Assembly (NCBI GenBank): GCA_029261895.1
Contig: JAJDAK010000017.1
Location: 13,572-77,571 of the forward strand
Direction of reading: 5' to 3'
Source of the DNA: Deltaproteobacteria bacterium
GTDB taxonomy: Bacteria; Myxococcota_A; UBA9160; SZUA-336
DNA: 64,000 bases
In this document: piece after piece, positions 1 through 64,000 of the stretch
How positions within the stretch are numbered: the stretch's first letter is position 1
Layout: every line of letters starts with the position of its first letter
Notes under the pieces: generated by a model
Databases searched by the model: none
Told to the model about the DNA's origin: nothing
Seen by the model: the letters and a program-made list of their open reading frames with translations, nothing else
Translations under genes and position numbers: made by a program

Positions 1-1
1 G

Positions 2-637
2 ATCTACCTACCTGCGTTTGCGCACCTCGCAAAGCGACCCGCAAAGAATTCGACCGTTACACCCCTATGGATTTACGCGCCGCTGATTCCGCTTGCGATT
101 ATTCAGATCACGTTGCGGCCCCACTACCCGGGTTTACAAAACCTCTACAGCGACTGGGCCAACTTTCTGTATTACACGACGTATCTCTGGATCGGCTTCC
201 TGATGGCACGAAACCCAGCGATCGAAAACGCGATCCATCGCGAGTCGGTACGCATACGCGTTCCCATGATCCTGAGTTTGCTGTTCCTGCTTGCCGCGGT
301 GATCTTTCAACTCGAGAACGCGACGCTCGTTCTTGCTGCGACGGCGATCGCCGGTTGGAGCATGGTCGTCGGGATCCTCGGTGGTGCCGCGCGCCATCTC
401 TCGTATGAATTCCGCGGTCACCGCTACCTCGCTCGCACCGCGTTCCCCGTCTACCTCTTCCACCAACCTGCGATCGTCTTCATTGGCTACATCGTGATTG
501 GATGGTCTTGGGGCATCACGGCGAAGTTTTTCTTTCTGCTCTTCGCTTCAATCGCAACCGTAGTCCTGCTATTGCACTGGGTCCAACGACAGAGCGCTAA
601 CGCAGTGATAGATAAGATGAGCAACCTCCCTACGTGA
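2..637 (+). CDS. Acyltransferase 3 (OpgC/MdoC-like) membrane protein, 5' truncated by window edge
   Basis: Frame open from window start; multiple TM segments; family-typical 'YLARTAFPVYLFHQP' motif. Confidence 0.75.
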   Translation: MYLPAFAHLAKRPAKNSTVTPLWIYAPLIPLAIIQITLRPHYPGLQNLYSDWANFLYYTTYLWIGFLMARNPAIENAIHRESVRIRVPMILSLLFLLAAVIFQLENATLVLAATAIAGWSMVVGILGGAARHLSYEFRGHRYLARTAFPVYLFHQPAIVFIGYIVIGWSWGITAKFFFLLFASIATVVLLLHWVQRQSANAVIDKMSNLPT

Positions 638-683
638 CGTTGCCCGTCTAACTTATCGCTGCACGCTGGATATCGAGTAATGG

Positions 684-733
684 TGGAGACTTCGCGCGAC
701 GCGAAGTCTCCAGTCCTTCGATCGCTACGCTGG
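684..733 (-). repeat. tRNA-trailer repeat unit (CCAGCGTAGCGATCG + GAGACTTCGC..GCGAAGTCTC hairpin), copy 1
   Basis: 15-mer at 719-733 identical to 47306-47320 and 47367-47381; hairpin 684-712. Confidence 0.7.
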
Positions 734-818
734 TGGTGCCGGAGGTGGGAATCGAACCCACACTCCCGAAGGAACACGATTTTGAGTCGTGCGCGTCTGC
801 CAATTCCGCCACTCCGGC
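734..818 (-). tRNA. tRNA-Leu (CAA)
   Basis: Revcomp GCCGGAGTGGCGGAATTGGCAGACGCGCACGACTCAAAATCGTG...GGTTCGATTCCCACCTCCGGCACCA: cloverleaf, long variable arm, encoded CCA. Confidence 0.97.
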
Positions 819-900
819 AAAGAGGGGCCGGATTCTAGCGGGATTCTCCGGTTCGTGTCAGGGGGCGCTGCGCTGTCGTAGCGCGAAGCCCAGCAGAAAA

Positions 901-2250
901 TCAGCTTCGTTTGGAACTGTAGCCACGTACAAGAAGCGCCGCGAGCCCAAGAGCCATGATCAGACGCATCCAATCCGACGGCAGGGTGTCGACAGGAAGC
1001 GCAGGCTCTTCGACTTGGACCTGCAGCAGTGCAACATCGGCGGGGTCCCCTTCGTGGGTCCAGACGGGAGCATAGAAGCGCCCCGCTCGATCCCAAACAG
1101 CAATGCCACCGAAACTGAGATTACGGGAACCCAAGAGCGCGTCGATGTCCATGACCTCTTCGCAGTTCTGCGTCGCGACATCGATGCGGCGAATCGTGCT
1201 TCGATTGTTGTTATTGCTCACGTAGTAGAGAGAGCGCTCATCCGGGCTAAGGGTGAGATTGTAGATTCGCCAGAAGTTCGGACCACAGGTATCCGCGAAG
1301 AACGTAAACGTATCCAGCTGCGTATCGAGCCGATACACGTCTTTGGCGTTCGCATGCATGAAATAGACGAATCGACCCTCCGCCGTTGGCGCGAGCGCGC
1401 CCAGCTCGCCACTGGGCAGGTTACTCGCGACCGTACTCGTCGTCATCGCGGAGGCGTCATACTTGAAAACTATCATTGCGTCGTCATCTGAATTTGCGTA
1501 GTAGACGTCGCCGTTTGCATCGACGTAGAACACGTAACCCACCGCACTGGATTGCCCGACCGCTTGGATGTTTCCCGTAGACAGATTGTATTGAAGCAAA
1601 TGGCCCTCTGGGAACGTCATCGCGTACAACCAATCGGGCGCTCCCGGATTCAAATTCAGACTCTTCACGCCATAGAACTCGATCATCACGCCGCTTTTCT
1701 CAGACGCAGTCCCAGGATTCGGAATCAGGTTTAAATCCTTATCCAAAAGAAACGGCGCGGTCTTGCTCAGGTCTTCGATAACCCCAGTACCTGAATCCAC
1801 GCGATACAGGTGCGACCCCCGCAAGAACGGCGACGGGTCATGGTCCATGCTGGCGAAGTACATCTTTCCATCCGCATGTTCCGAAAGAAACGTGTGCACC
1901 TTGTACTGTGTCTCGTTCGGCATCCAATTATTTGCGTCGGTCGAAATCGATTCGATGTCTCCGAGCAACGACATCTGATCCGCATCAGGATCAAAACGAA
2001 ACAGCGCGACGTTACCCCCAGGCTGTTGATGGTTACTGACTGCGATCATCACATCGCCAGCTGACGTGGAACCGAGTGCAGACCACGACGAATGCAACAA
2101 GAAACTGGGCAATAGCGGACTACCACTAGCAAGGCCATCATCGGTAAAGAAAAATAGTTTTGCCGACGGATTCGCCACGGGATCCGCGCGCGCGGGGTCG
2201 GCGACCAAAACCGCGAGCAACATCGATAAGACCATAATTCCGAATCGCAT
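901..2250 (-). CDS. Secreted beta-propeller protein with IPTL-CTERM-like C-terminal anchor
   Basis: Signal peptide (ARA-D); beta-strand repeats; C-terminal 'PVDTLPSDW' + TM helix + basic tail. Confidence 0.7.
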   Translation of the reverse strand: MRFGIMVLSMLLAVLVADPARADPVANPSAKLFFFTDDGLASGSPLLPSFLLHSSWSALGSTSAGDVMIAVSNHQQPGGNVALFRFDPDADQMSLLGDIESISTDANNWMPNETQYKVHTFLSEHADGKMYFASMDHDPSPFLRGSHLYRVDSGTGVIEDLSKTAPFLLDKDLNLIPNPGTASEKSGVMIEFYGVKSLNLNPGAPDWLYAMTFPEGHLLQYNLSTGNIQAVGQSSAVGYVFYVDANGDVYYANSDDDAMIVFKYDASAMTTSTVASNLPSGELGALAPTAEGRFVYFMHANAKDVYRLDTQLDTFTFFADTCGPNFWRIYNLTLSPDERSLYYVSNNNNRSTIRRIDVATQNCEEVMDIDALLGSRNLSFGGIAVWDRAGRFYAPVWTHEGDPADVALLQVQVEEPALPVDTLPSDWMRLIMALGLAALLVRGYSSKRS

Positions 2251-2469
2251 CGCCCCAGCTTAGCGAAGATCCAACCCATAGCGTCGAAGAATGCGCACGT
2301 ACATTGCAGAAATACATATTCACGGTTCTCTCAGCAGCAAGCAGCGCGCAACGGGAGCATCGACCCAGTCCAACCCGCCAATTCAGCGTCAAAACAACCT
2401 ATACTCTGTACTTAGCTTCAGTGCGGTGATTGGACTCGATGCGCATCTTGCCGCGGCAGGGAGAAACAG

Positions 2470-3558
2470 ATGGCCTCAGTGTTGAACCGAATCTTGGTAC
2501 TTGGAATGTTGTTTTCCGTAGCAGCGATAGCGACGTCCGAACCCGCTTGGGCGCTCGATGAAACCGAGCGCAGCTTGCTTTGGCAACAACCCTATAATAA
2601 GTCGGCCGGCGGCAAGCGCGTGGTTACGAATGTAGATCGTGGCTTTGACGAGGATCCTATCGACGATCGTAAACTCTTCCGTTTTCAGCGTCGGCAGCTC
2701 GGCAAGTTCAACACCGCGATTTGGGCCGCGGGGGTTAAGGGCAAACGACTGGATAAGAAGTTGTTCTGGGACCCGAAAGCTTACACCGGGCTCGCGGTAG
2801 AACCGCAGAAGCGACGCAAGCGCTACGAACGCGCGGTCAGTGAGTATCAGTTTTCAAGCGCGGTTCAGCTCTTTGGCGATGAAGTCGGCATACTCAACGT
2901 TCCCGCGAGCGTGAACTTCCCGCTCGGTCGCCAATCATGGGCAGGTTCTGGCATTGCATTCCGTGAGCCCCTCGAAAACGTCTGGTCCGCACCCGGACAA
3001 GGGCTCGCATACTCGGTCGACATTCAAATTCCTTCGATGTCGGGCTTCAAGCACAACTCGACCGCGCGATTTATCCCCTACTCCAATATCTCCCCGCAGT
3101 TGCTCGACAACACCACTGGAACCAGAATCTGGCTCGTGACACAGCTCTACGACTCACGAGGATTCACGGGCTTCGATGGTTTCGTGAACCCAGAGGGCGT
3201 TGGCGGCATCGCGGTGGATTGTCCGGATGGCAGTTGCAACAAGGTCATCATCGCAACGAGCTTTCTACCCGGAATGAACTACGTGACGTTTGATGACGAG
3301 ACCTCAGAACGTGCAAGCAAAGCGACATGGACCGGCTATCGTCATTTCGAAGTCGCCATGATGTACGATCAACTACAACAAGCCCTACTCGATGCGGAGG
3401 CCGCGGGTGCGGTGCTTTCGACCGACCCCGCCGACTACTCGATCGTTGAATACTGGCTCGCCAATGAAATCCATGTTTCGCTGACTCCGGCAGCCATTGG
3501 CTCTCACATGGGTCTGAGCTTCAAGAACCTACGCTTGGAGCAGGTCACCTACGAGTAG
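2470..3558 (+). CDS. Secreted hypothetical protein
   Basis: GGAG RBS; signal peptide ending AWA; 362 aa ORF. Confidence 0.7.
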   Translation: MASVLNRILVLGMLFSVAAIATSEPAWALDETERSLLWQQPYNKSAGGKRVVTNVDRGFDEDPIDDRKLFRFQRRQLGKFNTAIWAAGVKGKRLDKKLFWDPKAYTGLAVEPQKRRKRYERAVSEYQFSSAVQLFGDEVGILNVPASVNFPLGRQSWAGSGIAFREPLENVWSAPGQGLAYSVDIQIPSMSGFKHNSTARFIPYSNISPQLLDNTTGTRIWLVTQLYDSRGFTGFDGFVNPEGVGGIAVDCPDGSCNKVIIATSFLPGMNYVTFDDETSERASKATWTGYRHFEVAMMYDQLQQALLDAEAAGAVLSTDPADYSIVEYWLANEIHVSLTPAAIGSHMGLSFKNLRLEQVTYE

Positions 3559-3757
3559 ACGACCTGCTCCGTTAGCGATAGAAGCGCGCTACCTTCGGGA
3601 AAGCCACGCTGTGAGCCCGATGCCGAGTCTGGAAGGTGCAGAACCCCGAGAACGTTCCACACCTTCCAGAAAACAACAGGCACAGCAGGACGGTGCGCGG
3701 TTGCTTATTGCAACAACACCCTCCACTCGTTCCATTCTTCATAGGGAAACCAAGCCC

Positions 3758-5305
3758 TCATTTCTTTCCCTTCTTGCTATTCGAATTGGAAGAGTTGTTG
3801 GACTTCGCTTTTGAAGAACTCTTGCTTGAAGCGTTGCTCTTCGAGGACTTCTTAGCCTTGATATTCGCGATCTTCTCGGCATTCTTGGACTTCTTGACCA
3901 CTTCCTTATCGACGTCCTCTACCGTGGCCTTATGCGCCGTTATGTTTCCGCGCAGAAGTTCGGGCTCGCCTGAGTCGTAACCCGTGCTAGGCCCGCCTAC
4001 GATCTTCAGGTGGAACACGTCTGCTGGCGTTCCCGTATTCGCGTTTCCGGTGCCTGGGTTGCCAAAGTCGATTATCGTGACCTGACACATATTCATTGTG
4101 CGCTCATTGTTATCGAGCAGCGTTCGCACGGTGCACGGAGCGACGAAGACGACGCCACCGTATCCGCTATAGATCGGATAGACCTGGTCGACATTGCCCT
4201 TCATCTTGACCTGTAACGGGCTCTGACCCTTGCTGGCCTTACCCTGATCACCATCGTTGTACTCCAGGTGAACTTCGAGATGGTTCTGTTTGGTCATGAT
4301 ATTAAACCCGAAGGAGTTCCGAGCCTTAGAGTGAAGATTCTCTGCGTCGGCCACCCCGCCGCCACCCGTGAACTTAACAAAGGCCATCATCGGAATGGGG
4401 TCGCTTATATCGCACTCGTCGCCAATGCCGTCGCCATCGGTATCGATTTGATCCGCATTCGCGACATCGATGCAGTTGTCCTCGGCATCCGGCACGCCGT
4501 CTTCGTCCGCATCAACTGGCTTCGACTTGAAGCTCTGAGCCTTGATGAACACATTGGAGTCCAAGATCATGTCCCCGGCATCGGCGATCGCCAGCTTAAT
4601 ATGGTGCAGCTGCCCCGGTGTGACGTTCGCTTGAACGGAAAGAACGATGGTCAGCCCGTCCATCTCGGTCGGAAAGCTTCCGCCTCCATCGGACAGATCG
4701 TTGTTTAGATAATACTGCGGATTGCTGACGTTCTGGCCGAACGGGTTTCCGTTATTGACTGTGTTGATCGCGACCGCAACATCTGACCCCGGAAGCTTGG
4801 CAATATTCTCGCCGTCGAGGAAGAACCCGAACACATCGTTGAACGAGGAGTTAACCCATTCGTTGTACTCATCTGAGCTGAATACGTATTGAAACGTGAT
4901 GATATCGGCTGTGGGGACGAACTCGAACTCAAGAACGGTGGCGTCGTAGGTAGTGTAACCTGGGATCAACGAGTTCAGCTGACTATCGCCAAATTGGTAG
5001 TTAACCTGCGTGATCGAGTCGCTGGAGTTGGTACCCGTGGCCTTCGCGATGTCGCCACTAGACAGCACGATACCGGAGTCAAATCCGATCGCGTCCATGC
5101 CGCCGCTGAAGAAACCAGCAGACACATCGGTACCCTGGAACTTGAAGTTACTCACTTCAATGTTCTCGCCCAACAGCTTATTAACTAGAAGTTGGGGATC
5201 GGCTTCATACTGTATGGTGAACGCAAAGCTAACCGGTGGCAGAACCAAGATTGCCATCAGGCTCGCCAATACGAGGTGCCTGAGGCACTGGTTTACGGTG
5301 GTCAT
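3758..5305 (-). CDS. Secreted choice-of-anchor L domain protein with TSP3 repeat and K/S/N-rich tail (probable adhesin)
   Basis: 'DATVLEFEFVP..FQYVFSSDEYNEWV..FNDVFGFF..DGLT..HIKLAIADAGD..DSNVFI'; DxDxDG/DNC repeat; GGAG RBS. Confidence 0.85.
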   Translation of the reverse strand: MTTVNQCLRHLVLASLMAILVLPPVSFAFTIQYEADPQLLVNKLLGENIEVSNFKFQGTDVSAGFFSGGMDAIGFDSGIVLSSGDIAKATGTNSSDSITQVNYQFGDSQLNSLIPGYTTYDATVLEFEFVPTADIITFQYVFSSDEYNEWVNSSFNDVFGFFLDGENIAKLPGSDVAVAINTVNNGNPFGQNVSNPQYYLNNDLSDGGGSFPTEMDGLTIVLSVQANVTPGQLHHIKLAIADAGDMILDSNVFIKAQSFKSKPVDADEDGVPDAEDNCIDVANADQIDTDGDGIGDECDISDPIPMMAFVKFTGGGGVADAENLHSKARNSFGFNIMTKQNHLEVHLEYNDGDQGKASKGQSPLQVKMKGNVDQVYPIYSGYGGVVFVAPCTVRTLLDNNERTMNMCQVTIIDFGNPGTGNANTGTPADVFHLKIVGGPSTGYDSGEPELLRGNITAHKATVEDVDKEVVKKSKNAEKIANIKAKKSSKSNASSKSSSKAKSNNSSNSNSKKGKK

Positions 5306-5430
5306 GATTACTCTCCTAAGGGTGTGCGCCGTATCAGCGAAACCACTACGTGGGCTTCACCGTAGCTGCACATAAGAGAGCGTCCAGGATCACTGAGACC
5401 ATCGGCGTTCGCACTATGCACAACTCCATT

Positions 5431-5509
5431 CGGCAACCGTTCGACCCAAACCCGCAAAGGGTTGGGCACTGGCTTTGCGTCCCCGTATTGCTACGGATTT
5501 GCCTTTTCG
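5431..5509 (-). ncRNA. c-di-GMP-I (GEMM) riboswitch, proximal aptamer
   Basis: Revcomp CGAAAAGGCAAATCCGTA-GCAA-TACGGGGACGCAAAGCC...GGTTGCCG matches GEMM consensus; lies in the 5' UTR of 3758-5305. Confidence 0.88.
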
Positions 5510-5709
5510 TGGAGTAGGAAGGCCTTACCCCATCTTGTTACGTTCCCGCAACCTTCACGCAAACTCTTATCAATACGTCTACCGCACGCACGAAACCTAG
5601 GAATAGGATGTGCGTCCGGTAGATGTAAAAAATAGGTATTAGAAGATGGGGAAGTGTTGACCGCTAATGTTGGGTCATAGACATGCAGATACACCTTCCC
5701 CGTCTCCTT

Positions 5710-5801
5710 TCGATAGCCGTTCGACCCTTGTCGTGTTCGTAGAACACAACATGAGGGCACTGGCTTTGCGTCCCCGCGTTACCGCGAGTTTGCCTTTTCG
5801 A
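5710..5801 (-). ncRNA. c-di-GMP-I (GEMM) riboswitch, distal aptamer
   Basis: Revcomp TCGAAAAGGCAAACTCGCG-GTAA-CGCGGGGACGCAAAGCC...GGCTATCGA. Confidence 0.85.
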
Positions 5802-5995
5802 GAAGCAGAGCCTCGTAGGCACCTGCCAGCCCGATGGCCGAAGCTCATTCAATCTGGGCTGCGACCATTAATTACCAAAGTACCCTATCGGTACTGACAG
5901 GGATGTACTTTAGTGCTCACAAGCAGCCATTCCCGCCCAGAGAAATACTTCATGGCCGTTGATACAAGAAGTCTGAGAACCCTCTTGGGACGGAA

Positions 5996-7330
5996 CTATC
6001 TCTTGTAATCGTAGAGCAGCCAGTCGCGATTGCCGTTGCGATCGGCGGTGCCGAAGGTGAAGAGATTCGAGCCTTTGGCAATGGCACCGGTCACCTCGTC
6101 GTCACCTTCCACATCGATCAGCGTCTCCCAGAGAATCTCGCCGGTGTGGAAGGAGTAATTGCGTCCAAAAAGATCGCCGTCGCCGCCACCCGAGTCGAGC
6201 CGTCCGAAGGCGAAGACCGACTTGCTGCCGAACGTCGTGATGGCGCTCGCACGATCGACGCCACCGGTATCGACGACGTCGGTCCACATTTCAGCTCCGG
6301 TAAACGTGGCGTAGCCACGAATGAAGAAATCTCCGTCGGCTTCTCCAGCCATGAAGACACAGGGCCCAAGCCCCGCGACACCCGCGGCGATATCCGTTGC
6401 GCCGCTGTCGACCGTGGCCTCCCATTGAAAGTCTCCGGTCTTCGCTCTATAGGTACGAATTCTCATGTTCTGGTTTCCTGCGCTGGTCACGTTCCCAGCG
6501 ATGGAGACTCGGCTACCCACGGCGGAAATTCCGGTAAGGACATCGTCTTCGCCATCAACATCGATCTGATCCGACCAGAGCAGCGTTTTGTCTTTCCGTT
6601 TGTAGGAACGGATGAGCCAGTCCTGGTTGCCGCTTCCGTCCTCCGCAACCCCCCCGACGATCAAAGTTGAGCCCTTCACCGCGAGATGCGTGGCACCACC
6701 AGCATGAGAAATGGCATCGGTCGGGTAGTCTTCCCAGAAAAGGTTCCCGGCCTTGGCGTCGTAGTAACGTATCAGCCAACGTGTCAGTCCCGTAGAGGCT
6801 TCCGTCGTGGAGCCCACGACAAAACCGTGTCGCCCTTTCAAGAACACATCATTGGCTTGGGCCTTGTCATCTCCTAGGTCCACCTCGTCGTCCCAAAAAA
6901 GCGTGCCCTTTCGGGCGTCGTAGACGCGCACCAACCAATTGTCGCCACCCGAGGCAGTTTCGCGTGAGCCGACCGCAAAAACACGATTTCCGCTGGCCGA
7001 GACCGCGCGTAGATCCACCTTCCCGTCGGGGTTCACAAACTCGTCTGACCAGATGATCGCGCCTCCGCCCTTTACGTCGTGGGCACGGACGATCCAGGTG
7101 TCTTGGGGAGAGTTTGGCGATGAGCTTCCCATACCGACTGCGATGACGATGCGCTGGCCTCGAATATCCATGTCGTTGATCACATCGACCTCACCAGCCA
7201 GGTCGAAACGATCCTGCCAGATGATGTCTCCCGAAGCCGCTCCCGCGGTCGTTGCAAGAAGCGGGGAGAGTGCCAGCACCGCTATTGCGAAAAACCATCT
7301 CATCTCGATCCGGTAGTCGACATGGAACAT
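5996..7330 (-). CDS. Secreted beta-propeller (PQQ-like repeat) protein
   Basis: Signal peptide; repeated 'W(L/I)(V/I)RxY..K.G.LLW.D' blades; GAGG RBS. Confidence 0.75.
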   Translation of the reverse strand: MFHVDYRIEMRWFFAIAVLALSPLLATTAGAASGDIIWQDRFDLAGEVDVINDMDIRGQRIVIAVGMGSSSPNSPQDTWIVRAHDVKGGGAIIWSDEFVNPDGKVDLRAVSASGNRVFAVGSRETASGGDNWLVRVYDARKGTLFWDDEVDLGDDKAQANDVFLKGRHGFVVGSTTEASTGLTRWLIRYYDAKAGNLFWEDYPTDAISHAGGATHLAVKGSTLIVGGVAEDGSGNQDWLIRSYKRKDKTLLWSDQIDVDGEDDVLTGISAVGSRVSIAGNVTSAGNQNMRIRTYRAKTGDFQWEATVDSGATDIAAGVAGLGPCVFMAGEADGDFFIRGYATFTGAEMWTDVVDTGGVDRASAITTFGSKSVFAFGRLDSGGGDGDLFGRNYSFHTGEILWETLIDVEGDDEVTGAIAKGSNLFTFGTADRNGNRDWLLYDYKR

Positions 7331-7371
7331 CGTTCACCTCTTATACATAAAGAAAATACCGGGATGTAAGC

Positions 7372-8193
7372 CTAGGGGTTTTGGATTCTGACTCCGAGCG
7401 TTGCAAAACGATCTCCGTTCGGATCGTAGACGTCGGCCCTCAAAACCTCGACAACGTCACCGTCCGTCAAGCCGAGGTTTTCATCCACCTCACCACTGTC
7501 GTTAATGATGTCAAAGAAGAATGTTTCGACGATGGGAGCAACTCCGTTGACGGCAAGCTCGAGCTCGAGCCTATTGCCGCTTGCGTTGATGTCTTCCCCC
7601 AGAGCGTCGCGAAGCTTGTCGAAGCGGACATGCAGCTCGCCACCCTTCTTCGATTTGATAGAAATGTCGGAGTCCCGCGTGGGAGCCACTCGAATAAAGC
7701 TTCCCTCTTCGACCTGGACGATCGCTGAAGCCAACGCCTTGGTCGGACCCTTTCCGGCGATGAGACCGAGTGTGGCGAAGGGCTCGCCGCCTTGATCCTC
7801 AGCCACGATCTCCAAGATCTCAATGATGTCGGGCCTCACAAGGCCGAGCAGCGCCTTGCCGATCTTGCCGTTGCCGTTGATGATGTCGAACGGAAACTGC
7901 AGCGACTGTGGAACGCCATTCAATATGACCTCCATCCGCAGCGTGTTCCCGAGGGCGGTGATCTTATTGCCGCCTGCATCCACGGCCCGCTTAAGCTTGA
8001 ATTTAAGCTTGCCGCCATTTCCGGAACTAAGACTTAACCGGAGATTCGTCTTGGGCCCGTACTTGACGGGTGAGACGCTGCCATCCACTGCGATCAGTGT
8101 GGCACTGAGTGAGGTTTGATGAGCCGCGGCGGGGCTGGAAAGACCGACGCACACGACAGCCACGAAAAGCCAAAACGCTGAGTGTAGTCTCAT
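7372..8193 (-). CDS. Secreted hypothetical protein with two tandem ~125 aa domains
   Basis: Signal peptide AAA; two copies of 'GN(T/R)L..E...NG...FDIIN..G...LGL...D..E.L....D..G..FATLG'. Confidence 0.75.
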   Translation of the reverse strand: MRLHSAFWLFVAVVCVGLSSPAAAHQTSLSATLIAVDGSVSPVKYGPKTNLRLSLSSGNGGKLKFKLKRAVDAGGNKITALGNTLRMEVILNGVPQSLQFPFDIINGNGKIGKALLGLVRPDIIEILEIVAEDQGGEPFATLGLIAGKGPTKALASAIVQVEEGSFIRVAPTRDSDISIKSKKGGELHVRFDKLRDALGEDINASGNRLELELAVNGVAPIVETFFFDIINDSGEVDENLGLTDGDVVEVLRADVYDPNGDRFATLGVRIQNP

Positions 8194-8833
8194 AGGAGGA
8201 TTCTGTCAGAGTTGGATAGATTTTTTCAACTCTAAATCTCAGGAGCGTGCAGTATTCGATATCTGAAGCACCCTTTGCCCTCTTCGGGAATACACGTTCA
8301 TTCACGATCAGGAACATTCCGAGTACGACTCCCCCTGCTCTAAGTGGCCCCAAGCGAATCAAGCTCCAATAGTCGCTGCAGCGTTTCTTCTAGCACCTGT
8401 AGTTGCTGACGCGAAAAGTCAGACCGCGTAAACAACATGGATTCAGCGGCGATTCCCGATAGAACCATGAAGAAAAAGCGCTCGGCTAACACTCCTTTCT
8501 GCGGAGCAAGACGCACGTCATCGAAGAGTTCTTTCCAAATGCGATGTAGGCGGCGCGCAACGTAGCGTTCCGATTTAGAATCGGCGCCGGACCCGTGTTT
8601 GCGACGAGACAGGCTGCAATGCTGTTTGGATCAACGACACCTCAATCGGAAGTAGTGCGCAGATGTCGACGACCACCGGCTTGATTTATGGCTGGGGTCC
8701 CGATCCCAATGAGACCAGCCTCGATGCCTTCTACTTTACGGCAAACGATTGGCAAACAGGCGACGAGGTTTTTCGCATTTATGGCGGGAATGGTATCCAG
8801 TTCAATCCGGTTCTCGGCCTGGAGTGGATCCGT

Positions 8834-11464
8834 CTAATTCGAGAAATACGGTATAGGCAGTGCTTTGAATCCCAACACGGCACCGCTTCCGTCTTCACCG
8901 ATCACCCAGCCCGAATCGGGTCGTGTGCCGTACGAATAGGAAACCGTGGTTCCGCTTGGTGCCGGTGACGCAAGCCGGATCAGTATCTGTTGACCGCTGA
9001 GTGTCGCGTTGATGATGGATAGATCTGTACCCAACTCATTTCGTACACGATATAGATCGGCCAGGCGATCATCATCGGCGGAGATCGCTTTGTCGTAACT
9101 CAAAACGATTTCGGTACCGGCACCTTCCAACGCGATCGCGAGTAATTTCGGTTCGACACTTGTCGCGATACCGTAGCTTTCTTTCGCGATCGCACGCGCC
9201 AAGCGTTCTCCAACCTGCTTCTGGCCCGCAAACGTGAGATGGAGGCCGTCGTTATCGGCGTCAAGAAGACTGACAACGGTTGCGTGTGGATCACTCAACG
9301 CGAACTGCCGATGGGCTTCGCGAATAGCCACAACACCGTCGGTAACTGCCGGGTCGTCCCAGCTCGCAAGCTGACAGATACCCACGAAGAGTTCTGGACT
9401 GTTGAGATCGTCGCGGAACCAGCTGACGAGTCGATTCAAGTTTGCAAGGTAGTCCGGGGTACTGGAGCTAATGTCGGACTCCCCTTGATACCAGAGCAAA
9501 CCGCGAATCGGATGTGAATAGCCTTGCGCCAGCACGCTGTACAACGCCGTGCCATAGAGACGATCACGATCGACAGGACTCGCGTCGTTTCGTCGCCAAT
9601 GACAAGACGGCGGCGTGCACGGTTCTTCCGTCATGATGCTCGAGCCGCCCTTGGCGGCGGGAATGATGCCGACCGGTACACCGGTCAAATCGGCCAGTTC
9701 CTTGCCAAAGCGCAGCATCGGTGAGTGGCGCGCAAAGACGTCCATACCAATCCCGTCCACCGAAGGCAGCGCCCTGTCCATAGGCTCACGTCCCATCTGC
9801 CAACGCTGGTCATTACCAAAGAGATGAACACGTGCATCCGGCGCTTCGGCCAGCACTGACTGCTCACCGAAAACCCAGCCCGACATATTCGACTGACCAC
9901 CCGCAATGTACATATCTCCGACGGCGATCGAAACGACCGTCTGACTCGCGACGACTTCGCTGTTTACGGGATTGACCAGTCGCAACGTAACGTCGTAGTT
10001 GCCCCCGGTGGGAACCGCGGCCAGCGTGACGACAGACAGAGAAGGTTTGGACGAAGCGGATCGAACATGCTGTTGCTCACTGAAGTCAAAACCGACCAAG
10101 GGTTGACCGCTATCCGTATCTGCAACGCGAAGCTCCATGCGAACGTTCTGTTGAGCTTGATAGATAAACAGGATCTGGATGTCTACGTCATTGTTAGGGC
10201 CGCGCTGAAAAAGCTTCCAATCCACCAGGCCGCTCGGCGTGTTTAGCGCACAGAGCGCGTCATCAAGCAGATCACCCTTCCCATCATCATCCGTATCTGG
10301 GCGCGTTGGATCGCTGCAGAGCAGACGCTCCCAAAGATCTTTCAGACCGTCGCCATCGCTATCGGGGGAACTCGGATCAGAACCTGATGCGATCTCGTCG
10401 TGAAACCGCACACCGTCCCGATCCAGGTCGGAAAAGCCGTCGATCTTTCCGTCGCCGTCACTATCTCGTACGAACGGATCTAAACCCAGAAACACCTCGA
10501 CCGCGTCACTTAGGAAATCACCATCGGTGTCCGCGAAGAACATCGCCAACAAGCCTTCGGTCTTGGGGAACGCCGATTCGGTCGTATTGGACAGGCCGTC
10601 GCCATCGAAATCGTCCAGGCCATCAACGATGCCGTTCCCATTGCTATCGGGATCCAAGGGGTGACCGATGCCAAGCACATCCCAACCCGCCCAGTCATGC
10701 TGATCGGGAATGCCATCGTCATCGCTGTCTGGATCCAAAAGGTCCATACCCGCAGCTTGCTCCTGCGCATCGGTGACGCCGTCTGCATCCTGATCCACCG
10801 CAGCCACAAAGATCTGTTCCGTGAACTGTCCCCCACCATCTGCAACACGAAGCGTTATCAGGTTGTCGCCCGCATGCAGTGGAATGACCGCAATAAACCC
10901 GAAGATGTTCAGCGGAATCACGCCGCCACTGCCATCGTCATTGGCCCAGCTCACCTGAAGATCTGCGGCGGGCGTAATATTGTCGGCCGCACCGATCGCC
11001 AGTAGCAGACTGAGCTCAGTGACATTGACCACGGGGGAGACGCCGAACGTAGGCGGAAGCTGCGGTATTGCCACGTGGAGTGACGGTGCTTCAACCGGAC
11101 CCCATTCAACGTCACAACTCGTCGACATCGAATTCCCTGACGCATCGGTTACGTGAGCGGTGATACGATTCACACCTTCCAAGAGCGAAACATCGGCCCA
11201 CCAGCCAAACATCGAGGGTTGAAGGGTTCCGACTCCGCCGCGGTCGTTCTCCCAGGTCGTCACGAGCTCAGTCGGGGATGTCTCCAGATCGTACGGAATC
11301 GTAGAAATGCGCAACGTACTTGTCGTGGCCGTTGCCGGACAAGTCACGGGACTCACGAAAACAATACTCGGCGGTTCGTCGGCCGAGACCGGCAACGCTA
11401 GAACACAAGAAACGAGCAGCAAGAATCGAAAATACAGCATCCGCATCCACCTCAGTACAAACAT
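8834..11464 (-). CDS. Secreted SGNH sialate O-acetylesterase (SASA/DUF303) with Ig-like domains and Ca-binding DxDxDG repeats
   Basis: GGQSNM, AKGGSS, WYQGES and DGLH SGNH motifs; many DPDSDxDG repeats; signal peptide. Confidence 0.85.
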   Translation of the reverse strand: MFVLRWMRMLYFRFLLLVSCVLALPVSADEPPSIVFVSPVTCPATATTSTLRISTIPYDLETSPTELVTTWENDRGGVGTLQPSMFGWWADVSLLEGVNRITAHVTDASGNSMSTSCDVEWGPVEAPSLHVAIPQLPPTFGVSPVVNVTELSLLLAIGAADNITPAADLQVSWANDDGSGGVIPLNIFGFIAVIPLHAGDNLITLRVADGGGQFTEQIFVAAVDQDADGVTDAQEQAAGMDLLDPDSDDDGIPDQHDWAGWDVLGIGHPLDPDSNGNGIVDGLDDFDGDGLSNTTESAFPKTEGLLAMFFADTDGDFLSDAVEVFLGLDPFVRDSDGDGKIDGFSDLDRDGVRFHDEIASGSDPSSPDSDGDGLKDLWERLLCSDPTRPDTDDDGKGDLLDDALCALNTPSGLVDWKLFQRGPNNDVDIQILFIYQAQQNVRMELRVADTDSGQPLVGFDFSEQQHVRSASSKPSLSVVTLAAVPTGGNYDVTLRLVNPVNSEVVASQTVVSIAVGDMYIAGGQSNMSGWVFGEQSVLAEAPDARVHLFGNDQRWQMGREPMDRALPSVDGIGMDVFARHSPMLRFGKELADLTGVPVGIIPAAKGGSSIMTEEPCTPPSCHWRRNDASPVDRDRLYGTALYSVLAQGYSHPIRGLLWYQGESDISSSTPDYLANLNRLVSWFRDDLNSPELFVGICQLASWDDPAVTDGVVAIREAHRQFALSDPHATVVSLLDADNDGLHLTFAGQKQVGERLARAIAKESYGIATSVEPKLLAIALEGAGTEIVLSYDKAISADDDRLADLYRVRNELGTDLSIINATLSGQQILIRLASPAPSGTTVSYSYGTRPDSGWVIGEDGSGAVLGFKALPIPYFSN

Positions 11465-11600
11465 GATTGTAGCGGAAACGAGGTGGTCTATGTGCCGATC
11501 TTCTTCCCAGATAGTCCTATTTCACTAGACAATTGCAGCGACGTTGCGCATCGACATCACATCTCTGACGACATGCGCAACGGTTGCGCAACACTTTGAT

Positions 11601-12791
11601 TCAGTTCACGTCGTTCAAGGGGCAACGAATACCGTCGGGATCATCGATGAGTCCCACACAACGGTTACAATGTGTGCAGCCATTCTTGTAGGCGGGATCT
11701 TGCATCATGCTGCGTACGAAGTCCGGATCTTTGATCAGCGGACGACCTAACTGAATGAAGTCAAACCCCTCGCGCATGACCTGGTTCACACTTTCCAGCG
11801 TACAACAACCACCGATGTAAACGACCGAGCATTGTACGGCTTCACGTATCCGCTTCGCCGCATCGAGGAAGTAGAGTTCCTCGTACGGATAATCACGAAA
11901 GAGTTTCGGCCCCATCAACCGAAGCCCAAGCCGGGCGATGGGGTTTTTCTCCTGTTCGATCATACCGTGCGCAATGCTCTCCCCCCGGAACATGAGCATG
12001 GGATTGAAGCTGCTGGTCCCGCCACTGGTCACGATCGCATCGATGCCACCGCGATCGAGTAGCGACGCGACTTGTACGCCCTCTTCCCAGCTCACGCCGC
12101 CCTTCACACCATCGGACATACTGATCTTGCCGAGGACCGGGAAATCATCGCCGACGGCTTTGCGTACCGCTTCGAGCGCGCGGAGTGGTACACGCATGCG
12201 GTTCTCAAAACTTCCGCCGTATTCGTCGGTTCGCCGATTCGTGCGACGGCTGATGAATTGACTCAGCGCATAGCCATGACCGAAGTGCATCTCGATCGCA
12301 TCAAAACCAATGCGTTTCATTGTTGTGGCTGCATCGGCGAAAGTCGTGACGAGGTGGTCGATATCGTCGTGGCCCATCTCACCGGCAAATGGCATCCCGC
12401 TCGGAATACCCAGCATATTGAGTTGACGCGACGGCCCCAGGGGACGCTTGATCCGTTGCAACTTCCGATTCTTCGAAAAGTTGCCGCAATGAACCAGCTG
12501 ACCCGAAACCCGCGCGCCTGCAGCTTGAACTTCAGTAACGAGCGCGCGCAGCTGCGGCACAATCTCTTCGTGGATGTACATCGTGCGGTCGTGCAAGCGG
12601 CCATCGGCTTCGGAGGCGCAGTACGCGATCGTCGTCATCGCGACCCCGCCCTCGGCAAGCCGGCGATGAAACGCGGTTAGCTTCTCACCCGGTACACCGT
12701 TCGGTGACTTCCCCTCGAACGTTGCCGCCTTAAGAATACGGTTCTTAAGTTCGAGCGAACCCAGTCGTCCGGATGTGAAAGCTGTACTCAT
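11601..12791 (-). CDS. NADH:flavin oxidoreductase (old yellow enzyme family)
   Basis: 'LKNRILKAATFE', 'GFDAIEMHFGHGYALSQF', 'NRRTDEYGGSFENRMR', 'GRPLIKDPD'; C-terminal CxxCxxC. Confidence 0.93.
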   Translation of the reverse strand: MSTAFTSGRLGSLELKNRILKAATFEGKSPNGVPGEKLTAFHRRLAEGGVAMTTIAYCASEADGRLHDRTMYIHEEIVPQLRALVTEVQAAGARVSGQLVHCGNFSKNRKLQRIKRPLGPSRQLNMLGIPSGMPFAGEMGHDDIDHLVTTFADAATTMKRIGFDAIEMHFGHGYALSQFISRRTNRRTDEYGGSFENRMRVPLRALEAVRKAVGDDFPVLGKISMSDGVKGGVSWEEGVQVASLLDRGGIDAIVTSGGTSSFNPMLMFRGESIAHGMIEQEKNPIARLGLRLMGPKLFRDYPYEELYFLDAAKRIREAVQCSVVYIGGCCTLESVNQVMREGFDFIQLGRPLIKDPDFVRSMMQDPAYKNGCTHCNRCVGLIDDPDGIRCPLNDVN

Positions 12792-13031
12792 CGGGTATCC
12801 CTTCCATGCTATTGAGTCGAGCCGCGTTCCGCCTCGAGTTAGCGTCGTTTATACGCCTAATCAGGGTGAGTCAGCGAGACTCAAATGCATTGAATCGGAT
12901 TGTTGATCGTGGTTGGGTTGCTGTTTTCCGCTTGTATCTCCGTTCCCGCCGGGCCGTAGACCACAGATTCTGACGCGGATTCAGGCTCAGCCCTTCCTGC
13001 CCGACCGCCTCAAGATCAGCATTCCGGGGTC

Positions 13032-13086
13032 GATAGTATCAAGTGGTCAATGACCACTTGATACTATCTCAGCACTCCCTTAGGAT
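13032..13086 (+). promoter_or_regulatory. Perfect 18-bp inverted repeat operator overlapping a sigma70 promoter
   Basis: GATAGTATCAAGTGGTCA-A-TGACCACTTGATACTATC (13032-13068); TTGATA-17-TAGGAT (13058-13086). Confidence 0.75.
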
Positions 13087-13096
13087 CTACGCAACG

Positions 13097-13603
13097 ATGG
13101 CGTTTCTAACCGCACGAAAAGACGGCCGAAACGAGATCCGCGAGACGCTCCAGACGGCCGCAGGCTCTCGAGCCCGAACCCTGGCGATTTTCCGGGGTTC
13201 GCTGGCGCCTGAAATTCTGGACCGAGCCGCGGAGCGAGCGCTGCTGCCCTTTGACCCGGACGCGCTGCGAGAGCGTGCGCGACAGCTCGGCGTGACGGTA
13301 ATTGAAGGGCATGGGGATGCCGAAGCACGGTCATTGCTCAAACGACTTCGCAGCGGCGGCGCGATCGATCCGATCCTTGCAGGGTTGCTCCAGACGGAAC
13401 TCGTACAGCTCGAACATTCAGAGGTACCCGTCGAACTTCGAGAGGCTTCCGACTGGCTCGAAGTTCCACCGGCTGCACGCGGTCGCGCGTTACGTGGACT
13501 CCTGCGAGTTTCGGATCGGATCGTACGCTCTCGGCCAGCCATCAAGTCGCGCCCCCCAGCAAACTTTCCTCGATTCCGATCCAAGAAGAAACGGTCAAGC
13601 TAA
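13097..13603 (+). CDS. Hypothetical protein, putative antitoxin/regulator of the downstream nucleotidyltransferase
   Basis: ATG 10 nt after -10 box; TAATG coupling to the next gene. Confidence 0.6.
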   Translation: MAFLTARKDGRNEIRETLQTAAGSRARTLAIFRGSLAPEILDRAAERALLPFDPDALRERARQLGVTVIEGHGDAEARSLLKRLRSGGAIDPILAGLLQTELVQLEHSEVPVELREASDWLEVPPAARGRALRGLLRVSDRIVRSRPAIKSRPPANFPRFRSKKKRSS

Positions 13604-14157
13604 TGGCTTCACCGCTACTCGACGAGAAAATTCTTGCGATCGAACAGGCGTTTTCGAAAACAAGAATCCCGCACGCTTTTGGTGGCGCCCTCGCCCTCGC
13701 ATACTACGGAACACCGCGTGGAACCGTTGATATCGATATCAATATCTTCCTGCGCGCTGATGAAGCCGATGCGGTGTTCCAAGCTTTGTCGGATTTGGGT
13801 GTCGATGTAACAGGCAAACGCGAACACTCACGCCTCAAACGTGAGGGACAGATTCGTGTTCGATGGGAACATACACCCGTTGATCTTTTCTTCTCCTACG
13901 ACGCGCTGCACGAAAGCTGCGCGGAACGCGCGACCCTCATGCCCTTCGGCGACGGCGTCATCATTCCAGTTCTCAGTGCGGAGGACCTCGTTATTTTCAA
14001 GGTCCTCTTCGACCGACCTAAAGATCGCAGCGATATTCGAGAGGTGCTCTTTGCTCTGGGACCTCGTTTCGACCGAGCCTACTGTTTGGATTGGCTCGCC
14101 CGCATCCTCGAACCAAAGGACGAACGGCTACTCGGCTTTCGGGCTGCCATGGGTTGA
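13603..14157 (+). CDS. Pol-beta superfamily nucleotidyltransferase (AbiEii/DUF6036-like)
   Basis: 'GGALALAYYGTPRGTVDIDINI' and 'EDLVIFK..FDRPKDRSDI' motifs. Confidence 0.85.
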   Translation: MASPLLDEKILAIEQAFSKTRIPHAFGGALALAYYGTPRGTVDIDINIFLRADEADAVFQALSDLGVDVTGKREHSRLKREGQIRVRWEHTPVDLFFSYDALHESCAERATLMPFGDGVIIPVLSAEDLVIFKVLFDRPKDRSDIREVLFALGPRFDRAYCLDWLARILEPKDERLLGFRAAMG

Positions 14158-14225
14158 ATAACAAGGCAACTCGCCGCGCCGAGAGGCAACCCCTAAATCA
14201 CGCGGTTTCGCGTATGCTGGGCCCT

Positions 14226-15731
14226 ATGCGCAGGATTCGTTCGCTTGAGTTGCTGCTGATGACCTTCGTCGTGCTGTCCCTAGTTCCTGGGGTAGCGGCA
14301 GCCGACGTGCCCCAGCTTTCCAATTACCAGGGTCTGCTGCTCGACCCGAACGGGCTGCCCCTGAACGACAACGTCGGTGTCATCTTACGGATCTACAGAG
14401 ATCCTAACTCAGTGGATCCGCTGGATCTGTTGTACGACGAGGCGCACCTTAACGTCCCGGTGATCGACGGCGTCTTCAACATAAAGCTGGGACTAGGCGA
14501 CGTAACCTCCGGGCCCTTCAACGTGACCGTCTTCGCGGGCGCGAGGTCGATGGCGAGATACTGACACCGCGCTAGCAGTACACCACTGTGGCCTATGCGT
14601 TTCAATCTCAGGTCTGTGTAAACGCGAGCATGCTCGAGGGCCAGGACTTGGCCGGCGTGATCTCGGCCTCCCAAAATGGTTTAGTCACCGAGGGGCAGCT
14701 CCTCGCACATCAAGGCGATGCCGCCGCACACCATAGTAAGACGGTCAGCTTCCTTGATCTTAACGATCAGGCGAGCGATGGTCAGATCCCCGCCGGCATC
14801 ACGCGTGACAGCGAAGTGCTCGCCCTCATCCTTACCATCGACGGTAGCGGCTCCGGCCTCGATGCGGATCTGCTGGACGGGCTCGACTCCACGGACTTTG
14901 CGCTCCCCGGCGATGTGTTTGGCCTGGTGCTAGACAACGATGGCGCGGGATCCGGCCTCATCGCGGACATGCTTGACGGCGTGCACGCCGTCGGCTTTTT
15001 GCGCTCGAACGCAGACGACACCTACACCGGCAACACGCTCACAGTTCAGGATGGCAGCTCACTCGTCATCGAGCGCGACATGGCTATCGGTCCAGCAAGC
15101 GTCACTTCCACATCCATCTCACTGGGGGATGCGAACAATACGGTCCGTTTCGCGGGCAGCAACCTCACCATAGAGCTTGGCGACTCGGCCGCCGATAACG
15201 TGGAGGTCCCCGGCGAAATCATCGCAGGCGGGCCACTCACGCTGACCTCTGGCACAAATCGTTACCTGCCTGTGCCGGCGGCCGCTTTCTCACCCAGCCA
15301 TGCCGTCAGTGACGAAGGCTGGTTCTACAGCACCGGCTTTGGCTACATGCAAAACGGAACCTCGCCCTGGTCCGTTTCGCTGACGGCGCCCGTCGGATTA
15401 CCAGACGGTGCGGAGATCGAGGCGCTGCGCTGCTACTGGTACGACAACGCGGGCGGCGGCGTAAACTTGAACCTCGACGTGACCCTACCGGCATGCGTAC
15501 ACCTCGACGACCGAGGAGTCCATCGCGTTTGTGGGCACCGACATCGTTCATCAAAGTACGAACATCAACACAATCGTCGATACCAGCATGACGGTCGGTC
15601 GCGAGATTGTCGACACCAACGCGTACCAGTACTACCTCTGGGTTTTCTTCGACACCGACACCGGCGCTCCCTTCAATGCGCTTCGATTCTACGGCTGCAA
15701 GCTCACCTACAGCGGCGGCATCTTTCCCTGA
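14226..15731 (+). pseudogene. Decayed paralogue of the secreted fibre-like protein at 42115-43644
   Basis: Co-linear with the intact copy, but with a deletion/frameshift at ~14545, in-frame CAG>TAG at ~14573 and a second frameshift at ~15487. Confidence 0.88.
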
Positions 15732-15845
15732 TCGACACGAATAACGCGAAGACCGCGATCGCGACGCGCTAGTGCCCACTGGTATGCTTCACGATCCGAC
15801 CACTAGTCGCGTTCTGTCTGGATTCATCCTACCCTGACGAAACAA

Positions 15846-17510
15846 ATGGTTTACCAATTCGGACCGTTCTCGTTGGATGATGCGCGATACGACCTTCGGA
15901 AGGCTGGCGTCATAGTGAGCGTGGAGCCGAAGGTCTTCGATGTTCTGGTTTTCTTGATCTGCCATCGCGACCGGGTTGTCGGTAAAAGTGAACTGTTAGA
16001 ACAGGTTTGGAACGGTGAGGTCGTTAGCGAGTGGGCGATCTCTCGCTGCATCACCGAAGCCCGGCGTGCCTTAGAAGACACGGGGTCCGACCAACGGTAT
16101 ATCCAGACGTCTCGTGGTCGTGGCTATCGGTTTGTGGCCGAGGTAATGGAGTCGGGCCCTGGCGAGAAAGCTATGCCGCAGAGCGGAACACTGACGCGAG
16201 TTTTGCTTTTCGCCCTTACCTTCTTTGTGTTGCTGATCGGAAGTATTTGGGCAAGTTGGCCCCAGCCGATCGCCTGGTTGCTAAAGGAAAGCGGACTCAC
16301 TCCTGTGGATTCTGCGCCCGAAGTACCGGTACGGCCTTCGGTGGTCGTTCTGCCCCTCGACAACGCAAGCAAAGATCCCAACCACGCCTATTTATCCGAC
16401 GGCATTACCGCTGAGCTCATATCCTTCCTCGCGCGGATACCGGGCATGCTCGTCATCTCGCAGAGCTCATCTTTTACATACAAAGGCAACCTCGTCTTAC
16501 CCGAGCAAGCCGCTCGAGAACTAGGCGTCCGTTACGTCATCTACGGCAGCGTCAAAAAAAAAGGTGAGAAGGTCGAAGTGCGCATTGAACTGTTAGATGC
16601 GGCAACCGGTTTCCAAGTTGAAGCTCGAACGTATGAACGCGACATAAGCATGTTCGGAGCACTGCCACGCGATATCGCAACCGAAGTCGTCAATTCACTC
16701 GCTCTCGATATTCGTGACGCTGAGGTAGAACGGCAGCGCAATGTACCCATGCCAGAACTCGGCGCTTACCAAGCATTGCTTCGGGGATCATCCTACATGC
16801 ATCGCTATCGGCATGCAGACCTTTTGAAAGCACGCGCGCTCTTCGAACGTGCGATCGAGATTGATCCTGAGTTCACTCAAAGCCACGCCGCGTTGGCGGG
16901 AACCTATATCGTCGAAAGACGAATGTTGTGGAGCCTCGATACAAAATTACTTCCCAACGCAAAGAAGCATGCGGCGCACGCGCTTGCCATCGATCCGGGG
17001 TTCGCGCCCACGTACGTTGTGCTTGCTGCAATCGCGGGTGCGGAAGGTGATCATGACAAGGCTTTGCAGCTTGCAAAACGCGCGATCCTTCTCTCCCCCA
17101 ACCTAGCCCAAGCCCACCTCATCGCAGCCTCAAGCCTTCTGCAACAAGGTGAGCACATCGCGGCAATCTCGTTCTGGCGACAAGGACTGCGCCTAACGCC
17201 ACGCACTCCTGCATGGATGCTGCATCCGTTCGCTTCCCTTCACTATATGTTGGGCGATCAAGTTCAGGCGATCCACCTCTGGCAGCGCGCAAGGCAAGAG
17301 AACCCCGACCTGATCGCGCCGCGTCTCCTATTACTCGAAACGCATCGCGAAGATGGCGATTCAACGAAGTCCAAGACCCTGGTTGATGAAATCCTTCGTA
17401 CGAATCCTGAGCTCTCGGCGGATACCGCAGTGCACGAACTCGCAGGTTTTCTTGACCCAGAAGCCCAGGACGGGATGGTGGCACTTCTGCGGGCACAGGG
17501 ACTTCGCTGA
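15846..17510 (+). CDS. CadC/OmpR-type winged-helix transmembrane regulator with TolB-like and TPR domains
   Basis: 'YQFGPFSLD..EPKVFDVLVFL..YIQTSRGRGYRF'; TM segment; 'PSVVVLPLDN..YLSDGITAELI'; TPRs. Confidence 0.88.
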   Translation: MVYQFGPFSLDDARYDLRKAGVIVSVEPKVFDVLVFLICHRDRVVGKSELLEQVWNGEVVSEWAISRCITEARRALEDTGSDQRYIQTSRGRGYRFVAEVMESGPGEKAMPQSGTLTRVLLFALTFFVLLIGSIWASWPQPIAWLLKESGLTPVDSAPEVPVRPSVVVLPLDNASKDPNHAYLSDGITAELISFLARIPGMLVISQSSSFTYKGNLVLPEQAARELGVRYVIYGSVKKKGEKVEVRIELLDAATGFQVEARTYERDISMFGALPRDIATEVVNSLALDIRDAEVERQRNVPMPELGAYQALLRGSSYMHRYRHADLLKARALFERAIEIDPEFTQSHAALAGTYIVERRMLWSLDTKLLPNAKKHAAHALAIDPGFAPTYVVLAAIAGAEGDHDKALQLAKRAILLSPNLAQAHLIAASSLLQQGEHIAAISFWRQGLRLTPRTPAWMLHPFASLHYMLGDQVQAIHLWQRARQENPDLIAPRLLLLETHREDGDSTKSKTLVDEILRTNPELSADTAVHELAGFLDPEAQDGMVALLRAQGLR

Positions 17511-17522
17511 ATCGCTCATCGT

Positions 17523-18602
17523 CTAACGGCAGATCATTTTGCCATTCGGCTTCTGTACGCATGGTGGAGCTTTCACCGACCAACACTGGGCATTCGCTCC
17601 CGTTTCTACGCGAAGAAGCAGCCGTATCTCAGACTCAGGATTGATTGAAAGCGTCCGGCCGATGCGCGTCGCCAGCTTGAGACCGTCGTCTCTCACCGAA
17701 AGTTTGAGCGCGCGCAAGTTCCCAGAAGCACCACGATAAACCCAGCGCGTGGCTTCGCCGTGTCTCAGCCTTGCTTTCCAATTGGGAGCGGTTGCGGGCT
17801 GCTGCAGGAACCGGCTGAACACACTTTCATCGCCGGATTGGATGATCAGTTGTGTCGAGTCAGATAGCGGGTCGATATCGGCTAGTTCAAGGCCGCGAGC
17901 CTCGATGAATGTCGAGCGACCGACAATGACCTTTCGAGCTTCGACCTCGGGATGTAGCGTCCCGCTTTCGCAGAAGCCGCAGTCATCTGGGTCTTCACAG
18001 ATCGTGCCGCGAACACGAACGGAATGTAGTTGCCAATGTGTGGGTTCAGGACCTGATTCGAAACGAAAACGCAGTTGTAAATCGGATGCTGCGTAATCAG
18101 TCAGGTCCAGTGTAAAGACTTCGGCAAAGATCCACTCGCGCTCGAACGTGTGCAGGTTGACCCATTCACCTGCAGTAACGGCGGATCGTACATCCACCAT
18201 CCCTCGCTGATCGATCCGGGTAAAAATCCCCAGGCCCCAGAAAGTATGCTCAAGATCGAGATACAGTTCATCCATGTCGCTGGGATCAACAATGGGAGTG
18301 ATCACCGATTCATCCATGCGCTCGACCCCAAATTCGAAACCAGGGTAAAGAAGGTCTCCCCCGACATGGAGAGATGGTGCTCCCGACCATCCTTCGGGTA
18401 CCAGATACCAGCTCGCGGTGATGCCCCGCTCCGCAACCGTGCTATCGCCTTCATCCTCCAAGGTCCAGGAGAGAGGTAAACCACTCGAGAAGTTCTCTTC
18501 CAACAACACAGACTCAGTCGCTTCGGCTGCTCCAGGCATTCCGCCGGCGAAAGCAATCCATGCACTCGTCATTATCCATCTAACCCACGTCCCAGTACTC
18601 AT
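17523..18602 (-). CDS. Secreted protein with adhesin/MAM-like beta-sandwich domain
   Basis: Signal peptide; 'LLEENFSSGLP.SW', 'MDESVITP..D', 'DLTDYA..DLQLRFRF'; GGAGG RBS. Confidence 0.65.
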   Translation of the reverse strand: MSTGTWVRWIMTSAWIAFAGGMPGAAEATESVLLEENFSSGLPLSWTLEDEGDSTVAERGITASWYLVPEGWSGAPSLHVGGDLLYPGFEFGVERMDESVITPIVDPSDMDELYLDLEHTFWGLGIFTRIDQRGMVDVRSAVTAGEWVNLHTFEREWIFAEVFTLDLTDYAASDLQLRFRFESGPEPTHWQLHSVRVRGTICEDPDDCGFCESGTLHPEVEARKVIVGRSTFIEARGLELADIDPLSDSTQLIIQSGDESVFSRFLQQPATAPNWKARLRHGEATRWVYRGASGNLRALKLSVRDDGLKLATRIGRTLSINPESEIRLLLRVETGANAQCWSVKAPPCVQKPNGKMICR

Positions 18603-18849
18603 CTTCGGATCCTCCTTTTATGTTTCGATCCGCTACATAAGTGGCTGGAACCATTGAAGAAGCGCTTGAGGATTGTTGGAGGATTTCTGGATGATCCCGA
18701 GCAGTACCCCAAGAATTGAAGGTGTAACGCAGACCTCCAACAACAGCGGATACTTGTTACTCGTATAGGCGAAAGAGTTTGCCACGTGGGGCCCAATAAA
18801 ACTTCACCAATGCACGCTGGTGTTTAGTGAAATTGAACGGGAGTTCCCG

Positions 18850-20025
18850 TCAACCTTCTTCGGCGCACTCACCCGCGCGTTCGAGAGCGATCCGTGTCGC
18901 GATGGGTCCAAGCAACTCGAAGATCACCGTTGCTGCAATCGCTACTTGAAGCACCTCTTGACCCACTTCGGGAATGCGTTCACTCACAACCAGGGCCATT
19001 CCGAGCGCGACTCCCGCTTGCGGTAAGAGAGCAATGCCCATCCAATGGCGGGTCTTTCTGTCTTCATCGACGAAGCGCCCACCGAGCTCCGCGCCAACCA
19101 GACGTCCTAGAATACGTAGTAACACGTACACGAGCAGCACTCCGCCGAGTGCACTTAACGAACCAACGTTCAGCGAAGCACCCGCGAATACAAAGAACAG
19201 AATCATGAACGGCCAGCGAATGCCCTCGATCGCATGGAAAGGCCGCCGATGATGGCGAGCGAGGTTCGCGACGGTTGCACCAAGTACCATCGAAGCGGTG
19301 AGAAAAGAAGCATCGAACCAAAGCGTGATTCCCGCGCAGAGGAAAACGCCACCCAAGGCTTCCGCCAACGTGGGCTCGCCGGGCTGAATTCGGCCGGTCA
19401 GTGCCGACATCGGTATGCCGATCGCAAGACCTATCAGTACGGCACCACCGATCTCCCACATTCCATGCAGAATCGCGTCTGCACCGGAGATACCGTTCAC
19501 GATTTCGAGACCGGCCAACAGAAGACTGAATAGAATAAGTCCCCAGGCATCGTCGACTGCGACGATCCCAAGAAGCGTGCGCGTAAAGCGTCCTTCTGCA
19601 CGGCTCTGGTACACAACATCGGCGACAGCAGCCGGAGCTGTCGCGGGTGCGATTCCGGCGAGGATCAGCGCTACCGGCCAGCTCACACCGATCACTATGA
19701 GACCGAGCCCAACCAGGATCGCCGTCATCAGAACGACCGAAATCGAAATTGCCATGACGGGCCGGCCGTGCTCCCGAAGCGCCTTGCGGGTGAGCTGGCC
19801 ACCGAGTAGAAACCCCACCATCGCAAGAGCCATGTCGGCAACAAGCGGGAACCAGTTAGTCGCTGTATCCGGCAGTAGCGCGAGCACCGAAGGACCGACG
19901 ATGAACCCGACCACGATGAGCAGCGTTACCCGAGGGAACCGCGATCGACGCGCCAAGACGTCGGCGAGCAAACCCACGAGGAGTAATCCACCGATGGTAA
20001 TTAGAAGCCGAGGTGCTGTTTCCAC
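18850..20025 (-). CDS. Cation:proton antiporter (CPA2/Na+/H+ exchanger family)
   Basis: ~12 TM; 'ATAPAA', 'VAVDDA', 'LLPQAGVALGM', 'FELLGP' motifs. Confidence 0.9.
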   Translation of the reverse strand: METAPRLLITIGGLLLVGLLADVLARRSRFPRVTLLIVVGFIVGPSVLALLPDTATNWFPLVADMALAMVGFLLGGQLTRKALREHGRPVMAISISVVLMTAILVGLGLIVIGVSWPVALILAGIAPATAPAAVADVVYQSRAEGRFTRTLLGIVAVDDAWGLILFSLLLAGLEIVNGISGADAILHGMWEIGGAVLIGLAIGIPMSALTGRIQPGEPTLAEALGGVFLCAGITLWFDASFLTASMVLGATVANLARHHRRPFHAIEGIRWPFMILFFVFAGASLNVGSLSALGGVLLVYVLLRILGRLVGAELGGRFVDEDRKTRHWMGIALLPQAGVALGMALVVSERIPEVGQEVLQVAIAATVIFELLGPIATRIALERAGECAEEG

Positions 20026-20044
20026 TTTTAGTGCTGAACGCGCA

Positions 20045-20638
20045 TCAAGTCCAGAGCTCGAGCGGCGCTTGGTTTACGACGGTGCGAAGGATGTCGCTAC
20101 GCGTAACGATTCCGACCAGTTCTTCGTGTTCGCTGACGATCGGCATAGCTCCGATGCGCTCTTCGAGGAGGGTGCGCGCGATCTCCCGGATGGCGGTTTG
20201 TGGTAGAGCGGTGAGCACATGGGTGGCCATGACCTGGTCAACGCGTCTAAGGCCGAGGTGCTCGAGGTTGGATGCTTCGACCAAGAGATCGCGGTCGGAC
20301 AGGATGCCGACCGGCTTGCCCTCCGCCGATACCACAGGCACATGCCGGAAGCGCTTCTCGCGAATGAGCTCCCATGCTTCTCGTAGCGAGGCGGATGGAT
20401 GCAGCGTCACCAACGGGGACGACATAATTTGAGATGCCACAATCGCAGGCTCGCGCTCGGCAGCGAGGTCGCGCGTATGCTTATAGCTGGCACGCGCTCG
20501 ATCTTCCGCGTGCGGCTCGTGTGTGCGGGCGGCAACCTTCCGTAGCGGCTTTATCGCCGCAACCCCCTCCACACGACGCCGAATGGCCCCGGGTTCATAG
20601 ATACTGCGAGTTCCCTGCGGATCGTAGATATTGAACAC
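20045..20638 (-). CDS. CBS-domain protein
   Basis: Two CBS repeats (RHVPVV..GILSDRD; GAMPIV..GIVTRSD); 20 bp upstream of the antiporter. Confidence 0.88.
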   Translation of the reverse strand: MFNIYDPQGTRSIYEPGAIRRRVEGVAAIKPLRKVAARTHEPHAEDRARASYKHTRDLAAEREPAIVASQIMSSPLVTLHPSASLREAWELIREKRFRHVPVVSAEGKPVGILSDRDLLVEASNLEHLGLRRVDQVMATHVLTALPQTAIREIARTLLEERIGAMPIVSEHEELVGIVTRSDILRTVVNQAPLELWT

Positions 20639-20693
20639 GCGAAAAGAATAGCAACCAGGCTGGGATTTGGTCCGATGTTTCGGGTCCGTGGAA

Positions 20694-21092
20694 TCAGCGC
20701 CATGATCCGGAAACGAACTGCAATCCCGAGAGCAGACGAATCAAGTATCCCAAAGGGCCTAAAACGCTACGAGGACCGCCGCGCGCTCGTGTCGGTTCGC
20801 ATGAGTCAAGGAACGTAGGCGCAGACCGCATCAGCGCGACGAGCCAAGCATCGCGCTTGGAACCGAAACTGTAGAAGCGCCGTGCATCCGGCCCACCGCC
20901 CGGCAAGGCGTCCAACTCCGCCCGTTCCTCATCCGTCTTGCGACGCTTGAGTTGCCAGGTTCGGCGCTGACACGCGGAGCACTTGCTGTACGTGTATGTC
21001 TCCGAACCCTTGCCCATGGCGCCGCCTGCATCCCAGAGGTCACGCTTGAGCCCACATGGACATTCAATCAAGTAGTTGCGTATGCCCCCCAC
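20694..21092 (-). CDS. Hypothetical protein with possible Zn-ribbon (CPCG..CSAC); may be a fragment
   Basis: Cys pairs; no clear family. Confidence 0.3.
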   Translation of the reverse strand: MGGIRNYLIECPCGLKRDLWDAGGAMGKGSETYTYSKCSACQRRTWQLKRRKTDEERAELDALPGGGPDARRFYSFGSKRDAWLVALMRSAPTFLDSCEPTRARGGPRSVLGPLGYLIRLLSGLQFVSGSWR

Positions 21093-21373
21093 GGTTCACT
21101 GACTCAGCCTCAAAAGCTCGGCCCATGGATTCCATCGTCACGTGTGGGTATGCGTCTGAAATCTTTATCGGAACCGCGATCAGTGGCGTACGTGCGCAGT
21201 CGACCTCCTGAATTCCGTTTCGTGTCAATACCCATCCCGTCAGCTAACGGATACATAGACATAGAAATTATGTCTACACATTAATGAGACGACTCCCGAT
21301 AAAGACGAACGAGATCGGTCAATTTTTCTGCGCGTTGTTGCTAGCAGACCTCGCGCCATACTGGGAGGTTTTA

Positions 21374-21748
21374 GTGGGCGCTCAAAGGACAATACTGGTT
21401 GTAGACGACAGCAAGACCGCTCGCCTCATGACTTGTGCGATCCTTCTCCAAGTCCGGCCTGACTGGGTGATTGTGGATGCATGCAACGGCGAGGACGCAC
21501 TCGCCAAGTTGGAGTCGATGGAGATTGAGGCGGCATTGCTCGATCTGAACATGCCTGGAATTGACGGTATCGAGCTTGGTAGCCAACTACGAGACCGCTT
21601 TCCGAACGCACACATCGGCATTCTCACGGCAAATATTCAGAAGAAGGTTGAAGAACGTGCAGCAAGTCTCGGTTTTCAATTCCTCGGCAAACCTGTAACC
21701 AAAGAAGTAATCAAATCCTTCGCAGCGGAAGCTGATAAGCATGAGTAA
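21374..21748 (+). CDS. Single-domain response regulator (CheY-like)
   Basis: GGGAGG RBS before GTG 21374; VVDDS, LLDLNMP, TA and KP receiver motifs. Confidence 0.9.
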   Translation: MGAQRTILVVDDSKTARLMTCAILLQVRPDWVIVDACNGEDALAKLESMEIEAALLDLNMPGIDGIELGSQLRDRFPNAHIGILTANIQKKVEERAASLGFQFLGKPVTKEVIKSFAAEADKHE

Positions 21749-22364
21749 CCTAACCGAGGATCAGCGCGATCTAATCGGCGAGCTGGTTAATCTGGGCATA
21801 GGGCGGGGAGCTCGTAGCTTAAGTGAGATGACCAACGAGGAAGTGATGCTCTCGGTGCCATGTGTTGATCTCAGGACTCGCAGCAACGCCGCAGCCGATC
21901 TCGAGACTGCACTATCCCCTCAGATCGTAGCCATTAGGCAGGAGTTTTCAGGTGCGTTCGCCGGCGACGCGATCCTACTTTTTCCGCAATCAGCCAGTGT
22001 TGAATTGATCCGTGTACTCTTAGCAAATAACCCTGCACTCGAGGCCATGACCGAACTCGAGCAAGAGGCTCTGTCCGAGGTCGGAAACGTAATCCTAAAC
22101 GCCTGCCTCAGCTCCTTTGGCGATATGCTAGAAGTCGAACTCTCTACTGCGCTACCCGTGGAGCATAGGGGTAGCCCCGAGGAAGCACTCGAGAGTGCAA
22201 GCTGTGGTGCGACTAACGACGATGCGGTGCTCTATATCTCGATCGACTTCTCGCTGCAGGGACGACAGATCAAAGGTTACGTCGTTTTCGTATTAGGCGT
22301 AGGCTCGCTGAAAAGCTTCCAGGAACACGTTGATCGCTATCTTGAGCGCATGTCTGTCTCCTAG
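21741..22364 (+). CDS. CheC-family phosphatase
   Basis: Two ExxN motifs ('ELVNLGIG', 'EVGNVILNA'); 'SVP.V' motif. Confidence 0.85.
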   Translation: MSNLTEDQRDLIGELVNLGIGRGARSLSEMTNEEVMLSVPCVDLRTRSNAAADLETALSPQIVAIRQEFSGAFAGDAILLFPQSASVELIRVLLANNPALEAMTELEQEALSEVGNVILNACLSSFGDMLEVELSTALPVEHRGSPEEALESASCGATNDDAVLYISIDFSLQGRQIKGYVVFVLGVGSLKSFQEHVDRYLERMSVS

Positions 22365-22366
22365 TC

Positions 22367-23611
22367 ATGTTACGAGTACCTCATAAAACCCACGCGACGA
22401 GTCTAGAAAACGCGGGTAGCCAAAATAAAGTAAGGCTCCTGGAGGGCGTCCTGGATGCGGCGGAGCTGGGGCTAATCGCTATCGCGCCCGATGGGAGAAT
22501 CGCCGTATGGAATCGCTGGATAGCGCGTGCGTCAAGCATCCCTAGCAAGCAAGCGAGTGGGAAACGGCTCGAGCGACTCTTTCCTGAAATCGTGAATACG
22601 CGTCTTGAAACAGCCGTCACGGCGGCTCTTACGCGGGGGCAGTCGTCTTCTTTATCGCACGCCTTTGCAGCCACGAGCTTGCCGCTGGTCTGTGATCACC
22701 AGGACCGTGCGGCATTTAGCCGAATGCAGCAATCAATCCGCGTAGAGCCAATCAATATCGGGGACGGGCAACGCCACTGTCTAGTACATATCACCGATGT
22801 TACCGCGATCGTTCAACGAGAGCGGGTGCTGCAAGAGAAAGCGAAGCGTTGCCAGGAGCTCGCGGATGTCGTCGAGGCTCGCGCCCAGGAGCTGACAAAA
22901 TCCAACGAAGCGCTTGGCGACTTTTCTTATATTGTGGCACATGACCTTAAGGAGCCGCTCCGGGGCATGCGCATGTACGCTCAGTGTCTGAGCGACGACT
23001 ACGCCGATCGGCTAGGCGACTCCGGACTAGAGCAGCTCCAGCAAATTGACAACCAAGGAGCGCGTCTCCAGGATCTGATTGACGCGCTGCTGGAGTTCTC
23101 GCAAGTCGGTTGCGTTGACCTGGCACTCGGCGAGACGTCGATTCAGGGGATTGTAGACGAAGTCCTCCAGTCGCTTCGCGCATCGCTAGAAGAAAAGGGA
23201 GTCAGCGTACGCATTCCTGAAGAACTACCGAACGTGTACTGTGATCATATACGGATCGCCGAGGTGTTCCGAAACCTAATTACGAACGCTCTCAAATACA
23301 ATGATAAAGATGACCCTTGGATCGAACTAAGCTGGCACCATGCTAGCAATCTCAAAGGTGGGGTGGATGACGACGCGGCCATCGTATTCTCTGCACGTGA
23401 CAACGGGATTGGGATCGATGAGAAACATCTCGAGTCTGTCTTTGGAGTTTTCAAACGCTTGCACGAGCGTGAAGCCTTTGGGGGCGGCACCGGTGTGGGG
23501 CTTGCGATTGTAAAGAAGATCGTTGAGCGACACGGAGGCCGAATCTGGGTTGAGTCCGAGCACGGTGTTGGAAGCTGCTTCCATTTCTCGCTTCCAATGA
23601 AAGACAAGTGA
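22367..23611 (+). CDS. PAS sensor histidine kinase
   Basis: PAS; H-box 'VAHDLKEPLR'; N, G1 (DNGIGI), F and G2 (GTGVGL) boxes. Confidence 0.92.
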   Translation: MLRVPHKTHATSLENAGSQNKVRLLEGVLDAAELGLIAIAPDGRIAVWNRWIARASSIPSKQASGKRLERLFPEIVNTRLETAVTAALTRGQSSSLSHAFAATSLPLVCDHQDRAAFSRMQQSIRVEPINIGDGQRHCLVHITDVTAIVQRERVLQEKAKRCQELADVVEARAQELTKSNEALGDFSYIVAHDLKEPLRGMRMYAQCLSDDYADRLGDSGLEQLQQIDNQGARLQDLIDALLEFSQVGCVDLALGETSIQGIVDEVLQSLRASLEEKGVSVRIPEELPNVYCDHIRIAEVFRNLITNALKYNDKDDPWIELSWHHASNLKGGVDDDAAIVFSARDNGIGIDEKHLESVFGVFKRLHEREAFGGGTGVGLAIVKKIVERHGGRIWVESEHGVGSCFHFSLPMKDK

Positions 23612-23671
23612 ACCGTGGAACTCCGCCCTTGAACGCGGAACAGCTAATTAAGCTTAACGCGATTCAAGAAG

Positions 23672-24058
23672 TCAGCGAACAGCGGCGTTGCGAACGAAAT
23701 CAAAGCTAGCGACGATTCCCGCCACGGTCTCGCCATTGTAAACCAGCACGCGGTGAACACGTGCCTCGACCATCCTCTGAGCGACCGTCGTAATATCATC
23801 GTCTACGGATGCCCAAATCACGTCTGGTGTCATGATCTCCCAGACACGCGTATCTCGCTTGAATAGCTTGGAGTCCTCACTGAAGCGGCGAATCACGTCA
23901 GTCTTGGAGACGATTCCCATGAGCTCTCCGTCCGCGCTGAGTACCGGAACACCACTAATACACTTGGACGTCAGCAGATCCTCAAGAACGTCCAAGGTCG
24001 CATCGAATAGAATCGAAATAACATCCGTATTCATGATCTCAGAAATCTTCATCGACAA
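23672..24058 (-). CDS. CBS-domain protein
   Basis: 'ISGVPV..GIVSKTD' and 'VHRVLV..GIVASFD' repeats. Confidence 0.85.
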   Translation of the reverse strand: MSMKISEIMNTDVISILFDATLDVLEDLLTSKCISGVPVLSADGELMGIVSKTDVIRRFSEDSKLFKRDTRVWEIMTPDVIWASVDDDITTVAQRMVEARVHRVLVYNGETVAGIVASFDFVRNAAVR

Positions 24059-25634
24059 ATCCGTCTCCCTTCGTCTCTAACCAACGACCGAGAACTTCGG
24101 CTAGCTCTTCCTTGCGTATTGGCTTGGTCAGGTAGTCATCCATACCGGCTTCTATACAGCGTTCGCGATCCCCTTCAAGTGCGTTGGCCGTTAGCGCGAT
24201 GATCGGCATTCGCGCATCTCCGTCTTCGACGTCTCGAATTGCCCTTGTCGCTTCAAACCCATCCATTCGAGGCATCTGGCAGTCCATCAGTACAACGTCG
24301 TAGATATCTCGTTGAAGGATCTCGACTGCCTCTACTCCATCGTTCGCGGTATCAACTCTACAGCCAAGCTTTTCAAGCAGCCGCCTCGCAACCAACTGAT
24401 TGACTGCGTTGTCCTCGACGAGCAGGACACGGTATCCCTCCAGTGAAGTCTTTTCAAAGTGTGTATCATTTTCGCTTAAGAACACGATCTCAGGTCGTTG
24501 ATCCAGCTGCAACGGAAGCACGAGTCGGAATGTCGAGCCCACATCTTCTGTACTTTCGAGGCTTATCTCACCTCCCATCAGCCGCGTAAGCTGCTCCGAG
24601 ATCGCGAGGCCCAAGCCGGTCCCGCCGTACTTTCGAGTCGTAGATGAATCTGCCTGTATGAACTTTCCGAAGATCGAACCGATCTGATCCTCGGGGATAC
24701 CGATTCCGGTATCGATGACGCTAAGGTGAATAAGGGCATAGTCAGCATCTCGATTTTCGCAGTGCACTCGAAGTCGGACCTCGCCCTCACTCGTGAACTT
24801 GATTGCGTTGGACATGAGATTCATAAGAACCTGCCCTAGCCGTCCCGGATCCCCGATGACGCGTATCGGAATATCAGCATCCATATCCAAGCGAAGTCCG
24901 ATGCCTTTCTCCGACGCCTTTGGGTGAAGAAGATGGATGACGCTTTGAGCACTGTCTTTGAGATTGAATGCGATCTTTTCAATCGAAAGCATCCCCGCTT
25001 CAATCTTGGAAAAGTCGAGAATGTCATTCAGGATCGTAAGAAGTGATTCACCTGAAGTACGGATCGTGTTGATATAGCCGGTCTGAACATCCGTGAGCTC
25101 GGTGTCCGTTAGGAGATCCGCAACACCGAGTACACCGTTCAAGGGGGTTCGAATCTCATGGCTCATGTTGGCAAGAAATTCGGACTTCGCTTGATTGGCT
25201 CCCCTCGCCTGATCGAGGGCGTTGTACAACTCCTGCTCAGTGTACTTTCGATCTGTCGCATCTTGCAGAGTCATGATAAAGCCCGAAATTTCGCCGCTTG
25301 TGTCGCGGATCGGACTCAGCAGGGCGTGGGTCCAGCGGCTCACCCCATCGTCACCTCGAATCCGGAAATCCGCCGCAAAATCGCGACCCTGAGATTGAGC
25401 TAGGTTGACCTCTTCCTGGACCCATGGTCGGTCCTCGGGAATAAGGATCGAGTGCCATAGAATCCCGATACTCTCAGTCTCCCGTAGACCCGTCATCTTG
25501 CACCACATGCCGTTTACATAGACGCAGCAACCGTCTAGGTCCGTCCGAATCAGCGCGATCGGTAGAATCTCGCAGAGAGTCTTCGCTCGGTCCCCCTCGC
25601 TTACGGATTCGCGATTCTTGGAGCTTGAAGTCAC
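24039..25634 (-). CDS. Hybrid PAS-histidine kinase-receiver protein
   Basis: 'FLANMSHEIRTPLNG', 'TTRKYGGTGLGL'; receiver 'LMDCQMPRMDG..KP'. Confidence 0.94.
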   Translation of the reverse strand: MTSSSKNRESVSEGDRAKTLCEILPIALIRTDLDGCCVYVNGMWCKMTGLRETESIGILWHSILIPEDRPWVQEEVNLAQSQGRDFAADFRIRGDDGVSRWTHALLSPIRDTSGEISGFIMTLQDATDRKYTEQELYNALDQARGANQAKSEFLANMSHEIRTPLNGVLGVADLLTDTELTDVQTGYINTIRTSGESLLTILNDILDFSKIEAGMLSIEKIAFNLKDSAQSVIHLLHPKASEKGIGLRLDMDADIPIRVIGDPGRLGQVLMNLMSNAIKFTSEGEVRLRVHCENRDADYALIHLSVIDTGIGIPEDQIGSIFGKFIQADSSTTRKYGGTGLGLAISEQLTRLMGGEISLESTEDVGSTFRLVLPLQLDQRPEIVFLSENDTHFEKTSLEGYRVLLVEDNAVNQLVARRLLEKLGCRVDTANDGVEAVEILQRDIYDVVLMDCQMPRMDGFEATRAIRDVEDGDARMPIIALTANALEGDRERCIEAGMDDYLTKPIRKEELAEVLGRWLETKGDGFVDEDF

Positions 25635-26014
25635 TAACGATCCCCGTTCACACCTAGATACTTCCTATTGCGGCAGCATCATGCATGAGGTTGACTTGCA
25701 AGACACTTTTTAGTGACAGGTCAAGACGAGAACGGTCGCGTAAGACACAACCGACACCAATAAGTGTTAGATGGAACCAACAGACATGGGAGAGCTGGGA
25801 CTATCGTGCTTTCTGAATCGTCCGCATTAGCGGGCCCGTGGATCATGATTCGAGCAGACCAAGGCCGCCGCGAGTACCACATTGCTGCGCTGATTTCGCC
25901 AGCGTCGCTGAACTGGCCCACCAATCGGTAGCGGGTGGTTTACGTCTCGATCGCGTGATAGACTGGTTGGGCTCTTGTCGGTGCAACGCAACGGGGAATC
26001 GGTAGGTCCTGCTT

Positions 26015-27090
26015 TTGACACTGCGTACAACTACATATTCGAACGTAGCGGCGCTGCTTTCCGCAGTGCTTTTTTGCGTACCGGCGGCAAATGCCGTCGA
26101 GTACCGTTTCTATCATTCAGATCCACTCGGTTCGAATGTTGTCGTGACCGATCGCAGTGGGCAGGTAATACAGCGCACTGCGCATACACCGTATGGTGAG
26201 CTTCGCTCCGTCGTTGATGGATCGGGGCAATCGATCGTCGCTGAAGCGGATCAGGCGCGGCACCTCTTCACCGGCCAGGAGTACGAACCAGAGAGCGGTC
26301 TGCACTACTTCGGAGCCAGACACTACGACCCGTTCATCGGACGCTTCCTGTCGGTCGATCCACTCGTGCTCAGCGATCAGGGTCCCAAAGCCTTTGGTGA
26401 TGCACCAGGAAGCTTCAATACGCATGCTTATGCGTTCGGACGACCAACGGTATTCATCGATCCCACTGGTGAACAGGCCGTCGTGCCACCCGTTTGCGGT
26501 CCGCTCTGTGCCGTTCTAAGTGGTCTCTCTCTAGTCGTGGGCGGACTGTTGGCCAAAACGGTCCACCCGATATTCCTGATTTACCAGCTATTGGAGATGC
26601 CGGCTCGCCGTCCTCGCCTGCACCTTCGCCCACGCCCGACCGAACACCGGGCCCAGACTCGCTACCCGAACCAAGGCCTACTCACACACTCAGCTCCATT
26701 CTAATCCCATCGGGGACCGATGCGTTTCAACCGATGCAACGTGGGATTAAACGAGTCAGTGGTTCGGGACTTCGCGTCGACAGCGATATCGTATTTACGG
26801 GAGAGATGACGCTCGAAGGCGATAGGTTGGTCGTAAAAATTTTCAATCTCGGTGTCTTCCAAAAGAGCTCGGGTAACGTATTTAGGTTCATTCGTGGACT
26901 TGAAAAAGGCGCCCGTAGCCTCGGCGCGAAAGAGCTAACGATCAAGGGATTTGACGTTCAGAATGATTCATTCTTGAGAAGCACCGAGGCTCTTGCCAAG
27001 CGCTTTGGCTTCGACGTGATCGAAAATACTTCCGGCCAGATCTTGGAACGAACTCTCATCAACATGACGATCCAGAAAACGCTCAACTGA
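26015..27090 (+). pseudogene. Signal peptide + Rhs-associated core + variable C-terminal domain (mini-Rhs 1), frameshifted at ~26550
   Basis: ANA-VEYRFYHSDPLGS..TPYGE..FTGQEYE.ESGLHYFGARHYDP..GRFLSVDP..PTVFIDPTG; the C-terminus continues in ORF 26494-27090. Confidence 0.78.
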
Positions 27091-27313
27091 ACCTTTAAGC
27101 ATCCGCCATATTCATATGCGCTCCACCAAGACCGCCTGTCTTGCACGGGGCCTAGCCCAACGTGTGGCGGATCTTCATAACGCAGTAGTTTCACTCGAGC
27201 GGATGAAGCCGCGCAAGTTCAACGCAGACACTCAGGTTGCAACGCTGATTTAGAAGAAGTCGTTACAACGACGCTTCGCACTATCGTAAATCGTGCTCTT
27301 TCTGACAGGGCGC

Positions 27314-27814
27314 TCAGCGATAGTTGCCGAAGCTGAGCTCGATGCCCCAATCACCGGCGCGCAGGAAAGCCATGACCTCTTGCAGCGAGTCCCGGGAAGC
27401 ACTGGAAACGCGCAGCTGATCGCCTTGGATCGCCATCTGCACCTTCTTGAACTTCTCATTCTTGAAGGCTTTGACGATAATCTTTGCGGTGTCGCTCGAG
27501 ATCCCCTGCGAGAGCGTGATGGTGCGCTTCATGCGGCTCGGCCCAGAGGGCTCGTTCTCGGGAATCACCAGGTTCTTGAGGGGCACCTTGCGTTTGGTCA
27601 TCTTGTTTTTGAGCACGTCAAGTAGTGCATCCATGCGAAAGGCATCATCGGCTTCGAGCGCTATCGTGGCCTTTTCGCGATCCAGCTCGAGCTTACAATC
27701 GCTGCCCTTGAAGTCATAGCGCTGCGCAATTTCTTTCTTGGCCTGGTTGACCGCGTTGTCGACCTCTTGCAAATCGACCCCGGTCGTCACATCAAAGGAA
27801 AGCTGTTCTGCCAC
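27314..27814 (-). CDS. yajQ: YajQ family nucleotide/c-di-GMP-binding protein
   Basis: 'SFDV...VDLQEVDNAVNQAKKEI..RYDFKGS', 'IQGDQLRVS...RD.LQ', C-terminal 'F.NYR'. Confidence 0.95.
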   Translation of the reverse strand: MAEQLSFDVTTGVDLQEVDNAVNQAKKEIAQRYDFKGSDCKLELDREKATIALEADDAFRMDALLDVLKNKMTKRKVPLKNLVIPENEPSGPSRMKRTITLSQGISSDTAKIIVKAFKNEKFKKVQMAIQGDQLRVSSASRDSLQEVMAFLRAGDWGIELSFGNYR

Positions 27815-27968
27815 TGTGCTTAGCTCTTTTGCTTCATCAAAGGGTACGCTCCGTTCCGATGCCTGATGATAGCGTCATCTCCGCATTTTCAAACGCCCAC
27901 CATGTCCCGAGACCGGAGCACGAGCCCGAAAGTCACTTGATAGGAGCGACTAGTATATAAAAGGTGGT

Positions 27969-30900
27969 ATGAAGCCGACGCGTATTCGAGCCACGATCCT
28001 CTTCTCCGATCTCGTCGGCTACACCGCGCTGGCCGAAGAGCGCGGTCCCGAAGAGGCATTCCTCGTGCTGACGGGCTGCATCGCTGTATTGGATAGCGTG
28101 GCGCGTGCGCGTGGCGGTTCGGTGGACAAGTATTTTGGCGATGCCCTGATGGCGGTCTTCGGCTATCCGGTCCCCCAGGACCAACCCGCCTGGGCGGCGG
28201 TAGACGCGGCATTGGAAATGCGCGAGCGGGTGCGCGAATACAATGCTGAATTGGGACTCGCCACCGGTTTGGAGATTCACATCGGCATCAACACCGGTAA
28301 CGTAGTGAGCGGGGATCTCACGGGCCCAGTCATCCGTGAGTTTCACGTGCTCGGCGACGCGGTCAATGTTGCCGCCAGGCTCAAGGAACGCGCACCGCTG
28401 GGCGGCATATTCATCGGGCCGAACACGTACGCTGAAACCGCAATTCAGTTTCGCTTCCGTGATCAGGAGCAGCTCAAACTCAAGGGCAAGCAGGCGTCGG
28501 TCAACACGTATGAAGTACTGGGTCCGGCGAGCACGACCGAACTTGAAGGCATCATTCGACGCGCACGAATTCTGACCCATATGATCGGCCGCGCGGACGC
28601 GCTGGAGAAACTACGCGGCGCGGTCGCACGGCTCGAACAGGGTCGCGGCGGAATCGTACGCGTGAGCGGCGACACGGGCAGCGGCAAGTCGAGACTTCTG
28701 GCCGAGATCTGTGCCAGTCCCGAACTCAAGCGCTTTCGAACGCTCGATCTCCATCTAGGCGTTGCGAAACCCGAAGAGTTCGCGCTGCTTCGAGAACTCG
28801 CGCGCGCATTAAGTTCGAACGGGGATGCGCTGGAGCGCAACATAGAATCGCTGGTTCAGCCGGCCAAACAGCGCTTTTTCCGGCGCGGAGGTCGACGCGT
28901 TGCCAGCAGAACTGGTTTGCGCCGCGCGTTCACCGCGTTGGTATCACGAAGAGCCCACCAGGAACCGCTCATCATCGTGATCGACGACCTAGATCATGCC
29001 GACCCAAGTTCACTGGACGTGCTTAAGTCTGTATTTTCAGTGGCGGTCGAGTCCCCCGTGCTCTTCCTCCTCACCACCCGAGACGCAAAGATCGAAAGCA
29101 CCCGTGAATCAGAAAAATCTCCAAACGAGCACGGGGTCGAGATCGAGTTAGGGCCGTTATCGACGGAAGATGCGGAACGCCTCATCGATGCACTGGATAG
29201 CGATGGCACACTCAGCGCGGAAATAAGAGCGACCATCATAGAACGGGGCCAGGGAAACGCCAGCCGACTGACCATGGGTGTGTTTCTGGCGCCGGCGCTA
29301 CGCTCGGAACAAACACGCCTCGAACAGCAGGCCGAGCGCTCATCCGACGCTGAGCGGCGGCGTGCAACGATTCTCTTTGCGGACCTCAGTGGGTTTACTT
29401 CGCTGACGGAAGCCGCCCGCTTGGAAGACGCATATGAGATCGTAACCGGTGCACTGCATGTTTTGGACGAAACGGCCAAGCGCCACGGCGGCACCGTCGA
29501 CAAATACCTCGGAGACTGCGTGATGGTGCTCTTTGGCGTACCCCATGCTATCGAGGATGCGCCCAGAGCCGCAGTTAACAGCGCTATTGAAATGCGCCGA
29601 CGCATCGCGGAGTACAGCGCTGAACGCGGCGTCGCATTGGAGGTTCACTCGGGCATCCACACGGGCCTCGGAATCGCGGGTGAAATCAGCGGTCCGGTCA
29701 CATTGGAGTATGCGGTCATGGGCGAACCTGTGGCCGTCGCATCCAAACTCAAAGACATCGCGCACAGTGGCGAAATCTACGTGGGCGAAGAGACGCATCG
29801 GTTTACGCGGAATCGCTTCGAATACCGCGCCGTCGATCCCATCGAAGTTCGTGGCGCTTCCGAACCGGTCCGAACCTATGCCCTACTCTCGGATGAAGAA
29901 GAGCTCTTTCGCGATCGCGTTGACTCCGATCGTCTGCTTCATGCGAACCTCGTGGGTCGCGATCGAGAATTCGGAATTTTGTCGACCGCGATCGAACACT
30001 TGAAAAACGGTCAGGGTTCGTTTGTCTCACTCGTTGGCGAGGCGGGCCTGGGCAAGAGCCGGCTGCTCAAGGAAATACAGGAGCACGGCGAAACCCAATC
30101 CGTTAAATGGTTAGAAGGCCGCTCTTTATCCAACGGACAGACCATCAGCTTTCACCCGTTTGCAGACCTACTGCGCAGTTGGGTCGGAATCGACGACGAA
30201 GATGACGATCGGCAGGCGCGTCGCAAATTGGACCAAAGCTTGCGCCTAGCCCTCAGCGCCGACGCGGAAAGCGCCGCTCCCTTTGTGGCGTCGCTCATCG
30301 GTGTTCAACTTAGCCTACCCGAACAAGAGCGCATCGCGCGCATTCCTGGCGACGCGAAAGAAAAACTACTGCGGGGATCACTGACTCGGCTTTTCCGTTC
30401 TGTGAGTCAGGCGCAGCCGTTGATCCTCGTCTTCGACGATCTGCACTGGGCGGACCAGTCCTCGGTTGAACTTCTCGACTCGCTGTTACGACTCATCAAC
30501 GAAAGTCCTGTGCTCATTCTAGGTGTCTACCGACCTGGTTTTAAAGATACATCCGATCGAATTCGCAACACGGTCGCTACGCAGTTCGGTGATCGCCTGA
30601 TCGAGATCGAACTCGAACAATTGGATCGCGAGAGCGCACGCGCGATGATTCACGACCTCTTCCGTGGTGGTGACGTGCCGCATGAAACGCGCAATCGAAT
30701 CGAGGACAAGGCCCAGGGCAATCCCCTGTACATCGAAGAGGTCATTCGAGCCTTGCTTGAGACCGGGGCCATCGAAGTCGTGAACGGCTGCCTGCAGGCC
30801 AATGACAATATTCATCAAGTGGAGATCCCCGGCACGGTTCAAGAGGTTCTCATGGCGCGGATCGATCGCCTGGACCTCGAACGTAAGAAACTCCTGCAGC

Positions 30901-32606
30901 TGGCGGCGGTCGTTGGCCGTAGTTTTCACTTCGATGTATTGGCGCAGATCATCGATGACAAGGAACAGCTCGAGCAGGACTTGGCCAGCCTGGTTCGATC
31001 GCAGTTTCTGGTTGAATGGGATCGCCTGCAGGGCATTGAGTATGCGTTTCGTCATCCACTGATCCACGAGGTGACCTACGAGGGCATCCTCGAGCTGCGG
31101 CGGCGCGAAATCCACCTTCACGTGGCCGAGGCCATTGAACACCGACTGACGGCGAACCTGCCCGGCTACTACGGCATGCTGGCGTTTCATTTCAGCAAAG
31201 CCGGGGATGCCGAACGCGCCGAGACCTACCTTTTTCGCGCGGGCGATGAAGCTGCACGGGTCGCAGCTTCCAACGAAGCGCTGCACTTTTTCCGCGAGGC
31301 GTCGCAGCTCTACTTTGAAATGTACGGTGACCGCGCCGATTCCGGCAAACGAGCCGAGCTGGAACGCAAGATCGGCGAAGCGCTCTACAATCGGGGACAG
31401 CTGATCGAAGCTGCCGAACACTTCGACCTTGCGCTCGACGCCCTCGGTGAGTGGGTGCCCCGTAACATAGTGCTGATCGCGCTGCGCTTCGGCTTGAATA
31501 TTAGCGGGGTTCTTATGCGGCTCTACCTGTCCTCACAATTGGGTGGCGGCCGCAAAGCCGGCAATCAGGATCGTGAAATCATTTCACTCAACTTCGAACG
31601 CGCGGAAGCTCAAACCACAACCTCGCCGACACGTTTCCTCTTCGACAGCATGGCGACTCTAGCCAAGCTACAGACGGTCGATCCCAGTTCCGTGCCCGGC
31701 GCGGGTGGAATGTACGCCGGAGCCGTTGGCATATTCGCGTATGGTGGCGCAAGTTTTGGCATCAGCCGTCGCTTCCTAAACCTCGCTGCCCAACTCGTGG
31801 ATCCAGAGAATCATCACGAGTTCGTGCGTTTCCGTTTCATGAATTTTCTACACCATGTTTTAGAGGGAGACTGGTCGGAAGACCATGAAATTCCCGATGC
31901 CTTGCTCGACAAAAATCTCCAGTCGGGTGCGATTTGGACCGTCACGAATTACCTGGGTTTGGTCGCTGAGAAATACATCCGCCAAGGTAATTACGAGACC
32001 GTTCTCGAGCATCTCGAACGGATCGAGCAGATCTGGGACTTCTATCAGCACGATCTGGCGAAGACCAATAAATACTATCTGCCCATGTTGCTGCAGTTTG
32101 AACAGGAGCAATTCGAAGCAACCATCCGCGCGGCGCAACAGTATTACGACGAATGTCCCGAGGATCTGCTCCACGTGCTTTCGCTTTCTACTCAAGCCGC
32201 TGCACAGACCGAACTCGGCCGACTGGATGACGCCGAGGCTTCGCTGGAACGCTGCGAGAAGACCATCCGACGCTGCCGACCGGTTCCACCCTTTCACCTG
32301 AGTTCGTACCAACGGGCGCGATTTCAGTTGGATCTGGCGCATCTCGAGACCGCGACGGAATCCAGCGAACAATCCCGGTGGGCGCGGCGTACACGAGCCA
32401 GCGGCCGAGCCGCGCTCCGCGGTGCATCGTTCGTGGCCTGGCGACGTCCCCCGGTATATCGCTTGATGGCGCGTTATTACGCTGTCATGAGAAAAGAGGC
32501 TCGGGCGAAGAACTGGTGGGATAAAGCACTTCAAGCCTGTGAGCAGCTTGGAACAGACCCCGAACGCGACCGCATCGAGCGCGATCAAACGCGGACTCTT
32601 GCTTGA
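27969..32606 (+). CDS. Duplicated class III adenylate/guanylate cyclase-STAND NTPase protein with TPR-like C-terminus
   Basis: Two cyclase domains (FSDLVGYT/DKYFGD; FADLSGFT/DKYLGD); two Walker A (GDTGSGKS, GEAGLGKS) and two Walker B motifs. Confidence 0.9.
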   Translation: MKPTRIRATILFSDLVGYTALAEERGPEEAFLVLTGCIAVLDSVARARGGSVDKYFGDALMAVFGYPVPQDQPAWAAVDAALEMRERVREYNAELGLATGLEIHIGINTGNVVSGDLTGPVIREFHVLGDAVNVAARLKERAPLGGIFIGPNTYAETAIQFRFRDQEQLKLKGKQASVNTYEVLGPASTTELEGIIRRARILTHMIGRADALEKLRGAVARLEQGRGGIVRVSGDTGSGKSRLLAEICASPELKRFRTLDLHLGVAKPEEFALLRELARALSSNGDALERNIESLVQPAKQRFFRRGGRRVASRTGLRRAFTALVSRRAHQEPLIIVIDDLDHADPSSLDVLKSVFSVAVESPVLFLLTTRDAKIESTRESEKSPNEHGVEIELGPLSTEDAERLIDALDSDGTLSAEIRATIIERGQGNASRLTMGVFLAPALRSEQTRLEQQAERSSDAERRRATILFADLSGFTSLTEAARLEDAYEIVTGALHVLDETAKRHGGTVDKYLGDCVMVLFGVPHAIEDAPRAAVNSAIEMRRRIAEYSAERGVALEVHSGIHTGLGIAGEISGPVTLEYAVMGEPVAVASKLKDIAHSGEIYVGEETHRFTRNRFEYRAVDPIEVRGASEPVRTYALLSDEEELFRDRVDSDRLLHANLVGRDREFGILSTAIEHLKNGQGSFVSLVGEAGLGKSRLLKEIQEHGETQSVKWLEGRSLSNGQTISFHPFADLLRSWVGIDDEDDDRQARRKLDQSLRLALSADAESAAPFVASLIGVQLSLPEQERIARIPGDAKEKLLRGSLTRLFRSVSQAQPLILVFDDLHWADQSSVELLDSLLRLINESPVLILGVYRPGFKDTSDRIRNTVATQFGDRLIEIELEQLDRESARAMIHDLFRGGDVPHETRNRIEDKAQGNPLYIEEVIRALLETGAIEVVNGCLQANDNIHQVEIPGTVQEVLMARIDRLDLERKKLLQLAAVVGRSFHFDVLAQIIDDKEQLEQDLASLVRSQFLVEWDRLQGIEYAFRHPLIHEVTYEGILELRRREIHLHVAEAIEHRLTANLPGYYGMLAFHFSKAGDAERAETYLFRAGDEAARVAASNEALHFFREASQLYFEMYGDRADSGKRAELERKIGEALYNRGQLIEAAEHFDLALDALGEWVPRNIVLIALRFGLNISGVLMRLYLSSQLGGGRKAGNQDREIISLNFERAEAQTTTSPTRFLFDSMATLAKLQTVDPSSVPGAGGMYAGAVGIFAYGGASFGISRRFLNLAAQLVDPENHHEFVRFRFMNFLHHVLEGDWSEDHEIPDALLDKNLQSGAIWTVTNYLGLVAEKYIRQGNYETVLEHLERIEQIWDFYQHDLAKTNKYYLPMLLQFEQEQFEATIRAAQQYYDECPEDLLHVLSLSTQAAAQTELGRLDDAEASLERCEKTIRRCRPVPPFHLSSYQRARFQLDLAHLETATESSEQSRWARRTRASGRAALRGASFVAWRRPPVYRLMARYYAVMRKEARAKNWWDKALQACEQLGTDPERDRIERDQTRTLA

Positions 32607-32639
32607 CATCTATTCGCGTCAACCTCTAGAACGGTTGAC

Positions 32640-35600
32640 GTGATATCTTTCGTCGCTCGAGCTGTTCTGTGTTCGCTCGCCCTCTTGATCTCGCTGGAGG
32701 CAGAGGCCGGTTGCGACAATATTCCGAGTCGCACCGAGTGTTTCCAAGGTGGCGTGGGTTGTCTCAATCAACCCTATGCCGCGCCCGGCCAGATCGTTGA
32801 ACTTCGTGTGCGAACGGAAATCTGCGATGGAACGTCACTGGGGCTACGCGACACCAGCAGCGGGAATTGCATCGACCCAGACGACGTCCTCACCAGCGTC
32901 GTCTTTACCCCACCCGGTGGCGCAGTCAACGTCATCGTCCTCGCCACGAGCTGCTCGGGCGCGGCACTCAGCGAGACCCAGTCGTGGGCCACGACATTGG
33001 CAGCACAAGGCGGAACCGCTGTCTGCCGCGACAACGCGGATATCGCGATCAACGAAAAAGATGTGGGCACGGGGATCAGCGAATGCCGACTTAGTTTTGA
33101 ATTCCCCAATAGCGATGATCTCGTCACTGCAGCGTCGGATGAGCTCACGCTCGCGGGTCCGGCCAAGATCATCGTGAGTCCAAGTGCCTCACCGCTACCA
33201 CAGGAACTGGCATCGCAACGCTGCGCCGAAGCCGTCGGAACCGTGGCCTGCATCGATGAGTTTTTCGATGTGGATGGCTCGTGTCGCACGTCCGCCGATC
33301 GACAGAGCCAACGCTTTCCACATTTCACCGCGCTTCCCATCTTTAATGACTTTGCGGAAATGTGTTCCAGTGACGGCAACCCTCTTTCCCCTTGCGACGA
33401 CGGCGCCGACCCAGACTTTCGGTTTACGCTCGATATCGCAGGCAATGTGCTCGCACCCATCAACTGGGAAGGCGTGCTCTTCAAAGGCGCAACGCAGGGC
33501 TTTCCACCGCCGCAACTCATCGATGCCAGCACGACCATCGAGGCGTTTCTAGGAACGGGCGTTCCGATTCGGCTGCCGGCATTCTCCGGTCGCTCGTTTA
33601 CACCGCTCGGTTTACCACTCGCACCGGTCTTTGACCCCACGTTCAATCCTGATGATCCGAACTCGGCCAATTGGAACGGATCAACCGACGCGGTCGCCAC
33701 AGTGCTGCGTTTTGCGCGGCGCAGCCCTGAATTTTTGGAATGTTTCGATGCCGGTTCACCCGTGGGCACGCCCTGTGTGAGCGCCGACGGTTGCGAGTCG
33801 GGCCAGACCTGTGCGACGGCTGTCTGCTACCAAAACCGCAACGCCACGAATGAGCCGTGTAGCAATGACGCGGACTGCAGCGCGTTGGGTGGGACATGCG
33901 GTCCCGCACTCTTTGATCTTGCATTCCTGCGGAGTGGGGGTGGCCTCGGACCCGGTGTGATTCCGCGCGGCGCCTACGATGCAGGTACACAGTTCTTCGT
34001 GCCGCTCGAAGGTCTCTGTCAGTCCAGTGAGCTCAACTGCTTCGTACTCGACGAAACCTTGGAAGGCTTGCTGCTTAACGCCGATGGCGACGCCTTAGAT
34101 CGCGGCGCGTTGTTATTGCAAAAACGCAGCACCGGTGTGATTCAAAAGATCGGCAACGACTTTGGTGGAGCACCCGCGGACGCGCTGGCCGTTGCGCTGA
34201 TTCAACAGGGACGTTCCCAAGCACCCGTGGTTAAGGCAGAGCAGGAATGCGTGGCGTTCGCGATTCCAGAGCCCTGGGAAAACAGCTTCGATATCAACGG
34301 CAACGGCGACGTCTTCAATTCAATCCTACGCGTGCTCTGTCTCACCGAAAGCGGCGTGGCCGAGCAAACATCATTTGATTTCGCCATCGAAACCGACCCA
34401 CGCATCATTCAAAGTCCGCGTGGTATCAGTCAGACCGGAACCTCGGCCGATCCGATCGTTTTTAGCGACGGGCTGGTCTACTTCCTGGTCCCTGAAGCGG
34501 CCAATGCCAAACTGCTCGTACAGGATGTTCCGGACACGAACGCTGGCGGCCAGACCATCAACGAAACCCCCATCGCCTCCGGCGACGGAGACCGCATCGC
34601 GTTTCTCCGGCGCGGCGGCGGGCAGACCGCGGGCGCGTTTTTGATCGATCTCAGTAGCGGCCTCGGCGAACTCGTGAGCGTGGCCGACCGCGGCGACTGC
34701 AACGAAACGCCCGTCCCCCTACGCGGTCCCATTTCCGACTTGGCCTTGGCGGCAGGCGGCGAAGTGGTGGCGTTTTCGCAGACGCAGACATTCGGCTTCG
34801 ATGGACGGGCGAACGGTCAAGCGTTGGCAGACGGAACCGACGTGGGAAATGGTATTACGCTTTCGGTCGACGCTCCCGGCACCTTGGGCGCCGCGATCTT
34901 TGACACCGATCCAAGCGGTCCGAATCTGGGCATGGAAGACCCCGACTTACTCGTGGACCTGGGCAACGTGCTCATCTTGCAGAGCACGGACAACCCCGAT
35001 CAAACTCAGCCTGGGATCTTCGACACGCCGGACGATTCCCGCGTCGGCGGCTTGGTCGCCTTCGACTTCCCGGTCGGCGCGGAGCTCGACCGCATCGTGC
35101 TCGTCGACCTGGAATCAAGTAGCGCCGAACTGCGGCTGATCGATGGCAGCGGTCGCGTACGCAGCTACGACGTACCCAAGGGCTGGACCAAGGATGTCGT
35201 CGACGACGGCCCGGACGGATTCGACACACTCGATCTAACCTCGCTCAGTGATCAATCCGGCGAGGGCGGCAAGACCGCAACGGCCAGCGAAGACGCGGGC
35301 TTCGATGCAACCGACGTAGTACGCTTGGAGATCGTCCTCCACGGCTCCGGGGCGCTGTCGACCTTCTCACTGTTCTCGGACATGGGTCTACGCCGCGAGA
35401 TCTTTGCCCATGACACCGAAAACTGTCGCACTGAATTGATCTCCGTGAATAGCTCCGGAATTCCGGCCGACGCTTCGAGCGAGGAAGCTTCGCTTTCGGC
35501 CGACGGCCTGCTGGTGGCGTTCGCATCACTGGCCAGCAACCTAGACCCCACCGATACAAACGGAACCTGGGATGTCTTCCTACGCGACCGCAGCAATGCT

Positions 35601-37907
35601 ACGACGCTGCTGATGAGCCGCGATGAGGACGATCAGCCGCTGCCTGGCGAATCACGCAAGCCAAGCTTGTCCGCCGATGGACTCAGCCTAGCGTTCCAAC
35701 ACACTGCGCCAGCGGGTGTACCGGAAGTCTTCATACGCGACCTTGTAACCGGATTGGTCACGCGAATTGGCGAGGGTGAGGAACCTCTACTCTCGACCGA
35801 TGGCAGAATCCTGGCCTTCCTGCGTGATGGTCAGGTCTACGCGTATGACCGAGACTTTAATACTTTGGCGTTGTTGAGCGTCAACCCAGATGGAACTCCT
35901 GGTGCGTTTCCGGCCAGCCGCTTAAGCATTGGCAACGGCCGCGTAATTGGCTTTGAAACCCAGTCTGCTTTAGTACCGGAAGACACCGACACCGATGTCG
36001 ACAGCTACGTCGTCGACCGTGTCACGCGACTGATCAAGCAGGCCGCACCGGAAGAACCCAGCAGTGGCGCGCCCACACTGGACGAGTCGGGCAACCTCAT
36101 CGGCTTCGAGGTCACCGACGCCGGGGGCGGCAAGATCTTGGTGACGCGTGCACCCGACCCAAACGATTTGGCGGCAGACTTCTCGGGTGACGGTACATTG
36201 GATGACGTTGTACTCATGGTTCTCGACACGAATATTGAACCGGCCGTTCTCGATATCGTGGCCCAAGTCGATCAGGTGGCCGTCAGCGGTTTGGCTTCTG
36301 CCTTCACTTCCGGCCCCAATCGGCACGCCTTCGCGCGCTACTTCCCCTGCGGCAACATCTTTTGTCCCGCGACGGTCCATGACCTCGGTATCAACAGCCC
36401 GGGTGGCATCGTCATTTCGGATCAGCTCGTCTGCGCGATTGCGGCGGACTCGACGTTGCACTGTGGCGAACTCGGCGCAAGCGGCGCGTTGCAAAAGGTG
36501 CTGGACGGCGGGAACCCTGTGGCTGTGGATCAACTGGCGGTTGTCGACGACATGGTCGTGCTCACGCTGCCGCCCGACATCAACGGCGTGCGCTTCCTAC
36601 GCATCGGCTTTCTCAATCCCATCACGGGCGCGATCGACCTATTGCCTTTTGCTGAGGCAGCACGACTCTTTGTTGCTGGCGAGAACTTGGTTGCATTCGA
36701 TCAATGTGAAACGGACGTAGCCGCTGACCTCGACCTGGACGGCGACCAGAACGAATGCGTGTTGAAGTTCTTCGATCGGCGCAGCGGCTTGATCGAAAAC
36801 ACCTTCCAGGCTGTGATCCCGTGCGATTCCGAAGCTTGCGATGCGCGCTTCCCCTGGCGCGTCTTCCCCGACAGCGTGCGCTACATCACTCACGAGTGTG
36901 ATTTATCCACGTGTCCGGACTGCGACGAAGATGGGATTTGCCCCGGCGGCAACGCCGTCACCGCGCTTTGCGATCTAAACAACGACGGCGATTGCAGCGA
37001 TCAGATCGTTCAACAGACATCGTCCATTTTGACTTCGAATCTGCTCGCCAGCGTCACACCGCAGACCGGCTTGGGCGGTGGCGAGTTGGGCGATGGATCC
37101 CTTTCTTTTGGTTCGGTCTTCGAGACCAGCGCGGGCGAATGCGAGAATCAACCAGAGATCGCCTGCAATGAGGCCGCGGATTGTCCCGGCAGCCAAGCCT
37201 GCATCGGCTTTGCGCCACTGCTCTTAGGCTTACCCGATACCGATGGAGATGGCTTCTTCGACTCGGACGATAACTGCGAGTTTCAGCCAAATAGAGATCA
37301 AGCCGACTCCGATGGCGATGGTACCGGCGACCTCTGTGATCGCTTCACCTGCGGCGACGGCGTGTTGCAGGAAGACGAGAGCTGCGATGCCGGCAGCGCC
37401 AACGGCAGCGAAGCCAGCGACTGCAGCGATGGCTGCACGCCCGCGGTTGTGGCCTCGCATCGACTATCGCGCAAACGTGAGGCCGTTCGTATCAGCCGAC
37501 GCCGCAAACACGCGGCGATCGAGATTCTAGGGTCAGAACTACTGAACCTGACGCTCGTGCCCAAAGCAGGCTTAATCCCTGAACTGCGAGCGATCGACAC
37601 CGACTCGATTCGCATCCACGCCGTAGCACCGGGCGCGAGCTGCCCCAGCAGCGGCGGCTCGACCCTTCTTCACGATCTTAACCGCGAGCGTAAATACAAG
37701 CGGCACCTACGCCGCATGAAGGGCTTTGACAAGAGCATTCGGAAGCTACGCATCCACTTCACCGTCGCGGACGCGGGCATCGCACGAACCACAGCTCTCG
37801 GTCACGACGTGGTGGAACTCTGCGTAACGGGTCGCCTCTCGGGCATCGCAGGCGAAACCGGGATCGAACGCTTTGAGTCGCGCCTCCCCGTGGAGATTCG
37901 CCGCTGA
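32640..37907 (+). CDS. Very large secreted Cys-rich protein with TolB/PD40-like propeller, TSP3 and myxobacterial disulfide repeats
   Basis: Signal peptide; 'SLSADG..VAFASLASNL..DTNGTWDVFLRDR'; DxDGDG..DNC; 'CGDGV....E.CD.G..N..CSDGC'. Confidence 0.82.
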   Translation: MISFVARAVLCSLALLISLEAEAGCDNIPSRTECFQGGVGCLNQPYAAPGQIVELRVRTEICDGTSLGLRDTSSGNCIDPDDVLTSVVFTPPGGAVNVIVLATSCSGAALSETQSWATTLAAQGGTAVCRDNADIAINEKDVGTGISECRLSFEFPNSDDLVTAASDELTLAGPAKIIVSPSASPLPQELASQRCAEAVGTVACIDEFFDVDGSCRTSADRQSQRFPHFTALPIFNDFAEMCSSDGNPLSPCDDGADPDFRFTLDIAGNVLAPINWEGVLFKGATQGFPPPQLIDASTTIEAFLGTGVPIRLPAFSGRSFTPLGLPLAPVFDPTFNPDDPNSANWNGSTDAVATVLRFARRSPEFLECFDAGSPVGTPCVSADGCESGQTCATAVCYQNRNATNEPCSNDADCSALGGTCGPALFDLAFLRSGGGLGPGVIPRGAYDAGTQFFVPLEGLCQSSELNCFVLDETLEGLLLNADGDALDRGALLLQKRSTGVIQKIGNDFGGAPADALAVALIQQGRSQAPVVKAEQECVAFAIPEPWENSFDINGNGDVFNSILRVLCLTESGVAEQTSFDFAIETDPRIIQSPRGISQTGTSADPIVFSDGLVYFLVPEAANAKLLVQDVPDTNAGGQTINETPIASGDGDRIAFLRRGGGQTAGAFLIDLSSGLGELVSVADRGDCNETPVPLRGPISDLALAAGGEVVAFSQTQTFGFDGRANGQALADGTDVGNGITLSVDAPGTLGAAIFDTDPSGPNLGMEDPDLLVDLGNVLILQSTDNPDQTQPGIFDTPDDSRVGGLVAFDFPVGAELDRIVLVDLESSSAELRLIDGSGRVRSYDVPKGWTKDVVDDGPDGFDTLDLTSLSDQSGEGGKTATASEDAGFDATDVVRLEIVLHGSGALSTFSLFSDMGLRREIFAHDTENCRTELISVNSSGIPADASSEEASLSADGLLVAFASLASNLDPTDTNGTWDVFLRDRSNATTLLMSRDEDDQPLPGESRKPSLSADGLSLAFQHTAPAGVPEVFIRDLVTGLVTRIGEGEEPLLSTDGRILAFLRDGQVYAYDRDFNTLALLSVNPDGTPGAFPASRLSIGNGRVIGFETQSALVPEDTDTDVDSYVVDRVTRLIKQAAPEEPSSGAPTLDESGNLIGFEVTDAGGGKILVTRAPDPNDLAADFSGDGTLDDVVLMVLDTNIEPAVLDIVAQVDQVAVSGLASAFTSGPNRHAFARYFPCGNIFCPATVHDLGINSPGGIVISDQLVCAIAADSTLHCGELGASGALQKVLDGGNPVAVDQLAVVDDMVVLTLPPDINGVRFLRIGFLNPITGAIDLLPFAEAARLFVAGENLVAFDQCETDVAADLDLDGDQNECVLKFFDRRSGLIENTFQAVIPCDSEACDARFPWRVFPDSVRYITHECDLSTCPDCDEDGICPGGNAVTALCDLNNDGDCSDQIVQQTSSILTSNLLASVTPQTGLGGGELGDGSLSFGSVFETSAGECENQPEIACNEAADCPGSQACIGFAPLLLGLPDTDGDGFFDSDDNCEFQPNRDQADSDGDGTGDLCDRFTCGDGVLQEDESCDAGSANGSEASDCSDGCTPAVVASHRLSRKREAVRISRRRKHAAIEILGSELLNLTLVPKAGLIPELRAIDTDSIRIHAVAPGASCPSSGGSTLLHDLNRERKYKRHLRRMKGFDKSIRKLRIHFTVADAGIARTTALGHDVVELCVTGRLSGIAGETGIERFESRLPVEIRR

Positions 37908-37939
37908 TCCATGCGCTAATTCGACTCGCTTTCGTCTGC

Positions 37940-39472
37940 GTGTCGGCCGTGCTCTTTGGACTCGCGTTCCCACCCCATAGCTTTCACTATCTGGTCTGGA
38001 TCTGTTTGGTTCCGTTGTTCGTCGCGCTGCGCCAGGCCCGATGGAGAACCCTACTGCTCGCCGCTTGGCTCTGGCCGACGTTGGCCGCGTACGTGATCGG
38101 CGATTGGTTGCCACCGGCCATTGCAACCTACTTCGAGCAACCGAGCTGGGTCGGCTTTGCGTTCTTCTTTTTCGTAACCACGACCATGGCTTTTCCCTAC
38201 TACGGATTCGCGTTCTGGGCCTACGGTGCCGCCGAAAAACGATTCCGTGGGGCTCTGCCATGGATTGCCGCCTGTGCTTGGGTGGCCTGCGAGTTGGGTC
38301 GGGGTCGCTTGTTCACGGGAACACCTTTTTTCATTGGAAATCCCTGGGGACTCATCGGTTATACGCTGGTCGACGTCGTTCCTCTGCTACAGATCGCAAG
38401 TCTCGGCGGCATCTATGCGGTCAGTTTTTGCATCGTAGCCGCGAACGCGACTATCGCCGAATGCCTGCGTCGCAAGCGCTCGCTGCTTGCGCTGGCCCTT
38501 GGCGCGGTACCCGTCGCCGCCAGCTTTGGATTTGGATATTACGAATTAGCGCACGCGGACCCATCGACAGACTCGGCAACCTCGCTGATTGTGGTGCAAG
38601 CGAACCTGGGTGCGGAATCTGGCTGGCGCCGTGAAAACTACGGGGAGAACCTAGAAGCGTACTTGAAACAGACCCATCTGGCTTTGGAAAATGCGAACGC
38701 TTCACTCGTCATCTGGCCCGAATCCGCCATGACGTTCTTCCCCGCCGACGAGCCACAGTATCTCCAAGCCATCGCCAGTGTGCTGAAAACTCGCGAGACT
38801 GAACTCCTGGCAGGAGCGCCCTACGAATTGCGCGGAGATTTCTTCAACAGCATGTACCTTTTGTCTTCCGCAGCTGAGATCAAAGCGCGCTACGACAAGG
38901 AATACCTGGTCCCCTTTGCCGAATACATCCCGTTTGCCGAATTCGATCTGATCCGACGGCGCTTTGACCGTGTTCGTGTGTTTTCTTCGGGTGACCCGAG
39001 CGACCCGTTACCCACGATGATCGGTCGCGCGGGAATCGTCACGTGCAATGAGTCGATGCTTCCCGAGGTCGTGGCCGACCGGGTCACGCGCGGTGCCGAA
39101 TTCTTGATTAATCCATCCAATGACACCTGGATTCCGCATAAGAAGTTCGCTGAACAACAATTCGACATCGCTACGATCCGTGCAGTGGAACAGCGTCGTT
39201 ACCTGGTGCGGGCGTCCACCACCGGCCCTTCCGCGATCGTCGACCCTTGGGGCCGCGTCCTGAAACGAACGCAGACGTTTACCCAAGAAGTCCTCCGGGG
39301 TGAAGTTCGAGCGCTCAACACCACAACGTTCTACAACCGGTACGGCGACGCTTTTGCGATCGGTTGTTTCCTCTGTACACTCGCGGCTCTGCTGATGCCG
39401 GTCAGGCGTGATGCTTCCCCGTTACCAGAAATGCGAGTCCCGCCACCAAGCATCCAATCCCGCTCGCTGTGA
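37940..39472 (+). CDS. lnt: Apolipoprotein N-acyltransferase
   Basis: TM N-terminus; nitrilase triad 'WPES', 'YDKEYLVPFAEY', 'TCNES'; 'NDTW', 'RAVEQRR', 'TGPSAIVDP.G'. Confidence 0.9.
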   Translation: MSAVLFGLAFPPHSFHYLVWICLVPLFVALRQARWRTLLLAAWLWPTLAAYVIGDWLPPAIATYFEQPSWVGFAFFFFVTTTMAFPYYGFAFWAYGAAEKRFRGALPWIAACAWVACELGRGRLFTGTPFFIGNPWGLIGYTLVDVVPLLQIASLGGIYAVSFCIVAANATIAECLRRKRSLLALALGAVPVAASFGFGYYELAHADPSTDSATSLIVVQANLGAESGWRRENYGENLEAYLKQTHLALENANASLVIWPESAMTFFPADEPQYLQAIASVLKTRETELLAGAPYELRGDFFNSMYLLSSAAEIKARYDKEYLVPFAEYIPFAEFDLIRRRFDRVRVFSSGDPSDPLPTMIGRAGIVTCNESMLPEVVADRVTRGAEFLINPSNDTWIPHKKFAEQQFDIATIRAVEQRRYLVRASTTGPSAIVDPWGRVLKRTQTFTQEVLRGEVRALNTTTFYNRYGDAFAIGCFLCTLAALLMPVRRDASPLPEMRVPPPSIQSRSL

Positions 39473-39785
39473 GTAAATTTTGAGCCATGCAGCCCGGACC
39501 ACACTCGGGAACCGCCAGCGAAAAGAACGTGACCGGTAACATCGTCAAGCATCCCCAAAGCGGTCCACGCAGGTACCAGCGCCGCGGCCACACACTCACA
39601 CCAACGACGAATCCGATCATCATTCGCGCGGAGTAGAACGCCCAAACTGCAATCGATCCATGTATGTAGTAGAGATTGAACTTCTCCGGAATCGGACCGT
39701 GTAAGAGCACGGGTATCCAACCCAGCGCAACCCCAAGCATGACACAGACCAAAACGTACGGCGCTTTCACGGGTACGAACTTCAT
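39402..39785 (-). CDS. Small membrane protein
   Basis: Four hydrophobic segments; ATGA overlap with the cfa-like gene. Confidence 0.65.
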   Translation of the reverse strand: MKFVPVKAPYVLVCVMLGVALGWIPVLLHGPIPEKFNLYYIHGSIAVWAFYSARMMIGFVVGVSVWPRRWYLRGPLWGCLTMLPVTFFSLAVPECGPGCMAQNLLTASGIGCLVAGLAFLVTGKHHA

Positions 39786-40897
39786 CGCTGCGCGACCAGA
39801 TGGTAAGCCTGGGTTCGGCCCTGGTAGAGAAAGTACGCGCTCGCCCAGAGAAAAAGCCGGAAAGCGCGGGTGGACTCACGACCGAAGTTCTCAGTCAACG
39901 TCTTTTCCTCCTGATCGAATACGTGAGCCCAATCATGGACGGTGCGCGCGTAGCTCAGTGTGTCGTCGCGAACTTCTCGGATCCGCAGCCCTTGGTGTAG
40001 AAGACTCTCGAGTAAACGCGGCAGGTTTACGTACGTAGCCGTACCGGGCCAGATATAGCGCGTGAGGAACTCACCGGCGAGAAAGTCCCTCTGTTGGGCG
40101 CAGAAGTCCGCGTACAGGCCGCCACCTTCCTTCAGGTGCTGGCTCAAAAACTGTGCGGCAAAACCGTAGTCCGTAAAATGTTCGAACGTTCCCATAAAAA
40201 CCGCGGCATCGAACATCTGCTGGGGTCGGTAATCGAGAAAGTCCACGAGCTCGACTTGGCATGGCAGGTCTTCGCGTTGAATCAGTTCCGTTACGTAGCA
40301 GTACTGCTCCTTCGAAATCGTCACGCTGGTCACGTGTATGCCTTGGCGGCCCGCGAACTCTATAAACGACCCCCAACCGCCACCCATGTCGAAGACGTGC
40401 ATCCCGGGTTTTAGCTGTAGCACGTCGATGGCGTACTGAAGTTTGCGCGCTTGCGCGGCAGTTACCGTATCGTCTGGGTGCTCGTAAAAGCCGTGGGAAT
40501 ACGAACGCCAGCGATCCAACCACGGCAGGAAGAACTCCGGGGGGCGGTCGTAATGAAACTGAATCGATTCACGTTGAAAACGACGGCGATTACGCAAGCG
40601 CAGTCGCAGTTGAAATAACACTCGCGTCCAGATGCCGGGATCGAGATCCAATAGAGCCGTGATCGGCATAATCTCGAGCATGCTGCCGTCGATGTCGATC
40701 TCGCCCGCGAGGTAGGACCGAGCCAGCCGCAGATGGTCGCCGGATACCAACGCGTCCAGCGAAGCCTGACTATGGAACCGAACAACCACCCGCGCGGGGC
40801 TGCCGCCGAGCGCATGTCCCTGCCCGTCGGGCAGTACCACCCGCGCGCAGACGCCTGACTGCTGGAGCCGTGAAAGTAGTTCGAGTCTCGAATCCAT
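39782..40897 (-). CDS. cfa: Cyclopropane-fatty-acyl-phospholipid synthase family SAM methyltransferase
   Basis: 'IQFHYD..PEFF...LD..RSYS', 'AQARKL', 'DMGGGWG', 'VTISKEQ', 'YARTVHDW'; start placed at MDSRL (40897). Confidence 0.85.
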   Translation of the reverse strand: MDSRLELLSRLQQSGVCARVVLPDGQGHALGGSPARVVVRFHSQASLDALVSGDHLRLARSYLAGEIDIDGSMLEIMPITALLDLDPGIWTRVLFQLRLRLRNRRRFQRESIQFHYDRPPEFFLPWLDRWRSYSHGFYEHPDDTVTAAQARKLQYAIDVLQLKPGMHVFDMGGGWGSFIEFAGRQGIHVTSVTISKEQYCYVTELIQREDLPCQVELVDFLDYRPQQMFDAAVFMGTFEHFTDYGFAAQFLSQHLKEGGGLYADFCAQQRDFLAGEFLTRYIWPGTATYVNLPRLLESLLHQGLRIREVRDDTLSYARTVHDWAHVFDQEEKTLTENFGRESTRAFRLFLWASAYFLYQGRTQAYHLVAQR

Positions 40898-41085
40898 AAC
40901 CGTGCCGAGCTTAACACGAGCAAAGCTCCGCAATATTCTCGAGCGAGTCAGGACTGTACCGCGGCGAGAAATGCCCTGTTCTCTCGCGGTTGTCGCGATC
41001 CGTTTCCACCTAGTTGCGTGCCCATAAACGCTCGCCGATTGAGAGACTTTGCCTCGTGTGCGATGCGCATAGTACACTCCTCTTG

Positions 41086-42078
41086 ATGTACTACCTGCTC
41101 CTCTTGGGTGTTCTCGTATTTGCCGCTGCCAGCTCGGTACAAGCCGCGGAATACCGCTTCTATCATCCGGACCCGCTGGGTTCGAACGTCGTAGTAACCG
41201 ACCGAAGCGGGCGAGTTGTGCAGCGCACAGTGAGTACACCGTACGGTGAAATGCGAAGTGTACTCGATGGCGAGGGCAACTCGATCGAACCCGGGGCCAA
41301 CAGTCCACGGCATCTCTTTACCGATCAAGAGCACGATCCCGAGAGCGGGCTCCATTATTTTAATGCGCGTTACTACGACTCGTTTGTCGGGAAGTTCCTC
41401 TCCGTGGACCCCGATTTAACGGATGCGTTTCCGGGCGTCAGCTTCTCGATGCTCACCTCAGAACCTGGGAATTTCAACACCCACGCCTACGTGAGAAATC
41501 GACCCACCCACCTGATCGACCCCACGGGTACAAACGCGATCCGGCTCGGCGAGAGTCTCGACGATGATCCTGGTATTGTGGAGTTCAGCGGCTTCTTCAG
41601 CCCCGAGGATCTCGAGCGCCTCAATGGGCCAGCGGACGAAGGCGAAGGTCGCGACGGCGACCGTCCTGAATCTGGCGTTCTGTTACCCGGAAGCACGGGG
41701 CCGCAAGAACCAACGGGCGAAGGCGACGGGCCCGACATCATTGGCGAGGGCAGTGGTGAAATTATTGAACGCCAGGTGCCTTGGAATGGAATTGAATGGC
41801 TCTCCGAGAACTTCCCTGTGATGTTCCCCCCGAGCACGGTGTACATCGTTGGTGGGATCGAGCACCGGAGTCTCCCCGTGCAGGCACCCCCACCCTCACC
41901 GTCGCCGCCACCCCCGGACGGACCCATCACCGTGATTGAGAACCCGCGATTCAAGGATCTTGAGGAGCGGCCCACTGCCGACACGCTCGAGGGTGTCCGA
42001 AAGCTTCGAACTGGCAAAAGAGGATTTGTCAGGACTCGGAAAGACCCTCGGACCCCGAGACAAGAGTTACGCCAATAG
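41086..42078 (+). CDS. Signal peptide + Rhs-associated core + variable acidic/Pro-rich C-terminus (mini-Rhs 2)
   Basis: VQA-AEYRFYHPDPLGS..TPYGE..FTDQEHDPESGLHYFNARYYD..KFLSVDP..PTHLIDPTG; TACACT-7-ATG start. Confidence 0.85.
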   Translation: MYYLLLLGVLVFAAASSVQAAEYRFYHPDPLGSNVVVTDRSGRVVQRTVSTPYGEMRSVLDGEGNSIEPGANSPRHLFTDQEHDPESGLHYFNARYYDSFVGKFLSVDPDLTDAFPGVSFSMLTSEPGNFNTHAYVRNRPTHLIDPTGTNAIRLGESLDDDPGIVEFSGFFSPEDLERLNGPADEGEGRDGDRPESGVLLPGSTGPQEPTGEGDGPDIIGEGSGEIIERQVPWNGIEWLSENFPVMFPPSTVYIVGGIEHRSLPVQAPPPSPSPPPPDGPITVIENPRFKDLEERPTADTLEGVRKLRTGKRGFVRTRKDPRTPRQELRQ

Positions 42079-42114
42079 AGTCGGCGAGGCAGCGGAGAGT
42101 CTGCGGCAAGCTCT

Positions 42115-43644
42115 CTACGGGAAACTGCCTCCGCTGTAGGTGATCTTACAGCCGTAGAAGCGCAGCTCGTTGAACGGTGCGCCGGTGTCGGTGTCGAAGA
42201 ACACCCATAGGAAGTACTGGTAGGCGTTCGTATCCACGACCTCGCGGCCCAAGGTCATGGTGATGTCGGAAATCGTATTGACGTTGGTGCTCTGGTGCAC
42301 GATATCCGTGCCGACGAACGCAATCGACTCGTTGCTGGTCGAGGTATACTCACGTCGATACAGCGTGACGTCGAGGTTCAGGTTCACCCCGCCGCCCGCG
42401 TTGTCGTACCAGTAACAACGGAGCGCTTCGATCGTCGAGTCGTCTGGCAGATCCACCGGTGCCGTAAGCGATATCGCCCATGGGGAGCTGCCGCCCTGCA
42501 TGAAGCCGAACCCGGTACTGTAGTACCACTCCTCGCCGCTCGAGGCGTGTGACGCCGAAAACTCGGCTGCGGGCACGGGTAGATAGCGGTTGCTGCCGGA
42601 GGTCAGCGTAAGTGGTCCACCGGCGATGACTTCGCCAGGCATGAAAACGTCGTCGGCAGAAGAGTCACCGAGCTCCATGATCAAGTTGGCGCCGGCGAAG
42701 CGCACGGTGTTGTTGGCGTCGCCATCGGAAATATTGGTGGTGGTGACGGTGGCTGGGCCGATCGTCATGCTATCTTCCACGACCAGCGAACTCCCATCTT
42801 CAATCGTTAGCGTGCTCGCAGTGAAGCTGTCGTCCGCGTTCGAACGCAGGAAACCAATAGCGTGTACGCCGTCGAGCATGTCCGCGATCAGTCCGGAGCC
42901 CGCTCCGTCGTTGTCGAGCACGATTCCGAACACGTCAGCGGACTGTGCAAATGCGCTGGAGTCGAGTCCATCCAGAAAGTCCGCGTCGAGCAGCGAAGTG
43001 TCTCCATCCACGAGCAGTAGCAGCGCGAGCACCTCGGAATCCCGCGCGATGCCGGAAGGAATCTGACCGTCGCTCGCCTGATCGGTCAACTCGGCGAAGC
43101 TCATGGTCTTGTCGTGGTGAGCGTTTGGATCGGCCGCGTGCCCAAGCAGTTGAGCCTGAGTCGCCAAGCCGGTCTGCGCAGCGGAAATGACCCCCGCCAG
43201 GTCCTCGCCCTCGAGCGCGGCTGCATTCACGCAGACCTGGGACTGAAACGAGTACGCCACACTGGTGTACTGCTGGCGCGGTACCAGCGTCTCGCTGTCG
43301 ATCCCGATCTCGAGCCAACGATTTGCACCCAGAAAAACCAGCACGTTGAATGGGCCCGACGTTACGTCCCCTAATCCGACTTTCACATCGAACACGCCGT
43401 CGATCACGGGAACGTTCAGGTGAACTTCTTCGTAAAGCAGATTGCCGGGAGCGACCGAGTTGGGATCGTTGTAGATCCGCAGCGTCACATCGACGGTCGC
43501 GTTCAGCGGATTGCCGTTCGGATCCAGCAGCAGCCCCTGGTAGTTCGAGAGATCAGGAACATCGGCAAGGGTCTGCCCTGCGAAAAGCGGCCCAGCAACC
43601 AGCGCCGCCAGCAAGAGCACCTCAAGCGATCGAATCCCGCGCAT
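42115..43644 (-). CDS. Secreted fibre-like/surface protein with DADxLDG repeats
   Basis: Signal peptide; 'VP..SNYQGLLLD..G.P..RIY..EEVH..V.V.DG.F.V..G' N-domain; DADFLDGLDS and ADMLDGVH repeats. Confidence 0.8.
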   Translation of the reverse strand: MRGIRSLEVLLLAALVAGPLFAGQTLADVPDLSNYQGLLLDPNGNPLNATVDVTLRIYNDPNSVAPGNLLYEEVHLNVPVIDGVFDVKVGLGDVTSGPFNVLVFLGANRWLEIGIDSETLVPRQQYTSVAYSFQSQVCVNAAALEGEDLAGVISAAQTGLATQAQLLGHAADPNAHHDKTMSFAELTDQASDGQIPSGIARDSEVLALLLLVDGDTSLLDADFLDGLDSSAFAQSADVFGIVLDNDGAGSGLIADMLDGVHAIGFLRSNADDSFTASTLTIEDGSSLVVEDSMTIGPATVTTTNISDGDANNTVRFAGANLIMELGDSSADDVFMPGEVIAGGPLTLTSGSNRYLPVPAAEFSASHASSGEEWYYSTGFGFMQGGSSPWAISLTAPVDLPDDSTIEALRCYWYDNAGGGVNLNLDVTLYRREYTSTSNESIAFVGTDIVHQSTNVNTISDITMTLGREVVDTNAYQYFLWVFFDTDTGAPFNELRFYGCKITYSGGSFP

Positions 43645-43864
43645 CCCGTCGCTATCATATGCGAATCAGCAGGCGTTGTGGGGGCCTAGCTAATTCAGGC
43701 GGTTACGTGCTCGGCTTGCTGCTACCGCAGCTCCTTACCGCTGAGTGGCCCCTGGCGCGGCTGAGTCGGTACCCATGAACTGATAATTGCTGAGAAACCG
43801 CCGCCTGGGTCGAGTGGTACACTGGTATTGCTCGGGGTAAGGATTGGGCGTGTGCGGAGATCGG

Positions 43865-44923
43865 ATGACATCGAGGAAGCGAGTTGTGGTCAGCCTGCTG
43901 CTAGCGTCGGGTCTGTATGCGAGCTTGCCGGCTTCCGCGGTCGAGTACCGCTTCTACCACCCGGATCCACTCGGGTCGAGTGTGGTCGTGACCGATCGCA
44001 GCGGCAAGGTGATTCAGCGTACGGTTACTACTCCGTACGGCGAGGTAACAGCACGGGTCGATGCGACCGGTCAATCGCTAGAACCGAGCGCGAACGCTCC
44101 GCGGCACCTGTTTACCGGCCAGGAGCACGACGCCGAGTCGAATCTCCACTACTACGGCGCGCGTCACTACGATCCATTCGCGGGGCGCTTCCTAAGTCAG
44201 GATCCGGTGCTCTTCAGCGGCGCTGGGCGCGGGCTGCCCAATGGCTATGCCTACGTTGACAACCGCCCAACCACGATGGTCGACCCTGACGGTCGCTTTC
44301 CCCTTGCACGCCGTCCGCTCACTCGAAGCTGGCCCGAACACAGTGAGCCTACGCAAGACGAGATATTCAAGGAATTTCATGAGAGGATGAAGGACGACCC
44401 GGTCGGCGAATTCGGTTTTGTTTTGGGAGCTACCGGTGGCCTCAACCGTGTTGGGGGAGCTGTCGCTAAAGCCGGAAGTAACGTCCTTCAGAAGCTCTGG
44501 AAACGCTGGTCTAAGCCTAAGGCAAACGCGACGCCGAAAATCGTTGACGATATTGCGGATATCGCCCCCTTCGAGCTTGATTTCAAGCAGCTAACGCCCC
44601 TAGAAGGGGACGTTCTTAACGTGCACGCAGCTCTCACTCCGAAGAGACATATCAGTCGTGTAGCGAACCCGAAGTTTGCCAAGAGTGCGATCGAAGATGT
44701 CGCTAAGGCGACGAGTATCATGAAAAGTAAAAGTTTCGAGTTGGTGATCCCAAGGCCCTCCCCGGTTGCTAGGGCTCAGTTCGAGGCAGCCATCCAAGTG
44801 AATCAAGCCGGAGAGAACATCATCACCGTACGCACGTTGGGGGGTGTAACGAACTTTCTTACGGAAATCTCAGAGCGCGAAATTTTTATCACGGGACCGG
44901 CCATCCCGCTGCGCCCCAAATAG
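43865..44923 (+). CDS. Signal peptide + Rhs-associated core + variable C-terminal domain (mini-Rhs 3)
   Basis: ASA-VEYRFYHPDPLGS..TPYGE..FTGQEHDAESNLHYYGARHYDP..GRFLSQDP..NRPTTMVDPDG; GGAG RBS. Confidence 0.85.
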   Translation: MTSRKRVVVSLLLASGLYASLPASAVEYRFYHPDPLGSSVVVTDRSGKVIQRTVTTPYGEVTARVDATGQSLEPSANAPRHLFTGQEHDAESNLHYYGARHYDPFAGRFLSQDPVLFSGAGRGLPNGYAYVDNRPTTMVDPDGRFPLARRPLTRSWPEHSEPTQDEIFKEFHERMKDDPVGEFGFVLGATGGLNRVGGAVAKAGSNVLQKLWKRWSKPKANATPKIVDDIADIAPFELDFKQLTPLEGDVLNVHAALTPKRHISRVANPKFAKSAIEDVAKATSIMKSKSFELVIPRPSPVARAQFEAAIQVNQAGENIITVRTLGGVTNFLTEISEREIFITGPAIPLRPK

Positions 44924-45106
44924 CCAAGCTTGCGCGACAATGCTGCGCGCATGCGAGGTGGCACATAAGATGCAGCCTTTCGTACATGGTCCTCTTCCTA
45001 CAGATTCGTCTGTCTAGGAGATATCGAATGAGCAGCATCCAGATCACTTACAACATCACATGGCGACGATAATGGAGCGGCCGTCTGTTCGCGGGCACGG
45101 CTCATC

Positions 45107-45478
45107 ATGACCTACGTAGCTCTCGGCCTAAGCCTCTTCATCGTAGCGTTGGGCGTCTTGGGAATACTATCGCCGGCTCGGCTTTTGGCGTTTGTTCGGC
45201 GCATCCAAACCCCAGGAGGACTCTATACCGCGGCTGCGCTCCGCCTGGTTTTTGGGGTGGCGCTATTCCTCGTCGCGCCCGAATCCAAAGCACCAGACTT
45301 GCTTCGTATCTTTGGTGTCCTTGCTGTCTTAGCGGCCCTGCTCACTCCCTTCGTCGGACTTGGGCGGTTTGGCAAAGTCGTGGACTGGTGGTCCAGCCGG
45401 GGGAGTCTCTTCATCCGCGCGTGGTCGGCGATTGCGTTTGCGCTCGGTCTTTATGTGGCGTGGGCAGTTCTTCCTTAG
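45107..45478 (+). CDS. Small integral membrane protein
   Basis: 123 aa; four TM helices. Confidence 0.7.
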   Translation: MTYVALGLSLFIVALGVLGILSPARLLAFVRRIQTPGGLYTAAALRLVFGVALFLVAPESKAPDLLRIFGVLAVLAALLTPFVGLGRFGKVVDWWSSRGSLFIRAWSAIAFALGLYVAWAVLP

Positions 45479-45500
45479 CAGGTCGAATTTCGGAGGACGG

Positions 45501-46244
45501 ATGCGAAACCACACTCGGACAAGGGACAGCGATCGGCTCCTTCGGGACTTCGATAGGACCGCGAAACTCGTCCGGCCCTTCGTCGCAGAACGATTCGGCG
45601 AGGAGAACGCCGACGCGTTGTATCGTGTTGCCCGAGCGGAGTATGAAAAGATCCTGCCGCAGATTCCAAGAATCAACGGCATCCGGGCGAAGATGCTGAA
45701 CCACTTCCTTCGTGTTACGGCGCAAGAAGTTGCGGTTTATAAGGCTGTGAAAGAACGCGGAGCGACACCCTCGGAAGCTTGGGAGATTTGTCACGAAGGG
45801 ATTCGACTCAGGATGGCAGAGTTTCCGAGATGGAAACGCTGGCTACTTGAACGACTCATGTACTCAGCACTTATGAGGCGGATCATGAGCCGCCGCGAAC
45901 TAAAAAACCAACACGGACGATTCGGCGACTTCGAAGTTCGCTATATGACCGGCGATGGCGCCGATTTCGATTTTGGCGTCGACTACGTTCGATGCGGGAA
46001 TTTGGAGCTGGCGAAGAAACTGGGGGCAGCCGAATTCGCGCCTTACGTATGTATGTCTGACATCGCCTTCAGCGACGCGCTTGGTTGGGGTCTCATCAGA
46101 AGTCAGACGCTGGCGGATGGCTGCAGCCACTGCGATTTCCGTTTCAAGAGGAACGCAGAGACTCAAATCAGCTCGAAGACTCCAGAAGTGCAGCAGACCA
46201 TTGAGAGAATCGAACAACGCTCCCATTCGAGTCAAAGCCGCTAG
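45501..46244 (+). CDS. L-2-amino-thiazoline-4-carboxylic acid hydrolase family protein
   Basis: 'DFGVDYVRCG...K.LGA.E..PYVC.SD..GL.RSQTLADG..HCDFRF'; GGAGG RBS. Confidence 0.8.
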   Translation: MRNHTRTRDSDRLLRDFDRTAKLVRPFVAERFGEENADALYRVARAEYEKILPQIPRINGIRAKMLNHFLRVTAQEVAVYKAVKERGATPSEAWEICHEGIRLRMAEFPRWKRWLLERLMYSALMRRIMSRRELKNQHGRFGDFEVRYMTGDGADFDFGVDYVRCGNLELAKKLGAAEFAPYVCMSDIAFSDALGWGLIRSQTLADGCSHCDFRFKRNAETQISSKTPEVQQTIERIEQRSHSSQSR

Positions 46245-46352
46245 CAACCAACCCGTGGCGCACGCGACTTCGTTGCATGCGCGGTAGACCTTCTGAATGC
46301 CATTCGTGCAATCCAGCGCCTCGATGGGATGCAGGCTGCTGTCAGAGATTGG

Positions 46353-46396
46353 TTGACTCACCTACTTTATAGGTTATATTACCTATAAGGTAGGTG
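46353..46396 (+). promoter_or_regulatory. Promoter with overlapping inverted-repeat operator
   Basis: TTGACT..TATATT; CACCTACTTTATAGGT-tatatt-ACCTATAAGGTAGGTG (46359-46396). Confidence 0.7.
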
Positions 46397-46732
46397 ATAC
46401 AAATGCTTGATGCCCTCTTTGGGAACGCAACCGCCGAGAAAGTGCTGCTTTATTTGGAGCACTACGGAGAGGGGTACGCTTCCGCGATCGCCGAGACCTA
46501 CGGAATCTCACTCAACATTGTTCAACGCCAACTTATGCGCTTTGAGAATGCTGGCCTGCTGGTGAGTGTTCTCAAGGGACGTACTCGCCTCTTTCTTTGG
46601 AATCCGCGCTACGCGTTCTTGGCCGAAGTCCGCGCCCTTTTAGCCAAAGCGCTTCGCGCGCTACCCGCGGCCGAACGTAAGCGATACTTTGCGCAACGCC
46701 GTCGTCCGCGACGCAGCGGCAAACCAATATGA
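46394..46732 (+). CDS. Winged-helix regulator/antitoxin
   Basis: 'LFGNATAEKVLLYL..EGYAS.IA..QRQL.RFE.AGLL..GRTRLF.WNPRY'; ATGA overlap with the NTase gene. Confidence 0.8.
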   Translation: MIQMLDALFGNATAEKVLLYLEHYGEGYASAIAETYGISLNIVQRQLMRFENAGLLVSVLKGRTRLFLWNPRYAFLAEVRALLAKALRALPAAERKRYFAQRRRPRRSGKPI

Positions 46733-47268
46733 GCGAAGTGACACCCGATCTCAAAGTAGAAGAAGTTGCGGCGCTTGTGTGCACACGTCTTGAGCGCCAT
46801 GGTATTCGTGCGGTGCTCTCTGGAGGCGCTGTTGTTTCAATCTACTCCGACAATGCATACGAATCCAAAGATCTCGATTTCATCGTCGAAGGTATTGCAA
46901 AAACGGTAGGACCCGCTCTCGAAGAACTTGGCTTTGCGCGCAAACAGGGACGTCATTGGGTGCATCCCCAAACCGAGTACTGGGTAGAGTTTCCTCCCGG
47001 CCCGCTTCAAATCGGCAATGAAACAATTCGTGACGTAGCCGAGCTTCAGACACGGGTGGGAACTTTGCGGCTACTGCATCCAACGGAATCCGTGATGGAT
47101 CGCCTCGCGGCGTTCTATCACTGGAATGACCCCCAGGCGCTCGAGCAAGCAGTGCTGGTCAGCAGGCAGCACAAAGTCGATCTATCGCGTATCCGCACCT
47201 GGTCAACGCGCGAGGGCGCAAAAGACAAACTCAAAGAGTACGAACGCAGACTAGAGGAAGACGAGTAG
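46729..47268 (+). CDS. Nucleotidyltransferase-fold toxin-like protein
   Basis: 'AVLSGGAVVSIYS...YESKDLDF'; 'DRLAAFYHWND' motif. Confidence 0.78.
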   Translation: MSEVTPDLKVEEVAALVCTRLERHGIRAVLSGGAVVSIYSDNAYESKDLDFIVEGIAKTVGPALEELGFARKQGRHWVHPQTEYWVEFPPGPLQIGNETIRDVAELQTRVGTLRLLHPTESVMDRLAAFYHWNDPQALEQAVLVSRQHKVDLSRIRTWSTREGAKDKLKEYERRLEEDE

Positions 47269-47272
47269 CTGA

Positions 47273-47381
47273 AGACTTCACTTACGGCGAAGTCTCACGG
47301 CTTAACGATCGCTACGCTGGCAGATGGAGTGATGGACACTTCGCCTGCGGCTCAGTGTCACAACTCCGATCGCTACGCTGG
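47273..47381 (-). repeat. Two tandem tRNA-trailer repeat units (copies 2 and 3)
   Basis: CGATCGCTACGCTGG at 47306-47320 and 47367-47381, each with an adjacent hairpin. Confidence 0.7.
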
Positions 47382-56500: not shown

Positions 56501-57579
56501 TTGCGCCAGAGCCGGGCACACAACAACTGCCTACCGGATACGCTCTCGCTGGCAACGCTGTGTTCACCAACGACGGCACGTGTGCGCGGACGAGTGCCAA
56601 GATCTTCAAGGGTGGCGTCTGCCTTGGGCCAGGTACTAGTTCCGTGACCTTACCCACGATTACCGTTCGTGGCAGCACACGTTATGGCGCGTGGCTTCGT
56701 GTTCGCGCCGCCACGAATTCAACCTTGTCGGTTCAGGCCAATTGGAATAATTCGAGCGACTCTCAAAACCTGGTCGTTGCAGATACCGGCGGCGGATTCG
56801 CACGCGTCCCCTTAACTGTCGACCCGCTGGCCTTTACGTCACCGCCTGATGCGAACCAGCTTACACTCAATGTCTCGAGTAGTGACGCTGTAGCCCTCGA
56901 CAGCGTCGTCATTTGGCAGGAACGGCTCGTGGATGCGGTCTGCACGGACCCCAACTCAGATAGCGATTCTGACGGTGTATCCGACGTTTGCGACAATTGC
57001 CCGGACGACCCCAACCCCGATCAAGAAGACGCGAACGGCGATGGTGTGGGAGACGCCTGTTCGCCATGTCCTAATAACTGTGACGACGGTCTAGACTGTA
57101 CCCGCGATACCTGTATTCCGCCGGGCACCTGTGTGCACTACTGCGATGTTGGCCTGTTGTGCGGCGAAGCCTGTGGGATCAATCTGACTTGCGGTATCGA
57201 CGCGAATGGAGCTTGTAGCTGCTCGGGTTCGGGCTCACCTTGCCAGGCCAGCGGAGATCAAGACCAAGACGGCGTCTGTGACGCTCTCGACAACTGCACC
57301 GAGCAGGCGAATCCGATTCAGGTGGATGCCGACTTTGATGGATACGGCAATGCCTGCGATTGTGATCAGGACCAAGACGGCGATTGCGACCTAATCGACC
57401 ACGCGAACGTGGCGTCCTGCGTCTTGGCGGGCGGGAATGTCGAACCACTCCATGACCCAAACTGTACCGAGTCAGATATGACCGAAGACGGGCTGTTGGA
57501 TATCGATGATATCGTACGCTCCGACACCATGCGGGCAGCCGGTCTCGGACCAGGGCCCTCGGCGCTCATCGGCAACTGA
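53566..57579 (+). CDS. Secreted GH20-like hexosaminidase with CBM4/9-like inserts, TSP3 repeats and a dockerin/EF-hand-like tail
   Basis: 'EGYVL.V..A.D.HGLWNG..T..QL..IRDFPD...R' GH20b domain; 'NIDEIH', 'WGWHDM', 'VYWNY'; NPGFE/NPSFE CBM starts. Confidence 0.75.
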   Translation: MITVEVRPVFGLMLLLVTLVGVQTASADTPVPKPQSVQMNESVVGLPASPTIAFSTSNPSSRMTFLQTYLQNGLTTFSGGFTEVGGNSDVHVHLHRFDDPAPPEGLAASIAPFPQIGSEGYVLLVEPNGAGVRVTIAADDDHGLWNGGMTALQLLLVAPEGPSEASVTPQLIRDFPDHPIRAVHLMSLNMPKNNGVWELTSTIRDRIDEMARLKINRMETSQGNAAFIQEDFADFIPAFAQAQEYADDRFVQFATFSGDLRNGAPPRYMDGWWTHREGFAFEPRVAERVPNPGFEVDLDSDGFPDSWFLVSIDPNRGAWSVDTTESYLGDVSMRIDVAPSAMSNPPLIPSDPNDPNSPLIPNPQSSTNLRVIHSDLPVLNPGLYRVRACFKSLNIQSLPLQVTFFATSSGNPAQIGSVFSDFGTTSGWICRTSGQQPISIDANTSGLGLYTRINDGGSGTAWVDEIEIVEVEEISPGVWQEVAATPVHMAVPILGAPNLVANPSFEAGLQPDGVTPIDWNLATVDPNYGTWTLDTTVARTGTASMRLYVPDSDVTVPGQPNSSEMLRVSQLITGDIPGGLYRATAWMRTENVQPHVSGLGAQLTVHDNDPQQLFLGNPTGPLGTQDWTQISAFVRVPDGHDQVGVYSRINENGTGTIWLDDISIQRVSGDLRNVPRSGYNIVVESVGGATRHIENIDYEVIDGALELKYEPDLIPTEIRLLPGSAIDPNGEVWISYDSQLYWSELVFASQAPNICSTDVFNEYFAPQVDQILNDIEAVSSIPYSPLLAINIDEIHGFNRSGACHTLDGELARPNGQVLADHLNAYMAEARSHRPDLRFWGWHDMFTPVRNGGRGYEFKYGGDPGATICAVEPTHTECLLEDQYTSPPLDPDMILVYWNYGDTTAYEFEGSRFLHEDLGHDFMVAPGNLENNIRDWAALAVGEPKALGMMRTPYANEDNLDLSADLFWNAPWQRVFFAPFAPEPGTQQLPTGYALAGNAVFTNDGTCARTSAKIFKGGVCLGPGTSSVTLPTITVRGSTRYGAWLRVRAATNSTLSVQANWNNSSDSQNLVVADTGGGFARVPLTVDPLAFTSPPDANQLTLNVSSSDAVALDSVVIWQERLVDAVCTDPNSDSDSDGVSDVCDNCPDDPNPDQEDANGDGVGDACSPCPNNCDDGLDCTRDTCIPPGTCVHYCDVGLLCGEACGINLTCGIDANGACSCSGSGSPCQASGDQDQDGVCDALDNCTEQANPIQVDADFDGYGNACDCDQDQDGDCDLIDHANVASCVLAGGNVEPLHDPNCTESDMTEDGLLDIDDIVRSDTMRAAGLGPGPSALIGN

Positions 57580-58421
57580 TGGCACCGACGCTATTCGAGA
57601 TTTTCGGCCATCCCGTGCCTACCTACGAGGTTTTCATTGCGCTAGCCGCGATCGCCGGGATCGGGTTGGGCCCACGGTGGATGCAGCGCATGGAGGGCCT
57701 GGACGTCCACCAGGCACGTCTAGCGCTGATCGGTGTTGGGGTTTTCACTTTTGTCGGTGGCCGCGTTCACTTCGTGCTGAACAATTGGACGCTCTTTGAC
57801 CTTAGACCCCTTACCGCATTAAATCCTCTCGTAGGCGGTCTGCATGCCGCGGGTGCTATTACGGGCCTGGTTTTGGGAACGCTTTTCCTGGTCCGCCACC
57901 TAGGGATCCCCGTGGCGAAGTTTGCAGATGCGCTTACGCCGACGGTGGGTATCGGAATCGCCATCGCAAGACTGGGTTGTTTCTTCCAGGGCTGCTGCTT
58001 TGGCAAGGTGTGCAACCTGCCCTGGGGGGTAGCCTTTCCCAAAGAAGCTTTTGTGTATCGCTACCACATCATAGAGGGCGTGCTGACAGAAGAGGCCGCA
58101 CGCTCGGCACACGTACATCCTCTACAAATTTATTTTGCACTCGCGGGTCTTCTACTAACCGCCGTTGCGTTTCTCTGGTACCCACGTAAACGCTACGATG
58201 GCCATGTCGCTCTCGTTGTACTCTTCACGTACGCGATATCCGCCGCGGCGCTAGAATTCGTAAGGGCAGATTATTTCCCACGAATCTACTGGGGCCCTCT
58301 CCCGCAGCTGGAATGGATAGCGCTGATGCTTACAGTCGCCAGCGGTTGCGCGCTAATCTACGCGCGACTGCATTTTGCCTCGTCTTCGACGGTTGACTCA
58401 GTGGGAAACCAGGAAACTTGA
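57579..58421 (+). CDS. lgt: Prolipoprotein diacylglyceryl transferase family protein
   Basis: 'ARLGCFFQGCCFG', 'LPWGV.FP', 'HPLQIY', 'EFVRAD'; TGATG coupling to the upstream gene. Confidence 0.82.
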   Translation: MAPTLFEIFGHPVPTYEVFIALAAIAGIGLGPRWMQRMEGLDVHQARLALIGVGVFTFVGGRVHFVLNNWTLFDLRPLTALNPLVGGLHAAGAITGLVLGTLFLVRHLGIPVAKFADALTPTVGIGIAIARLGCFFQGCCFGKVCNLPWGVAFPKEAFVYRYHIIEGVLTEEAARSAHVHPLQIYFALAGLLLTAVAFLWYPRKRYDGHVALVVLFTYAISAAALEFVRADYFPRIYWGPLPQLEWIALMLTVASGCALIYARLHFASSSTVDSVGNQET

Positions 58422-58655
58422 CCGGCGCAGCAATTCAGCCGCGCGACTGATCCGTGTAGTCGATCAGCTCGGCGCCCGGGTCATGGATCTGATCTCGATC
58501 AATGATCCCGGCTTGGACACGACAGGCCCAATCGTCCGACTCGCCTTCCGCGTTGTCGGCCTGGTCGCGCTAGGCACTCAACCAAGGACCCTGAGGCAAG
58601 CGCTCCAGCGCGTGGCCGGCAAAGCTCTTGGGGGATTCATTGGTTCGCCAAGCAG
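58402..58655 (+). pseudogene. Degenerate serine resolvase/invertase fragment
   Basis: 'KLDRRSNS..LIRVVDQL..R..LISINDPGLDTTGP..RL.F..V' resembles the resolvase KLDRL.RS..DT.TP.GRL motif; catalytic N-terminus missing. Confidence 0.6.
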
Positions 58656-58769
58656 CGGGCAACGCCGCATTTCAACCACAAATACACCCACTGTCTCATG
58701 TTGGCCAGTGTATCGGCCGATAGCGCTTCCGAGGCAAAAAACTCCTGCTCTATCCGAGGAATCCGCCCC

Positions 58770-60227
58770 ATGTCCAGAGTTCCTGTTGGTCGTATCTGCG
58801 TCATCCTGCTGTTCGGTCTTTCACTGGCGCTGCCATCTATCGTCACTGCAGAAGTTTATCAATGGGTCGACGAGAAGGGTGAGCTGCACTTCTCCGACAC
58901 ACCCCCGCCCAAATCCAAGCAACGCGGCGTCAAGGTAGATCGCAGATTCGATCGGGATGAGAGTGCGCCGACGCGCGTGAGTGTTCCGGCGGGGAGTGAG
59001 CGTGCCGCGTATAAGGGCGAGGGGGCCTCGCGCCTAATCGTGCTCGAGAAGGTGGGCTTTGATCTGCCTCCGTCGGCCAAGAAGCCTAAGCCGATCGGTC
59101 GGGACTGTAAGCGTGATCGCGATATCAGTATCTATGACGCGGCGGGCTGGGCTAAGCGAATCCAATTCGACAGCGGCTTCTACGGCCGACTTGACGAGCT
59201 CGGTTACGAGACACCGATCTCGAACCAGCTCAACTTTGCGCATGAAGCCAAAAAGGCGCCGGAGCTGAGCGTGATCGGAACGATCAAAGGTGTGAAGTTC
59301 GGTAGTTGTGGCAAGTCTACGGAGATGACCGTGTTATGGCGCATGTTCGACAATCTCAAGCGTAAGGTCGTCTACGAGGTGACCACGAAAGGGAACTACA
59401 GGCACGTCGCTGAGCGCACGCCGGCAACGAAGTCCAGCCGCCAACGCAGCGTACGAGGTTTGCGTTATGGTAGACGCACCCAATCGGGGAGCGAATCGCT
59501 TCTTCATGGGATGCTCGAGGCTTTCGTGAGTTCGGCCAATCGGTTCTTCGAGTTGGAGCAGTTCGCGAGTCTAATGACTCCGAACACCGCGGTCGCATCA
59601 ATCCAGGAGGAGGAGGTAGAAGATACCGAGCCGGTCGTGCTTTCGCTTCGTTACGGCAATGGCACTGCGACCTTCTCTACGAAGGTGGAGAGCCTTAAGA
59701 GCGCGACCGCAACGGTGCGCACGGCCGCAGGTCATGGCAGCGGCTTTCTCATCTCTTCCGGTGGTTATCTCGTCACGAACTATCATGTGATCGCGGGCAA
59801 CTCTGAGGTCCTGGTGGTTCTCGGCGAAGCAGAGCTCGACGCTAAAGTTCTACGCAGCGACGCCGAGCGTGACGTAGCATTGCTCCAGCTCAAAGGATTT
59901 AGCAATGCCGCCCCACTGGAGCTGGCGCGCACCAAGCCGGCCCAGGGCGACACCCTCTACGCCGTGGGTACGCCGCTCAGCGAAGAGCTCAGTCACACGG
60001 TTACTAAAGGAATCCTCTCCGCGACTCGTACGATGAAGGGTCAGGAGTACTATCAGACCGACGCTGCTGTGAATCACGGCAGCTCGGGCGGCCCCGTCTT
60101 CAACGACCAAGGGGAGCTAGTCGCCATCACCGTCTCGGGTCTCATGACCCGCTCCGGTGGTACGATGGACATCAACTACTTGATCCCGATCCACGATGCG
60201 CTCGACGTGCTTGGCGTGCGCCCTTAG
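58770..60227 (+). CDS. Secreted DUF4124 + trypsin-like (S1C) serine protease
   Basis: 'EVYQWVDEKG..HFSD.PP'; catalytic TNYHV, DVALL and NHGSSGGP motifs. Confidence 0.88.
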   Translation: MSRVPVGRICVILLFGLSLALPSIVTAEVYQWVDEKGELHFSDTPPPKSKQRGVKVDRRFDRDESAPTRVSVPAGSERAAYKGEGASRLIVLEKVGFDLPPSAKKPKPIGRDCKRDRDISIYDAAGWAKRIQFDSGFYGRLDELGYETPISNQLNFAHEAKKAPELSVIGTIKGVKFGSCGKSTEMTVLWRMFDNLKRKVVYEVTTKGNYRHVAERTPATKSSRQRSVRGLRYGRRTQSGSESLLHGMLEAFVSSANRFFELEQFASLMTPNTAVASIQEEEVEDTEPVVLSLRYGNGTATFSTKVESLKSATATVRTAAGHGSGFLISSGGYLVTNYHVIAGNSEVLVVLGEAELDAKVLRSDAERDVALLQLKGFSNAAPLELARTKPAQGDTLYAVGTPLSEELSHTVTKGILSATRTMKGQEYYQTDAAVNHGSSGGPVFNDQGELVAITVSGLMTRSGGTMDINYLIPIHDALDVLGVRP

Positions 60228-60409
60228 CTGGACTTCCCCCGGTCCTGTAGACAATTAGAGGGCACAGTTTGAGGGGGCTTCAAATACCGCAGGACTGACG
60301 CCGCCGGTTTACTCATTCGCGATCGCACCTCGATTTCATTCGGCCGGCACGCGCTGCTCATAAGATTCCCACGCCAGCATCCGCGCGTCAGTACAACCGT
60401 GATCGCCGT

Positions 60410-61264
60410 CTAAAGGACGCTCAGGTAATAGCCGTGGTTTAGCCACTCAAGCTGTCCGTTACGGAATCCTACATTGAGCTGTCCCAGCCAACGCTCGGCG
60501 CCCGCCCAGATTGGTTGCGCGTAGTGCCAGACTTCGTAATCTCCACTGCTTGATTTAATGACCGATCGAGTAGGGCCGCCCGATAACAACTTGCTGGCCT
60601 GTTCGAGTGTCATTCCGGGTTTGAGCGAGGTCATGATCGTCCTGAATGCTTGACGTTTGGGTTTTTTCTTCGCGTCATCGATCAGAAATATGGGGATCAT
60701 GGGTAGAACGAGGGGCGCTAATACCCAGAGCCCGATTGCCTCGAAGGAACTCCCCCTTCTCTCCTCGTTATAGGATCGGTACGCGAGGCCTAGGGGGGAT
60801 TCCATCAGATCGTTGCGTCGGATAAACGACACAATATCTCCAAGTCCATTCTCGTAAGGTGGAGAATCTTCTGAGTAATCAGTCCAGGGCCTTAGAATTT
60901 TATCAACGGTCGTACGATCCAGTACACTGATAAGCTGGTCTTCCTCGAAAACGCAGAGCAATATGTTTGGATCGTCGTCGAACGAAAACTTGATCGCCTG
61001 GTAGTGGCGGTCTGCGTGAAGGAATTCAGAAAAGGTGTGTCCTTCTGTACCGAAAGCCAACGAAACTACCTCGGGGCTCTTCCCCATCAAAGAACGCAGC
61101 GCGCGCGGCTCCCTGAGATCCGTTGGAATCGCTACGCAACCGATGGTCACGACCAGCGCAATGAGTCCGGCCACTCCGCAGAACCGCTGGGCCCCTTTTG
61201 TTCCGCTTCGTATCCATCTCTCGCGAGTATGTATCGAATTCGTTTGCATCGTAACCTCCGGCAA
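60410..61264 (-). CDS. Hypothetical lipoprotein with SmpA/OmlA-like C-terminus
   Basis: Hydrophobic stretch ending TIGC; 'LKPGMT.EQ...LL.G.P..EVWHY..V.F.NG.L'; start uncertain. Confidence 0.6.
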   Translation of the reverse strand: MPEVTMQTNSIHTRERWIRSGTKGAQRFCGVAGLIALVVTIGCVAIPTDLREPRALRSLMGKSPEVVSLAFGTEGHTFSEFLHADRHYQAIKFSFDDDPNILLCVFEEDQLISVLDRTTVDKILRPWTDYSEDSPPYENGLGDIVSFIRRNDLMESPLGLAYRSYNEERRGSSFEAIGLWVLAPLVLPMIPIFLIDDAKKKPKRQAFRTIMTSLKPGMTLEQASKLLSGGPTRSVIKSSSGDYEVWHYAQPIWAGAERWLGQLNVGFRNGQLEWLNHGYYLSVL

Positions 61265-61490
61265 TTGTCTGAGCTTGAAGATGCATCAATAATGCGAGGA
61301 GTAAAAGTTTGTCTTGGCTGGCTAATGTTTGTTTCATGATCGTCCAGAGAGGAATCTGACCTGACGGATTCCCCCCCGGTTCCACGAACACATCCAAGAA
61401 AACCTATGATGGGCCTGGGGCAGGTCAATAAAGACGGAACTCGAATTCGGCTGGAAGTAATTCTCGACACTACTCTGACACGCCATGCCT

Positions 61491-62354
61491 CTAACCGTGC
61501 TCACGAAAACCACGCAGAAACTCACGAACCGTGGCGACGGCCTCTTGGCGGAGTCTGGCTTTTTCGTCTTCGTCAGTCGGGCGGCCGAGGAATCCGGCGT
61601 AAGCGCGGGGACCATCCTGGTCGGTGTCGCGAAAGCGCTCGTTGAGGAGCTGCAACGCTTCGGTCACCTGGGGATGCGCCGCTATGGTGCTATTCGCAGC
61701 TCTCTGCCCAGCAGCTCTCGGACCGCCTTCCGCGTTGAGAAGCGTGAACACCAGGTCATATGCGTCCTTGTTTTCGTGACGGTCTTGGAAAGCAAAGATC
61801 TTAAGCACGGTGTACGGGAGTATGTTTGTCACGCGTACGGTGACGCGTGAATGACCGCCGTCGTCAAGTCGCGGGCCTTCGATTGCGCGTTCGATGAAAT
61901 CGTCGCGAACGAGGTGTGCACCCCGGACATTGAAAGCGCCAAGCTTCGAGCCGGTCGATTCGCCCTTGGGTCGGAAGATGCGACCGGCTTCAACTTCGTC
62001 GGTTTCGCAGAGGAACTCGACGAATACCGTCATACCATCGACATCGCGCGCCCATCGGAAGCTAGGTTCGCGCTGCTGAAACTGCGCCTTCTCCAAATTG
62101 TTTTGCAGCGTCCGGTACGTCTCGGGTGTCTCATCGCCGAGTGCAAGGCCGATGATGAGATCGACGTCGGTCGTACCCACATGAGCGCGGGCACCTTCGG
62201 GGAGTTCCCCGATGAGGTATCTCGGTGCCAGGCCGCCAGCCAGATAGATCCGGTCTTTCCATGGCCCGAGATCGCCAAGGAGCGTGATCAGCACGCGCTC
62301 GCAGCGTAGCGTCGCTTCATCGTTGTAGTCGGAGTGGTGCCCGCGTCGACTCAA
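61491..62354 (-). CDS. Nucleotidyltransferase toxin-like protein (AbiEii/type IV TA-like)
   Basis: 'LAGGLAPRYL..HVGTTDVDL'; 'KIFAF.DR..KDAYDL'. Confidence 0.8.
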   Translation of the reverse strand: MSRRGHHSDYNDEATLRCERVLITLLGDLGPWKDRIYLAGGLAPRYLIGELPEGARAHVGTTDVDLIIGLALGDETPETYRTLQNNLEKAQFQQREPSFRWARDVDGMTVFVEFLCETDEVEAGRIFRPKGESTGSKLGAFNVRGAHLVRDDFIERAIEGPRLDDGGHSRVTVRVTNILPYTVLKIFAFQDRHENKDAYDLVFTLLNAEGGPRAAGQRAANSTIAAHPQVTEALQLLNERFRDTDQDGPRAYAGFLGRPTDEDEKARLRQEAVATVREFLRGFREHG

Positions 62355-63403
62355 AATCCAATCATCTCTTGTCGCAGGTGGTCTGCCTGTTCTCGGCCTC
62401 TCCGTGGATCCCGTCGAAGGTCGGCGTAAAGGCGGAAGCGGTTCGCCAGCCAGAGGTTGTCGTCCTGTTCACGAAACGCAAGTGGTGCGTCGTCCTTCGC
62501 TTGTAGAAAGACGACGTTCTGACCGTCGGCGACGGGACTCGCTCCGGTCGCTTCGTACAACTCTTGCGCGGCGGCCGTCGCTTGAACCCAGACCTCGACG
62601 ATAGGGATCGCAGTGATGAACGGTGCGATTCGGCTTGCGGCCGCAGCACCTGTAAGTGCGTAGTCGATGTCCTGCTGACCGAGGGCTTCACCGAGCTGCT
62701 CGATAAGTTGCTGAGGCGTCTGTGCAAGCCGGTAGGCTAGGATCCGATTCGGTTCGACTACATTCTCCTCCGCCCATAGATCGAGTAGCGCGGTCGGATC
62801 GGTAACGTGCCGTATGCGCTTGGGGCCGGTTCCTTCGGTGGTGATGATGCCCTCCCCTTCCAAGCGAGTGAGCACACGATGCACCAGCGCGACCGAAACC
62901 TGCACGATTTCAGCAAGCGCTTTGACCTGCCAGTCGCGAGTTGGCTCGATCAGCAGCGCTTGGGCAATGAGCCCCGCCTTGCCCCGAAGTCGAGTTGGCG
63001 CTGGCACTCCTGGAGTGCCGCGAGCCTGGCCTCTCCCCTCCACGTGAAGGAACAGGCCGGGCAACTCGATATGGGCATTACCGAGGCCATCGACAAAAGC
63101 GATCCCGTGTTCCTGCACGATTTGCCGCGCCTCTGCTGTGGTTTTGCCAGCGATGAGCAATAACGGCCTTTGGGGCTCTTCCTGGTGCCGGTGGACAAGC
63201 TGGCGGGCCGTGGCAGCATTGGCCTGCTGCTTGAATTCCACATTGATCGTCGTACGCTTATCCGCGAAGCGCACAACGGCATCCCATTGCTGTCGGGCCC
63301 TGTATGGTTCAACCCTTACATCCAGACCCGGAACCTGGCGCAGGATGCGGAGGGCCTCAGCCTCAAAGGCTCCAGCTATATTTACTGTTTTAGCCTTTTT
63401 CAC
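62351..63403 (-). CDS. AbiEi-like (type IV TA) antitoxin with internal wHTH
   Basis: wHTH 'LA....VS.ALVHRVL..LE.EG'; 'DP.ALLDLW', 'YALTG..AA', 'LYADL....RG.EQA.HL'; 4-bp overlap with the NTase gene; start set at GTG 63403. Confidence 0.78.
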   Translation of the reverse strand: MKKAKTVNIAGAFEAEALRILRQVPGLDVRVEPYRARQQWDAVVRFADKRTTINVEFKQQANAATARQLVHRHQEEPQRPLLLIAGKTTAEARQIVQEHGIAFVDGLGNAHIELPGLFLHVEGRGQARGTPGVPAPTRLRGKAGLIAQALLIEPTRDWQVKALAEIVQVSVALVHRVLTRLEGEGIITTEGTGPKRIRHVTDPTALLDLWAEENVVEPNRILAYRLAQTPQQLIEQLGEALGQQDIDYALTGAAAASRIAPFITAIPIVEVWVQATAAAQELYEATGASPVADGQNVVFLQAKDDAPLAFREQDDNLWLANRFRLYADLRRDPRRGREQADHLRQEMIGF

Positions 63404-63434
63404 AATGATTGTGAATATAGCAATTTTTGTGAAA
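63399..63434 (-). promoter_or_regulatory. Palindromic operator and extended -10 for the AbiE-like operon
   Basis: TTCACAAT-G-ATTGTGAA (63399-63415); TGcTATATT on the minus strand. Confidence 0.6.
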
Positions 63435-63475
63435 ATAGACGAGATGCCGGTAGCACACCACGTCCATACAGAGCC

Positions 63476-63687
63476 GGTAATCACCTGGCAAGCCAAATTC
63501 AGGTGTCTTGAATGGTCCCGTTCCGTTCGCGATCGATCGCCTAAGTGCTTGAATTCGCAAAGTGTAGAATGAAACAACCCGGCGGGTGACCCATTGAATG
63601 ACCGTCAAGCGTCCTCCCGAATTCCTTCGCAGAACGCACATTTACAAAGCACGATTTCGTTTGGGTAATCACCTGGTAAGCCAAAAT
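63476..63687. repeat. Putative integrase arm-type sites GGTAATCACCTGG(T/C)AAGCCAAA
   Basis: Copies at 63476-63499 and 63664-63687 match 47497-47520 and 63921-63944. Confidence 0.7.
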
Positions 63688-63780
63688 CGCAATTTCGAGG
63701 TTGAAACGCCAAGTCGCGACTTAGAGCGGAGGGACATCTGGCGATGTTGCTCAGACAACTGCGAAGGGATTCATCAGTGA

Positions 63781-63793
63781 AATCAAACAATTA
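63781..63793 (+). promoter_or_regulatory. IHF binding site next to the att core
   Basis: AATCAAacaaTTA fits WATCAANNNNTTR, 12 bp from the att core. Confidence 0.65.
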
Positions 63794-63805
63794 CGCAGGT
63801 TAGAT

Positions 63806-63946
63806 TGGTGGAGCTGAACGGGATCGAACCGTCGACCTCCTGAATGCCATTCAAATGCTCCCTATCGTATTCGGGCTCAAAACCTAGGATTCGTGGCTGT
63901 TCTCGATGTTGAATGTTTCTGGTAAGCAACTGGTAAGCCAGAATAC
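63806..63946 (-). repeat. att junction: second 3' half of tRNA-Ala(GGC) (63806-63853) plus the end of an adjacent related element
   Basis: 96 bp with one mismatch to 47382-47477, followed by the arm motif; tRNA 5' half again absent. Confidence 0.9.
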
Positions 63947-64000
63947 AACATTCATTTCGGGTTTCATGCCTACGCCCCTGACCGTCGAGCTCGTTGGATC

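Follow-up and report, generated by a model that had tools for sequence, protein, structure and literature searches.

Three short genes in the window (the whole 64,000-nucleotide stretch analysed here) are probably dispersed members of a cartridge family, about 25 strong, that belongs to a split TcB/TcC-type Rhs cocoon. On balance we favour the reading that a shell and cartridges comprising seal, autoprotease and toxin make up one split Rhs, whose parts would be exported separately through Sec and assemble in trans. The 25 copies share one architecture, their cores are under purifying selection, the fission is colinear with fused homologues, and shell and cartridges share an operon in two genomes, while three metagenome loci hold analogous pairs.

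Short Rhs-core genes in the window and across the genome

The window genes, here called mini-Rhs genes or minis, are the following:

26015..26704, + strand: mini-Rhs gene 1, first frame; TTG start, leader 26015-26095, core 26096-26470, TIGR03696 65 bits
26494..27090, + strand: mini-Rhs gene 1, second frame; rest of the C-terminal domain, 40% identity to P0025
41086..42078, + strand: mini-Rhs gene 2; ATG, leader, core 41146-41529, TIGR03696 57.3 bits
43865..44923, + strand: mini-Rhs gene 3; leader 43865-43939 (MTSRKR...), core 43940-44293, TIGR03696 76.2 bits

Their open reading frames start on the forward strand at 26015 (gene 1), 41014/41086 (gene 2) and 43844/43865 (gene 3), the start of gene 2 being placed at the ATG at 41086 here and at a GTG at 41056 in the database gene call. 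Consistent with an earlier note made on this DNA, all three carry a signal-like leader with a small-x-small site (called heuristically) directly before the motif (A/V)EYRFYHxDPLGS, the junctions being ANA/VEYRFYHSDPLGS in gene 1, VQA/AEYRFYHPDPLGS in gene 2 and ASA/VEYRFYHPDPLGS in gene 3. An Rhs core with both FLSxDP and DPxG follows, as the note had also described, and scores 65.0, 57.3 and 76.2 bits respectively against TIGR03696, all clearing the curated 32.5-bit cut-off; the core match of gene 1 (C9:39667-40041) corresponds to window positions 26096-26470. The products are about 230-355 aa long, and database gene calls for the family span 313-375 aa. Pfam at E<=0.01 found no family in the three window genes, RHS_repeat included, and Pfam and NCBIfam together assigned none to their C-termini.

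Three unrelated C-termini of about 180-210 aa had been described, which holds for genes 2 and 3, with 180 and 202 residues after DPxG and tails that have no relative elsewhere in the genome, but not for gene 1, which stops at 26704, 77 residues past DPxG, with the C-terminal remainder in another frame. That second frame (26494-27090) matches the C-terminus of the intact 345-aa homologue P0025 (40% identity, E 7e-15). Because three runs of a single study yielded contigs with identical letters and no gaps here, two of these runs being possibly the source of the window DNA itself, gene 1 is probably a frame-shifted copy relative to intact homologues. In an Atlas look-up the gene 3 tail scored 0.85-0.88 (<0.9) with polymorphic-toxin domains as the nearest clusters, which is a weak lead. 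Gene 2 ends (stop at 42078) 37 bp from the stop of a convergent minus-strand gene at 42115-43644, which leaves no space for a gene downstream, bearing out the earlier statement about an immunity gene. More generally, none of 16 ORFs downstream of minis matched an immunity family in a search that detects known families only, in agreement with the reported lack of obvious immunity genes; five copies are directly followed by another mini, yet one related metagenomic mini has an Imm26 gene immediately behind it.

The supposed family of three proved far larger, as a motif scan of the genome recovered 25 short frames, and 24 of its 29 TIGR03696 matches lie in short frames (the window's three and 21 more). 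Signal peptides were called by heuristic (n-h-c leader, small residues at -3/-1): all 25 leaders have a hydrophobic core and A, S or G at position -1, 24 of 25 have A, V, T or S at -3, and every one ends directly before X-EYRFYH, roughly 20-40 residues beyond the likely start. Most copies, including the window's three, are dispersed and have their own starts and promoter-like boxes, with no upstream motif common to all 25 (the best 8-mer occurs in only four).

These copies could in principle be assembly or annotation artefacts, or decaying pieces of broken long rhs genes, given a 100-contig metagenome assembly in which contig ends truncate two copies and one carries a frameshift. We regard this as largely refuted and very improbable, since a stop codon lies 25-121 residues upstream of the core motif with no YD-repeat coding sequence before any copy, the same architecture recurs both on metagenome contigs and in a second, independent genome, and the window stretch is identical in contigs of three runs.

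Sequences of the 25 copies diverge immediately past DPxG. Among 19 aligned paralogous cores FLSxDP and DPxG are invariant, as are 40 columns in total, and D78, D88-P89 and D115-P116-G118 of the putative autoprotease motif (RxYDPxxGRFxxxDP ... DPxG) are unchanged in 19/19. Of 23 tails measured, 20 span 167-230 aa; those of fused homologues span 146-206 aa, a similarity that fits a volume limit. Three paralogues have recognised tails, namely a Scabin-like ADP-ribosyltransferase, a glutamine deamidase (Gln_amidase) and a peptidase M91 (Peptidase_M91), by which some tails are recognised as predicted intracellular toxin domains.

Core nucleotide identity between copies is 57-82% (median 63%; 253 pairs, 23 cores) with saturated synonymous sites, and the median dN/dS is 0.16 (103 pairs with defined dS), indicating old, selected genes rather than fragments. 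Together with copies in an independent genome, this speaks against minis being just 3' fragments of long rhs genes, the outcome that the earlier note had named as counting against it. Its proposal of a dedicated architecture is upheld by one junction shared among 25 copies, purifying selection, and full-length short homologues in another genome.

The same data bear on whether minis are silent orphan rhs C-terminal cassettes, a reservoir that recombines via the core into full-length rhs genes and whose leaders are incidental. Rhs loci classically bear displaced C-terminal cassettes that keep part of the core (the theme of PMC3482391), and both C1:92365-92729 and window gene 1 are decayed. We nevertheless judge this explanation improbable, as a start codon and signal-like leader are fused at the same residue in 25/25 copies, core nucleotide identity among copies is low, and dN/dS points to selection on the protein. 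Furthermore, mini cores share 31-40% protein identity with the cores of the genome's long fused Rhs genes, too low for homologous recombination, and the copies do not sit behind full-length rhs genes, the array on contig C1 lying behind a coreless one.

A coreless shell gene linked to minis

Contig C1 of the same genome (G000) carries a dense same-strand run of genes, several overlapping by a few bases. It includes a signal-bearing shell of 1790 aa with SpvB, FG-GAP, TcdB_toxin_midN and RHS_repeat matches and no TIGR03696 match, followed by three small secreted jelly-roll proteins and then four tandem minis:

C1:89125, same strand as the shell: mini-Rhs gene
C1:90240, same strand as the shell: mini-Rhs gene
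C1:91283, same strand as the shell: mini-Rhs gene
C1:92365-92729, same strand as the shell: degenerate fourth mini

Residues 1-1788 of the shell align to residues 14-1769 of P0108, a fused homologue of 2094 aa (41% identity), and its residues 1780-1908 are covered by the minis. P0100, P0109, P0111 and P0134 show the same colinearity with shell and mini (fused homologues of 2066-2166 aa). Since shell and mini together align along the full length of fused homologues, the split falls exactly at the shell/core junction.

In a second genome, from the same class and a different family, the mini profile matches 17 short frames and one contig-end fragment, with full-length short homologues on long contigs. 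Contig C5 of this genome repeats the gene order of C1, with a shell end whose stop falls at the corresponding position, a protein of 963 aa, two of 167 and 176 aa, and two minis; jelly-roll 'GYF[KR]' genes also lie alongside this genome's fused copy. In each of the metagenome loci L087, L089 and L092, which come from three other lineages, an RHS-repeat ORF without a core is paired with a same-strand signal-core-toxin ORF, so that a coreless YD ORF adjoins all three metagenomic minis with sufficient flank (50 of 73 loci were inspected, the 23 omitted being mostly matches to the core's second half only). L087 and L089 are looser parallels because their coreless YD proteins run on past the junction into HYR or Ig-like domains.

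Gene context, comprising the C1 operon, colinearity, the second genome and three metagenome loci, lends strong support to the separately encoded shell that the earlier note had offered as its trans option. The description 'shell-less' accordingly suits the polypeptide and not the system, for which a coreless shell is encoded elsewhere.

Set against the split reading are the single coreless shell detected for some 25 cartridges (assembly 96% complete, 100 contigs), the position of the window genes among unrelated genes and far from the shell gene, and the five fused Rhs genes of the same genome that have cores of their own. Another YD frame, on C22, runs off a contig end. A word-indexed search using the final 500 residues of the shell returned one close relative only, the fused P0108, and therefore yields no count of coreless shells. 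TcA_TcB_BD (PF18276) is absent from the G000 matches, and also has no match in any of 14 control genomes.

An alternative that we consider rather unlikely is that minis are shell-independent secreted pro-toxins, in which the core is a self-cleaving pro-domain or carrier that keeps the toxin inactive or guides export or uptake, and the link to the shell reflects common descent or co-regulation. Dispersal of most copies with their own promoter-like boxes, the excess of 25 cartridges over one detected shell, the invariance of both Asp motifs, and short signal-core-toxin proteins in many lineages, such as a Luteibacter protein (seen as protein entries), are all in keeping with it. What it accommodates poorly is a break exactly at the shell/core junction, an operon conserved in two genomes, and a coreless YD ORF next to 3/3 metagenomic minis. 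An AF2 model of the core alone, of low confidence (mean pLDDT 51, 19-sequence alignment), is weak evidence in the same direction. In addition, in cocoons of solved structure (TcdB2-TccC3 (4o9x) 2085-2181, TccC2, YenC2, Tse15 and RhsA) it is the C-terminal end that the core profile matches, and there this region belongs to the cocoon wall itself and is, according to PMC8765631, an aspartyl-protease domain that seals the cocoon.

A proposed model of toxin loading in trans

Under the split-Rhs reading, a cartridge would consist of a signal peptide for Sec, the final ~125 residues of an Rhs cocoon and a variable toxin of ~170-230 aa. In solved Rhs/Tc structures those ~125 residues spiral inward, close off the cage and bear the autoprotease with its two aspartates. 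The cage body would be the separate 1790-aa protein, which has its own signal peptide and ends where the cartridge starts. Shell and cartridge would pass the inner membrane unfolded; in the periplasm, the cartridge's toxin would enter the still-open end of the shell, the core strands would complete and close the cocoon, and the aspartyl site would cleave after DPxG to release the toxin inside. As separate cartridges would load one shell, any of many toxins could arm it. Docking, encapsulation and cleavage, like export beyond the periplasm and the target, are what we infer.

We tentatively propose, as a possibility short of a probable one, that one open Sec-exported shell is loaded post-translationally and in trans by any of ~25 cartridges in the periplasm, then closes and cuts the toxin free, giving a combinatorial arsenal on one cage that the operon's jelly-roll proteins may aim at prey or eukaryotic cells. 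Such targets would account for the missing immunity genes.

In solved cocoons toxin and cocoon are on the same chain, and we know of no demonstration that a cocoon can be loaded with toxin in trans. To our knowledge, every Rhs, Tc or teneurin-like cocoon studied carries its toxin on the chain that also forms the seal and no less than half the shell, and encapsulation has therefore been assumed to occur during folding of the chain. Searches of open full text and of main articles revealed neither a split shell/core Rhs nor signal-core-toxin genes. The genes described here would constitute a natural split, with the chain broken at the shell/seal junction, a Sec leader on each piece and the toxin piece present ~25-fold. 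If the reading is correct, a separate protein can close and load a cocoon, and the order of entry, sealing and cleavage becomes testable with two purified components. It would also provide a second route to diversity of Rhs arsenals besides C-terminal displacement by recombination, and an explanation for short database entries known solely as 'RHS repeat-associated core domain-containing protein'.

Comparison with known systems

Minis resemble canonical Rhs/YD toxins in having a variable domain after DPxG, and differ in lacking a YD-repeat shell in the same polypeptide and a recognisable cognate immunity gene directly behind them (0 of 16 downstream ORFs). Orphan rhs cassettes of Enterobacteria are likewise short ORFs in which a new toxin tip follows a retained portion of the core. 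Such cassettes typically have no translation start or leader of their own, lie behind a full rhs gene and immunity gene, and have high DNA identity to its core, whereas minis have leaders (25/25), cores of 57-82% nucleotide identity to one another and no immunity match (0/16 ORFs). P0028 of Luteibacter sp. Sphag1AF (327 aa) also packs a signal-like leader, core and variable tail into ~330 aa, but shows just 35% identity over the core and bears the above automatic name without interpretation.

T6SS Rhs effectors (RhsA 7Q97, Tse15 8UY4, TseI) have the same C-terminal seal with an aspartyl autoprotease, and their own cleaved fragments are held together non-covalently; for TseI, pull-downs show that the Rhs and C-terminal fragments bind one another when expressed separately (PMC7170923), which counts in favour of the split reading. 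Unlike the minis they have PAAR/VgrG-linked N-termini, no Sec leader, cytoplasmic assembly and adjacent immunity genes, and their fragments are cleavage products of one chain. Fused signal-SpvB-propeller-RHS toxins (the 'TcdB/TcaC' trafficking class in Table 1 of PMC3482391, Zhang et al. 2012) include direct homologues (P0108, P0100, P0109, P0111, P0134), but these are single chains, in contrast to two genes, two leaders and a toxin half in ~25 copies.

The Tc BC cocoon (TcdB2-TccC3 4O9X; YenB-YenC2 4IGL) is similar in that the C1 shell has SpvB, an FG-GAP propeller and TcdB_toxin_midN before its YD repeats, and TccC3, TccC2 and YenC2 are matched by the core profile over their final ~100 residues. 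It already consists of two polypeptides, and one TcB can be served by several TcC paralogues bearing different toxins. TcC proteins comprise a shell half, core and hypervariable region within ~850-1050 aa (851-1050 aa in 97% of cases according to PMC7861908), of which minis fall short (313-375 aa in database gene calls, about 230-355 aa for the window genes). The Tc break lies mid-cocoon, and TcC keeps ~680 shell residues joined to core and toxin, whereas here the break is at the shell/core junction, the toxin piece is free of YD repeats, and both pieces carry predicted Sec leaders.

The window genes and their family in the genome

The earlier note described three mini-Rhs ORFs in the window, each with a signal peptide ending A-x-A, the motif (V/A)EYRFYHxDPLGS and an Rhs core; they lie on the plus strand and read as claimed. 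The leaders of genes 1–3 are hydrophobic, end in ANA, VQA and ASA, and are immediately followed by the motif; the core is ~118–128 residues long and ends at NRPTxxxDPxG. All three genes pass the 32.5-bit cut-off of TIGR03696 (Rhs_assc_core) in an NCBIfam search (65.0, 57.3 and 76.2 bits, respectively), and none has a Pfam match at E≤0.01. The long, unrelated C-termini also proposed are borne out for genes 2 and 3, which have 180 and 202 residues past DPxG and no tail relative elsewhere in the same genome in a genome-wide comparison. Gene 1 does not fit that description: its stop codon falls 77 residues after DPxG, and a further C-terminal domain, 40% identical (E 7e-15) to the tail of the intact 345-aa homologue P0025, lies in another frame. 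Because the remainder of the tail is out of frame and the stretch is identical and gapless in contigs of three runs of one study (two of them possibly the source of the DNA), gene 1 is most likely a frame-shifted copy.

Features of the window
26015 (+): mini-Rhs gene 1
26494–27090 (other frame): further C-terminal domain of gene 1
27969–32606 (+): 1545-aa protein with an adenylate/guanylate cyclase N-terminal domain and two STAND/AAA_16-type NTPase regions, unrelated to the minis
32640–37907 (+): 1755-aa protein that has a PD40 repeat match and weakly matches thrombospondin-type repeats in MtsC, a MYXO-CTERM protein
37940–39472: Lnt, after the 1755-aa protein
41086 (+): mini-Rhs gene 2
42115–43644 (−): 509-aa ORF between genes 2 and 3
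43865 (+): mini-Rhs gene 3
45107–45478 (+): small hydrophobic ORF of 123 aa, 184 bp past the end of gene 3; with neither a family nor a genomic paralogue, it does not qualify as an immunity gene

These genes belong to a family, as the note held, but one far larger than three. In the assembly searched (4.07 Mb, 100 contigs, 96% complete), TIGR03696 has 29 matches, five in frames of 1875–3477 aa and 24 in frames of 61–413 aa, and a motif scan for YRFYHxDxLGS returned 25 short frames, including window gene 1, two frames cut by contig ends and a 96-aa remnant. Every one of the 25 opens with a start codon and a hydrophobic leader; A, S or G occupies position −1 in all of them, and A, V, T or S position −3 in 24. 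The predicted mature chains begin with A, V, L or Q, and EYRFYH comes next in every copy. By heuristic residue rules, the leaders are putative Sec signal peptides. Alignment of the copies is good as far as DPxG and breaks down completely past it, with tails of 167–230 aa in 20 of 23 copies. Tandem minis occur on contigs C1 (four), C95 (three) and C45 (two), while C36 has five dispersed copies. TATAAT- or TAAGAT-like boxes lie only ~7–12 bases before the likely ATG of several minis (for example C98:4046, C36:18738, C75:22200, C36:33125 and C46:2997), a spacing that would point to 5′ leaders that are very short or missing altogether; no motif was common to the upstream regions of all copies.

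A coreless shell beside the minis

In a Pfam RHS_repeat scan of the genome, YD repeats turned up in all five fused Rhs frames and in a C22 frame that runs off the contig end. They also occur on C1, in an 1800-aa frame lying immediately upstream of the mini array, where the cluster forms a tightly packed same-strand gene run.

Features of the C1 cluster (all on the same strand)
80818–86190: shell, 1790 aa, leader MKWLF...AMA, with SpvB, FG-GAP, TcdB_toxin_midN and RHS_repeat/YD matches
86190–89183 (8191–11184 of locus L042): three secreted proteins of 648, 166 and 185 aa, all ending ...GYFK
89125, 90240 and 91283: minis with 4-base stop/start overlaps
92365–92729: decayed fourth mini, a 96-aa frame followed by part of a core that two in-frame TGA codons interrupt

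The shell has no TIGR03696 match in the profile search of the genome. In blastp, its residues 1–1788 of 1790 align with residues 14–1769 of the fused 2094-aa protein P0108 (41% identity) and the minis align with residues 1780–1908, a colinearity repeated in four more fused homologues of 2066–2166 aa (P0100, P0109, P0111 and P0134). The shell ends ...HVFLGNRRMATILRDN; at the equivalent point the fused proteins have a short linker and then YRFYHPD..., and the 1790-aa shell plus a mature mini of ~330 aa equals the length of a fused protein. Shell and mini are one gene split in two precisely where shell meets core, and the mini half has gained a leader of its own. The decayed fourth mini indicates birth-and-death turnover of cartridges.

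The small GYFK proteins have no Pfam, NCBIfam or PDB sequence match. An AF2 model of the 166-aa protein, built from nine sequences, is a confident jelly roll (pLDDT 81.7) whose best solved match is the fibre tip domains of Bdellovibrio Bd2133 (E 2e-4, TM 0.54/0.62), with C1q/TNF-like heads and carbohydrate-binding modules next; this protein is a candidate binding module. The N-terminus of the 509-aa ORF between window genes 2 and 3 weakly matches NCBIfam Bdello_MAT_N, a mosaic adhesive trimer fibre family (36.6 bits, cut-off 60), and together the two may reflect a theme of fibre-type adhesins in this organism.

Recurrence elsewhere and selection on the cores

The mini family is found in none of 40 relatives (24 of the same family), where the best match, at 108 bits, lies inside a 2288-aa fused frame. 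At E≤1e-25 it occurs in two of 401 genomes sampled across the phylum, this one and a member of the same class but another family, reached through locus L050. The second genome has 17 short-frame mini-profile matches and one contig-end fragment, one fused 2281-aa copy adjoined by small GYF[KR]-ending genes, GYFK proteins at L080 577–4519, and coreless-shell pieces at contig ends. On its contig C5 the gene order is that of C1: the shell ends ...RRMATILRDGL, then stop, and is followed by a 963-aa protein starting on that stop, by proteins of 167 and 176 aa (all three ending GYFK), and by two minis. Contig C44 of genome G041 (L076, 4303 bp) holds a shell C-terminal end at 5–568 and a new shell N-terminus at 1031–4303 with ~460 bp between; it could represent a repeat contig that is collapsed or chimeric, or else a tandem pair of shells.

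In a library of 1.84 billion proteins the core profile matched 43 representatives at E≤1e-30. Among the 150 best library matches, at least 12 proteins that this genome does not encode carry a hydrophobic leader immediately ahead of EY(R/H)F(Y/H)H, and ~20 more distant short proteins, one a named Luteibacter protein, were judged by eye to have a leader right before the core. Of 73 metagenome loci, 50 were inspected; in four of these (L087, L089, L091 and L092, L091 repeating part of L092) a leader precedes the core of a short frame, and all three with enough flank also have a coreless RHS-repeat ORF on the same strand.

Metagenomic loci with a coreless RHS-repeat ORF
L087: 1798 aa (DUF6531, RHS, HYR), then a mini, then an Imm26 gene (E 2.7e-19)
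L089: 1391 aa (DUF6531, RHS, Big_3_5), then a mini, then a 153-aa ORF
L092: 786-aa RHS ORF ending ...YAYVQGRLVGISTKTSP, a leader-core ORF directly after it, and two more minis upstream

These shells belong to another type, two with extra C-terminal domains, and are parallels rather than orthologues.

Across 253 pairs of 23 cores, nucleotide identity has a median of 63% (range 57–82%), synonymous differences are saturated (median pS 0.75, median pN 0.25), median dN/dS is 0.16 in the 103 pairs with defined dS, and 40 alignment columns are invariant, both aspartate motifs among them. From these figures the paralogues are old and have been maintained by protein-level selection, and the core DNA has diverged too far to act mainly as a recombination handle. 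It is very improbable that the minis are orphan recombination cassettes, and hardly credible that they are artefact or debris: both readings are contradicted by the leaders, by selection on the cores, by how little DNA identity the copies share and by their recurrence outside this assembly.

Toxin tails, a possible assembly route and known systems

Recognised tails are a Scabin-like ADP-ribosyltransferase, a glutamine deamidase and a peptidase M91, all intracellular-acting toxin types, which call for a delivery device rather more than for plain secretion. That the minis are instead shell-independent pro-toxins is unlikely in our estimate, though it deserves weight, firstly because most copies are dispersed and secondly because one shell was detected against 25 cartridges. 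Under the shell-and-cartridge reading, Sec would export both components, the unfolded tail of a cartridge would enter the open end of the shell in the periplasm, strands of the core would finish and seal the spiral, and the Asp pair would cleave after DPxG; the narrow tail size (167–230 aa) fits a volume limit. Another mini lies directly downstream of five copies, and immunity families were found in none of 16 ORFs downstream of minis in this genome, with no known family behind any copy. Speculatively, this lack would fit targets that are not kin, such as prey or eukaryotes, or a producer protected because the toxins are exported before they fold.

Searched against solved structures, the core profile hits cocoon proteins at their C-terminal end.

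Core profile matches in solved structures (residues)
TcdB2-TccC3 (4o9x): 2085–2181
TccC2: 558–643
YenC2: 594–669
Tse15: 1298–1397
RhsA (7q97): 1185–1270
Teneurin-like protein (9ifo): 2040–2143

According to passages of PMC8765631, this conserved C-terminal stretch closes the cocoon at one end by spiralling inward, and is the aspartyl autoprotease in Tc toxins and RhsA. For TseI, portions of PMC7170923 report catalytic residues D1407 and D1429, cleavage after L1433, and Rhs and C-terminal fragments that, expressed individually, pull each other down. Short leader-core entries carry automatic names in databases, and full-text searching of openly accessible papers, in their main text, turned up no account of signal-core-toxin cartridges or of a split between shell and seal. 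The parts themselves are known, namely the Rhs core, TcB/TcC-like cocoons and Sec-exported SpvB-propeller-RHS toxins, the last a class in Table 1 of PMC3482391.
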